64,000 nt of DNA from Octopus vulgaris (GCA_951406725.2 OX597834.1:19530001-19594000); one strand, 5' to 3'; positions 1 through 64,000 are shown, numbered from the stretch's first letter. Program-made: numbers and translations. Notes: a model not told the origin generated them from the sequence alone.

Positions 1-90
1 ATTCAGTATTTTGTTTGGCGCCCTAATGATTCTGCCAGCTCATTGCCCTGTTGTAGTAGAAGTAGTAGTTGTAGAAGTAGTAGTAATAAT

Positions 91-590
91 AACAAGAGCA
101 CTCAGAAAGTGCAAACCTCCACCAAGGCAACACCAATATCCTCTCAATGATGATTTTTTAAATGAGAATATCTCAAATAAACTCGACTGCTCTCACAATA
201 ATAATAATAAGACAAAACATTTAACAGCATAGAATTAAAATATGAAACCTACATTTCTAAATTAGAAACTCTTCGCTAAGTTAAATAAAGAATCAATAAC
301 GTGTATAAACCAATAAAACCAGTGATCAATATCACCAGCACCAGCAAATGAGAATACTAAAAATGAACCTGACCACTCACAAAAATTGAGTAAAAAAACA
401 GGAAAAATAATCCGGAATCCTTGTCCAGTACTGGATCGATCTCAAAACCTAATCAGTTCCTGCCAAGCATGAAGCCAAACATCCCATAAAGTAGCATCCG
501 AATCCATCTGGTGGTTCTTGAGATATTTTGTCCATAGACAAACAAACAAACATGACTGAAAACAATACCTCTGCCTTCGCTAAGGTGGAG

Positions 591-592
<2 letters not shown>
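91..592 (-). mobile_element. Helentron-associated/DINE-1-like (HINE) non-autonomous element, copy 1, inserted in (TAA)n
   Basis: On the - strand: 5' subterminal IR-hairpin (plus-strand ACCTCTGCCTT-CGCT-AAGGTGGAG at 567-590), (GTTT)n microsatellite, matching 3' sub-TIR (plus ACCTCCACCAAGG), a terminal GCACT..AGTGC stem-loop and a CTTGTT end. Homologous to 19017-19386 and 61308-61680; this copy has about 130 bp extra near 200-345. Confidence 0.7.
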
Positions 593-639
<47 letters not shown>

Positions 640-644
640 TAATA

Positions 645-820
645 ATAATCTTTTCTGCTGTAGGCATAAGGCCTGAAATTTTGGGGAAGGTGGGACTACC
701 CGAGGGAGCTACCCCAGGCAAAGTCGACCTCGGTGGAATTTGAACTCAGGCTGTAAGGACAGATGAAATGTTGCTAAGCAATTTTCCCGGTGTGCTAACA
801 ATTCTGCCAGCTCACTGCCT
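645..820 (-). mobile_element. tRNA-derived SINE family B, degenerate copy
   Basis: Reverse complement carries GAGCTGGCAGAAT...GAGTTCAAATTCCACCGAGGTCGACTTTGCC, as in the full copy at 61919-62148. Confidence 0.7.
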
Positions 821-864
821 TAATAATAATAGTAGTAATAATATCAACAATAATAATAATAATG

Positions 865-901
<37 letters not shown>

Positions 902-1199
902 TAATAATTGTGATGATGGTGGTCATACTGTTAAAGATGATGATACTGGTGCTGGTGATATTGATCACTGGTTTTATTGGTTTATAAACGTTATCGATTC
1001 TTTATTTAACTTAACGAAGAGTTTCTAATTTAGAAATGTAGGCTTTGCATTTTAATTCTACGCTGTTAAATGTTTTGTCGTATTATTAGCATTTTATGTT
1101 AGCATCTTTACTCTGAAGTTTTACGAAATATATATATATATACACACATACATACATGTGTACATATATAAACAAGTGTGTATGTATATATTAATATAT

Positions 1200-1232
<33 letters not shown>

Positions 1233-1731
1233 CACACACATACACACACACACATATATATATATACACACGCACACACACATATATATATATATATACA
1301 CACACACATGCATACATGTATATGTTATGTTTTGTGAATTTTATTATTTATCTTTTTTTACTTTCTATAATTGAATATATGTTTGACTTAGAATTCCCCT
1401 CTTAATTTTTACCATTTCACTTCATTCTATAAAAGATTTTGTTATCTCAAAATTCATTATCACTTTACCATTTCCTCGTACTCGGAATGGCTTTTAGCTT
1501 TCAGTTGAGAACAGTCAAGTTTATGATGTTTCTCTCTTTAAGTGGCATTTTCAGTTTTTTTCTTCCATTCTTTCTTGCTTTTTGGAAAATATCACTTTGT
1601 TTTTTGTTTGTTTGTTTGTCTGTTTGTTATTTATATTTGATTTTGTTGCTTTGGCAATTTAAGACCATTTTCTCAGATTTATAATTGTTTTAAATGAGGA
1701 ATTGTTTAAATCCATTGTGTATATATGTGTG

Positions 1732-1788
<57 letters not shown>

Positions 1789-2007
1789 ATTCATTTATAT
1801 ATATACATACATACATACATACATCTAGTCATGTATATATATATATAGCATCATCATCAGCATTTAACATCCAATTTCCATGCTTACATATATATACATA
1901 TATACATACATACATACATACATACATATCCATATAAATGCATATTCATATGTGTATGTATGTATACATATATATGTATATATACATACATACATACACA
2001 TATATCC

Positions 2008-2063
<56 letters not shown>

Positions 2064-2462
2064 GTGTGTATGTGTGTGTGTGTGTATATTTATATCCAAA
2101 TATATATACATGTGCACACTCACACACACACATGTGTGTATATATGTATATTTATATTCGTTTATATACATTCATGTATACGTATATATATATATATATG
2201 TGCGTGTTTTGAGAGTTTATAAAATTAAGAATACTAAACAACCATATACAGAAGAAAAACAGAATTAAAAGCCTGGATAACAAGTTAGAAGTTGCATAAG
2301 AGTATCATCAATAATATTTTAGAAGAACTGCAAGAACAACAACAGGATGTCAGTAATAATGTAATAATAGCGAAGCTGTTTGGCTCCAGTTTCAAGCAAT
2401 GAACTCATTATTTTTATTTGTCTTTAAATAGATTTATTGATGGCGCAAAACGCAGTCATGGC

Positions 2463-2506
<44 letters not shown>

Positions 2507-2624
2507 TTAATGATAATGATAATAACAACAACAACAATAATAATAATAACAACAACAACAACAACAACAGCAACAACAATAATAACAATAACAACAACAA
2601 CAACAATAATAATAACAATAATGA

Positions 2625-3013
2625 TCCTTTCTACTAAAGGCACAAGGCATGAAATTTTGGGGAAGGGGGATAGTCCCTAAAGTGTAAGAGGTATTTGTTT
2701 CATCGACCTTGAAAGGATGAAAGGCAAAGTTGACCTCGACAGGATTTGAACTCGGAACGTAAAAATGGAGGAAATGCTGCTGAGCATTTTGCCCAGTGGG
2801 CTAACGATTCTGCCAGCTCGCTGCCTTTTTTGTAATAATTCTAAAGGCGCAAGGCATGAAATTTGGGGTGAAGGGCTAGTCAGTTACATTGACTTTCCCG
2901 CACATCCCCCTCAGTACTCAACTGCTACTCATTTTATCAATCCCGAAAGGATGAACGGCAGAGTTAACCCTGGCAAAATTTGAACTCAGGACAGGAAGAC
3001 AGACGAAATGTTG
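2625..3013 (-). mobile_element. Two adjacent degenerate SINE family B copies
   Basis: GAAAGGATGAA..GGCA.AGTT.ACC..G.....ATTTGAACTC occurs twice (about 2710-2755 and 2945-2990). Confidence 0.7.
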
Positions 3014-3850
3014 CCTCCACAAAATATTAGTCACATTTTTGACCCCTTCTACACAAAGCAGTGACATTTTTTGACCCTTTCCCATAAAATATTTGTAATT
3101 TTCACTCCTCCTCCTCCACAAAATATTAGTCATATTTTTGACTCCTTCTACACAAAATGGTGACATCTTTTGACACTCTCCCAGATAATATCTGTAATTT
3201 TCACTCCTCCTCCTCCACAAAATATTAGTCACGTTTTTGACCCCTTCTACACAAAGCAGTGACATTTTTTGACCCTTTCCCATAAAATATTTGTAATTTT
3301 CACTCCTCCTCCTCCACAAAATATTAGTGACATTTTTGACCCCTTCTACACAAAACGGTGACATCTTTTGACCCTTTCCCATATAATATTTGTAATTTTC
3401 ACTCCTCCTCCTCCACAAAATATTAGTGACATTTTTGACCCCTTCTACACAAAGCGGTGACATCTTTTGACCCTTTCCCATATAATATTTGTAATTTTCA
3501 CTCCTCCTCCTCCACAAAATATTAGTGAAATTTTTGACCCCTTCTACACAAAACGGTGACATCTTTTGACCCTCTAACCATATAATATCTGTAATTTTCA
3601 CACCTCCTCCTCCACAAAATATTAGTCACATTTTTGACCCCTTCAACACAAAGCAGTGACATCTTTTGACCCTTTCCCATAAAATATTTGTAATTTTCAC
3701 TCCTCCTCCACAAAATATTAGTGATGTTTTTGACCCTGCTTCCCTCAAAATGTTAATGACATTTTTATCCCCCCCTCCCAAAACACACAAAATTGTGAAA
3801 TATTTTGGTTTCTCTCTGACAAAATGTTAGTGAAGATTTTTTACCCCTTC
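3014..3850. repeat. 99-bp minisatellite, about 7 copies, built from three ~33-bp subunits and decaying after ~3730
   Basis: CCTCCACAAAATATTAGT recurs at 3014, 3113, 3212 and onward. The minus-strand ORF 2918-3601 shows the matching 33-aa period. Confidence 0.9.
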
Positions 3851-4090
3851 TGTATCTACAGAGTTCTTTTTCTTCTTCCCCAAGGTGTTGGATAGAGTTT
3901 AAAATGGTCTTAATTACATTAAACACATTAATATGTCTGCTTTACTTGCTCCAAAGCAGCTTTGCTTGCCTCCTGTGGGAAGCACTTCATCACATGACTT
4001 TGCTATTGCCACGCCATGAGGGAATGGCGACCTACTCATTCTTGTTAAAGGAAGAGATGGATCACAAATCACAATACACTTTGTTCACTG

Positions 4091-4394
4091 CAAGATCTGA
4101 CTATCACATAATGAGTGTGGTCCAGAATACACTTGGATGGTAGCCAGATCTCTCTCACACATGATGAAAGCTATTCTCAATAGATTTGGCTGACCGCTAG
4201 ATTTGTCCGAAACATGAAAACACTTGTTTCACAATAAACTTGGCTGATGGTTGAAATTGTCTTGTACATGATGATCATTGTTTACATTCGACTTGGGCTG
4301 AGAGCCAGATCTGTCCAACACCTGATGATTGTTGTTCGCAATTAGCTGATAGCTAGATCTAACACATGATGACAGTTGTTTACGATACACTGGG
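4091..4394. repeat. Diverged ~53-bp tandem repeat, 6 units
   Basis: Units start at about 4091, 4144, 4197, 4251, 4305 and 4353. Consensus is roughly CCAGATCTGTCCAACACATGATGACAGTTGTTCACAATACACTTGGCTGATAG. A solo partial unit lies near 5895. Confidence 0.65.
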
Positions 4395-4560
4395 TTGTGC
4401 TATTCAATGTTATCCTGAAAGAGATTAAAGGAAACAAAAGATACCCATAGCATTCAAACAGTACCTGGACAAATTGCTTCCAAGAAATACCGGACAAACC
4501 GCCAACACCTGGATACATCTCAGCCATTGACAGGTCTTTGCTTGAGTGGTTCCTGGTGTC
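4395..4560 (+). mobile_element. Degenerate CR1/L2-group LINE 3' end
   Basis: Frameshifted reading LFNVILKEIK..AFKQYLDKLL/QEIPDKPPTPGYISA resembles the C-terminal LFN.LP...FK..LD.FL..IPD.P motif of CR1-group ORF2. Confidence 0.4.
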
Positions 4561-4689
4561 TTGAAACACGGCTGAACTCTCTGGTATTCAGATTATTCTG
4601 TCAAATGTGAAGCTGGTTTATTCACATGGTTTTACCCTCCTCTTTGTTAAGCAGGCACAAGTGCTTACACACATGTAGATGCATGATGG

Positions 4690-5650
4690 AAACTGCAGCC
4701 TACCGAATTCAATCTCATGGCTTCAGAACATGTGGAAGTGGAAGACCCAGGAAGACGTGGGACGAAGACCCAGGAAGACGTGGGATGAAGACCCAGGAAG
4801 ACGTGGGATGAAGACCCAGGGAGACGTGGGATGAAGACCCAGGAAGACGTGGGATGAAGACCCAGGAAGACATGGGATGAAGACCCAGGAAGATGTGTGA
4901 TGAAGACCCAGGAAGACGTGGGATGAAAACCCCGGAAGACGTGGGATGAAGACCCAGGAAGACGTGGGATGAAGACCCATTAAGACGTGGGATGAAGACC
5001 CAGGAAGATGTGGGATGAAGACCCTGGAAGACGTGGGATGAAGACCCAGGAAGATGTGGGATGAAGACCCAGGAAAACGTGGGATGAAGACCCAAGAAGA
5101 CGTGTGATGAAGACCCAGGAAGACGTGTGATGAAGACCCAGGAAGACGTGGATGAAGACCCAGGAAGACGTGGGATGAAGACCCAGGAAGACGTGGGATG
5201 AAGACCCAGGAAGACGTGGGATGAAGACCCAGGAAGACGTGGGATGAAGACCCAGGAAGACGTGGGATGAAATACTGAAGAACGAACTCAAGATACTGAA
5301 CCTCTCTTGTTAGATAGCAAAGGACCAAGATACCTGGCACCTTGCTGTACCTAAGAAAACTCAATACTCCACAGCTGAAGTGTTAAGACTGGTTCCTCTG
5401 GTGGTGAATTGCACCCGTGGTGGTGCCATGTGAAAACATTTGTACAGTGCCACATAGAAGCTCTCGTGTTGTGCCATGTAAGACCATCCAGCACACTTTG
5501 TAAAGTGGTTGGCATTAAGAAGGGCATCCAGCCATAGAAACCAAGCCAAATCAGACTGGAGTCTGGTGCAGCTCCCCAGCTTGTCAATTCTGGTCAAACC
5601 TTCCAACCCATGGACAACAAATGTGAAATGATGATGTTGATGATGATGGT
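4690..5650 (+). mobile_element. RTE-clade LINE 3' end (ORF C-terminus, 3' UTR and (GAT)n tail), split by a minisatellite
   Basis: TCGSGRPRKTWDE precedes the array and EILKNELKILNL..AKDQDTWHLAVPKKT follows it. The 3' UTR GGCATTAAGAAGGGCATCCAGCC...CCAACCCATG ends in a TGA repeat. Confidence 0.7.
4741..5270. repeat. 23-bp minisatellite GAAGACCCAGGAAGACGTGGGAT, about 23 copies
   Basis: Near-identical head-to-tail units with no spacers. Confidence 0.95.
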
Positions 5651-6182
5651 TTGAATTTCTCATGCAAGTTCCTTGCAGCTTTGAGATTTTGATATGGGTG
5701 CTTATTTTTATAATGACATTGTAGGGCAAGTATAAGAGGTCAGATCTGGCCAGTTTGGATATAAAACAAGTCAAACATTTTAACAAGATACGGCCAATTT
5801 CAATGCTAAAGATCTCTCCAGGTGGTGCTACCAAGTTAGTCATGGCCTGGGATGATAATGGCCAAAACCAATCTAAGTTATTTAAGTTAAGATGGCTAGA
5901 TCTAACACATGATGTTATTTGTTCAGAATAAGCATACAAAACAGTTTGTTCAGGATAAGCATACAAAACACCCAGACACTTACCAAATGCGTACTAGACT
6001 GCTTTTGCCCTCCTGGATTCTTCTAAGAAAGTTCTGGTTTCTTGACTCCTTGAACATGTTCATGTCTGTAGAGTTAATCCTGAACAGACAAAATTTGCCC
6101 TTTCACACCATCAAGTCAAAGATATTTAAAAATCATGTTCAAACCCTTATTTGAAAGTCCTCCTGAATAAACCACACAGACT

Positions 6183-6492
6183 GTTTGTTTGTTTTGTTCC
6201 TTCTCGAGCCATGCCTGGCTCATAAGGGCCAGTTTCCCGGTTTCTTGGCATATAGGTTCCCCATCTGGATGGTACGCCGGTCCGTCGCAGGTGAGCTGCA
6301 AGATGCAGGAAGAAAGAGTGAGAGGAAAATTGTGGTGAAAGAGTCAGCAGAAGTTCGCCATTACCTTCTGCCGGACCCGCGTGGAACTTAGGTGTTTCGC
6401 TCATAAACATACACATCGCCCAGTCTGAGATTTGAACCGGCGATCCCTCGACCGCGAGTCCGCTGCTCTAACCACTAGGCCATGTGCCTCCA
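6183..6492 (-). mobile_element. tRNA(Arg)-like-headed SINE with a MetaSINE-like body and (AAAC)n tail
   Basis: Minus strand: GGAGGCACATGGCCTAGTGGTTAGAGC (A box), ACTCGCG anticodon-like loop, GGTTCAAATC (B box), CCTGCGACGGACCGGCGTACCATCCAG...GAAACCGGGAAACTGGCCCTTATGAGCC. The family name is from recollection, not a database search. Confidence 0.75.
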
Positions 6493-7017
6493 CACACAGT
6501 CTGTCCTCATCGATGTCCAAAACCTCTCCAATGCCATTGGCACTCATATTCTTCTCTAATCTGTATAGTTAAGACGTTCAGTTTTCAACCATATAGTTTT
6601 ATTTTCAATTCAACTGATTAGCACCTTAGGCAAGTGACTATTGCACTTTGCTGACCCAAAGCTTTGTGAATTGATTTGATAAATGGATAGTGAAAGAAGC
6701 TTGTTGTGTGTATATGTATATTGCTCATGTTGAGTGTGTGTGTGTGAGTGAGTGTGTGTGTGTGTGTGTGTTCATTAGGGTGACCTTCACGAAACAAAAA
6801 GCAGCAAGTTAAGAAGAGTCTTTACATCTATGTACCAAATGGAAAAACCAAAACTTTGTTTATCTAGACATTATAAATATGTGTCAAATAACAAAGAAGT
6901 CCATTTTGATCAAGAGGCCTAACTGTTGGAGAAAGTATAGTATCACATGGAATAAAAGCATTGAAATAAAGACTTTCTGTTGTGAAAATTGCCTGGCCAT
7001 GGTGGAGCACTCAGCTA

Positions 7018-7072
<55 letters not shown>

Positions 7073-7157
7073 AACACACATACATACATACATACACATA
7101 TATATACACACACATATACATACATATATACATATATACAAACATACACATATATAT

Positions 7158-7440
7158 ATTGTTATATTTCAGGATAGTCATTTTCTTTTATTTTCCTGCC
7201 AAATAAACACACTATATATATATTTTTCCTTCACTCATTTATTACTGTTATTATTTTATCCTATGTCCATTGTCCGGAAACTTTTCATCACTCATCTGTG
7301 ACCTCTACAGTGGCCCTTTCCATCCACGTATGTCCTCCTGCTCCACTTAATCCATTCTCTGAGAAGTGAAGGACAAATATATTGTGCGTATGTTTATTTG
7401 GCAAAAGAAAAGGAAAAATGTCCACTCTGAAATATAACAA
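7158..7440. mobile_element. Short element beside (TA)n with ~80-bp imperfect inverted arms and a degenerate hammerhead-like motif (Penelope-like remnant?)
   Basis: TTGTTATATTTCAG...TGCCAAATAAACA at 7158-7209 is inverted at 7390-7440. Minus strand 7272-7316 reads CTGTAGA-G-gtcac(agatga)gtgat-GAAA-AG-TT. Confidence 0.5.
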
Positions 7441-7507
7441 TGTTTGTTTCAACACACGGTTTCACATTAGGAATCTTACAACACAAATTCATAAACGTAT
7501 CTATACT

Positions 7508-7541
<34 letters not shown>

Positions 7542-7624
7542 TCTCTGTGTGTCAATCTGTTTTTAAGTTTTTTCAATACCTCTCTAAACAGCCTCTCACT
7601 CTGTTTCTTTATGTCTCTCTCTCT

Positions 7625-7667
7625 TTCTATCTATCTATCTATCTATCTATCACTTTATGTATGTATG

Positions 7668-7711
<44 letters not shown>

Positions 7712-7731
7712 ACTTTATGTATCTATGTATC

Positions 7732-7762
<31 letters not shown>

Positions 7763-7791
7763 CACTTTATGTATCTATGTATCTATCTATT

Positions 7792-7822
<31 letters not shown>

Positions 7823-7873
7823 CTATCACTTTATGTATCTATGTATCTATCTATTTATCTATCTATCTATCTC

Positions 7874-7952
<79 letters not shown>
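7625..7952. repeat. (TATC)n microsatellite with periodic ACTTTATGTATCTATG interruptions
   Basis: Direct reading. Confidence 0.9.
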
Positions 7953-8827
7953 CCATTCTATCTGTCTTATCTGTGTAGTAATTGTTGATTAGCTAACCTC
8001 ATAATTTATTTAAATCATTTTGACCTAAGCAAAAATGACATAACCAAACAAAAGCCAGCAATCTCTCTCCCTCCCTCCCTCTTTCCCTCTCCTTCCTTTC
8101 CTCCCCCTCTCCCTTTTCCCTTCCCTTCCTTTCCTGGCCGTAATCAGAAACGAGAGCTGTTATGTCAGATTTACTCACTACTTTATTTCTGTTTTATTTT
8201 GAAGAAACACAGTAAAAATTACTGTAATGCTTTATAGCCTTAATAGAGACTAGCTGTCATTGAAGTTTTAGAATATTCAAATTATTTATTTTGTTACAAA
8301 GATTTAATCTGACATTTTAACTGGTTTTACGAAAGGAACAAAAAAAAAAATTGCAGAGATGAAGATCCAATCAGAAATTAACAACAAACAACAACTACAA
8401 CAACAACAACAACAACAAAATACCTAAAACGCATTAATAAACAAACAAGCAAAAATAAATACGAATGAATTGATGAATAATCAAATAAATAAATCATTAA
8501 TAAATAGATAAATAATGAGGAGAAATGATGCTTTATAACACTGCTATTTGTATTGGAAATGTTCTCTATAGTTCATTTGTAGTTTTATGGTGTTGCCTTT
8601 TGATAATGTTTCTTCACAGAATCAACTTAAAAGAATGAATTTCTGTTTCTCTGGAGTTTCTTCTAAAAGACAGATTTGTTACTAAGTATTTGTAAGTACT
8701 CACACAAGATAAAGATTCCTGGCTGCCGTCAAGAATATCACTTTGAAGTTACATCGGTCTGTGTTCAATATCACACTGTAGTATCTTGGCTGACTGTCTT
8801 CTACCAGGGGTTTCAGTTTTCCTTTAA

Positions 8828-8956
8828 TATCCAGCTGTAGAAACACTGCCAGATCTAACTGGCCTGGTGCAGCCTTCGGGCTCCCCAGACCCCAGTTGAA
8901 CCGTCCAACCCATGCTAGCATGGAAAGCGGACGTTAAATGATGATGATGATGATGA
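8828..8956 (+). mobile_element. Family C retroposon 3' end (RTE-type tail, (GAT)n)
   Basis: ATCCAGCTGTAGAAAC...CCGTCCAACCCATGCTAGCATGGAAAGCGGACGTTAAATGATGATG; same family as 46080-46258. Confidence 0.75.
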
Positions 8957-8970
8957 TCTTGTGAGTGAAA

Positions 8971-9370
8971 GGCGGCGAGCTGGCAGAAACGTTAGTGCGC
9001 CAGGCGAAATGCCTAGCGGTATATCGTCTGCCGTTATGTTCTGAGTTCAAATTCAGCCGAGGTCAACTTTGCCTTTCATCCTTTCGGGGTCGATAAATTA
9101 AGTACCAGTTACGTACTGGGGTCAATATAATCGACTTAATCCGTTTGTCTGTCCTTGTTTGCCTTCTCTGTGTTTAGTCCCTTGTGGGTAGTAAAGAAAT
9201 AGGTATTTCATCTGTCTCTACATTCTGAGTTCAAATTCTGCCAAGGTCAACTTTCTTTTTATCCTTTTGGGGGTTGATAAATTAAGTACCAGATGTGTAC
9301 TGAGGTCAATCTAACTGACTGGCCCCCCTTCCCCAAAATTTCAAGCCTTGTGCTTAAAGTAGAAAAGAAT
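8971..9370 (+). mobile_element. Dimeric SINE family B element with a 15-bp target-site duplication
   Basis: Full monomer 8971-9201 is followed by a 5'-truncated monomer 9202-9370. ATCTTGTGAGTGAAA flanks both ends (8956-8970 and 9371-9385). Confidence 0.85.
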
Positions 9371-9454
9371 ATCTTGTGAGTGAAATTTAGTTACTGGAAA
9401 ATGTGCAAGAAACCATTGTATGTATATATAAATGTGTATTTACAATTCTTTCAT

Positions 9455-9665
9455 TCTTCTATTTGCTTCAGTCATTTGACAATGGCCATGCTGGCACATC
9501 ACTTTGAAGGGTTTTAGCTGAACAAATCGACCCCAGCACTTACATATATTATTTTTAAAGCCAAGTACTTATTCTTACAGTCTCTTTTGCTGAACTCCTA
9601 AGTTACAGGGATGTAAACACACCAACACCAGTTGTTGAGCAGTGACAGAGGGGCAAACACAGATG
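9455..9665 (-). mobile_element. SINE family A, 3' half
   Basis: TTCAGTCATTTGAC..TGGCCATGCTGG...CTAAGTTACAGGGATGTAAACACACCAACACC. Confidence 0.75.
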
Positions 9666-9796
9666 CACATGTATATATATATATATATATCACTGTGATC
9701 ACTGTGACCGACCAGGCTATCAGATGTTGCTACACATCACTGGTCACAATGTGCTTCGCATTGTTTTAGCCTTCAAATGACGCCATGATAGATCAT

Positions 9797-9972
9797 TAGC
9801 TCCTACATGCATTTTTTTCTCTCCTTGTTTTTTTTCTGTGTATCTTTCTGTCAAAGAGCATAGGCTCGAAACGTAAAAGACTTTTTCTATTCCTGAGCGC
9901 TATACTAATACATTTGTTTGTTTGTACTCCACCTGCCTTCGTCTTTTGCTTCTTTTCGTAAACTTTCCCTTT
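9797..9972 (+). mobile_element. (TA)n-associated short element, family H2, with hammerhead motif
   Basis: Homologous to 35906-36050 (minus) and 29978-30048 (3' end only); abuts (TA)n. Confidence 0.75.
9843..9880 (+). ncRNA. Minimal type I hammerhead ribozyme-like motif (degenerate copy)
   Basis: tcttt-CTGTCAA-A-gagc(atag)gctc-GAAA-CG-TA-aaaga. Stems I and II pair and stem III is the palindrome ACGT, but core positions 6 and 8 are non-canonical. Confidence 0.55.
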
Positions 9973-11107
9973 ATATATATATATATATATCACTGTAAGT
10001 TCTACTTAATGCTACTACTCTAAGGTAGACATCACTCAATAAAGAGTTTGTAGAGTAAGCATTTGTTGTGAGAACTAGAAAGTTCAATACCTCACAGTGA
10101 CTAGGGATCAATATGGTTTCCTCCTTGGTATCAAGAAGGATGTAAACATTGGTGATAAAAGTGATAAATCGGTGCTTTCATACAGAAATCCCATTTGGTA
10201 TTTGTTCTACCAAAGTTGCACAGGTTCACTCTTCTTGCCCTTGCCACTGCAAATGCAGTTCCTGTAATTGATTGAAGGGAATTATAGTAGCAGCAAGATT
10301 GATGATACACAGCAATAATCTTCTAATGTTTTGATGTGGGTTTTTATTTTTGGCTATTCTTAGTGCTGTAATTTTAGTTGCTAATTATTGTAGATGAATT
10401 ATTCTCTGATAACGAAACGAAATTAAATTCGGTCTTTGCAGAATTTATTTGTGTCATTGAGAATTCTTTGAGCAGGCTTCAAGAAGGTTGGTATTCCTCA
10501 ATCGTTAAGGTGTTAAAAGTTGATTAACTTGATACGAATTCATTTGTCCAGCTGAGAAATTATCACATTAACTGTGAAACTTTAGATGTTTGGAAACATT
10601 GTCAATTATTGCTTTAAGGGTTATTTAGAAAACAGAGAGCATGAGAGTCAAGAAAATTCCAAGACATGAACCGGCAGGAAATAATTACAGGCACGTGACT
10701 GCTCTGACACCAATACCTTAAATCTTATGTTGGTTGTATTGAAAATCAAAAGAAGATTTTCTCACAGACATACACAATTACAAACATATGTACGTACATA
10801 GACATATGTACGTACATAGACATATATACGCCTACATAAATATACATCTCTGTTGAAGAATTTAATGTTTGGTTATTCAATTAGGGTCAGAAATAGTTTT
10901 AAGGAAGCTTCGAAGGTGAAATAGTGAGATTGATTATGAAAAGAAATCGAACCTCATGTCTGAAATGATAAATAAATGGATCGACATTTAACTGCATAAC
11001 AGAACTGGGTGAGGTTACCAATAAAAGTAAAATACTATTTTAGAGCTTCTCTAAGAAAATAATTGTAATTAATTAATTGTTAATTACTCTGTAGCATTTT
11101 CCATTTT

Positions 11108-11406
11108 ACCACCACCATCACCATCACCACCACCACCACCATCACCACCACCACCACCACCATCACCCACAACCACCACCATCACCCACAACCACCACCA
11201 CCACCACCATCACCACCACCACCCACCACCACCACCATCACCCACAACCACCACCCACCACCACCACCATCACCCACAACCACCACCATCACCCACAACC
11301 ACCACCATCACCCACAACCACCACCATCACCCACCACCACCACCACCACACCACCACCACCACCACCCACTACCACCACTACCATCACCACCACCACCAC
11401 CACCAT
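11108..11406. repeat. (CAC/ACC)n low-complexity tract with a CACCATCACCCACAAC sub-repeat
   Basis: Direct reading. Confidence 0.9.
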
Positions 11407-11603
11407 AATTATCATTTTAGCATCCCCATTTTCATTCTTCCATGAATCAGGTGGAATTTGTTGAGGCAGATTTTCTCAGACTGGATGCTCTTCCCGTCAC
11501 CAACGCTCATTGGCTTCCAAGTAAAGTAACACTTCCCCATAGCTGGACATACTTTCATGGAGGATTAGAAATGAATATAACCATTTGTATGATGGCGATA
11601 AAT

Positions 11604-11695
11604 GCATGGCTGAGTGAGAGACTAAGGTAAAGAGCCTGGCTGAGTGAGAGACTAAGGTAAAGAGCCTGGCTGAGTGAGAGATTAAGTCAGAGAGA
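11604..11695. repeat. 30-bp tandem repeat x3 (GCCTGGCTGAGTGAGAGACTAAGGTAAAGA)
   Basis: Direct reading. Confidence 0.85.
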
Positions 11696-11789
11696 GCAGT
11701 GGTGAGAAAGTTTGTAGGGAAGATGCGTTGAATTTCATGTTATCAAATTCCTGTAAAGTAATGGGCTGGTTGAATCATCAACAAATTGG

Positions 11790-11970
11790 ACAAAATGCTT
11801 AGTGATATTTCTTCCATCTTTACATCCTTCGTTCAAATTCTGCCAAGGCTGACTTTACCCTTCATCCTTCCAACGTCGATAAAATAGGTACCAGCTGAAT
11901 ACTGAGGTTGATGCAATCGATTCAACCCCTCCCCAGAAGTTGCAAGCCTTGTGCCAAAATTTGAAACTGC
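11790..11970 (+). mobile_element. SINE family B, degenerate
   Basis: AAATGCTTAG...GTTCAAATTCTGCCAAGGCTGACTTTACCCTTCATCC...GCCTTGTGCCAAAATTTGAAAC. Confidence 0.65.
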
Positions 11971-12760
11971 ATTATCTAATTCCAGAGTGAATGAAAAGTT
12001 AAGCTGACCTCAGCAGGATTTGAACTGTTGCACTTTAAGTTACCAAACCATATATTTATCACCAACCAATATTTATGTATTTCTGCCTTCTTATTTGTAT
12101 GCTGATTGGATTACATCCTTCCCCACCTGAGTGACTATTTAATATTCTTTCCATAAGGAAGAAACATAATGAGACAGAAGATGTTGCTTACCGTTTCCAC
12201 GGAAATTCAATAGCTTGCTAACAGTGCCAACTGATAGGAATGCTAGAATAAAAGAATTACAATAGTAAAACAGACAGGTTGTCAAGCTAACCACATTCTG
12301 TGAACAGCCCCTGCTACTTAGACTGTGTCTGTGCAAGTGGGTACATTTACATTATTTATATATCAATACACATTGGTTTCAGTAAGTGTGTGTGTGTGTG
12401 TCTATATATATATACACACACATATATATACATATATATACATATATATATACATATATATATACATATATATACATATATATATATATATATGTATATA
12501 TAAATATATATATATATATATACACATATATAACACTGAAGAGAATACTTCACACACACACACACACATATATACACGCAGTATATATATATACATATAC
12601 ATACATTTACATAAATATAAATATAGACATATATTGCTTACATATATACATTTGTATAAATACACACACACACACACATGTATATGTCTATGTACATATA
12701 TGCATGTCTGTGTGTGTGTATGTATATGCATGTATATATATATATATATGTATGTATAAA

Positions 12761-12805
<45 letters not shown>

Positions 12806-12807
12806 TA

Positions 12808-12840
<33 letters not shown>

Positions 12841-13479
12841 TAATACGTATATGTAGTTGTCTGGAAGACAGCACATCTCTGCACTCGAATCTGCAGCAGT
12901 TGTGCGGGGTGTATGAATATACAAATATTATCTGAACCCTATCATTTAAAAGCATGTGTCGGCGGTTGTGCATGTGCGAAGCCTGCGTGTAGACGTCCTC
13001 TTAAATCATCTCCTCACATTCATCACAATCCACTTTCAACAGGATAGTCATTCTACACAACATTGTGCTCATAAGTCAAGTATTCTTGTCATTGTTACGT
13101 ATATGCTTGAATCTTTTTCATGCATGCAGTTGTGCAGTGTTTCATTGATGTTTTGCATGCTGATGGTTGTACAGTGTTTGTAGTTTTATGTGAATACACA
13201 CACACACGCATACATACATACATACATACATACATACATACATACATACATACATTACATACACATTGAATGCACAGAGAAGGTGTATAATTCTGTATAG
13301 AACTGTGTGTATGTATGTTTGCATGTGTTGTGTGTGTGAAGTATTCTTTTCATTATTATGTATATATGTATCCATCTATACAAATTTATTGTGTATATAT
13401 TTGTGTATTATTATGTTGAGATTGTCTATGCAAATAGCTGTAAAATTTGGTGGTATTATAGACATTATATATAGATGCA

Positions 13480-13510
<31 letters not shown>

Positions 13511-13687
13511 GAGTTTCACGTTCCTATTCGTCGGGCAGTTTTTGCTGTCCGACGAACGGGAACGTGAATCTCAGAGTAACAGGTTTTGTTGAATTTTCTG
13601 CTGCTTTAAATAAAGCATATTACTCTACCATTGGTATTTGAGTACTCTTTTTTCCACCTTGTTTCACATTTATGTGTTTACTCCGCT
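13511..13687 (+). mobile_element. (TA)n-inserted short element, family H1, with hammerhead motif and an inverted partial copy
   Basis: Flanked by (TA)n on both sides. Homologous to 50999-51160. 13511-13538 is an inverted copy of 13545-13572. Confidence 0.8.
13545..13582 (+). ncRNA. Minimal type I hammerhead ribozyme-like motif
   Basis: ctgt-CCGACGA-acg(ggaa)cgt-GAAT-ctc(a)gag-TA-acag. The inverted partial copy upstream retains GAAA (reverse complement ...AACGTGAAACTC). Confidence 0.65.
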
Positions 13688-13689
13688 AT

Positions 13690-13722
<33 letters not shown>

Positions 13723-14027
13723 CACGGGCATACATATACATACATACATATATATATATATGATATATAGTTAAATTTTCTTATAAAGTATGTTTTTTAA
13801 GAATATATCACAATATATGGGCTGTATTAAGAAGTGCTCATTGAAAGGTAAATTGAAGGATAAGGCAAATTAGAGAAGGAACACATCTTGGCAATCAGTA
13901 CAAATTCCAAAGCATAATCTTAGAGCAAACAACGAAATAAAAATACTTATAAATTTATGGAGATAAATGAATAGAATTACATGTAAAAGCTATATGTGAA
14001 AACTATGCATCAAGTGTATTGAGTTCT

Positions 14028-14414
14028 GGAGTGGCTGTGTGGTAAGTAGCTTGCTTACCAACCACATGGTCATGGGTTCAGTCCCACTGTGTGGCACTTT
14101 GGGCAAGTGTCTTCTACTATAGCCTCGGGCCAACCAAAGCCTTGCGAGTGGATTTGGTAGATGGAAACTGAAAGAAGCCTGTCGTATATGTATATATATG
14201 TGTGTGTGTATATGTTTGTGTGTCCGTGTTTGTCCCCCCAACATCACTTGACAGCTGATGCTGGTGTGTTTACGTCCCCATAACTTAGTGGTTCGGCAAA
14301 AGAGACTGATAGAATAAGTACTATGCTTACACAGAATAAGCTCTGGGATCGATTTGCTCGACTAAAGGTGGTGCTCCAGCGTGGCCACAGCCAAATGGCT
14401 GAAACAAGTAAAAG
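14028..14414 (+). mobile_element. tRNA-derived SINE family A, full length
   Basis: GGAGTGGCTGTGTGGTAAG (A box), GGGTTCAGTCCC (B box), CORE-like TTGGGCAAGTGTCTT, internal (TA)/(TG) microsatellite, tail GAAACAAGTAAAAGA. Confidence 0.9.
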
Positions 14415-14814
14415 AAAGAAAAGAAAAAAAATATATACGTATATCGTATCTCAGGAGGGACATTATGCCAATAAAATACACTGATTGCATTTCACTTCTT
14501 TATTATTATTAGTTTCTCCCCACTTCTCTCTCCTGCTGTTTATGTGTCTGACCAAATTCTTCTGAGAAGAAAACTGCAAGTCTTCACCATCTTCTCTTTC
14601 TTTTCCCTTGCCTTTTCTCTCGGCAGCTGAGGTGGCCATGGATCTTCTCTACTGAACATGACACTATTTCTCTCTCTCTCTCTCTCTCCTCTCATACTCA
14701 AACCACTCGTCTGGCACAAAAGGCAACTTCCTCAATATAGCCCCCACTTTCACCCCACCTGCTAGTTGAGGGCTCTTTGTCTTGTAAATTATTTGGCAAC
14801 CTCACTGCTATTGG

Positions 14815-15001
14815 TGTCTGGCAAAAAGCACCCAGTGCACTCAGTAAAGGGATTGGGGTAAGAAAGGGCATCCGACCATTGAAATCATTCCAGAGCAGAT
14901 TATAAAGGTTGATGCAGTCTTCTGATATGCCAGCTCCTATCCGACTGTCCAACCCATGCCAGCATGAAAAACAGACAGCAAATGACAATGATGATGATGA
15001 T
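14815..15001 (+). mobile_element. Family C retroposon 3' end
   Basis: AAGGGCATCC...CTGTCCAACCCATGCCAGCATGAAAAACAGAC followed by a (GAT)n tail. Confidence 0.65.
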
Positions 15002-15042
15002 ATCAATCGCATTCAGTCAACAAATTGTAAATCTCTTTCTTA

Positions 15043-15074
<32 letters not shown>

Positions 15075-15079
15075 TTTAC

Positions 15080-15317
15080 ATTTTACTTCTTTCAGCCATT
15101 AGACTGTGGCCATGCTGGAGCACCATTTTGAAGAATTCTAGTGAAACAAATCAGCTCCAGGAATAATGTTTTGCTTTTTTTTTCTAGTGCCGTACTTATT
15201 CTATTGGTGCCTTCTGCTGAACTGAAAACACACCAACACCGGTTGTCAGACAGTAGGAGAGGGGACAAACACACACACACACACCGACATACACACACAC
15301 ACACACCGACACACACC

Positions 15318-15353
<36 letters not shown>

Positions 15354-15550
15354 GACACACACACACACACACACACCGACACACACACACACACATGCAT
15401 ATGAGCTTCTTTCAGTTTCCATTGGCCAAATCCACTCACAAGGCTTGCATTGTCCAAAAGCTATAGAAAAAGACACCCAAATTGCCATGCAGTAGGACTG
15501 AACCTGGAACCACGTGGTTGGGGAGCAAGTTTATTTACACACAGCCATAC
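15080..15550 (-). mobile_element. SINE family A
   Basis: Reverse-complement match to 14028-14414 with an expanded (CA)n centre. Confidence 0.8.
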
Positions 15551-16380
15551 CCACAACCATATTTATGTGTATATTTCTGCACATGCATATGCACTTGATT
15601 GCCTCAAGCACCAAAATCAAATTACTAAAACAGGTTGAATGTTTAGTCAGCCACACCAAATCCCCAATGCCTAAACAGCTGTGCCCAATTGTCTCATTCC
15701 TCTATTGACAATATACAAACCATTCTGTTGCCTGGTTATTTCCATTTCTATCAAGGCAGCCTTTTCCACCATAAGAAGGTATTATCAATAACAACACACT
15801 TTTCTCTGTAATTCCTCTTCAAGGACACTCAACCTATTTTCCCTAGTAATTTAGAATTTCCCTTCTTAGTTGTTATTCTGATAATGATTTCTATCATATG
15901 GACACCCCATGGAGTTTAGGAAAATTGCCAGAATATTCTTCATTTTTGGCTTCTCTTCATAAATACCAAGAGACCAAACCTTTGAAATATAGCCTGGTTT
16001 CATCTGTATCTGCAATGAAGAATCCGGTTGGACGTTTTTATTTTTTTATATACTATAACCAGCTTGTCTTGGTTTTAAATACACACTCCTTGTAGAGACA
16101 ATTTATCTGGATAGATGGGTCTATTGTGTTACTTGACTGATTATATGAGAATGTTATTTGCAGTTAACCATTGTCATATCCAGCAGAACAAATTCTTTGT
16201 TTCATTCATTTCACCCCATGGAATCCAAAGCTGCCTCAGAACTAATCATAAAAGCTTCTTAGAGACTGAGAAATATTTATCATCCTCCTCCTCATCATCA
16301 TCTAACGTCCATATATTTGTTGAGGCAGATTTCCTACAGATGGATGCCCTTCCTTTCACCAACCCTCACCGGATTCTATC

Positions 16381-16871
16381 TTTTATCTTTTACTTGTTTC
16401 AGTCATTAGGCTGAGTGGGGGCCATGCTGGGGCAACACCTTCAAGTATTTTAGTTGAATGATTCGACCCCAGTACTTATTTTATTTAAAGTCTAGGACTT
16501 ACTCTATTGGTTCCTTTTGCTGAACCACTAAGCTATGAGGATGCAAACCCACCAACACTGGTTGTCAAACATTGGTGGGGGATAATCACAGACACAAACA
16601 CACACACATATGCATGCATACACACACACAAGCACATACACACGTGTGTGCATTCACATACACACACAAGCACACACTAACACACACACACACACATACA
16701 CTATGGACATCTTTCAGTTTCTGTCTACCAAATCTACTCACAAGACTTTGGTCAGCCCAGGGCTATAGTAGAAGTCACTTGCCCAAGGCACCACTACCAC
16801 GCGGGGGGAATGAACTCAGAACCATGGCGACTGGAAAGCAAACTTCTTACCACACAGCCATGCTTGTGCCT
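16381..16871 (-). mobile_element. SINE family A
   Basis: Reverse-complement match to the family consensus. Confidence 0.8.
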
Positions 16872-17544
16872 GTCATAAGAAATATTTCCCTGACTGATTG
16901 CCAATAAGATAGTTTTATGTCTTCTTCGCTGAAGAGATAATTCTGTGCCTTGAAATAATATTTCTAGTTGTGCAACCCATGAGCTATGAAGCTAAATAGC
17001 TCACCCATTCATTCTATCAACACATATTTGCTGTCTATTGTTAATGTATTAATTTCTAATGGGATCTGTTATTGATTAAACGGTTCTATTGATGACAGTT
17101 ATGATTGCAAATAACGATCAGAAAACATTAATATCCACAAATGAAGCTGCTTCCTTTTAGAGAGAGGAAAAGAGGTATTTGATGGTTTAAAATTTATTGT
17201 TTGATATCAGAATGGATTCTCCTTACTATCGATTTATGATATGACACAATTCAGCCCCACCGCAATCATTTGCCTCATCGTCAGGGTCATTATCATCATA
17301 ATCATCATCATCATCACTGTCATCCCCCTAACCCCACCTCTTCTTCCACCTCTTCTTCCTGTTCATCATCATCATTGATGTCATCACCATGTCGATCGCA
17401 ATAATTATCGTCCTCTTTAACATTGGTGTTATAATGATCTTCTATCTTCTTCCTACCCCCTCCGCATTATCTTCACCACTGATATCATTATCGTCTTGAT
17501 TGTGATAATTATTATCAATATCATCATTGATACTGTATTACTAC

Positions 17545-17598
<54 letters not shown>

Positions 17599-17779
17599 TA
17601 ATAATAATAATAATGATAATTAATAATAATAAAAATAATGATAATTAATAATAATAATAATTAATAATAATAATTAATAATAATAATAAAATAATAATAA
17701 TAATATAAATGACAATAACAACAGCAACACCACCACCACCAACAACAACAGCAACAACAATATTAACAATGATGATCTC

Positions 17780-18165
17780 AAATTTTGGCACAAGGCCAGC
17801 AAATTTTAGCAGAAAGGGAGGGGGCAATAAATTACATCATCCCCCAGTATTCAACTGATACTATATTTATTGACCTCACAATTTGAAGAAAGCTAAAGTT
17901 GACCTTAGTGGAATTTGAACTCAGGACTAAGACTGATGAAGTGCTTGGCTTACTAACAATTCTGCTAGCTCGTTACCTCCATAATGATAACAGTAATGAC
18001 AATCACCATCACCATCATCATTATCGTCCTTTAACGTCTGTTGTCCATGCTGTCATGGGTTGGATGGTTTGACCAGGGCTGGCAAGCTGGAAGGCTGCAC
18101 CAGACTCCAGTCTGATTTGGCATGGTTTCTATGACTGGATGCCCTTCCCTAACACCAACCACCCT
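17780..18165 (-). mobile_element. SINE family B (17780-17980) followed by a family C 3' end (18000-18165)
   Basis: Reverse-complement motifs of both families. Confidence 0.65.
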
Positions 18166-18364
18166 GTTGATGACAGGATATAATTTTTCTATTGTTCTTT
18201 TTATTCAATTCAAATTGTTTGGCTGCATCGACCTCTCCTTAGGTACAAGGATAAGTTGAAGCATTCACAAAATTCTCTTCAGCTTAACCTAACGTCTTGG
18301 GGAAATCATTGCCTGGATCAATCAGCATGGCATAAAATGTGTCATGATCATGATGGTGATGATG

Positions 18365-18410
<46 letters not shown>

Positions 18411-18589
18411 CATCCATTTATGAATTTATTTATTTATTAATTTTTTAAATACATATTTACCTGTGAATTTGCATGTGTAATCTGGGAATTCATACAATGA
18501 GCTTCTCTGACCTAGGTGTAAGGAAAACTCTCGGCAAGAAACAGATAAAAATTTGAAAAAAGAAGGAAAAAATTATAATAATAATATAG

Positions 18590-19005
18590 TAAGAAATATA
18601 AGATGTCGTGGGACTTTAACATTCAGACTGACAGAGTAATAGAAGCTGGAAGGCCTGATTTAGTGGGAGTAGATGAAGAGAATAGAAAATGCCAGATAAT
18701 TAACTTTACAGTCCCAAATGATGAGAAAATCAATATCAAACATATAAAGCAAATGATGAAGTACCAGGGCTTGGCCATTGAGTTACAGAGACTATGGAAA
18801 GTGTGGGTAAAATGTATCCTTGTAGTTATAGGTGCATTGGGAACTATCCCTAAAGATTTGAAAAGATGGATAGAGGAAATAGGCATAACACCCAGTGTTA
18901 TTAGGGACAGCTAGGATACTTAGGAAGGATCTTGGCTTCTAAGGTTACTTCTTGTAGCCTGATGTGAGGAAGTTTTCTGTTCCAACAGTCTGATCTGGTG
19001 TACAT
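18590..19005 (+). mobile_element. R4/Dong-type (restriction-like endonuclease) non-LTR retrotransposon 3' fragment
   Basis: WDFNIQTDRVIEAGRPDLVGVD...KY.GLAIELQRLWK...VVIGALG...GTARILR: RPD-containing RLE domain C-terminus, with (TAA)n on both sides. Confidence 0.8.
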
Positions 19006-19016
19006 GTATTAATAAT

Positions 19017-19386
19017 AACAAGAGCACTCGGAGATCTCAAACTTCTGCCAAGGCAATACCAACGTTTTCTCAATGATTAGCTGGAAAAGATTTTTAAAAT
19101 GAGAATATCTGAAATAAAATCGACTGCTCTCACAAAGAAGAATACGAAAAATGAATCCAACCTCTCTCAAAAATTCAGTAGAAAAAACGGGAAAAATAAT
19201 CCAGAATCCTTGTCCAGTACTGAATCGATCCTCAAATCTAATCAGTTTGTGCGAGTCATAAGGCCAAGCATCTCTGAAAGTTTCATCCAAATCCATCCAG
19301 CGATTCTTGAGATATTTTGTCCATGGTCAAACAAACAAATAAATACAACTGAAAATGATACCTCCGCCTTCGCTAAGGCGGAGGCA
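19017..19386 (-). mobile_element. HINE/Helentron-like element, copy 2
   Basis: AACAAGAGCACTC...ACCTCCGCCTTCGCTAAGGCGGAGG hairpin; flanked by (TAA)n. Confidence 0.75.
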
Positions 19387-19412
19387 ATAATAATATAATA
19401 AAAGTAATAATC

Positions 19413-19540
19413 AGTTGCAGCGTGGAAGGTGTTTATAAGCCATTTAAGAAACACACCAAAACCGTTAGATTCACTTCAACATTTAAATTTAATTTGTCAA
19501 AATATTTTCGTCGCTTTGAGACTGCGACCTGTTCACTGCA
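19413..19540 (-). mobile_element. Short element, family H3, with G3-C8 hammerhead variant (stem I truncated)
   Basis: Homologous to 28104-28250. Minus strand: ca-GTGAACA-G-gtcgc(agtctcaaa)gcgac-GAAAATATTT-tg. Confidence 0.7.
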
Positions 19541-19978
19541 AGTCACTTGCTATGCAAGTATATCTCCGTAAAAACTAATAATAATGACTAGAAATTGCAA
19601 ATTACTTGACTAAATATCACTCAGTATTTAGTTATGTCTCTTTAAGGACAGCAGAATGGCAGAGTTTGCTAGACTGTAGGGCAAAAAATGTCTTGTGATA
19701 TTTCTCCAAACTCTTTCATGTTCTATATTCAAATCATAGCAAGATCAATTTTTGCCTGTTATTCCTCTGAGTTCAATAAAACAAAGTACCAGTCATATGC
19801 AAGGGCTTGATGTATCTTTTAACCCCAACACTTCTTGAATTGCCAGCATTTTCCCTAAATTACAAGCAGTCGTTGTCTCTCTTGTCATTGCTGTATGATT
19901 AATCATTATTAAACCAGGTTATTTTGCATTCAGCTTTCATCTATCATTCGTTTATTGCTCGTATATGAGGTGACCTAC

Positions 19979-20031
<53 letters not shown>

Positions 20032-22094
20032 TATCATCATTATTATTATTATTATTATTATTGTTATTATTATTATGATTATTATTGTTATTATTGTTGT
20101 TGTTGTTGTTATACATTTTCTTTTTTATCTATTTGGATTGATTCCTGTATATTCATTGACGAATGCAAATATTTAAATATTTTTTCTGTAGTAATTTCTA
20201 TCAAGTCTTTCAAATATTTTCCAAGATGCCAATGTATACACACACACACATATACGCACACACACACAGACACATACATATGTACATACACAAGCTTAAA
20301 CACAAACGTATGCATACAAGCACACGCATGCATACATCCACATACACATGCCCAAATACACACACAAACATATGCATACATAATACATACTTACATGCAC
20401 ACATGCACAAACAGGCACACAAACACACATAGATGCGTACATGCACACACTTGCCCAAACACTCACATGCACACACAGGCACACAAACACACACATGGAT
20501 GCATAAATGCACATACACATGCACAAACACATACATAGACACACATGGCCTCTTTGTCATGCAAACATGCACAGTCAGTAATTTCCATAAACTCGACTGT
20601 CTATCCATCTTTACTGAAGTAGATACATGTTCAGAAAGTATTTCCTGCAAATCAAACCAGTTGGGATCTATTTTATTTATTGATTTAGTCTCTCTTTATT
20701 GTTAACTCAACTACTGTTGGAGAAAATCCTTCCCATAGTACCCTACCACCACGACCACCACCACAAAAGAAAATCAGCAAAAAGAAAAATGAAAGAAGTT
20801 TAAAAAAAAATACATCCGAATTTCTTCTGAATAAGTATGCGGAATTTATCATCTTCAGCGAAATGCTGGGGTTGAGGCAAGATACTTAATAACACTTTGT
20901 TGAATTGCTCATAGAGTAAATAAATAAATATATAAATAGATAGATATATAAATAAAAATATAAATAAACAGAAATAAAAATTCATTAAAAAAATATCCAA
21001 TTGAATGAATTCTTCAGAAAATACAATTTCTTAGTTGTTTCCTCTCAAAAATTGTTCAGTGTGTCTCGTCTTGTAGTTCTTTGAACTTGGTTCTTTATCA
21101 ACCAACTTTACCTCTTCAGTTTACAACTGAAGTTGTCCTTTTTACTTTAAGTTTGTATTTTTCTCTTGTTCTTTTATTCCACGAGTAACTACAAAATGAA
21201 TATTCCTCTCTGCCTCTCTCTGTCTCTCTCATTTTGCACTTGTTAAAATTCTGGCAGAAGAAGTGTTTATGAAGTAAAGAGCTACTTGTAAATACCTAAA
21301 GGAATTTCAAGTTGAAAAATAAAAATGAGAAAACAAAGATAAACACCCACTTACTAATGGGTAGGTCTGTAATTTCTTTTCTTTTTCGAAAGCCTAAAAA
21401 TTAATCTTAGATATTAGCAATATAACACCTTGCAAAAATGGTGGAAGCATTATCAAATTTGGAATTTAGAATAAAGTATATGATTGAATACTTATTTGGT
21501 TTTTATTTTTCATATTCCTCCAATTTTTGTTTCATTTTTTTTTTCCTTCTTGTTTTATCCTGTAGATGTCACTCCCTACTTAATGTAGTCACTTTAGGCA
21601 ATAGTCTTTCCGAATTTTACCGTAAACTGCAATACGTATAAAAAATTTTTCTTTTTCCTCTCTTTATTCATTAGTATCTTTACTGTTCTTTTTACGTTTC
21701 AAATTTGAAATTTCTTGATGTCTCATAATCTTTATCGTTCTCAAATTCATAAATATAGAAATACATACATAAATATATGAGTAATATAGCACAATGAAAT
21801 GACAGGAAAGAAAAAGGCAGCATGGGGGGAAAAAAAGAGACCATCCAATTATTTCTCTTTATATCAGCTTTTATTGCTGAAATAATCTTAAACATACAGT
21901 AGAATCTTTCTAGAAATAAGAATGAAATTAGGATTAATCTTTTCAATCTATGCAAAATAAAATGGTTACCAGCAAAAATAAAATGAATGTCATGGTGACT
22001 CAGATGTATATGAGGGTTTATATGGGTTTATATATCTTAGGTGGGCAAGGACTGCACTGCTCGTTTACCAAAATAGTAAATTGGATTTTTTGCT

Positions 22095-22156
22095 TTGGTT
22101 CTCCAGATCTCAGTCAAACCGTCCAACCCATGCCAGCATGGAAAATAAACGCTAAT

Positions 22157-22190
<34 letters not shown>
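22095..22190 (+). mobile_element. Family C 3' end with (GAT)n tail
   Basis: GTCAAACCGTCCAACCCATGCCAGCATGGAAAA followed by GAT repeats. Confidence 0.7.
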
Positions 22191-22279
22191 TTCTGTTCCT
22201 GCTACATCATGAAACAATTTCATCATAATTTGTTTGAAGAATTTTTATGGAAGAATTTTTATTGAATGAATTCACCCGA

Positions 22280-22626
22280 GTACTTATCTCTTTTTAAATC
22301 TTGGTACTTATTCTATCAGTCTCTTTTGCCAAACGACTAAGTTACAGGGATGTAGATGTACCAACACAGGTTGTCAAGTGGTAGTGAGGGATAAACATAG
22401 ACACAAAGACACACACATACCTGCACATGTACACATACACACACACATATGACTACACACACACACACACATACAGAGGCTTCTTTCAGTTCCTGTCTAC
22501 CAAATCCACATACAAGGCTTTGGGTGGACTGAGGCAAAAGTAGAAGACATTTGCCCAAGGTGACATGCAATGAGACTGAACCGGGAACCATGTGATTGGG
22601 AAGCAAGCTTCTTACCACACAGCCAC
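22280..22626 (-). mobile_element. SINE family A (3'-truncated)
   Basis: Reverse-complement match to the family consensus. Confidence 0.8.
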
Positions 22627-23667
22627 ATATACATACATATATATATGTATAATGTGATGTAAATCTTTGGTATAGCAATTGCATGCGGCTGAAGAGAGCT
22701 TTAAACCATCCTTTATGTCGATTATACAATGATGTAAGAATAGGTTGTTTATAAAGCTTGAAACACGTGTACCGCAACATCCTGTGTGTTCTGTTTTTGA
22801 TTTCATTTGGTGCATATACCCTCTCACCTCTGCTACTGGCTGGCGTATACAGGTGCTTGCACTTATCAAGTATTCACCCTAAATTTATTGTGCCTACCTG
22901 ATATACATACATACATATATATATATATATACATACATGAATATATATACACACACACTCTCTCAAACACATACTAAAATGATACACTTATATATAAATA
23001 TGTATATATTTGCGTATGTAGATGTGTGTGTGTGTTATATACATTTGTATGAGTGTGTACACATACAACATATGCAAAGGAAAACTGGAAATTCAGTATA
23101 GCAAAATAAATGCATTTACTTTGTTGTTATATGTGTGTGTGTGTGTGTGTGTGTGTATGTACGTATGTGTGTGTGTGTGTTTGTTTGTAAAAACCCAGTA
23201 AAGTGATAAAAATCATTCCATTTTTTTTAAATGACTTTCATTGATTTGGCAATAATTAATCTGTCAGTGAACAGAAACAAGAATCTTCAATGGTGCCATT
23301 TTGCTATATTTATAATTATTTTATACCTAATTATTTCATTTATAATTACCTCTGTGTGCGTGCGTGTGTGTGTGTGTGTGTTGATTAGTCTGAAATACTG
23401 TATTTCAATTTTAACATCTCCATGATAGAAAAATTAATTTCATGTCATCGGATCAATCCCAATTTTCACAAACATTTCATTTTGAATTTTGTATTCTATG
23501 AAATGGTAAAACGCTTCTCGTGTGGAATTCAATTTTGTTTGTATTTCGACGCCAAAGAAAGTCAATTATATTTTATCTTTGATTTGCTCCAGTCATTGGA
23601 CTACAGCCATGCAAGGTTACATCTTGAAGTGTATGTGTGTGTGTGTGTGTGTATGTGTACATGTGTG

Positions 23668-23789
23668 GGTATGTGTGTGTCTTTGTGTCTATGTTTATCC
23701 CTCACTACCACTTGACAACCTGTGTTGGTATATCTACATCCCTGTAACTTAGTGGTTTGGCAAAAGAGACTGATAGAATAAGTATCAAG
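23668..23789 (+). mobile_element. SINE family A fragment, near-perfect inverted copy of 22301-22421
   Basis: Shares the private variants CCCTCACTACCACTTGACAACCTGTGTTGG and CTACATCCCTG. Confidence 0.85.
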
Positions 23790-24360
23790 TTAAACAAATT
23801 GACTTTAATATTTATTTTGTAAATCTGCCGCTTCTTCTGTTGGTTTCTTTAGCTGAATGTTTAAGTTACAGGGATGTAAACAAACCAACACTGGTTGTCA
23901 AACAATGCATAGGGTTTACACACACAAAAACACTCACATGTATGTATACATGTATGAGGGGGTTGCTGAAAACATACTTGCTTTAAGGGTATTGCGCCTA
24001 TATATATATATATAAAAACACAAATATTAAAAGGAATAATGAACCTCCCTAGAAAATTCCTCTCTTCATATTCACTTTCCTTAAGGCTGAGTAGAGATCT
24101 ACTTTCCATCTTTCATGCAAAGGCTAATTAATTCTCTTATGTTGTCTGCAATACTGAATATGCTCAAACAGTCACTTAACCATGAGTGTGGAATCGTATC
24201 ATATGCTTTCTTATAATCTATCCTTGTTATCATTAAATTTTTTTCTTCTATATTTCACTTCTTTTAGGATTGCTTTGTCTATGTATAATAGATCATGTGT
24301 TCCTCTCACCTTCTTCCTGCTTCCTGCAATCTTTCTGTTCTTATGGAATTAAATTCTGTA

Positions 24361-24395
<35 letters not shown>

Positions 24396-24449
24396 GATAA
24401 TGATAATAACAACATCAACAACAATAGTAATAATAAAGACTCTCAGATA

Positions 24450-24600
24450 GTTCTTAATTACTGGTTATTCTTTACTTGAAAACAGGCAATATCACATCAG
24501 CAAAGGTTTCAAGTAGTGCCTTCTCCTGTGACTCAAAGAGACTACACTCTTCTTAGAATGTGGGTTGTACACAAAAAGGCTGTCTTCTAGATCACTATGA
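24450..24600 (-). mobile_element. Possible R4/Dong-type LINE extreme 3' end
   Basis: Minus-strand I*KTAFLCTTHILRRV*SL* resembles the Q.K..LLGTA.ILR.VLS* terminus seen at 18900 and 61850. Confidence 0.35.
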
Positions 24601-24625
24601 GCCTGACAGCAGTTCAATATTATAT

Positions 24626-25168
24626 TTGTTGTTGTTGTTGAGTGAGAGAGCAGTGTGTGCCATCAAAGTGGCACTGGGGTAAAATATATGAAGCCCAGTA
24701 TAACTATCATGACTAGTCATCTGATAAGGGTACACCAGGCACATGCATCACAACCATATGTGTGTGACATGGTGATCTCATATCAAGATAAACCGTGCAT
24801 GACCTTGCAGGTGGGGGCTCAGAATTTTCTTCAGGTCAAGTAGCCCAACCCACTCAGGTCCTGGAATAAGTGTCATTTAAGAATGTTGAACAAAACACCC
24901 ATGTATTATTCAAACTCCAAAGAAATCTTCTCAATATATGGCTATGATGCTCCCCCACTACTTCTGCTCGTGATCAGAGATGCACATATCATCAGCCACT
25001 AAGGGACATGCTCAACTGGTTAAGGTCAAACAACTAACAAGCAAATCTGTGGTATTGAGCAGAATATTTGCTGTATTCCATCTTTTATGCCAAGATAAAA
25101 CAATGTACAGGATAATACTTCCACACAATTAAGATCAAAAGTCATGGGAGCCACTGCCTGGTACTGCA
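24626..25168 (-). mobile_element. Unclassified interspersed retroposon with (AAC)n tail
   Basis: The internal segment 24905-25075 has an inverted homolog at 54396-54565; (TTG)n at 24627-24639. Confidence 0.6.
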
Positions 25169-25785
25169 CATGCTGGGCAAAATGCATTGCAGCATTTTGT
25201 CTTTATGATCTGAGTTCAAATTCTATCAACACCCGGTCAACCTTTCCTCCTTTTGTGGTCAATTAAATAAGTACCAGTTACACAGTGGGTTCGATGTAAT
25301 CAACTTACTCCTCCCCACAAATTTCAGGCTTTGTGCCTATAATAGAAAGTATTATTATTGTTATTATTATTACTATTATCATTATCATCATCATTATTAT
25401 TGTTATTATTATAAGTTTATAATATCATTGTTATTATTATAAAATTATATTATAATATTATTGTTATTATTATAAATTTATAATCCATGCTGACATGGAT
25501 TGATTCAAGAGGATCCAATGGATTGGAAGACCAATTCTTACTCCAGTATCTCAGTTTTAGTATGGTTTTATGGCCTGTTGGCTTTCTTAATGCTATGCTT
25601 GTTACAGAGTGTACTGGATGCTTTTCTGTGGCACCAACACTAGTGAGGTCACCTTTTAGCTCATAAGACGAAAGTGCATCCCTGACTAAGAAGGTGAATA
25701 GTAGAGAGGGAGGTGGCTTTATGGGTGATGTATTCGGGGTTAAAGTATGATGATTATGATTTGATTAACTCATCAGTCATTGTTG

Positions 25786-26160
25786 ATGATGATGACCAAA
25801 GCTGCATGCTCGGAAGGCTCTGCCACAGACTGGACATTAGTGATCTGCAGTGACTGTAGGCAAGTTGTTATCTCTGGGCTTGCTCAGTTCACATTTTCAT
25901 TGTGCCCCTGCAATCCTGTTCTGTTCGTAGGAGTTGGTACCTCTGTTGGTTCAGCTTTGCCAGGCTGGCTTGTCTTGTCCTTGTGTTTCCCCAGTGTTGG
26001 GGTTGATTTGAAAGCCCTTCAGTGAGGCACCTTGCATGTGCTTGCCTTCAGCCAGTTCACTGTAAAACAGTCTCTTGGGGGAGTCACATGTCATTCAAAG
26101 TGGTGGCCTACCCATCTGACTTTGCACTCTCCTCAGCAGTGTGCAAATGCTTGGCAGATA
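25786..26160 (-). mobile_element. RTE-clade LINE 3' fragment (pseudogenised)
   Basis: Minus strand LPSICTLLRRVQ/VRWVGH...LPKRLFYSELAEGK...DKPAW...CPVCGRAFRA, then a (CAT)n tail. This is the typical RTE C-terminus with a terminal CxxC. Confidence 0.8.
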
Positions 26161-26789
26161 AGCTCAAGAGAATTGACAGGAACAGGCATGTTGACATGAA
26201 GGATACTAAAGGCTGATCTGCATTATACATGAGTGGATGAATGTGGATGGAGTGAAGTTGGAAAGAGAGATAAAGTTTTAATTGATGGACAAATCTTTAA
26301 TGTTGAAATAATTTGCCTTAATTAAGTTCTCTTAAACAGTTTTTGTTAAGTGAATAATTACCAATTCATTTACCTCAGCAAAATTTCTAAAATGATCTTA
26401 AAGTGACTTTACATTCAAAAACAATATCATTTCTTCAATAAATATCTTTTTAAATGACTCCAGTTAAATGACCTTACAAATTAATTTTCTGATCTCAAAT
26501 GACCTCATTTAATTAATTACAGTAGACAGATGTCTTAAACTAGCCCTCTCTTTATGCTTATTTTCTGACGTGACATATTCTGTAATAGCCCTCTTAAAAG
26601 TTTATGTGTCTAAATATTTCAAATGAATTACTTCTCATACTGACAGAGGGAAAATAATTAAGCTAGTCGTTTATTTTTTTTTAGCCTTGTTTTTTTTTTT
26701 CTTTTGTTTAATAGAATGGAGCATTCATTAACAATATTTATATCTGTCCATTATTAAATGTCATTTATATGCAATATATTTTCTAATCA

Positions 26790-27370
26790 GGGGCAGTGAG
26801 CTGGCAGAATCGTTAGCATGCTAGGTGAAATGCTTGGCAGTATTTTGCCTGGCATTACATTATGAGTTCAAATTCCGCTGAGATCAACTTTGCCTTTCAT
26901 CCTTTCGGGGTCGATAAATTAAGTACCAGTAAAACACCGGGTCAATGTAATCGATTATCACCCTCCAGCAAATTTCAGGCCTTGTACCTATAGTAGAAAG
27001 GATCATTATTATTATTTATTTGTATATTTATTTATTTTTGTTGCTTTGCATAATTAATCTAGGCCCTGGAACATAAAAGAAGGTTCGTAATTATAATGAA
27101 AAAGTTTCATTTAATTATAACTACCTGAAATATGAATATAACTCTGTCATAGAACAGAGGCAGGTGGGTTTCAAACTGGTTATGTGTAAGTTTTCAAGGT
27201 AACGAGCTGGTAGAAACGTTAGCACTCCAAGCAAAATACTTAATGGTATTTCATCTGTCTTTACATTCTGAGTTCAAATTCTGCCGAGGTCGACTCTGAC
27301 TTTCATCCTTTCGGGGTCGTTAAATTAAGTACCAGTTGCATACTAGGGTCGATCTAATCGACTGGCCCCT
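26790..27370 (+). mobile_element. Two SINE family B copies (26790-27005 and 27196-27370)
   Basis: GAGCTGGCAGAATCGTTAGC...CCTTTCGGGGTCGATAAATTAAGTACCAG. Confidence 0.8.
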
Positions 27371-27545
27371 CCAGAAAGTAAAGGTATCCAGGCATAAAAC
27401 AATGCTACATGAATTTCTTCATCTCACCCATGCTAGAATAGTAAAAAAAAAAGGACTTAACATGTTAACCCCCATGGCCTGTTACTGGAATTTACTGGTG
27501 AAGCCTCATACTTCTAGTCTTCTGGTCACATTGCATACCTTTTAA

Positions 27546-27780
27546 GCAATGTTGGGGGGACAAACACAGACACACAAACGTGTACACACACATATACATA
27601 TATATACATATATACGATGGGCTTCTTTCAGTTTTCATCCACCAAATCCACTCACAAGGCTTTGGTTGGCCCCAGGCTATATAGTAGAAGACACTTGCCC
27701 AAGGTGCCACGCAGTGGGACTGAACCCGGAACCATGTGGTTCGTAAGCAAGGTACTTACCACACAGCCACTCCTACACCT
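27546..27780 (-). mobile_element. SINE family A, 5' half
   Basis: Reverse complement of the A/B-box head. Confidence 0.8.
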
Positions 27781-28103
27781 TTATGTGACATCACATGAAC
27801 CAGCTTCATTGTGCTTTAGGGATAAGCATGAAAGAACAGGAGACTAAAAGAGCAAAGTAACCATTAAATAAACCAGCAGAAAAGCAATGAGGATCCACTG
27901 CTGTTTCTTTTGCAAGAAAAAAATCTATAAGTCTTCAGACTTTAGCAAGGAAGCAATGCTGTCTTACCGAATAGGCACATTAGGGAAGTTCCTCAGGGGC
28001 TCCACAGATGCTGTGGCTTACTGTTTAGAAATAAATATATATTACGGAGATGTACTTGCATAGCAAGTGATTTGATCTGAGAGCGTGTGTTGAAACGAAA
28101 ACA

Positions 28104-28250
28104 ATTGCAGTATGGAAGGTGTTTGTAAGCCATTTAAGAAACTCACATAAGCCGTTTGATTCACTTCAACATTTAAGTTTAATTTGTCAAAATATTTTCG
28201 TTGCTTTAAGACCACGACCTGTTCACTGACAAAAATCCATGCTGCATCAA
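28104..28250 (-). mobile_element. Short element, family H3, nested in a degenerate MITE (~27955-28323)
   Basis: Homolog of 19413-19540. Short inverted ends TGCAGTATGGA / TCCATGCTGCA. Confidence 0.7.
28183..28233 (-). ncRNA. Type I hammerhead ribozyme-like motif with compensatory G3-C8 core
   Basis: tttgtca-GTGAACA-G-gtcgt(ggtcttaaa)gcaac-GAA-AATATT-T-tgacaaa: 7-bp stem I and palindromic stem III. Confidence 0.65.
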
Positions 28251-28415
28251 TAAATAAATAAATATTATAGGGCCCAGTTCTTTGATTCATCTGAGGGCAT
28301 ATGCTACTGCAAGGACAGCCCTGTATGGGAGATTTTTATCTGCTTCTGCCTGTACACACGACATATGAAAAAAAAAAATGAATCTGGATGTATGTGTGTG
28401 TGTGTGTGTGTGATT

Positions 28416-28619
28416 ACTCTTTTACTTATTTCAGTCATTTGACTGTGGCCATTGCTGGAGCACCGCCTTTAGTCGAGCAAATCGACCCCGGGACTTATTC
28501 TTTGTAAGCCCAGTACTTATTTTAACGGTCTATTTTGCCGAACCGCTAAGTGACGGGGGACATAAACACACCAGCATCGATTGTCAAGCAATGCTAGCGG
28601 GACAAACACAGGCACACAA

Positions 28620-28654
<35 letters not shown>

Positions 28655-28827
28655 CATATATACGACAGGCTTCTTTCAGTTTCCGTCTACCAAATCCACT
28701 CACAAGGCATAGGTCGGCCCGGGGCTATAGCAGAAGACACTTGCCCAAGATGCCACGCAGTGGGACTGAACCCGGAACCATGTGGTTGGTTAACAAGCTA
28801 CTTACCACACAGCCACTCCTGCGCCTA
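28416..28827 (-). mobile_element. SINE family A, full length, well preserved
   Basis: Near-consensus reverse complement with CpGs retained. Confidence 0.9.
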
Positions 28828-29253
28828 TTGGTTGGTGCTTTTTAGTGCTTCTTCTTATTTAGATACAAACTGAACTATCTATTTCTATCATCATAGTTTT
28901 ATTATATGCTGTCTCAGTGCAGTTCTTCAACTTCCAAATTATTCCATATTCCTCATAGTCAAAACATTCTGTTTATCTTTAACCCTCCTTCTATGGAGGA
29001 ATGATGTTGGCTACTTGTTTTTTTTTTTGGTGTTTTTTTTTTGTTGATCTTATTGTTTTTCTTCTTTTGTCTTTATGACTCACTTAAAATTTCATTCATC
29101 TTGAAGGAGAACGGTTTGTCATGAGATGAGAACTGGACAAAGATGTATTCTGTTTGATGTCTAATCTCTCTTTCTCTCCCTCATCCTTGCCACATATATA
29201 GATACATACATACATGTATGTATATAAGCACACACATATATATAAATATGTAT

Positions 29254-29300
<47 letters not shown>

Positions 29301-29744
29301 GACACACACACATGCAGACACACACATACACACACACAGACACACACACACACACACATGCAGACACACACACACAGACACACACACAGAGACACACACA
29401 CACGCAGTTCCTGTGTTGTGTGTTCTTATTTCCTTCTTTGTTGCCACATGAATAATTGCAAAGTTAAATAGCTGAAACGAGTTTTTCATGTATCACTCTT
29501 AAAGAAACCGTTTATGTAACCCCACCACCACTGCCCACCACCGTCCACTCTCTTATGTTCTAGTCATGGAATTAGGAAGTCTTGTGAAAAACCATATGAT
29601 CTGTTTTCCACTTCTTACAAGACTTTTGATCTCTCACTTTCTCAGTTGTTACCTTATAATATGTCCTTTTGTACAAGTTGATAACTAACGATTCTTAAGC
29701 TGTCGTTTGTCTGTTTTTTGTCTGAATTTACTCTGTGTGTGTAG

Positions 29745-29798
29745 GTGACAGGGAATTGATACGTCTCTTTCAGAAAAGAAAGTCTTGGAACTATGATG
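29745..29798 (+). CDS. Weak candidate internal exon (GDRELIRLFQKRKSWNYD), gene unknown
   Basis: T-rich tract plus TAG acceptor, G|GTAACT donor, 54 nt, phase 1-1, in non-repetitive sequence. No homology recognised. Confidence 0.2.
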
Positions 29799-30573
29799 GT
29801 AACTTGAAGAATATTGGAGCCACAGAAAGATGCACCTGATCCTGCTTGTAACATTTGTAAGAGCCAGGGCTCCATTTCATGCTGTCTATATAATTCACTG
29901 GTGATAATATATGCATACATGTATACATACATATTATATACGTGTATATATATATATATATATATATACTATACATATATACTAATACAATTGTTTGTTT
30001 GTTTTCCACCTGCCTTCGCCTTTTGTCTATTTTCATAAAGCTTCCCGTTATATATATATATATACACACACATACTCACACACACACACATATATATATA
30101 AAAATATACATGTATATAGCTATAGTAGTTGTGTTTTTTTTTTTTCATTTTTATTTACCCTCATTCACTCCTTACAATCTAATTTACTAGAATGCAATAG
30201 CATAAAGCACCTGCCGCATTTCATATCAATAATGGTTAGAGAGGAATGCAACTAAAGTGACTATGTTGATTTTTTTAATTTGAATTGTAGGTGTTACATT
30301 GTGACTCTGTGATCTTAGAATAATGGTTGAGAATCATTAAGGCGGCATTCATTGGTTGACAATGTGAAACCTCCAGGGATAATCTTCAGATATTAATAAA
30401 GGATAGACATAAAGCTGCATTTCTAAGTCATGAAGTGGTTTGCAGACCAACAAGGATATCTGATAGGATTGTAAGATTTCAGATTCAGATAGGGATTATT
30501 GGAGAATGGGTGGGTGGGTGGGGGGGGGGACACTGGAAAGGTAGTTTTAGAAACTATTCCTACCATTCTTTTA

Positions 30574-30757
30574 TTCTTTTATCTTTGTATTTGTTTCAGT
30601 CATTTGACTGTGGCCATGCTGGAGCACTGCCTTTACTTGAAAAAATCGCCCCCAGGACTTATTTTTTTCTAAGCCGAGTATTTATTCTATTGGTCTCCTT
30701 TGCTGAATCACTAAGATCTGGGGATGTAAAGATACCAACATCGGTTGTCAAGTGATG
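30574..30757 (-). mobile_element. SINE family A, 3' half
   Basis: TTTCAGTCATTTGACTGTGGCCATGCTGGAGCAC...CATCGGTTGTCAAG. Confidence 0.8.
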
Positions 30758-30764
30758 GACAATT

Positions 30765-31480
30765 TCTTAACTTCTTCCCATCAGATATGTAGACCTTGAG
30801 AAGGCTTAGTGTTCGTCAGTTTACTAGAGATGTGGATTGTTAACAAACCAACATGTTTCTCCTTGTATCTTTGTGTTGTTCTCCTTGAGGCCTTCTGCTA
30901 AGCAATGAGTGTCTGGCTCAGTCAGCATGGTCTGCAGTTGGTCAGTGCTTTTGGCAATGAGTACAATGTCTTCTACAAATTGGGTGTGGCTCAGTAGCTC
31001 ACCAATGATGCACTCAAAGTAAAGCTGTTCAACTGTCCCCAGGACAGTTTCTTCAATGGTTCTGTCCTGCCTGTGCTCTTATACATAAGTGAGACTTGGG
31101 CTGCTATGAAGAGAGAAGAACATCAATTGGTGATGATGCAACGGTCCTTGGAAAGATCCAAGTAAGGATTATCATTGCCAGAGCATATCCTAAAGGAGGT
31201 AATTTCAGAACGGAGAAGTGTGAATGACACAATTGCAGAACACAGAAAGCATATGTTCTGCTGGACTGGACATGTCACAGAATTTACAGACAACAGGTGG
31301 ATCCATGCAGTTGTTGAGTGATGTCCATGATATTGGCAAAGGCCATCCAGAAGTCGTCCATGATGAAGGGAAGACAATTTAGTTAAACATTTTGAACTGA
31401 GATGGAAGCAATGGGTGCAATCGAGAAAGAGTTGAAAGCACATTGTGATCAGTGGTGTATAACCACATCTAATAGTCTGG
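30765..31480. mobile_element. RTE-clade LINE remnant with an inverted 5' segment
   Basis: Minus 31012-30790 reads IIGELLSHTQFVEDIVLIAKSTDQLQTMLTE (FADD region). Plus 31045-31440 reads VLPVLLYISETW...QRSLER...WTGHV..FTDNRW. Confidence 0.75.
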
Positions 31481-32900
31481 TTACAAGAGGTGATACAGAT
31501 CATTATTGTCATTGTTATTATTATTAGGGTGGTGTTGCAGAATGGTAGAGGGCCTTGTAGTATTTAGTTACATCTCTTAACACTCTGAATTGAAATCCTT
31601 CCAGAATTAACTTAGCCTTTGATCCCTCTCAGATAAATTAAGTACCAGTCATAGCAGAATTGATTCAATTGGCCGAGCATCTTCTCTAATAATTTGTGAC
31701 CTTATGCTGACATGAGAAATCAATATTTAATGAATTAGGGGATTTGTGGGTAATCTTGGTTTGGTGAATTTTATGATGATTGAGATCAATACAGCATGCA
31801 GCTATGAAGGGAATTGACTGTATTTTCTCTTCGTTTGTCGAACACCTGTTTTATTGAGCATGAAGTTGATATTGGGGGCTGATTCAAAAGCTCTATTAAC
31901 CCTTTTCACAAACACCGATTATTAATGGCTATAGAAATGTTCTCGGCATAAACCTCACTGACAAGAAGAGTAAAAATCCGCCGATAGAACCATGGGGTGA
32001 AGGGAAGGGAAGAGATGTAATTTGAGGTAAACTCCTAGCTAGAAGATTAAATATTTTTTTTTGTTTTCTTCATGCATTGCTCCCTGTTTTAAAAGGGTTA
32101 ATTTGATGTAATAGAACAAACCAAATGAGATTAAATGACTTCATAAAAAACGCTAACATTCAAAGAGACTATTGATTTGAAATATTTGGTCTTCCTTCAT
32201 CATATTTTTCATTTAGGAATAAAGAAACAAACTGACAACAACAACAACAACAACAACATTAAAAACAAACAAAAAACAAATGATAGTTGTCTTTAAATGT
32301 TGACTATCTGATTCGTTAATGGCTCCTAGACATAATTATGTGGCTAAATCTCAGTTGGCTATCTCTCAGTTTCCCACCCCTAGCTTTGCATATTTGTTTT
32401 CCTTATCTTTTTATTATCTTGATGATAAAGGGCAATATTTACCTTCGCTAAATCCATTACTAAAAGGAAATTGCCTTTTTTTTTTATTTACCAAGTAATT
32501 ATCAAGCCTGAAAGTGAAAGAAACTCTAATAGATTAATTGTTTTACGTATTATTATCGACTCTCAGAAAACCCAAGCTAATAATCATTTGTGTGGGTTTT
32601 AATATGATTTCTTTACATATAATATCTGCAAAGACTTTCATGTTTTCTCTCATTATTTTGACATTAAGGCGATGAGCTGGCAGAACTGTTAGCATGCTGG
32701 ATGAAATGCTTAGCCGTTATATCCCCTGTCACTACATTCTGAGTTCAAATTCCACTGAGGTCAACTTTGATTAGTGAAAGCGAAACCAGTTGACAAAAAC
32801 AATACAAAATATATTTTTAAAATATATTAAAACTATGTAAAGTGTGTGCATTTTCCTTCTTTAATTTCATATATATATATACATATATATATATACATAC

Positions 32901-32937
<37 letters not shown>

Positions 32938-32956
32938 CGTACCTATATAAATATAT

Positions 32957-33190
32957 TGTGTGTGCCTTTGTGTCTGTATTTCTGTATTTGTTCCCCATCA
33001 CCACTTGACAGCTGGTGTTGGTGTGTTTACATCCCCATAACTTAGTGGTTCAGCAAAAGCGATTGATAGAATAAGTACCAGGCTTTAAAGAAAAATAAGT
33101 GCTGTGGTCAATTAATTCAACTAATAATTCTTCATGGCAGTGCCCCAGCATGGCCACACTCAGGTACCTGAAACAAGGACAACATAAAAG
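32957..33190 (+). mobile_element. SINE family A, 3' half
   Basis: CACTTGACAGCTGGTGTTGGTGTGTTTACATCCCC...CCCCAGCATGGCCAC. Confidence 0.75.
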
Positions 33191-33566
33191 ACAAATACAG
33201 AGCATTTTAAAAGAAATCTGGGCAGAAAAGGGTTAAGTGATAATCCTGACTAACCAACTACACCAGAACCCTTCTCTGCCAAAAGAAAAACAAATGAAAC
33301 ATAAAAAAAAATTAGAAAACCTAATAACGTAAAGCAAATATCATTGAACAGTAATCCAAGAGTGAGTATTTGATATTTGCTGTTCCAATTAGCCATATGG
33401 ACATTAGGGAGAGATAAAGAATATTTGCCAATATTACCATAGAATAACTTGTTGAACATATCTTTTGTTTTTCATCATTTATCATTTACTTGTTTTAGAC
33501 ATCAGACTGTAGTCATGTTGGGGCACTGCCTTTAAAGAATTTTTAGGAGAATAAATCGACCCCAGT

Positions 33567-33628
<62 letters not shown>

Positions 33629-33634
<6 letters not shown>

Positions 33635-33888
33635 CGTAGGATAAGATTTTTTTCGGGAAAAAAATTTTATCAATGGCCAGCATATCAAAAAATACCTTTA
33701 AAGGTTAAATTTATAAATAATTTACAAAATAAGGGCAAAAGAAAAATTCTAATGCCAAATATGCTGAAAAAATGACAAAATTGTCAATAACTATTATAAT
33801 TTATGCGTCGAGATGCGTTATTGACAATTTTGTCGTTTTTTCGGCATATTTGGCATTAGAATTTTTCTTTTACCTTTATTTTGTAAAT

Positions 33889-33891
<3 letters not shown>
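33629..33891. mobile_element. (TA)n-inserted element, family P, with a ~74-bp inverted duplication (Penelope-like geometry)
   Basis: 33717-33791 is inverted at 33817-33891. Homologous to the tandem copies at 52651-53128. Confidence 0.8.
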
Positions 33892-33939
<48 letters not shown>

Positions 33940-33940
<1 letters not shown>

Positions 33941-34198
33941 AAGGTGTGTGGCCTAGTGGTTACTTTGCTACAGTTACGATCGCTAGATCGTGGGTTCGAT
34001 ACCTTGACTGGGTGGCACATTGTGTTCTTGAGCAAGACACTCCATTTCACATTGCTCCAGTCCTCCTTCAGTCAGTGAGGAATGTTGGTCTGCTCACCTA
34101 GCCAGTGGGCTGGCATCATTTGAAGGCTAAAACAATGCAAAAACGCATTGTGACCAGCGGTGTATAACAACATCTGACAGCCAAGTCGGTCACATGAT
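33940..34198 (+). mobile_element. tRNA-derived CORE-type SINE (family D)
   Basis: TGGCCTAGTGG A box, GGGTTCGATACC B box, GTGTTCTTGAGCAAGACACT core. Its 3' part is also at 9700-9786 (minus), and heads occur at 34888-35003 and 57285-57400. Confidence 0.8.
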
Positions 34199-35134
34199 AA
34201 CTTGATATGTCTGTGTGTATACACACACACACACACACACATACCCATGTATTCTAAATAAACATTACAGTGGTACTGACAAAATTGAGACACATCAGGA
34301 ATGCATAACGATATCGGTTTCATTGACACGGAGAACATTTTCTCTTCTTAAATGTAATAAAAATAAAAGAAAATACCACCGAATATCTCCTGTCTCATCT
34401 GTTTTCTATTGAAGATATCTTTATGAGATGATAGTTTTATACATAAGTAACTAAAACTAAAGGAATTGTCAGTCATATTAAATAATAACTGCTATTAAAA
34501 GGATGGATCCTACCCGTGTAACATTCCTATGAATGATATGGCAACTGACAGGTTAATCAAAAATATCTGACTATAACAAAGTGGATCAGTTTAAACTGAC
34601 TAATTCATCTCTCTCTTTCTTTTCCTCTCTCTCTCTCCCTCGCTCTCTCTCTCTCCTTCACTCTCTCGTTTTCTCTCTCCTTCACTCTCTCGTTCTCTCT
34701 CTCCTTCACTCTCTCGTTCTCTCTCTCCTTCAGAACTATGTGAGAGGGCTCTGAGACAAAAGAGAAAAACAAAGGAAGTGTTCTAACTGAACAGCTTATG
34801 CAATAAATTTGTTTTAAGTGAAGTGAGTTTCTGCAGAGCCTGTTCCAATATTTCCCTTTTAATTGTGTAACCTGAACTGGTGCACAAGAAGGTGAATGGC
34901 TAAGTGGTTGGGGTACTTGGCTCACAATCATGAGGGTGTGAGTTTGATTTCTGGCAGTGTGTTGTGTCTCTTGAGCAAGATACTTTATTTCATGTTGCTC
35001 CAAAGTTTGTATTTTTTCCTCATGTGACCATCTTTCTTTTCCTGCATTCAAAAGGACAGACATTTATTTTTCTCTTTTCTATCTTTTCTCTTTTCAAAAA
35101 AACATGTTTTTTACAGCATTCACTATTTTCCTCT

Positions 35135-35538
35135 TACTCTTTTACTCTTTTACTTGTTTCAGTCATTTGACTGCGGCCATGCTGGAGCACCGCCTTTAGT
35201 CGAGCAAATCGACCCCGGAACTTATTCTTTGTAAGCCCAGTACTTATTCTATTGGTCTCTTTTTGCCGAACCGCTAAGTGACGGGGACGTAAACACACCA
35301 GCATCGGTTGTCAAGTGATGGTGGGGTGACAAACACAGATTCACAAACATATACACACACATACATATATATATACATATATACGACAGGCTTCTTTCAG
35401 TTTCCATCTACCAAATCCACTCACAAGGCATTGGTCGGCCCGAGGCTATAGCAGAAGACACTTGCCCAAGATGCCACACAGTGGGACTGAACCCGGAACC
35501 ATGTGGTTGGTAAGCAAGCTACTTACCACACAGCCACT
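35135..35538 (-). mobile_element. SINE family A, full length
   Basis: Near-consensus reverse complement. Confidence 0.9.
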
Positions 35539-35550
35539 GTTCTTATTTCA

Positions 35551-35765
35551 TATTTCTTTACTACCCACAAGGGGTTAAACATAGAGGGGACAAACAAGGA
35601 CAGACAAAGTGACTAAGTTGATTACATCGACCCCAGTGCGTAATTGGTACTTAATTTATCAACCCTGAAAGGATGAAAGGCAAAGTCGACCTCGATGGAA
35701 TTTCAACTCAGAAAGTAATGGCAGACAAAATACCACTAAGCATTACGCCCAGCGTGTTAACGTTT
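35551..35765 (-). mobile_element. SINE family B
   Basis: Reverse complement of 61919-62148. Confidence 0.85.
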
Positions 35766-35868
35766 CTTGTTCTGGCCTAATAACCCTTGTCCTCTTCATT
35801 TTTTTTCTCATTGTTTATGTACTACATGATATTTGAATGGTTGGTGACATCCTGTACCCATATATGCA

Positions 35869-35909
<41 letters not shown>

Positions 35910-35996
35910 AGAGTTTACGAAAAAAACAAAAGACGAAGACAGGTGGTGTACAAAATAAACAGATGTATTAGTATAACGCTCAGGAATAGAAAAAGT

Positions 35997-36032
35997 CTTT
36001 TACGTTTCGAGCCTACGCTCTTCTACAGAAAG
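35997..36032 (-). ncRNA. Minimal type I hammerhead-like motif in family H2 element (35906-36050)
   Basis: cttt-CTGTAGA-A-gagc(gtag)gctc-GAAA-CG-TA-aaag; A6 is replaced by U. Confidence 0.6.
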
Positions 36033-36586
36033 GGACACAGAAAAAACGTGGATTGTAAGAGTACACTTAATGATATGTAATCCCCCTGTAACACTACGAA
36101 CTATCTGCCATCATGGTTGTGATCTTTAAACTGGTTTGCCCTTGTATTGTTAGTATATTACACATGATACAAGTCTGTGTAAGGGGCTTTTCTGACACTT
36201 TTCCAGGGAAGTATCAGCCTACTCTAATTACTGATAAGTAATTAGACAATTGCTGGGTTCATCTATCATTTTGACAGAGCTAGTGTTGGTTATGTTGGGT
36301 TTCTGTCAACCTTCCTCACAAGGCTAGTGTGGAGGTAGTGGTGGTGGGTCCACTTTAGTTGTTGACGACCTGATCCAGAGCTGGATTAAGACCTATAGAG
36401 GCTCTTAGCACTTAAAAGATTTTGGTGCCCCAATATATATGTAATTCCAAACATAAACAATAATAAACCAAAAAATATATTATTTTCAAATTCAAAACAA
36501 AACTCACAGAAAGAGGGGAAATAATGTTTATTTTTCTATACTTCCGTTTTATATATATTTGAAAAGTTTTCTCCTATTTCGTTTAA

Positions 36587-36820
36587 TACTCTTTTACTCG
36601 TTTACTCTTTTACGTATTTCAGTCATTTGACTGCGGCCATGCTGGAGCACCGCCTTTAATCGAGCAACTCGACCCCGGGACTTATTCTTTTGTAAGCCCA
36701 GTACTTATTCTATCGGTCACTTTTGCCGAACCGCTAAGTAACGGGGACATAAACACACCAGCATCGGTTGTCAAGCAATGCTAGGGGGACAAACACAGAC
36801 ACACAAACACACACATGCAC

Positions 36821-36858
<38 letters not shown>

Positions 36859-37012
36859 GACGGGCTTCTTTCAGTTTCCATCGACTAAATCCACTCACAA
36901 GGCTTTGGTCTGCCCGAGGCTATAGTAGAAGACACTTGCCCAAGGTGCCACACAGTGGGACTGAACCCAGAACCATGTGGTTGGTAAACAAGCTACTTAC
37001 CACACAGCCACA
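36587..37012 (-). mobile_element. SINE family A, full length
   Basis: Near-consensus reverse complement. Confidence 0.9.
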
Positions 37013-37107
37013 CCTTCTTTGTTCAAATCCTGTATATTAATCTTACATAACACATCTGCTTCTATACTTAGTAGAGACAAGGCATTCCGAATATCATTTT
37101 AGCAAGT

Positions 37108-37590
37108 TTAACCCTTTTGTTACCATATTTCTCTTCAGATGTTCTGTGTTTCCTTTCAGTTAATTTTAAATATAACAAAGAATTTAATAAAATAACTTGG
37201 TTATCATTAAGCTAATATTAGGAACATAAATTGTGACTAAGGTTTGGTGGAAGATTTTAATTCAGAACTTTTGAAAACAAGACATTTGTACTACAGGGCC
37301 ATAGTTGGTTTCAAACAGGTTGGTATTAAAAACATTAAGAACTGTTTCTCTATTAGATATTTTTTCCTTTTGCTACCATATTTCTGTTGAGGTGCTCTGT
37401 GTTTCTTTAAATTAATTTTAAATGTAACGAAGAACTTAGTAAAATGACTTAGTTATCACTAAGCTGGTATTAGGAACATAAATTGTGACTAAGGTTTGGT
37501 GGAAGATTTTAATTCAGAACTTTTGAAAACAAGATATTTCTACTACAGAGCCAGAAGCAGTTTCAAGTGGGTTGGTATCAAAGGGGTTGA
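37108..37590. mobile_element. Tandem pair of ~225-bp piggyBac-like MITEs
   Basis: TTAA-CCCTTTTGTTACC left end and GGTATCAAAGGGG-TTGA right end. Copies 37108-37338 and 37365-37590 align throughout. Confidence 0.7.
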
Positions 37591-37607
37591 AGAGATTTCT
37601 TTTGTGC

Positions 37608-38323
37608 CATTAACCTGCTGGAGAGGACCGATCAGGTAAAGGACCTAGGTATCTTGGTGGATTCCTCCTTTTCGCCTTCGGCCCAGTGCGTCCATGCTAC
37701 CAACAAAGCACGCGGAATTCTGTTCTTGATTCGACGGTCATTCGGAATGCTCACAGCAGCCATATTCCTACCACTCTATGTCACGCTGGTGAGACCCATA
37801 TTGGAGTATGGGATTCAAGCCTCTTCTCCTTATCTCCTCAAAGACATACAGCATCTCGAAAGAGTCCAGAAGCTGGCTACCCGCATGGTTCATGGTCTCA
37901 AAAATTTGTCCTACGAAGAAAGGCTGAGGACGCTCGACCTTTATTCTCTTGAAAAACGCCGCCGCCGTGGTGATCTCATTCTCGCCCACAACATCATAAG
38001 CGGAAAGTGTAACCTCTCGAAAGAGCTGTTCTTCACTCCTGCTCCAGAGCGTCGGCTGCGGGATCATTCTGAAAAGCTCTACCTGCGACAATTTCATCTC
38101 AATCGAAGGAGAGGAGCTTTCTCCGTCCGGGTTGCGGATCCGTGGAACAAGCTGCCAGACGAGATGGTGAAGATGCCGACGACCGCTTTGTTCAAAGCCT
38201 CCCTTGACCTCAAGTGGCCTGAACTCTTTACATGAACACCACCCTGTACTTAACTCCATGTCCCCCTACATGGCCTTGCTATTTGCTTTTGAGCCAAATT
38301 AACTAACTAACTAACTAACTAAC
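37608..38323 (+). mobile_element. CR1-clade LINE, 5'-truncated: ORF2 C-terminus, 3' UTR and (TAAC)n tail
   Basis: KDLGILVD...LYVTLVRPILEY...LERVQKLATRMV.GLKNLSYEERL..LDLYSLEKRR.RGDLI...FSVRV..PWN.LP, uninterrupted to the stop at 38235. AACT repeats at 38301-38323. No RT active site is present. Confidence 0.92.
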
Positions 38324-38423
38324 CATTTACCATTTCTATGGCATTCCCATTTCCCTTGCTTAATTGTTAATCCAATGCTCACCTGATTGTGTAACAAGCT
38401 GTAGTCAATCATATGTTATCAGT

Positions 38424-38587
38424 AGGCACAGGAGTGGCTGTGTGGTAAGTAGCTTGCTTACCAACCACATGGTTCCGGGTTCAGTCCCACTGTGTGGCAT
38501 CTTGGGCAAGTGTCTTCTGCTATAGCCTTGGGCCGCCCAATGCCTTGTGAGTGGATTTGGTAGATGGAAACTGAAAGAAGCCTGTCG

Positions 38588-38620
<33 letters not shown>

Positions 38621-38819
38621 ATATGTTTGTGTTTGTTCCCCTAGCATTGCTTGACAACTGATGCTGGTGTGTTTATGTTCTCGTCACTTAGCGGTTTGGT
38701 GAAAGAGAGCAATAGAATAAGTACTGGGCTTACAAAGAATAAATCCCGGGGTCGATTTGCTCGACTAAAAGCGGTGCTCCAGCATGGCCGCAGTCAAATG
38801 GCTGAAACAAGTAAAGGAG
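38424..38819 (+). mobile_element. SINE family A, full length
   Basis: Consensus head and tail. Confidence 0.9.
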
Positions 38820-38867
38820 TCCAATGCCAATAGATGCATGTAACTGTAATTAAAAGGGCCAGTGTTT

Positions 38868-39000
38868 CTTATTTCTTTATTGCCCACAGGGGGCTAAATA
38901 TAGAGGGGACAAACAAGAACAAAGGGATTAAGTCGATTACATCGACCCCAGGACGTAACTGGTACTTATTTAATTGACCCCGAAAGGATGAAAGGCAAAG
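38868..39000 (-). mobile_element. SINE family B, 3' half
   Basis: TATTTCTTTATTGCCCACAGGGGGCTAAA...GAAAGGATGAAAGGCAAAG. Confidence 0.8.
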
Positions 39001-39154
39001 TGTTATCATATTCTGTGTCACACTGAATTTCCCTGAGAACTACATTAAGGGTACGTGTGTCTGTGGAATACTCAGCCACTTGCAAATTAATATCGGAAGC
39101 GGGCTTTTCTGGAACACTCCTCGTTGTAACCAACACAGTAAAAGTAGGTGATAT

Positions 39155-39454
39155 CGGCGAGCTGGCAAGGCGGCGAGCTGGCAAGGCGGCGAGCTGGCAA
39201 GGCGGCGAGCTGGCAAGGTGGCGAGCTGGCAAGGCGGCGAGCTGGCAGAAACGTTAGCATGCCGGGTGAAATGCATAGCCGTATTTCATCTGCCGTTACG
39301 TTCTGAGTTCAAATTCCGCCGAGGTCAACTTTGCCTTTCATCCTTTCGGGGTCGATAAATTAAGTACCAGTTATACACTGGGGTCGATGTAATCCCTTTG
39401 TCTGTCCTTGTTTGTCTCCTCTGTGTTTAGCCCCTTGTGGGTAGTAAAGAAATA
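39155..39454 (+). mobile_element. SINE family B preceded by five extra tandem copies of its 16-bp 5' end
   Basis: CGGCGAGCTGGCAAGG units at 39155, 39171, 39187, 39203 and 39219; the sixth unit at 39235 runs into the SINE body. Confidence 0.9.
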
Positions 39455-39824
39455 GATATATATATGTGTGTGTGTAGTCAGTTCTGTGATAATTTATGAT
39501 CAATGGGGAAACCATTCATTTGAAGTTCCCTGGCATCTCCCTCTCCCTGGCGTGTCTCTGTCCCTGGCTTTAGTTAAAACAGAATAGAATACAGAAAATG
39601 CGAAACAGAAACAAGAATACAAAACAAACTGCTGACTACAGTTAGCAATTGCAACTGGATCGTAGATCCCGAATATTGGATGGAGGCAGAGGTGGGTGAG
39701 GCAGGAGCTGGAATTATTTCCTATTTTGCAGTGCAGAGAGAGAGAGAGAGAGGAGGGGTAAGAAAAGAGGGAGAGAGTAAGAGAAATAAATATAGATAGA
39801 ATATAGATTACATTACTGACAATA

Positions 39825-40024
39825 TTATTTATTATCATCAGTATCATTATTGTTGCTATTATTATTATTAGTATTATTATTATTATCATTATTATCATTG
39901 TTATTATTATTATTATTATTATTAGTAGTAGTAGTAGTAGTAGTAGTATCATCTTCATTATTATTATTATCATCATCATTATTATTATTATTATTATCAT
40001 TATTATTATTATTATTATTATTAT

Positions 40025-40056
<32 letters not shown>

Positions 40057-40057
40057 A

Positions 40058-40092
<35 letters not shown>

Positions 40093-40128
40093 TCATCTTC
40101 ATTATTATCATTATCATCATTATTATTA

Positions 40129-40183
<55 letters not shown>

Positions 40184-40264
40184 CATCATTATCATTATTG
40201 TTGTTATTATTATTAGTAGTATTACTATTATCATCATTATTATTATTATCATTATCATCATTAT

Positions 40265-40321
<57 letters not shown>

Positions 40322-40335
40322 CATCATCGTCGTCG
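39825..40335. repeat. Compound (TTA)/(TAG)/(TCA) trinucleotide microsatellite
   Basis: Direct reading; source of the poly-I/L/N/T ORFs. Confidence 0.95.
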
Positions 40336-40777
40336 TCAGTCATTCATTTCATTTGCTGGAATAACTTACTGCCAACTACCTATATGATAGATATTGAATA
40401 TTAAACCATTAAACCATTAGCTAGTATTAGATTCACCCTCCCTGAACAACAGTGAAACACTGTAGTAGCGGTAGTGGTAGTGGTGGTAGTAAGTGCTGCA
40501 GGGAAGTAGGGAAAAAGGAAAGTAAAACAGAGACAACGAAAAAAAATATCTTATAAAGGAATCTTACACTTGGATACCTTAGCAATGCACAATAGATTGG
40601 TGTGCTGTCATTATTATTATTATTATTATTATTATTACTGTTATTGTTCTTATTATTATTATATTATTACTGTTGTTGTAATTTATGTCTAATTCTGTAT
40701 TTTGGTAATATACATACATTTACATGTATACATTCATTTAGCTGTATATGTAATAAATGCATTTATTCAAATATGTT

Positions 40778-40808
<31 letters not shown>

Positions 40809-40809
40809 A

Positions 40810-40845
<36 letters not shown>

Positions 40846-41013
40846 TATACATACATTTATTTTTTTAATATGCATGAAAGTCTATATTTTTGAATGTCTA
40901 TTCATTTTTGCTTTCTTCTTGTACATATATATTTATATATATGTGTGTGTGTGTGCGTGTGTGTAAATATATATTAATATATATATAAATATATATATAT
41001 CTATATCTATATC

Positions 41014-41044
<31 letters not shown>

Positions 41045-41157
41045 GTAGGTTGGTAGGTAGGTAGGTAGGTAGGTAGGTAGGTAGGTAGTAGCTAGCTACA
41101 TAGATAAACAGACAGACAGATAGATAGAGAGATAGATAGACAGACAGACATACAGAC

Positions 41158-41188
<31 letters not shown>

Positions 41189-41203
41189 TAGATAGATAGA
41201 TAC

Positions 41204-41236
<33 letters not shown>

Positions 41237-41693
41237 CAAATATATATATATTTATATGTCAGCATATATGTGTATGTATGTGTGTGTGTATATATATATA
41301 TACAGAGAGAGAGAGAGAGAGAGAGAAACAGAAAGACATTAGGAGGGAGTGCATGTGAGAGAGTTCACACACGTATTTATGTATAAATATATGCACAAGT
41401 TACTGGTGCCTATAGGTGCATGTGTGTGTGTGTGTGTGTGTGTATGGGTAGGTGGTGGTGCTTTTATATAAATGCATAATGCATAGATATAAAAAACAAA
41501 TGGTTTTTCTGTCTCTCCATTGAATCTCTGTTGTTGCAGGCTACAAGGGTTACCCATGGAATATCTGCTTTATGATTGCTTTCTAACAAAGAACAATAAC
41601 GAAATATATAGAATAAAATAGAAAAAAAAATGATGGTGAGAAAAAATAAAAGAACCATCTATTTTGATGAATGTCTTGTTCAAATAGACTCAC

Positions 41694-41850
41694 TTTCTCC
41701 TTCTATTGTAATTCTTCAGAGAGAAATAGTCAAATTCACTTTTGCATTCAATCCCAATGTGAGGCTGGTTTACATTCAATATGGAATCTTCAACCAGTTC
41801 AGCAAAATAATTTTTCATGGTTGAAGTCGAAGTTTTGTCCTCAGAGGAAG
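41694..41850 (-). CDS. Weak candidate exon (SEDKTSTSTMKNYFAELVEDSILNVNQPHIGIECKSEFDYFSLKNYNRRR), gene unknown
   Basis: TTCTTTTAG acceptor and GTGAGT donor on the minus strand bracket an open frame in unique sequence. No homology recognised. Confidence 0.25.
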
Positions 41851-42242
41851 CTAAAAGAATCGTACACCAGCATGGCACCATGTTTTTCTTTTTTTTTTTG
41901 TTTTGTACAATAATTGGTTAAAGAACCATTTTGAAGAAATTTGGCATTGAACTGTGGAGGCAGCTTGGTTTTTTCATTGCAGTGCATATGTTGGTTGAAA
42001 GTTGATTGGTGTGTAAGTGATATATAAAAATGGTAAAGCAGAATATAAAATATCTGCAGATGTATATTCAGGGGTTTTGTACTGGTAAAAGAATAAAGCA
42101 TACTGAATAAAATATAATATGTCTGGTGTACAAATTATCTATATGTACACGGAGATATAAGGAGAGTATTACTTATTCAATTTTCTTATTGTATACACAT
42201 TGAAATGTGTTCTTAAAAAGCACCAAGAGATTATTACATGAG

Positions 42243-42569
42243 AAGACCTCCTTCTGTTATGAATGACGATGGGATTGCATCTAGAATGTTACTCTCCGAG
42301 GCACAAGTCTGGGTAGGGTTGTTTATGGAAGGCCAGCAGTCTCCCATGCATACCAGCCTCCACTCTCCACACCACTGATTTTATCTAAGGGAAAAGTGGA
42401 GGCTAATACAGCTTGTCACAAGTGATGTCGCAACTCATTTCCACAGCTGAGTGAACTGGAGCAACATGAAATGAAGTGTCTTGCTCAAGAACACAACACG
42501 CAGCCCGGTCCGGGAATTGAACTCACAACCTCACGATCGTAAGCTCAACACTCTAACCACTGAGCCATG
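42243..42569 (-). mobile_element. CORE-type SINE family D, full length with a different 3' tail
   Basis: Minus strand TGGCTCAGTGG...GAGTTCAATTCC...GTGTTCTTGAGCAAGACACTTCATTTC. Confidence 0.8.
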
Positions 42570-42602
42570 AGTATGTATGTGTGTGTATATATGTGTATTT
42601 CA

Positions 42603-42775
42603 AAGGGTCTGCCTTGTCATATTCTATGTTATGCTGAATCTTCTTGAAAATCGTGTTAAAGGTGTGTGTGTGTGTAACTGTGGAGTACTCAGTCACATGC
42701 ATGCTAATTTCATGAGCAGTCTGTTCTGTTGATTGGATCAACTGGGACCATTGTCGCCATAACCAATGGACTACC
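42603..42775 (+). mobile_element. Interspersed repeat fragment, also present at 39003-39135
   Basis: TCATATTCT.TGT.A..CTGAAT...CTGTGGA.TACTCAG.CAC.TGCA is shared by both loci. Confidence 0.6.
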
Positions 42776-42793
42776 GATGAAAAGAATGAATAA

Positions 42794-42830
<37 letters not shown>

Positions 42831-43290
42831 TCTAAGTGTATACATATATAGATAGATTCATGTATATGTAAGCAATCTCCTTCACATATAAGCAATATGT
42901 AAATATACCATGCTGTTATAAATTGCTATCCTTTTCCCTTTCAATCAGCCCACACTGGAATACATTAGCCTAATGTCACTGAACAAGATTCATTCAAATC
43001 TTGAAGCCACCTTGGTCAGAGATAACTCTTCAAAATCAATCATTTTCTCAGAATTTCATTTTAATGAACTCCAAGATGGAGCTGTTTGTTTTCTCATGTC
43101 ATTCATTACATTTTATCTCTTGGATGGGAGTTACATGAACTGCTAGTCTGACTATACATACATATGTATATACATTCATTCATTATATATATACACATAT
43201 TGCATGTATGTATGTATGTATGTATGTATGTATGTATGTATGTATGTATGTATGTATGTGTGTATGTATGTATGTGTATGTATGTATGTC

Positions 43291-43330
<40 letters not shown>

Positions 43331-43376
43331 CATATATATCAATACATATATGTATCATAGTGTATATGTGTGTGTA

Positions 43377-43936
43377 GGCATAGGTGTAAGCATGGCTGTA
43401 TGGTAAGACGTTTGCTTCCCAGCCACATGGTTCTGGGTTCAGTCCTACAGTGCCAAGTATCTTCTACGATAACCTTGAATGGTTTTGGTAGATGGAACCT
43501 GAAGGAAGCTTGTCATATATATATATACAGATAAAGGGTGAAATATAATTAATTAAATAAAGTTAATAAATTTCACCTAGTAGTATTCGGTATGGAAAGG
43601 ACCATATTCGGTAAAAATTAATATAATTATAATAAAGGGTTTTTTGCAACAAGTTGCTTAAACCACATACCGAAAATATTAGAAATAGCAGTCAAAGGGC
43701 TAGCAAAAACCCTTTATATATATATAATATATATATATATATATACGTGTGTGTGTTTCTCTCTGTGTTTGTTTCCTACCTGCTTGACATCTGGTGTTGG
43801 TGTGTTTACATTCCCATAACTTTGTGGTTCAGCAAAAGAGACTGATAGAATAGGCTTAGTAAAAAAATAAATAAATACTAGTATCAATTCCTTCCTCTGA
43901 AATTCTTATGAGTGCGGACAAATGACTGAAACAGAT

Positions 43937-43940
<4 letters not shown>
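43377..43940 (+). mobile_element. SINE family A with a ~190-bp element nested in its internal (TA)n
   Basis: Head 43377-43515, insert 43530-43717, tail 43748-43940. The insert shares TAGAAATAGCAGTCAAAG with 51251-51268 and has an internal IR, TAAAGGGTTTTT/AAAAACCCTTTA. Confidence 0.7.
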
Positions 43941-43982
<42 letters not shown>

Positions 43983-44561
43983 AAGCACTGAAATAGCAAT
44001 ATTAGTTTTATAAGAATGAATTGTGATTCCTTTGGCTCTGCTCCAATAGAAAAGACTCAGTAATATATATTACATATAAGACATCATTCTATCATAATCC
44101 CTACAACTCAAAATTATATGATCAATACTTGCTACATGTCAGATTACATGCAATGTACTATAATTTGCTTATCAGATGAAATGCACCCTATTGAGAATAT
44201 ATCACATCAAATACATTATTTTAGTGTGTGTGTGTGTAATACATAACTGTTGTAAATTCAATAATGTTATAGCATTCTATTGAATATCCTGTAATGTACT
44301 TAGTACAGAACACATATTTGGTAACATTAGATGTTGCTCTGTAGTAGTTTTAGTACAGAGTGTATATTCAATAGTGCTGTGTTGTTAGAATATTCTACGT
44401 TATATATATGGGATATATGTTTAAGATGGTGAATAGGTAGTACCTGTAGAGCATTCACTACAATGTGTGTGTCTGCATATGTGTGTGTGTGTTTTTATGT
44501 AAGTATGTATGTATGTATACACACACACACATATACATACACACACACACACATATATATT

Positions 44562-44744
44562 GCTGATATACCCTCCAGCCTTCATCAGGTGTCTTGGGGG
44601 AAATTTCAAAATTGAGTTCTCATTCCTAAGGTATTTTTCGATGTTGTTATTATTTTTATTATTCAGGTCACTGCCTGAAATCGAACTTGGAATCTTGGAG
44701 TTAGTAGCCCACACTCTTAACCACTACTCCATATACCTGTGGGC
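44562..44744 (-). mobile_element. tRNA-like Pol III head followed by the 5' half of a hammerhead motif, truncated at a microsatellite
   Basis: Minus strand TGGAGTAGTGG (A box), AGTTCGATTTC (B-box-like), then acac-CTGATGA-A-ggctg(gagggtatat)cagc, cut off just before the expected C-GAAA. Confidence 0.55.
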
Positions 44745-45803
44745 ATCTCTTAAATATAAAATTGTACACACTCAGAAGGTCACCAACTCCTCACCAGTTA
44801 TTGGCTAAAGGGTCAAACACAATTTCATGCTGGACTTGAACTCCTGATGGATTCATAGAGGTACTGTTGTAACTTGTGTTGTACCTGGGATATTTTAAAC
44901 TTCCAGGCCTGAATGTATCTGATTTCTTCCAAAGGGAAAAAGAAAGAAGAACCAATTCTATATCTTAGACATGTCACTTCATTTATCACCCCAGAAGGAA
45001 TGAAGGGCAAATTTGATCTAGAGAGGATTTGAACTCAGTGTCGAGACCCATAAGGAATACTGCCAAGTAATCAGTCTTTGTAATGCCTATGTCAAATCAC
45101 CTGTATATTTGTTTGTGTATATGTGTGTGTGTGTGTGTGTGAGTGTATATGTTGGTTTTATTTGGAGGTTGGTGTAGACATAGAAACTGTATATGTTGTG
45201 GTGAGGGTAGCCATACATTTTAAACTGAATAGTGACTGCTCTGACTCTGGTTTGAGTTGAAATAAACAACTCAACTAAGATGACTTTCATAAGATTTTAT
45301 TTTATGTTGAGAACCATTTTAAAAAACATTAAGAAAATTTATTTATTTCAGTTTCTCTATTATTCAGCTTTCTAGTCGAGATAAAAACTACTGAATAATT
45401 TCCTTTGATGTGACAATGCTAATTCCATCCAAACAATATGCTGGGTTTTCTTCAGTACAATTGCTAACTGCTGTGGCTACAACAATGCAAACCGATTCTT
45501 TCTGAAATGTAAACAGTGGCTCCAAGTTGAATTACTTTCCTTTTATGCTTTGCAATATGGAATACATGTAAGACTTGCATCAACACTATCGGCCTGCAGA
45601 AAGCTGGAGAGAGGAAAAGCAGAAGAGCAATTTGTTGTCTGGCGAAGAGTCTTGCTGGTTACCAAGAATTTTCTCTTCTGCCTTTTCTCCATTGTTTGAA
45701 AATGTTTCAGTGAATTCACCTGATTTCTAAAGCATAAGCATTCAATTAAAATTTTGCTTTGATATTTTTTTTTATACATCGCTATTTCATTCCAATCAAA
45801 CAG

Positions 45804-45876
45804 TTTGACCTGCAAACTGTTCATGAAGAACGTCGACTGTGTCAGCCTCACCAGTTCTGGAGGACATCTAAAGGTC
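45804..45876 (+). CDS. Weak candidate exon, gene unknown
   Basis: TTTCATTCCAATCAAACAG acceptor and GTAAGT donor; two frames are open; GC-richer unique sequence. Confidence 0.2.
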
Positions 45877-46006
45877 GTAAGTACCACTGCTTCCTCCGGA
45901 CCATTTATGAAGGAAACACAAAGCAACAAATAAAGAACCAGAAGTATTTTACCAAACTTTGTTCAAACCCCTTTGTAATATCTAACAAGTTAGATTTCCT
46001 TTATCG

Positions 46007-46400
46007 TTGACTTGTCTCAGTTATTGGACTGTGGCCATGCTGGGGCACTTCCTCGAATCATTTTAGTCAAATAAAAAGCAGCCACTACACTCACGGAGTG
46101 GTTGGCGTTAGGAAGGGCATCCAGCTATAGAAACATGGTCAGATCAGACTGGGCCTGGTGCAGCCTTCTGGCTTCCCAAACCCCAGTTGAACTGTCCAAC
46201 CCATACTAGCATGGAAAGCGGATGCTAAACGATGATGATGATGATGATGATGATGATGAAATTGACCCAAGTACTTACTTTTTTATTCTGTTGATCTCTA
46301 TTGTTGAACTGCTAACTCACATGGGCCTAAACAAACCAGTACCAGTTGTCAAGTGGTGCTGCTTGGACAATCACAGACACAGACACACAGATATATACAT
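46007..46400 (-). mobile_element. SINE family A 3' half interrupted by a family C insertion (46080-46258, plus strand)
   Basis: Family A motifs resume at 46259 after the (GAT)n tail of family C. Confidence 0.7.
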
Positions 46401-46406
46401 ATAAGG

Positions 46407-46595
46407 TATTATATGATTCTTGATAACAGTGAACGAAATTATGAAGAATTAAATTTTATATCTTAAAATTGGTTCGGTAACAATTTTAAGATATAAAATA
46501 TAATTCTTCATAAATTTTGTTCACTTTTATCAAGAATCATTGTATACTTCGAAATTGTTACCAAACCAGTTTTAAGATATAAAATTTAATTCTTC
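46407..46595. repeat. AT-rich foldback (128-bp palindrome plus third arm) flanked by 16-bp direct repeats
   Basis: Arms 46413-46471 and 46481-46540; third arm 46550-46597; ATATATACATATAAGG at 46391-46406 and 46596-46611. Confidence 0.8.
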
Positions 46596-46609
46596 ATATA
46601 TACATATAA

Positions 46610-47262
46610 GGCGCAGGAGTCGCTGTGTGGTAAGTAGCTTGCTTACCAACCACATGGTTCCGGGTTCAGTCCCACTGCGTGGCATCTTGGGCAAGTGTCT
46701 TCTGCTATAGCCCCGGGCCGACCAATGCCTTGTGAGTGGGTTTGGTAGACGGAAACTGAAAGAAGCCTGTCGTATATATGTATGTATATATAAATATATG
46801 TGTGTGTGTGTGTGTGTGTTTGTGTGTGTGTGTTTGTCCCCCTAGCATTGCTTGACAACCAGTGCTGGTGTGTTTACGTCTCTGTCACTTAGCGGTTCGG
46901 CAAAAGAGACCGATAGAATAAGTACTGGGCTTACAAAAGAATAAGTCCCGGGGGTCGATTCGATCGACTAAAGGCGGTGCTCCAGCATAGCCACAGTCAC
47001 ATGACTGAAACAAGTAAAAGAGTAATATATATATATATGCGTGTGTGTGTTTGTGTGTCTGTGTTTGTCCCCTTAGCATTGCTTGACAACTGATGCTGGT
47101 GTGTTTATGTCCCCGTTACTTAGCGGTTCGGCAAAAGAGACTGATAGAATAAGTACTGGGCTTACAAAAGAATAAGTCCCGGGGGTCGAGTTGCTCGATT
47201 AAAGGCGGTGCTCCAGCATGGTCACAGTCAAATGTCTGAAACAAGTAAAAGAGTAAAAGAGT
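46610..47262 (+). mobile_element. SINE family A full copy (46610-47023) plus a tandem 3' half (47038-47262)
   Basis: Both tails share the variant AATAAGTCCCGGGGGTCGA. Confidence 0.9.
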
Positions 47263-47806
47263 AACACCAAACAGAAATTTTAAGCAATTGCCCTCTTGCT
47301 AAACACAACCAACAGTTGAATATGCTGATCATTTAACCAGCTCACATATTGACTGTTATAAATAATTTCAAGCAGCACTGCTAGTATATTATCATACACG
47401 ATCAAAGGTGCAGCTTCAAATACTCACATCTATAAATGCCGTCAGTTATGAGGATGGAATTATTGAGTCGTAATACACATGACTGACAACTAAATTCTTG
47501 TAAAGTCTGTGAGCACAATAGTATCACTAAGCCTGAAGTGTTATGTGTAAATATCGTATCACACATTACAGCACATTAAAAGTGAGACAGAGAGAGTGGG
47601 AGAGTGAGAGAGAGAGAGGGAGAGGGAGAGAGAGAAAATAATCAAACTTTATGTGTGTGTATATTTATATGTGTGCATGTGTGTGTATATCTGTGTTTAT
47701 ATGTGTATATATATTTATATGTGTATGTGTGTATATATACATGCGTGTATGTATATATATATGTATGTGTGTATGTGTATAAATGTGTATATATATATGT
47801 TTGTGT

Positions 47807-47851
<45 letters not shown>

Positions 47852-47894
47852 CATATTTATGGGGGAGAGAGAGACATAGAGGTGGAAAGAAAAT

Positions 47895-47930
<36 letters not shown>

Positions 47931-47945
47931 CTGATAGATAGATAA

Positions 47946-47995
<50 letters not shown>

Positions 47996-48426
47996 CGATA
48001 GATAGATCGATATATATATAGATTGATATATATATATAGAGATAGATAGGTAGATAGATAGATAATCTGACAGATATATATATATATATATATATATATA
48101 GATTGATAAATATATATATATATATATATAGATGACATATATATAGACTGATATATATATATAGATAGATAGTAGATAGATAGATAATCTGACAGATATA
48201 TATAGATATAAATAGATAGATAGATAGATAGATAGATGGACATGTGCACACAAAAGTATTGCCAGCATGTCATTAAAAACCCTTTTACAAATTGGATTTT
48301 TTTTTCATAAATCTATTTTCTTTGTAGTTATTTAGAGATTGCATTTAACCGTGCACTTTTCATAGAATTAAAAGGAAAATGAATAAACAAACAAAAATAA
48401 TCCCACCATCACCCTCACTGTCATTC

Positions 48427-48468
<42 letters not shown>

Positions 48469-48870
48469 CCACTACCTTCATAAACATCGATAGGAGAACG
48501 CAAAAGGTGGTGGTGGTGGGAGCACTGTAAATATTCACCCTCTGATATGGAAGTGAATATTGTCATTAAACAGCTTTTAACTTTGGTGTTCTACTAGTTA
48601 GAGTCTCTGAAGTTTATTTTTACTGTGGAGGACAAAAAAAAAAAGAAGAAAAAAACACAACAAACAAACAACAAAAAAATAACGATGGCATAATGGCTTT
48701 CATTGCATTATCCAGAATTAAATGGTTGACTGTCACAGAATAAATAAGTTGTCTTGATGAAATAAATGAAATAAAAATAAGTTGTTTCTTTTTTTTTTTT
48801 AAATCTGAACCATTTTTTGAGGGAGAGAAAGAGAGAGAGAGAGAAAGAGAGGGAGAGAGAGAGAGAAAGA

Positions 48871-48936
<66 letters not shown>

Positions 48937-49195
48937 GCATTTGGCTGACCATTATTTTCTGCTGCAGGTTCTGATGAATGAAATTAAAGTCATAAGGTGC
49001 ATCAGTAATCAGTGGACAGGTAGCAGATAAGGAAGGATGTCAAGAGTGCATGTGCTTGTGTGTGTGTGTGTATTTATATATGTATAGGTGTGTGTATTTA
49101 TATATGTGTATGTGTGTGTATTTATATATGTGTATGTGTGTATGTATATATGTGTGTGTGTGTATACATATACACACACATGCATGCACACACAA

Positions 49196-49240
<45 letters not shown>

Positions 49241-49370
49241 TACACATGAGTATATACATATCTGTGTCTACGCACACATACATAAATATATATATGCATG
49301 TATGTGTGTGGGTATATATATACATGTGTGTATATATACATATGTATATATATATATAGATATATAGAAT

Positions 49371-49421
<51 letters not shown>

Positions 49422-49422
49422 A

Positions 49423-49553
49423 TATATATTGTCAAAAGGTGAGAGCTAGAGATGCTCACTATATGTATACATATATATATATATACACATACATATATAT
49501 ATTGTCAAAAGGTGAGAGCTAGAGATGCTCACTATATGTATACATATATATAC
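49423..49553. repeat. ~72-bp tandem duplication bounded by (TA)n
   Basis: TATTGTCAAAAGGTGAGAGCTAGAGATGCTCACTATATGTATAC occurs twice. Confidence 0.9.
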
Positions 49554-50028
49554 ATATAACATATACTTATACATACATGTACTTGTATAAATGCATATAT
49601 GTACACGTATTCACAAACACATGTATATGTATTTACACACATTCATATACAGAGAGTGAGTGAAGGAAAAAATTGGAGAGGGAACAAGAGGTGTGTGTGT
49701 GTATGCATGTGTGCACATAAGACCAAGCATAAAATATCTTGCAATTTTAGGCTTGCGACACCAAGAACCTCTTTTGTAATGCTTGTACATCTATCATTTT
49801 GTATCCATTTATCACAACCATTGGCATTCTACGATGCTTTTGTTATGGATGGTGTTTAATCCTGTACAGCTTGCCAGTCAACTCTTCCGTATATTTATCA
49901 ACAGTTTCTCGGTGGCTTGTCTCTTTGCTCAAATCATAGCTACACACACACACACAATAAAAAAAGAATGCTAAAAAAAACAGCATATAAAATTAAAAAA
50001 TTGTCACAAATAACTTTACTTATACATA

Positions 50029-50417
50029 GGCACAGGAGTAGCTTGCTTACCAACCACATGGTTCCGGGTTCAGTCCCACTGCATGGCACCTTGGGCAAGT
50101 GTCTTCTACTATAGCTTCAGGCCAACCAAAGCCTTGTGAGTGGATTTGGTAGATGGAAACTGAAAGAAGCCCGTCGTATATATGTATATACATATGTATG
50201 TGTGTTTGTGTGTCTGTGTTTGTCCCCCTGGCATTGCTTGACAACCAATGCTGGTGTGTTTATGTCCCCGTCACTTAGCGGTTCGGCGAAAGAGACCGAT
50301 AGAATAAGTACTGGGCTTACAAAAGAATAAGTCCTGGGGTCGATTTGCTCGACTAAAACGGTGGTGCTCCAGCATGACCGCAGTCAAATGACTGAAACAA
50401 GTAAAAGAGTAAAGAGT
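50029..50417 (+). mobile_element. SINE family A with a ~50-bp flanking direct repeat
   Basis: AAACAGCATATAAAATT....AAATTGTCACAAATAACTTTACTTATACATA at 49978-50028 and 50418-50469. Confidence 0.9.
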
Positions 50418-50686
50418 AAACAGCATATAAAATTTTTTAAATTGTCACAAATAACTTTACTTATACATATATATATACTCATATATATGTATGTGTGTAC
50501 ATTTATCTGTGTCAATCTGTGATATCGACACATCAGGTTTATGTCAATATAACTATATTCAGCAAGATTTACAATGCCTTACATATGCTTAAACATCTAA
50601 AAGGATATGTTATGTTGTCTTCTTTCTAATCCTCAGTTGTGCTGAAGAGTGAAATTGTTTGCTTGTTGTTTCCTTTTAAAGCACAG

Positions 50687-50776
50687 CGTGGCCAAGTTTT
50701 TCTCCTTCCAGCAGTAGCTCCAGCCGATCAACTCCCCCATCACCTGCTACTAAATTATCACAATGGCTATCTCCAA
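50687..50776 (+). CDS. Candidate Ser/Pro-rich exon (WPSFSPSSSSSSRSTPPSPATKLSQWLSP), gene unknown
   Basis: Polypyrimidine tract with AG acceptors at 50681 and 50686, an open protein-like frame, and a possible A|GTAATT donor (or read-through to TAA near 50852). Confidence 0.3.
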
Positions 50777-50954
50777 GTAATTTCCTTACTGCTCACCAAT
50801 TCCAACTTTGCAATTTGTCCACTGTTCTTCTTTGTAGAAATGGTTTACTTTAAGGATAGATAAACACTGTTTTGCTTTGTGTTTGTGTTTGGCTTGCAAG
50901 ATTCTTTATGTGAATCCATGTGTTGAGGCAAATCTTGTTGTGTCTGTTTGTATG

Positions 50955-50998
<44 letters not shown>

Positions 50999-50999
<1 letters not shown>

Positions 51000-51158
51000 T
51001 ATTTAAAAGCAGCAAAAACTGTCCGACAAACGGGAACGTGTAACTCTGAGTAACAGGTTTTGTTGAATTTCTGCTGCTTTTAAATAAAGCATATTACTCT
51101 ACCCCTGGTATTTGAGTACTCTTTTTCCACCTTGTTTCACATTTATGTGTTTACTCCA

Positions 51159-51160
<2 letters not shown>
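50999..51160 (+). mobile_element. Family H1 element, copy 2, with degenerate hammerhead at 51019-51056
   Basis: ctgt-CCGACAA-acg(ggaa)cgt-GTAA-ctc(t)gag-TA-acag; (TA)n on both sides; IR TTATTTAAAAGCAGCA/TGCTGCTTTTAAATAA. Confidence 0.75.
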
Positions 51161-51201
<41 letters not shown>

Positions 51202-51202
<1 letters not shown>

Positions 51203-51437
51203 TAAGCAATTAAGGGTTTAGCAACGATTTGCCTCACCACACACCGAGTTTAGAAATAGCAGTCAAAGAGTGATAGCTATTCTTTCTACTAAAAGGAGAT
51301 CTCAGTAAAACCACAGCACTTAGAAGGCAGACGCAGGCAAGAGAGGAAGAAATGACGACAATCATACAATATTAAGTCACCTACGGACGTACGTTTCGAA
51401 ATTAAGTTTTAGGAAAGCATAAGAATTAGATAATTAG

Positions 51438-51438
<1 letters not shown>
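51202..51438 (-). mobile_element. (TA)n-inserted short element with a hammerhead 3'-half signature
   Basis: Minus strand CGAAACGTA-cgtccg at 51384-51398; no upstream CTGANGA retained; related to 43530-43717. Confidence 0.4.
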
Positions 51439-51469
<31 letters not shown>

Positions 51470-51603
51470 GTATATATGTATATAGATATGTGTATATATA
51501 TGTATGTATATATGCATGTATATATTTATGTATATATGTGCATAATATATAAGTATGAATACATGTGTGTGTATATATATATCTATGTATGTACACACAC
51601 ACT

Positions 51604-51659
<56 letters not shown>

Positions 51660-52487
51660 CTATCATCTGGGTAAAAACCTCAGAACACACTTTTCAAAAC
51701 TCCTGTAAGGTTATTGGCAAAGTCAACCTTAATAATAATAACAATAATAATAACAATAATAATAATAATAATAACAACAATAATAATAATAATAATAAGA
51801 AGAAGAGGAAGAAGGAAAAGAAGGAGAATAAAAATAATTATTTTAGTGATTGCTATAATAATGACAGGTGTGGTGACTTTTACCTTTTCTCTGTGTGTTA
51901 TGGAAAGATTAATAAAGAGTAATTACGGACAAAGTGTGCAAATGCTTGCATAAAACTAGATTAAGCTGCATAATTTGATGAATAGCCCTTCCAATATCAC
52001 ATTGCTCAACACAAAATGAGGGTTCCTTTGCATACATTTATCATTTTCATTTTAGCTTTTTGTAACCTGAATTACACCACAATTTTCCTTACTCAATTAT
52101 CCTTACATCAAAACGTCACCATAGTAAGTTACAGAAAGAGGAAGATGATTAGGAAAGGTCATGAAAAGCAACCTATACACAATAAAGGAAACTTACTTTC
52201 AAGTTTTTAGTCTTTATTTGTGGTTCTGCTGTGCATCCTGTGGTAACGTTATATGTAGAGTCAGTGCAAGCAAAGACAGCTCATGTACTGTCTTTGAAAG
52301 TTTGAGGTTGGTTACTGAACTCACGGGACCAGTGCCTTTATAGTGTTACTTATATTGATTTATATTTTTGTGTGTGTGAGGAATTGAATATCTGGAACCA
52401 TGTCAATGAGAAACAGAATTCTTAATGAAACATCAATGCATACGTATATATATATATATATCATCATCATCATCATCATTGTCGTCA

Positions 52488-52830
52488 GTAAATCCAAACT
52501 TACAGGGAAAAATTAGATTTAGGATTAAATCTAATTTTATAGTATAAATATATATATTAATTTAGAGATAATTTATGATTTTCACTGTTTGATTTGCCTA
52601 ATAGTGGTTTTATCTCTAATTTAATATATATACATACATATATATATATAACTAATGTAGGATAAGATTTTTTTCGAAAGAAAAATTTTTATCAATGGCC
52701 AGCATATCAAAAAATACCTTTAATGGTTAAATTTATAAATAACTTATAAAATAAGGGCAAGAGAAAAAATTCTAATGCCAAATATGCCGAAAAAAAGACA
52801 AAATTGTCAATAACCATTATAATTTATGCG

Positions 52831-52867
<37 letters not shown>

Positions 52868-53126
52868 AATTTAATGTAGGATAAAATTTTTTTTGAAAAA
52901 AAAATTTTTGGAAAGGCCAGCATATTAAAAAATACCTTTAGAGGTTAAAATTATAAACAACTTATAAATAAGGGCAAACGAAAAAATTTCTAATGCCAAA
53001 TATGCCGAAAGTTGGACATATTGTCCATAACCATATAATCATATAACCATATATGGTTATGGACAATATGTCCAACTTTCGGCATATTTGGCATTAGAAA
53101 TTTTTTTGTTTGCCCTTATTATAAGT

Positions 53127-53128
<2 letters not shown>
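52488..53128. mobile_element. Cluster of (TA)n-associated elements: two tandem family P copies plus an inverted partial copy
   Basis: Copies at 52651-52832 and 52866-53036; 52958-53036 is inverted at 53050-53128. Confidence 0.8.
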
Positions 53129-53162
<34 letters not shown>

Positions 53163-53165
<3 letters not shown>

Positions 53166-53980
53166 TCGTCATCATTGTCGTCGTTTAACAAATCCGCTTT
53201 CCATGCTAGCATGGGTTGCATGGTTTGACATGGCGCTGGCTAGCAGTCAGCTGTCCAGACACCAACTGTCTGTTTTGGCATGGTTTCTACAGATGGATAC
53301 CCTTCCTAACGCCAACCACTCTGAGAGTGTAGTAGGTGCTTATATATGCCACCAGCACACAAGCTAGTCCAGTGACACTAGCAAAAAACCACATTCGAAT
53401 GCTGTTTTTCGTGTGCCACCAGCACGTGCTGTTAAGGCGACGCAAGCAATGATCACGCTTGAATGGTGCTTTTTATGTGCCAAAAGCACCAATGTTTACT
53501 GGAAATAGCAGTTGATACATTTATGATGCTATACTAAAGATTCAATATGTATATACTGGCAAAGACATGTGAGGTTATGTCTTTGCATCTGTGTTTGTCT
53601 TCCTCCAGGTCTTGACAACTGCTGTTGGTGCATCTATGTCCTAGCAACTTAACAATTTGACAAAAGAGACCAAGAGAATAAGTACCTAACTTGAAAAAAA
53701 AAAAATACTGGGGTCAATTCGTTCCACTAAAATTCTCCAAATTGGTGCCCCAGCATGGCCACAGTCTGATGACTGAAACAGGCAACAGATAGATCATCAT
53801 CATCACCACCATCGTCATCATCATATAAAATCCACTTTCCATGCTAGCATGGTTTGACATGGCGCTGGCTAGCAGTTAGCTGTCCAGATACCAACTGTCT
53901 GTTTTGGCATGGTTTCTACAGATGGATACCCTTCCTAATGCCAACCACTTAACAAAGTGTATTGGGTGCTTTTTACATGC
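53163..53980 (-). mobile_element. Two near-identical family C 3' ends (53163-53340 and 53800-53980) flanking a family A 3' half (53570-53790, plus strand)
   Basis: GGTTTGACATGGCGCTGGCTAGCAGT.AGCTGTCCAGA.ACCAACTGTCTGTTTTGGCATGG is present in both copies. Confidence 0.75.
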
Positions 53981-55841
53981 ATTTAAACTGGGAACTGTAA
54001 AGACTAGGATGAAACTGGTTTCTGGTTACCCCCTGAAATCATTCCCCAGATACTTGTTGCCTTTGTGGCAAATAAAATATATTTTTGTGTGTGTATATGC
54101 ATTAGGTACACATGTGTAAATCACAGAGAAAGAGTTTTGAGCGTCCACTTTGTTGGTTAAAGCTTATAAATATATTTTTTGTAACAAAAAGTTGTTTTTT
54201 TTGTCTTTGATCAGTAAATGTTATTTTCTATTTGCTGCTTCTATTTGCTGCTTCTATTTAAAATTCAAAGGAAATGATTAATATTCCTTTCAAACTCTGC
54301 TTTTGTGACCTGGATATCGATGCTTTGAAACTGACCAATTTTCCATTACATTTCAGACAGATTCAGTGCTGAGTTTTCAAAGCAGAAATATCATTATAGC
54401 AAATATTCTGCTCAATACCACAGATTTGCTTGTCACTTACTTGACCTTAACCATTTGAGTATGTTCCTTCTTGGCTGACAATGTGTGCATCTCTGATCAT
54501 GAGCAAGAGCAATGGGGAAGAATTATAGCCATGAGTTGAAAGGGATACTTAGGGGGTCTGAATAAATGTAAGTAAAGCAAAATTTGAAGGAAATATTAAC
54601 CGTTTCCCACCCTAAGTTTAAGCAACCAAGAAATAACGGTTGCTCTCCAAAGACAAAAATCGTGTTACATAGTGTAATCATGCATGAATTTATTTTGCTT
54701 TATGCATAAACATATTTCATTTACATTTTATTCATATATATATTAATATATTTTATTTTGCATAATGTATATTTCGATCACTGGTTTGTTATTAAAAAAA
54801 TGCTTTTATTTTAAAAAATTACAGTCTCAGACTCTTTGATGTCTAAAGTGTTATTTTTTTAAAGGCACCATAAAAATGTCTGATGCACTGGAAAAAAAAT
54901 CGTATTGAAAAACTTACAGTTAATTCTAATGCGTGACTGTATATCTTGTGTTCTGTATGTTTTAGTATAAATAATGTTTATAAACAAACAACTGCTGATG
55001 TACAGACATGGGAAAATGATATTTTGTTTTTATGTCCGTTCATCATATGAACTGTGATAATGTAGCAATGGAATTAACTGTCAGGAATATATATATAAAC
55101 AATGAAGAGATGGAAGAGAAAAAAAAGAGGGGAAAAGGCTGTGAGATGTTAAAAATTGCTGTCTGCAGTTTAAGAGTAAAGAAAGAAAAATAAAAGAAAG
55201 CCACTTGCAATGGCTTAAAATTAATCATATAATTGCAAAGAAATAAACAGCCTTGTCTGTATGACAGTGATGCACATTTAGAACCAAACGCATGCACACA
55301 CACATACACACACACACACATACACACACAGAGACACATATACACACACACACAGACACACAGACACACACACACACACACACACAGACACACATACACA
55401 CACACAGACACATACACACACACACATGCATGCATACAAACTCATACAAACACATGCATACAAATGCATGCATACATACACACACATGCAAACATATGCA
55501 TGCACACAAATATACTTATCTAGACAGCTCACTGGCAGTGCCCCAGCATGGCCGCAGCCTCAGGGCTGAAAAGCATAAAAGAATAAAAGAATCTATATAC
55601 AGATCTCGAACACTGAGAATGAAATGCTCAACACTGCAGTGGTGGATAAATATTCTTTATTGAAAGAAGAGACAAGTACCAACGTCCCACAAGCTTGCTA
55701 AATGGTGAAGACACCCAGCATGAAACCAATGCTAGCTTTGTTAACCCACAAATAAAGTATATACATACATAAATACATACACTTATACAACAGGCTTCTT
55801 TCAGTTTCCCTCAACCAAATCCACTCTCAAGGCTTTGGTCG

Positions 55842-56178
55842 CCTCCTTATGAGAGCTCAAAATCTCTCGTGGAAGCGCCATCCAACCAAAATGCAAATAT
55901 ATGGGAAACTACCACCTGTGTCATCTCTTGTGAAAGGTAGGAGAGTCCAGTTTGCTGGACATTGTTGTAGAGCTGAAAAAGAAGTAATTTCTACTCTTCT
56001 CCTCTGGAAGCCATCTACTCGCAATACCAGAGGGCACACACTCTCCTACCCTGATGTAATCTCCAGGGATACAGGCATCCAGCAACAGAACCTCCGTAAT
56101 GCCATGATGGACCGTGAAGTCTGGCGTAGCATGGTAAATTCCATTGTCTCGACCACGGTCGAACAATGATGATGATGA
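55842..56178 (+). mobile_element. 5'-truncated RTE-like LINE with (GAT)n tail and 8-bp TSD, inserted in a SINE A copy (55790-56272, minus)
   Basis: LSWKRHPT...IYG.LPPVS..V..RR.QFAGHC.R...LLLWKP...M.DR.VWR; TTTGGTCG at 55834-55841 and 56179-56186. Confidence 0.85.
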
Positions 56179-56389
56179 TTTGGTCGTCTCAGGGCAATGG
56201 TAGAAGACACTTGGGACTGAACTCAAAACCACACAACTGGAAAGTGATCTTCTGAACTGCCACGCCCATACCTGTATTTCCCAGCACACAAGCTTTCCCA
56301 TCACATTGGTGAAAATCTGTGTCAAAAAGAATCTGTACATGTAACAATTAGAAGCAGTGCACTACATCATCCATTTTTGCAATGTTTAA

Positions 56390-56774
56390 TCTTTATATAT
56401 AAAGCTGAAGTTGTCTGTCTGTGTGTGTAGCAGGTTTGGTAGCCTTCAACTAACACTATCTCCTCCAAGACCCTTCAGCACAAGTTGACCAAAATTGAGT
56501 GTATGATAGAAGAAGGCTTGCTCTTTATTCAAATCGGACCATGTTAAGACCAAAAATTATTTACATTAAAAAGGTGCTTTTTTCTATGAAAATCCCTACT
56601 TTTTACGATTTTTTTGATTGCTGTGTCACCATTTTTCGGTGCATTTCAATCAGAAAAATGTTCACTTAAAGAGAATGACAAGCTACATAATGCAACATTT
56701 TTACTTCTCTAAAATTCCAATTTAAAAGGGTCAAAAACAAACCAAACCCGAGCAACGCCGGGCTATACTGCTAG
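56390..56774 (+). mobile_element. Non-autonomous Helitron
   Basis: Starts TC(TTTATATATAAAG) after an A, has the subterminal hairpin CCCGAGCAACGCCGGG at 56747-56762, and ends CTAG before a T. Confidence 0.85.
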
Positions 56775-57803
56775 TTTTATATAAACGAACTAAACTAGGA
56801 AAACAACTTGTTTTATTATTAGTTTCACTTCCTCTAATTGAAAAACAGTATAGAATTTTTTTTTTCCTCATTTACGAAGGTGTTTCATAATTAGCCACAT
56901 AACATAAGAGAATTTCAAATTCTCATGCACCTATAAATTTTAATAAGGGAAAAAAACGTGAAAAAATGACATTTTTATTAAATCAGTTAAGTGCTTCACT
57001 TAGTGTTGTTAATAGGAGATACAACCTACCCCTAACCTGAAAAGTATGAACAAGGGAGTGGCACTTAAGGTTTCAGAAAGTAGAGAGAGTGTAAGAGCAT
57101 TTGTTTTATCCCCTTTTCTTTTTCTTTATTATATCTTTTTTCTTTTATTCTTTTCATGGGGTTTACTTTTGGAGAGGGAGTCATACATGTGTGCTGTGTG
57201 TTGTTGTTGAATCAGTATAGAGGGATCTAGAGAGATCTAAAATCAAAACCTCACGTTTTCAGTTACTAGTATAAGACCATGTAGAGGTGCATTGTTTAGT
57301 GGTTAGGATGTTGTTGGACTCATGAGTGTAAGATTGTTGTTTCAATTCTTGGACTGGGCAATACATTGTATTCTTGAGCAAAACACTTCACATTGCTCCA
57401 CTTTTCTGCGAAGTTAACATTGCTGGATTTTGAACTCAGAGCATAAAGTGTTGGAACAAATATCACAAGGCATTTAACCAATTCACCCAAATTCCTGCCA
57501 ATCCATTCTACCTTTGTAGGTTTGGTCACCAAATTCTTAAAATTACCAAGTCCAAAGGTGTATGATGGTGACCTTGACTTCTACAGTGAATGAAATCAAT
57601 ATTTAATGATATTCAGTGTGAATTGAGCATATATATGGTTGTTTAACCTGCTAGAAATGGCAGTGAAGTCTTCTTCGAATCAAACCCATAGACATACAAG
57701 TAGAAGCATACTTTAATAATGTTGTATGAAAAAAGAAAGACTAGATGGTCATCATAGGAAAACCTTTTATCGTAAATTTATACATTCAGGACTAACCTGG
57801 GAA

Positions 57804-58174
57804 CAGTGCCATCTTAAGGTATGGTCATTCTGAGCAGTTGCCCAAGCAGTCAGGGATCTAGGGGTCCAATTCAGATCTCTGTATGTTGTGGTCAGTTATC
57901 ATTAAAAAAAATACTATAGGGTCCAGAACACTGATTTAATCAGATGCCTCACAGATCTTGGGGCCCATTTCTGATCTATTTCTATTGTGGATTGTTTTCA
58001 ATAAATAAACATTACAGGTTCAATGCATTGATTTGCCCAGGTGCCTCCCAGGCCTGGGGGGGGGGTCTCAATTCTGATTTATTCATATTGTGACTTGCTG
58101 TCAATAAATAAATACTATAGGGTCCAATGCATTGGTTTATCCAGGGGCCTATAATACTGGTAAGATTCCCCCTG
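57804..58174. mobile_element. Degenerate MITE with three ~100-bp internal repeats
   Basis: Ends CAGTGCCATCTTA / TAAGATTCCCCCTG; repeated GGGG.CC.ATT..GAT...TTGTG...CAATAAATAAA.A.TA.AGG.TC units. Confidence 0.5.
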
Positions 58175-58903
58175 ACTGGGGATAAACACTATGGGTTAAG
58201 ATGGGGGTAAGAAGGGGTTGTAGTTCTGCAGAAGAAGGCTTGAGAAAAGTGTTCTAGTGTCTTCTAGTTCAGAAGGGTGAGACACAGTAAGGACGACAAA
58301 AGAGGCACAATGAGGTAGTATGAGGTGCAAGATGGGTTTTGGAGGAGGTACTAGGTATCTTTTAAGGTGAAGAGAGCGAAGGTTTCATAAGTAGCAATAA
58401 GAAAGGTATGGAAAATAACCAGCATGTTCTTGAGGCAATTATTGTTGTTGTTGTTTAACCCCAGGACAACTCAGATTGAACAGATCTATGATCAATGGCA
58501 TTCCAAGAACATCCCATCTTTTTTCTACTTGCAGATAATCCAGGAGCACTTTATCCAATGTCATTTGTTTTTTTTTTGTTTTTTTTTAAGAGTGTGACAT
58601 GTGGATTGAAGGATATTTAGCTGCTGTTTCTTGCAGCTCTCTACACTCTGGTTCAGTGGGCTTCAAATTTAAAGCCCATGGTATGGTGGCTATTACATTG
58701 TATATTTTCATCACAGCTACCATTTATGTATTTATATCATAGCCTTTCCTGCGTATACGTGTTCGCACAAACACACACATACACACATACACAAATACAC
58801 ACACACACTCAAATACACACATACACACACACACACACACTCAAATACACACATACACACACACTCAAATACACACACACACACACACACTCATGTACTT
58901 GCT

Positions 58904-58972
<69 letters not shown>

Positions 58973-58977
58973 ATATA

Positions 58978-59015
<38 letters not shown>

Positions 59016-59517
59016 AGCATATATGTTTGTATTTGTCTGTATGTCCATATAAACATATTTGGACAAATATGCACATATGTTCACAACATACATGCATATG
59101 TGCACAGCTGTTTGTGCACATTTGTGTTTGAATTCCGTGCACGTGTGTTTGTGTCTATGTACATACACATGCACACGTACTCTCACAATTGCATACTTAT
59201 ACACATATAAATAAGTATATGCATATGTGTGTGCGAGCATGCACTTGCATGTGTGCATATTATATGCATACAAATTTATGTTAGCAAATACACATATTGT
59301 ATGCATGTATGCATAAACAAACACAGTTACATATATATATGCATGTATGCACATGTATGTACATAATGGTATGTGTGGTATGCATCTGCATGTGTGCATG
59401 CATGCATATAAACATATTTCAGTAAGCAGATCAGATATTTGAGTACATGTTAATATGAATGTATATATATTTGTGTGTGTGTATCTATCTATCTATCTGT
59501 GTATATATATATGTGTG

Positions 59518-59566
<49 letters not shown>

Positions 59567-59568
59567 TG

Positions 59569-59597
59569 GTGTGTGAGTGTGTATATGTTAAATAAAA

Positions 59598-59646
<49 letters not shown>

Positions 59647-59686
59647 CATGTATCTCTTTTTATTTAACATATACACACTCACACAC
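59569..59686. repeat. Perfect 32-bp inverted repeat around a (TA)n loop
   Basis: GTGTGTGAGTGTGTATATGTTAAATAAAAAGA at 59569-59600 and its reverse complement at 59655-59686. Confidence 0.85.
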
Positions 59687-59843
59687 AATCTACCTTATAC
59701 TCCTCACCTCATACTATTATTGAACCGGGAGCTTAACAGCAGTCCTTCCGTAGCTCTTACATAGTCTTACCTGCTTTTTGGGTCTTCTGGATACTAAAAC
59801 ATTTCATATCATTATATATATATATATGTATGTGTGTGAGTTT

Positions 59844-59878
<35 letters not shown>

Positions 59879-60540
59879 CACACACACACACACAATTTTA
59901 TATACACACACACTGTATTGTGTGTATAAGCAAACAAGCATATTGAATGTTTGTCTATAATGAACATCATTTGCCAGCCTTCCTCTACACATACAGAAGT
60001 TGTCCAACCCAACATCACCGTATATGATCAGTCATGTTCAGCTTTGCATTGCTGCATTCAATTGTTCTTGTTGCACACACCACACTATTCTTCTTCCAAT
60101 TCCTCATCACACTCTCTGTATTTAAAGATGCATGTGACCTGGTCTGTTTAACAATTCACATGCATGTTCATGAATTTCTCTCCGATTTTGTATTAGATTA
60201 TTATAATTCTTCATGCGTGTAATGTTGGTGCAGCTTAATAAATTCACCTGGTGCATTTTGCTTGTTCGGGCTTATAAACTTGTGCAGTAAATATGCATTT
60301 AAATGCACATAATCCATGCTCTATATATACAGGTGAGTTCAAAAGTCCCCTTAGTATTTAGACGATATATAAAATGATTATTTAAACATTTTTTAATGAA
60401 ATTTTATATAATTTTCATATACCTTTTGCTACTTTCTTGTGTGTGTGTATATATATATATATATGTATGTATGTATTTATGTATGTATGTATGTATGTAT
60501 GTATGTATGTATGTATGTATGTATGTATGTATGTATGTAT

Positions 60541-60906
60541 CAGGTCATCGCATAGGTTCTGTCTGAATTTTAAATATAGAAAACAAGTGATCAAATGTTA
60601 TTTTTAATTGAAATTTAATCATCAATGTACTTTCCCTGGTTATCTATGACTTCCTTCCATCTATTTACAAGCTTTTTAATCCGATCAATGTAAAACTCTC
60701 TTGGTTTCAAAGCGAAGGACTCTGAAATGTCAGTTTTGACCTCCTCCTGGCTTGCGAAAGTTATAATCCCCAAAATGATTCTGTAAACTACGAAACAAAT
60801 GGTATTCTGAAGGAGCAAGGTCGGGAGAATAAGGTGGATGAGGAATTTTTTCCCAACCAAGCTCGTCGATCTTCTGTGATGTGATCATTGCAGTGTGGGG
60901 TCTTGC
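60541..60906 (-). mobile_element. Mariner transposon 3' end (frameshifted transposase C-terminus and putative TIR)
   Basis: ARPHTA..TSQKIDELGWEKIPHPPYSPDLAPSEYHLFRSLQNH / F.SQEEVK...KP.EFY...I.KL..RW..VID..GKYIDD*. YSPDLAP is the mariner catalytic-domain motif. Confidence 0.9.
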
Positions 60907-61307
60907 AAGATATGTCTGAGACTACTCTTAATTGTTAAGTGCAAGTTCCATCTAGTTTGAATTCTAGATTGGTCAAAGCATCATTGCCCCAAAAGAAACT
61001 GGATGCTTCTGCAAAGGAACCCTGTCAAAAAATCTTAAGAGGATTTTTTTCCTTGCAACAGAGAAGACATTTTTTTAAAATATAGAACAACAGCCTGGAT
61101 GCTTACCAAAAAACCTGGAATCCAAGTTAGATGGATCTCACATTTGATTAGTATTTTAATAACCCTGAAAACGATGAAAGCTGAAGTTAACATCTCTGGA
61201 ATTTGAACTCAGAATGTGAAAGGCTGAAACAAGTGTTGCAAGGCATTTTATTCCATGTCCTCATAATTTTGATAGCTTGTCAAGCTAATAATAATAATAA
61301 TAATAAT

Positions 61308-61680
61308 AACAAGAGCACTCAGAGAGTGCAAATGTCCACCAAGGCAACACCAACGGACTCTCAACGATTAGCCAGAGAGGATTTTTAAAATGAAAATATC
61401 TGAAATAAACTCAACTGCTGTCACAAACGAGAATACTAAAAGTAAACCTGACTGCTTTAAAAAATTCAGTAAAGAAATGGAAAATAAATCCAGAGTCCTT
61501 GTTCGTTACTGGATCAATCCCAAAATCTAATCAATTTGTGCCAGTCATGAGGCCAAACATCCCTGAAAGTTTCATCTGAATCCATCCAGCAGTTCTTGAG
61601 ATATCTTGTCCATGGACAATCAAACAAACAAACAAACATGATTGAAAACCATACCTCCGCCTTTGCTAAGGCACAGGTAA
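61308..61680 (-). mobile_element. HINE/Helentron-like element, copy 3
   Basis: AACAAGAGCACTCAGAGAGTGC...ACCTCCGCCTTTGCTAAGGCACAGGT; (TAA)n flanks. Confidence 0.75.
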
Positions 61681-61719
61681 TAATGATAATAATAATAATC
61701 ATAACAATAATAATAATAA

Positions 61720-61901
61720 AAGAATTTGGAGCATGCACGTGGTAAAAGTTTTGTCTATGATAATTGGTGCGTTGGGAACCTATAAATCAAGATATAGACA
61801 GCTGGCTGAAGGAGATTGAAATAGAATGCCATGTAGGGCTCCCACAGAAAGTTTGTCTCTTAGGGACAGCAAGGATTATCAGGAGGGATCTAAGCACATG
61901 A
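61720..61901 (+). mobile_element. R4/Dong-type LINE extreme 3' fragment
   Basis: IIGALGT/INQDIDSWLKEIEIEC....QKVCLLGTARIIRRDLST*. Confidence 0.7.
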
Positions 61902-61918
61902 AAAACTGCTGAAAACTT

Positions 61919-62148
61919 GCGGCGAGCTGACAGAATCGTTAGCACGTCGGGCGAAATGCTTAGCGGTATTTCGGCTGCCATTACGTTGTGAGTTCAAATT
62001 CCGCCGAGGTCGACTTTGCCTTTCATCCTTTTGGGGTCGATAAATTAAGTACCAGTTACGCACTGGGGTCGATGTAATCGACTTAATACCTATGTCTGTC
62101 CTTGTTTGTCCCCTCTATGTTTAGCCCCTTGTGGGTAATAAAGAAATA
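61919..62148 (+). mobile_element. SINE family B, full length, well preserved
   Basis: GGCGAGCTGACAGAATCGTTAGC (A-box region), GAGTTCAAATTCC (B box), GTCGACTTTGCCTTTCATCC core, AATAAAGAAATA end. Confidence 0.9.
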
Positions 62149-62224
62149 GGTAGTAACCCGTTACCCACATAATTCCTGCCAGGAATAAGACTAAATTTGA
62201 GCTAAGTCAAAATAATATTAAAGG

Positions 62225-62420
62225 TTTCAAATTTTGGCACAAGGCCTGCAATTTTAGTGGGAGGTGGCTACTCAGTTACATGACCCCCAGTGATCAGTTT
62301 GTACCTGCTTTATCGACCCCATTTGAAGGAATGGCAAAAGTCAACCTTGGTAGAATTTGAACTCATAATGTAAAGATAAACAAAATGCTGCTAAGCATTT
62401 TGCCCAGCACTCTAATTATT
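62225..62420 (-). mobile_element. SINE family B, degenerate
   Basis: GGTTTCAAATTTTGGCACAAGGCC...GAATTTGAACTC...CTAAGCATTTTGCCC. Confidence 0.65.
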
Positions 62421-62794
62421 TGAGCAGGTTTCTGTCTCAAATAATAATAATAATAATAATAATCAGAAGGAGGAAAACAGCTATAAACAATAAAAAATAA
62501 AGACTGACATAAAATCACACTATATTTAATGAATGGTTATTTTATAAATGGAATAGATGCTCATTTATAAATGGATGCTATATATTTCAGCTGAATATGA
62601 TTATCTGTCTGTCTGTCTATCTACCTCTGTCTCTCCCTACACACACATATATATAGATATACACGTGTGTATATCTATGTATATGTGTGTGTATATATAT
62701 ATATATATATATACATACATACATACATACATACATATGTAAGTATGTATGCTTGTATCTATCTATCTATCTATCTATTTATCTATCTATATAA

Positions 62795-62933
<139 letters not shown>

Positions 62934-63449
62934 TACTTAGGACAGTATTATTGTGTGTGAAAAAAAAAATGGTTAAAAAGTAGTGAAAAAGTCAGAAACA
63001 CAAATTTGGAATAAATTCAATATCTGAAAAATAAATGGAAGGAAACACTTGAAATGTAAGGAGAAAAGAAATATCTTGTCAGCAAATTTATTAAATTTCT
63101 TTTTTTTTTTTTCAATTAAATTTTTTATTTTTTTTTTATTTTTTAATTCTTGAACCATTTTTAAAGAATGTACCAAAACTCAGTGGTGAAAATATAAGTA
63201 TAAGAATGTGGTGAGTATGTGTTTGTGTGTGTGTATAATTGAAGAAGATTCATACATACATGTACATGTGTTTGTGTGTATGTATCTATCACCCAATATA
63301 TTTAAATATATATGCGTGTGTGTGTGTGAGTGTTTGTGTGTGTATATTGACACATGCACATATGTGTGTATATATGAATGTATATATTACAAAGGGTTTA
63401 GTTAAATGTGCATGCTCTTACAAATACATTGTGTTTGTATGCACACAAG

Positions 63450-63481
<32 letters not shown>

Positions 63482-63739
63482 CATACATACAAGCATACAT
63501 ACGTATGTACATAAATGCATGCATTCATATATATATATGTATACATATTGATTTTGATCAATAACTTGCTTTTGGGAATATCAATAGACAATAGTTGTCA
63601 GCAAACATTTTATTGTATTTCATTTTATTTATTTATATATATCTATATATTTATTATTATTATCATTATTATTATTATTATCATTATTATTATTATTATC
63701 ATTATTATTATTATTATTATCATTATTATTATTATTATG

Positions 63740-63771
<32 letters not shown>

Positions 63772-64000
63772 AACTTATTTATCCAAATACTGCTGCACTA
63801 TTTCTCACTGCATTTTAGTCACCAGACACTCTTAGGGTTTTCCTTAAAAAATATATTTTCTCTCTCTCTTGTTTCTATTTTTACCTCCACGTTCACCTTT
63901 TCCACCAGAATTGTTTCATTTCAGTTTCAAAGCTGTTGCTATTGTTGTTGTCGTCGTTGCCGTCGTCCTCGTCATCGTTGCCATTGTTGTTGTTATTGTT

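What the first reader, a model, noticed from the sequence alone, without database searches (positions are those of the whole stretch)
7158..53128. Several unrelated short repeat families, mostly at (TA)n tracts, carry minimal type I hammerhead ribozyme folds
Seen: full folds at 9843-9880 (+), 13545-13582 (+), 28183-28233 (-), 35997-36032 (-) and 51019-51056 (+); partial or weaker ones at 7272-7316, 19493-19538, 44562-44592 and 51384-51398 (all -). Each full fold has stem I, a 7-nt core, stem II, GAAA or a single-base variant, a very short or palindromic stem III (ACGT, AATATT, CTCNGAG) and UH. Stem sequences differ completely between families, yet the geometry is kept. Most host elements abut (TA)n and many have an inverted partial copy. 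Established: Penelope-like elements and retrozymes carry minimal type I hammerheads with palindromic stem III that can cleave as dimers, and Penelope insertions show tandem or inverted pseudo-LTRs. Inference: this genome holds a diverse, high-copy set of non-autonomous, ribozyme-bearing, microsatellite-associated retroelements that strict CUGANGA searches would miss.
Basis: partly seen in the sequence, partly recalled or inferred. Interest (0 to 1): 0.85.

Follow-up and report, generated by a model that had tools for sequence, protein, structure and literature searches.

The report
Penelope transposon hammerheads with altered cores
These short repeats are cut-down tail ends of Penelope-type jumping genes and carry the small hammerhead RNA fold known from such elements, but several very abundant families have fixed unusual letters in its catalytic core, so a cutting test on them would likely show whether these RNAs need to cut at all.

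Summary
All nine sites exist; each lies in a copy of a genomic repeat family (A-F). Alone, the window's folds are barely above chance (3 vs 0-2 in shuffles); in 1.05 Mb of sampled genome they are far above it (35 vs 3), and only 6 of 35 have the strict core. Families A, B, C and D are not separate non-autonomous elements: they are 5'-truncated 3' ends (pseudo-LTRs) of RT + GIY-YIG Penelope-like elements, which I found with long or intact ORFs. E and F are unlinked. Minimal hammerheads in pseudo-LTRs, inverted copies and (TA)n targets are in print. Not found in the papers I could read: family C has a fixed G3:C8 core (6,459 exact 19-mers vs 0 canonical) while relatives in the same lineage carry C:G and U:A; young intact family A has fixed A6U with position 7 free (15,153 exact 29-mers); a young relative of D has A9C. 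Cleavage is untested, and the key 2017 paper was unavailable. The scan noted G3:C8 before in other genomes. Verdict: new variant of a known kind.

The parts
9785..9970 (+). Family A pseudo-LTR copy, 5'-truncated, ends at (TA)n; hammerhead fold 9843-9880, core CUGUCAA (family U6 plus private G8A)
   Evidence: parent ORF
35907..36047 (-). Family A (subfamily A2) pseudo-LTR copy; hammerhead fold 35997-36032, core CUGUAGA, stem III ACGU, identical to the subfamily majority
   Evidence: 100% over 141 nt
29979..30047 (+).
   Evidence: (97% to A1)
13510..13686 (+). Family B pseudo-LTR copy with short inverted 5' piece (13510-13546); hammerhead fold 13545-13582, core CCGACGA, private A15.1U
   Evidence: parent
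50997..51159 (+). Family B pseudo-LTR copy; decayed hammerhead fold 51019-51056
28042..28248 (-). Family C pseudo-LTR copy with tail; hammerhead fold 28183-28233, core GUGAACA (G3:C8), 7-bp stem I, stem III AAUAUU
   Evidence: parent
19409..19580 (-). Family C copy without tail, preceded by an inverted tail piece; core, stem II and stem III intact (19493-19538), 5' strand of stem I cut
7160..7510 (.). Family D head-to-head pair: hammerhead-bearing arm 7160-7358 on the minus strand (fold 7272-7316, decayed; family core CUGAAGA) and tail-bearing arm 7359-7510 on the plus strand
   Evidence: endonuclease link
44562..44760 (-). Family E fragment: tRNA-like A/B-box segment, (AAT)n, then the 5' half of a canonical hammerhead (44562-44592) cut off by a simple repeat
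51202..51437 (-). Family F 5'-truncated copy ending at (TA)n; holds only the 3' part of a long-stem-II hammerhead (GAAA, stem III ACGUACGU, 51384-51400)
52650..53128 (-). Family G: two copies with the same layout (tail, inverted arm, (TA)n), no hammerhead in these copies; a third copy at 33630-33888

Best explanation
The repeats of families A to D are the 3' ends (pseudo-LTRs) of Penelope-like retrotransposons, each with a minimal type I hammerhead fold, and they were likely left at (TA)n tracts when reverse transcription stopped or folded back early. Shown: the same hammerhead lies 350-900 nt behind the stop codon of family A's ORF and in both pseudo-LTRs of intact copies; B, C and D likewise join RT/GIY-YIG ORFs; 3' ends are fixed at one of two sites (with or without a 57-70-nt tail), 5' ends vary. 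Inferred from published work: the element's endonuclease nicks AT-rich DNA, RT starts inside the RNA at either of two sites, and two hammerheads of a tandem pLTR-ORF-pLTR transcript pair through their palindromic stem III and cut slowly, probably with help from the element's protein. The fold has been kept between master lineages (more alike than its flanks; position 3:8 occurs as C:G, U:A and G:C in one lineage), so I take G3:C8 in family C as a likely working compensated core (about 0.6), whereas A6U (family A) and A9C (young D relative) are likely weak cutters (about 0.3 that they cut well). The solo window copies are likely inert.
For: ORF links: A, L179 and 26 of 30 loci from a search with its ORF end; 7 of 10 long-ORF loci have two identical hammerheads 4.45-4.57 kb apart around a 1084-aa ORF with Pfam RVT_1 above cut-off and a weak GIY-YIG hit. 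B, L231/L232. C, pseudo-LTR reads into an ORF in 5 of 20 fetched candidates, and L354 has a 1025-codon open frame (GIY-YIG above cut-off) followed by the G3:C8 hammerhead; L334+L355 and L335+L356 carry family C pseudo-LTRs on both sides of the ORF. D, family match downstream of or inverted around an endonuclease hit in about 20 of 30 loci; intact 1309-aa relative in tandem and inverted copies. Two 3' ends: B at 0 and -66, C at 0 and -57 to -62, as in PMC8557442 and PMC11167929 (passages). Conservation: in 10 of 10 pairs of A-lineage family majorities the hammerhead is more alike (0.76-0.94) than 30 nt upstream (0.50-0.87) and 70 nt downstream (0.59-0.83); same direction in 6 of 6 D-lineage pairs. 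Position 7 takes all four bases (44 T, 25 A, 20 C, 11 G in the 100 matches listed) while the other 28 positions are fixed by the pattern. The hammerhead lies 92-135 nt before the ORF start in the D lineage with C:G, U:A or G:C at 3:8. C3G/G8C partly rescues a PLE hammerhead in vitro (PMC11167929).
Against: No cleavage data. A6 and A9 changes are expected to hurt catalysis (A6C gave low activity, PMC3088659 section 8). Predicted monomer and dimer folds of A, H, B and D' majorities are not the three-way junction; in A the new U6 pairs with the stem III strand. E and F could not be tied to an ORF: 0 of 15 and 0 of 3 copies had an upstream hit to nine PLE proteins; for E there is only a short peptide that resembles an endonuclease end (recall). 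Pfam gave no hit for the D' and B proteins; their assignment rests on motifs and BLAST. 5' ends in B and C cluster just upstream of the hammerhead (B 6 of 11 at -6 to -10; C 12 of 17 at -8 to -24, the reference's own limit being -24), which plain random truncation does not predict.
Confidence: 0.85

Rival explanations
1. In some lineages (A, D') the hammerhead no longer needs to cut: the fold is kept as a structural or protein-binding element of the pseudo-LTR, and core letters that serve only chemistry drift or are replaced. This concerns function, not identity, and can hold beside the best explanation.
For: The youngest intact families carry uncompensated core changes: A6U in all A1/A2/A3 majorities (15,153 exact 29-mers), A9C in intact D' copies while older relatives have A9, U4C in most B and H copies. 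Cleavage was not needed for insertion in vitro and no RNA-seq reads ended at the site in PMC11167929; Naiad elements spread without canonical hammerheads (PMC8557442). Copy 5' ends do not pile up at the cleavage site.
Against: C3, U4, G5, G8, A9, GAAA, the palindrome and UH stay fixed across A subfamilies whose flanks differ by 13-33%. The 3:8 pair, a contact of the active conformation, stays Watson-Crick through two double changes in the D lineage. U4C and weak cores are known to keep some activity (PMC3088659 passages).
Confidence: 0.4
2. The short copies of C and B are partly a non-autonomous, SINE-like population: solo pseudo-LTRs are transcribed from a start just upstream of the hammerhead and copied again by the parent's protein.
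For: None of the 64 family C alignments shown extends more than about 26 nt upstream of the core; loose ends there have no common sequence in four public runs; 6,459 exact core 19-mers against at most some 30 matches to the parent's ORF start.
Against: Parents carry a long (CATA)n-like tract about 45 nt upstream of the hammerhead, a plausible place for RT to stop or fold back; 14 of 17 sampled C pieces are head-to-head pairs, the usual product of one insertion; A, E and F have scattered 5' ends; solo copies of A end before the ORF start. No tandem arrays of retrozyme type were seen in the loci read.
Confidence: 0.15
3. The folds are chance look-alikes in AT-rich repeats.
For: In the window alone relaxed hits barely exceed shuffles (3 vs 0-2; 10 vs 4-7), and the relaxed scan did return a false hit inside a LINE ORF.
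Against: 35 vs 3 hits in 1.05 Mb; the motif sits at the position known for PLE hammerheads in four ORF-linked families; canonical cores in D, E, F and K relatives.
Confidence: 0.01

Closest known systems
Minimal hammerheads (min-HHR) in the pseudo-LTRs of metazoan Penelope-like elements (Cervera and De la Pena 2014, PMC4209133; read: parts 1-2 of 4 of the text, parts 1-2 of 3 of the supplement)
   Same: Type I, short stem I, extra nucleotide between 9 and 10.1, G10.1-C11.1, palindromic 15.2-16.2, mostly single copies from truncated elements, opposite-strand pairs close by, many unrelated families per genome, a U3-A8 variant.
   Different: The Fig. S3 rows I saw have CUGANGA or UUGANRA cores only and no cephalopod; here whole families have G3:C8, U6, C4 or C9. 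Tails are 57-70 nt rather than 30-40.
[quoted passage not shown]
   Same: Short stem III, predicted dimer cleavage, association with PLEs.
   Different: Could not be compared; it may already list some of these core variants.
Neptune-clade PLE (family A parent)
   Same: Single ORF, DKG motif, YIDD, CX4CxxC linker before a C-terminal GIY-YIG, microsatellite targeting (criteria from PMC8557442 passages).
   Different: A6U hammerhead core; clade call rests on motifs, not on a tree with reference elements, and the linker motif is shared with Nematis.
Hydra-clade PLE (family B parent; Craig et al. 2021, PMC8557442)
   Same: RWK and DKT motifs, CxCX5C-type linker (middle C is F in the copies read), CxxC and CxH around the conserved E and N, (TA)n insertion.
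   Different: Most copies have U4C, whereas canonical hammerheads are reported as universal in Hydra; stem II opens with A-U and no extra nucleotide.
PAc, Poseidon element of Anolis (Frangieh et al. 2024, PMC11167929; passages)
   Same: Two RT start sites giving tail and no-tail ends, AT-rich targets, ORF start inside the pseudo-LTR (as in C and D').
   Different: C3G/G8C was an engineered rescue there; here it is the natural state of a family of thousands of copies.
Non-LTR retrozymes and Sm-alpha-type repeats (10.64898/2026.07.22.740005, parts 1-2 of 5 read; PMC7229834, listing only)
   Same: Short, non-coding, type I hammerhead-bearing repeats thought to derive from pseudo-LTRs.
   Different: Those are tandem arrays of units; these are dispersed solos or head-to-head pairs with an ORF-bearing parent.

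Membership tests
Penelope-like element (EN+) | Single ORF with RT and C-terminal GIY-YIG endonuclease linked to the repeat | tested here: met
   A, C, D/D', B (broken copies only). Not met in the copies at hand for E and F.
Penelope-like element (EN+) | Pseudo-LTRs from partial tandems | tested here: met
   7 of 10 long A loci; D' L332; C L334+L355, L335+L356.
Penelope-like element (EN+) | 5' truncation, inverted 5' copy and optional tail | tested here: met
   tails 57-70 nt.
Penelope-like element (EN+) | Clade by RT phylogeny with reference elements | not tested
   No reference set at hand; clades named from motifs only.
Minimal type I hammerhead of PLEs | Core CUGANGA | tested here: not met
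   Not met in A (U6), C (G3:C8), most B (C4), D' (C9); met in the family majorities of D, E, F and a B subfamily.
Minimal type I hammerhead of PLEs | Watson-Crick pair at 3:8, GAAA, U16.1 and H17, stems I and II | tested here: met
   Family majorities of A-F (E from copies); stem I of D is bulged and weak.
Minimal type I hammerhead of PLEs | Palindromic stem III region allowing a dimer | tested here: met
   ACGU (A, E), ACUCNGAGU (B), AAUAUU (C), ACGUACGU (F), AGAUUU with G-U pairs (D) read from the sequence; cofold gave the stem III dimer only for F.
Minimal type I hammerhead of PLEs | Extra nucleotide between 9 and 10.1 and G10.1-C11.1 | tested here: inconclusive
   Both present in A, C, D, E; F has G-C without a clear extra base; B has neither.
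Minimal type I hammerhead of PLEs | Self-cleavage 3' of H17 as a dimer | not testable with these tools
   Only assembled contigs were on offer, which cannot show RNA ends.
Non-LTR retrozyme | Head-to-tail arrays of hammerhead-bearing units | tested here: not met
   No array in the window or in the loci read; not searched genome-wide.
Non-LTR retrozyme | Circular RNA of unit length | not testable with these tools
   No raw RNA reads listed.
Non-autonomous (SINE-like) derivative | Fixed 5' end and own sequence lineage apart from ORF-bearing copies | tested here: inconclusive
   5' ends cluster in B and C, scatter in A, E, F; no copy-level tree built.

The most novel reading that the evidence does not exclude
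This genome holds a natural mutagenesis of the hammerhead core: one Penelope lineage has run the 3:8 pair through C:G, U:A and G:C, and the two youngest intact families have spread with A6U or A9C, changes that laboratory rules call crippling. Either the element's protein rescues such cores, or the pseudo-LTR hammerhead has become a non-cutting RNA element that the protein recognises; both would redefine what the Penelope hammerhead is for and mean that strict motif searches miss most of them.
Probability: 0.3. Interest if true: 0.7.

Novelty: new variant of a known kind. Interest (0 to 1): 0.45.

Why it matters
The role of hammerheads in Penelope-like elements is open: they cut poorly, need protein in one tested case and were dispensable for insertion in vitro (PMC4209133, PMC11167929). 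Here, intact and recently copied elements with canonical, compensated (G3:C8, U3:A8) and uncompensated (A6U, A9C, U4C) cores sit side by side with their own proteins, which makes the question directly testable. [quoted passage not shown] As a class of element, though, this is known biology.

Tried and rejected
Rfam: window scan flooded by microRNA models on simple repeats, no hammerhead in the 150 rows shown of 392; 401 nt of family E gave 0 matches at E up to 1; ARAGORN found no tRNA in 4 of 4 family E loci, so the tRNA-like segment is a motif resemblance only. The repeat finder was swamped by microsatellites. A second apparent G3:C8 family (2 hits) lies inside a LINE RT ORF and was dropped. 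Public runs: no RNA holder listed; only contigs, which cannot show RNA ends; they showed no other letter at 10% or more in the A or C core in the four runs laid each time, and summed depth 4-6 times higher over the A hammerhead than beside it, which I treat as a hint only. Test for copy 5' ends at the cleavage site: no pile-up. Within-family test of core vs flank: non-CpG core mismatches 10 of 369 vs flank 272 of 4861 over four families; copies are related and partly chosen by similarity, so this is weak. A MAFFT alignment of D-lineage hammerheads failed on wrong coordinates and was replaced by motif anchoring; the tree there groups C with D' only weakly (82/67) and has no root. The A6 version of the 29-mer was not counted genome-wide (own-genome searches spent); in the sampled loci 1 canonical-core copy with the same stem II loop was seen (L039). 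ORF links for E and F not found. Literature: searches 'hammerhead + G3-C8 + natural', 'hammerhead ribozyme + A6U + core', 'C3G, G8C, naturally occurring, retrotransposon', 'octopus + hammerhead ribozyme' and searches returned no report of a natural G3:C8 or A6U family or of cephalopod PLE hammerheads; the library lacks most subscription papers and PMC5785218, and supplements of PMC8557442 and PMC3088659 (Figs S6-S7) were not read and may bear on this. PMC13282606 (passages) reports recently active Penelope families in Octopus vulgaris and has no occurrence of 'ribozyme'.


Full report
Setting. The window is G000:C21:19530001-19594000 of a 2.8-Gb genome in 227 contigs, 35% G+C and full of microsatellites. 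From recalled repeat content it is probably an octopus; I did not check this.

Observation. All nine stretches are there as written. A masked self-BLAST pairs 9830-9969 with 35907-36046 (family A), 13545-13684 with 51019-51157 (B) and 19412-19538 with 28102-28228 (C). I wrote a hammerhead scanner (any Watson-Crick pair at 3:8, a set number of other core deviations, stems I and II, near-palindromic stem III, UH). In the window it finds no strict fold, 3 folds with up to 2 deviations (shuffles 0-2, n=10) and 10 with up to 3 (shuffles 4-7, n=5). So the single folds are weak evidence. In 105 evenly placed 10-kb stretches (1.05 Mb) it finds 35 folds with up to 1 deviation against 3 in a shuffle: 6 strict, 10 U4C, 8 A6U, 4 U3:A8, 4 G3:C8 (one with AAAA), 1 canonical with AAAA, and 2 false hits in a LINE ORF. 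An earlier, looser run gave 40 hits in 800 kb, and 18 vs 1 in the 30 stretches that were shuffled.

Families. Genome searches returned 40 scored candidates each for A, B, C and D out of 650, 754, 1545 and 3167. The copies have fixed 3' ends, variable 5' ends, and often an inverted partial copy at the 5' end. In the sample: A2 25 pieces, B 11, C 17, D 1, E 15, F 12, which extrapolates roughly to 3-7 x 10^4 each, except D. 3' ends fall at two places in B (0, -66) and C (0, -57 to -62). (TA)n follows the 3' end in about half or more of A2, B, C and F pieces against 6% background, but in 0 of 15 E pieces.

Parents. A: sampled locus L179 has the end of an ORF with a CX4CxxC linker and GIY-YIG, a pyrimidine-rich UTR, the hammerhead and (TA)n. 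A search with this peptide gave 142 scored matches at 94-100% of 19,886 candidates; 26 of 30 loci have the hammerhead 351-895 nt behind the match. Of 10 loci chosen for long open frames, 7 have two identical hammerheads 4.45-4.57 kb apart around the ORF; the 1084-aa protein hits RVT_1 above and GIY-YIG below the Pfam cut-off. B: walking upstream reached an endonuclease end in 2 of 30 loci and an inverted, broken copy with RT that shows the RWK, DKT, CxCX5C-type, CxxC and CxH motifs given for the Hydra clade (PMC8557442 passages). D: two copies share about 1 kb upstream with an endonuclease; a search with it found the D pseudo-LTR in about 20 of 30 loci and a young relative, D', with 1309-aa ORFs in tandem and inverted copies whose ATG lies inside the pseudo-LTR. 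C: its 3' end reads as a peptide like the D' start; 5 of 20 fetched candidates show the C pseudo-LTR running into an ORF, and L354 has a 1025-codon frame, 54% identical to D' over RT and endonuclease, followed by a simple-repeat-rich UTR and the G3:C8 hammerhead. E and F stayed unlinked; E has only a short peptide upstream that resembles an endonuclease end by recall. So the short repeats of A-D are pseudo-LTRs of coding elements, not separate non-coding families.

Cores. Window copies mix decay and family state. Family states: D, E, F canonical; B mostly CCGAYGA with a canonical subfamily; A CUGUNGA; C GUGAACA; D' CUGAUGC. Exact counts: the C 19-mer with G3:C8 occurs 6,459 times, the same 19-mer with C3, G7 and G8 of the canonical D core 0 times. 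The A 29-mer with U6 and position 7 open occurs 15,153 times; the 100 listed have 44 T, 25 A, 20 C and 11 G at position 7. In the lineage of D, D', C and a sister J the hammerhead lies 92-135 nt before the ORF start in 7 of the 8 copies where it was found (the eighth has a deletion; 11 of 19 had none in range) and shows C:G, U:A or G:C at 3:8, with stem II kept. Between family majorities the hammerhead is more alike than its flanks in 10 of 10 A-lineage pairs and 6 of 6 D-lineage pairs. These pairs share ancestry and are not independent tests.

How it likely works. Shown: position, linkage, end structure, conservation. From papers: the endonuclease prefers AT-rich DNA, RT starts inside the RNA at two sites that give the tail, the hammerhead of one element cuts only with protein, C3G/G8C partly rescues it, and cutting was not needed for insertion in vitro (PMC11167929 passages); minimal hammerheads cut weakly as dimers (PMC4209133). 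Inferred: the window copies are abortive insertions at (TA)n; in tandem parents two hammerheads can pair by the stem III palindrome. The double swaps at 3:8 argue that the active geometry has been under selection in the D lineage. Against a uniform catalytic role: A6U and A9C are uncompensated and sit in the youngest intact families; A6C is a poor cutter (PMC3088659 section 8); folding of the A majority pairs U6 with the stem III strand; copy 5' ends do not mark the cleavage site. The clustering of 5' ends just upstream of the hammerhead in B and C is unexplained; a simple-repeat tract upstream in C's parent is one possible cause, secondary copying of solo pseudo-LTRs another.

Comparison. The kind is known: PMC4209133 describes thousands of such motifs per genome, their extra nucleotide, palindrome, opposite-strand pairs and a U3-A8 variant; the rows of its Fig. 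S3 that I read show no G3:C8, U6 or C9 core and no cephalopod. PMC3088659 reports U3:A8 and a single A6C in nature. G3-C8 appears as a laboratory variant in PMC3884650, PMC8495972 and PMC11167929 (passages). Ten searches found no natural G3:C8 or A6U family, but PMC5785218, the closest paper, was not held. Reviews PMC6765202, PMC6155905 and PMC6466107 and papers PMC10886601, PMC12602865 and PMC13282606 were seen as passages only. This scan's earlier notes list G3:C8 cores behind Penelope-like RTs in other genomes, with an inserted base and unproven, and in phages, and a U3:A8 case; I did not test them.

Verdict. Real, and a known kind of element in a host where I found no earlier report. Interest 0.45.

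Noticed in passing
window 44670-44745 (-); L211, L238, L122: Family E carries a tRNA-like segment (A-box and B-box look-alikes, by recall) and an (AAT)n run between a putative endonuclease end and the hammerhead; a possible Pol III promoter inside a pseudo-LTR. ARAGORN and Rfam found nothing.
   Followed up: partly
L331-L333 (G000:C1:212440500-212449499, C1:59392000-59401999, C2:95767500-95774499): Very young PLE (D'): 14 N-terminal matches at 100%, many with 1310-1312-codon frames, tandem and inverted copies, hammerhead core CUGAUGC (A9C) where older relatives have A9.
   Followed up: partly
L130 560-1070, L158 3480-3140, L035: Another Neptune-like family with a U3:A8 hammerhead (stem III ACCGGU) in its 3' UTR, ending at (TA)n.
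   Followed up: partly
L046, L198, L164; L147, L058; L033; L163, L286; L141: At least five more hammerhead-bearing families in the sample, one U3:A8 and four canonical, several in head-to-head pairs; the one in L163 follows a Hydra-like endonuclease.
   Followed up: no
L152, L160, L167, L185, L186 and others: Family H, a relative of A with U4C core (13 of 21 copies C4, 8 U4, possibly CpG decay).
   Followed up: partly
window 52650-53128 and 33630-33888: Family G copies with tail, inverted arm and (TA)n ends but truncated before any hammerhead; the 53000-53087 hairpin hit in Rfam is this inversion.
   Followed up: partly
window 14028-14409, 28413-28830, 35155-35538, 36615-37015, 38420-38820, 46602-47243, 50037-50399 and others: A dozen or more copies of a two-part SINE-like repeat with internal simple sequence; recalled as an octopus SINE.
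   Followed up: no
window 3014-3851 and 4741-5271: Tandem arrays of 99 bp (7-8 units) and 23 bp (23 units).
   Followed up: no
window 37591-38232 (+): 214-codon open frame resembling the C-terminal part of a LINE reverse transcriptase (by recall).
   Followed up: no
window 86-590, 19012-19383, 61310-61615: Three copies of another interspersed repeat; the first is interrupted by a 143-bp piece whose inverted copy lies at 946-1088.
   Followed up: no
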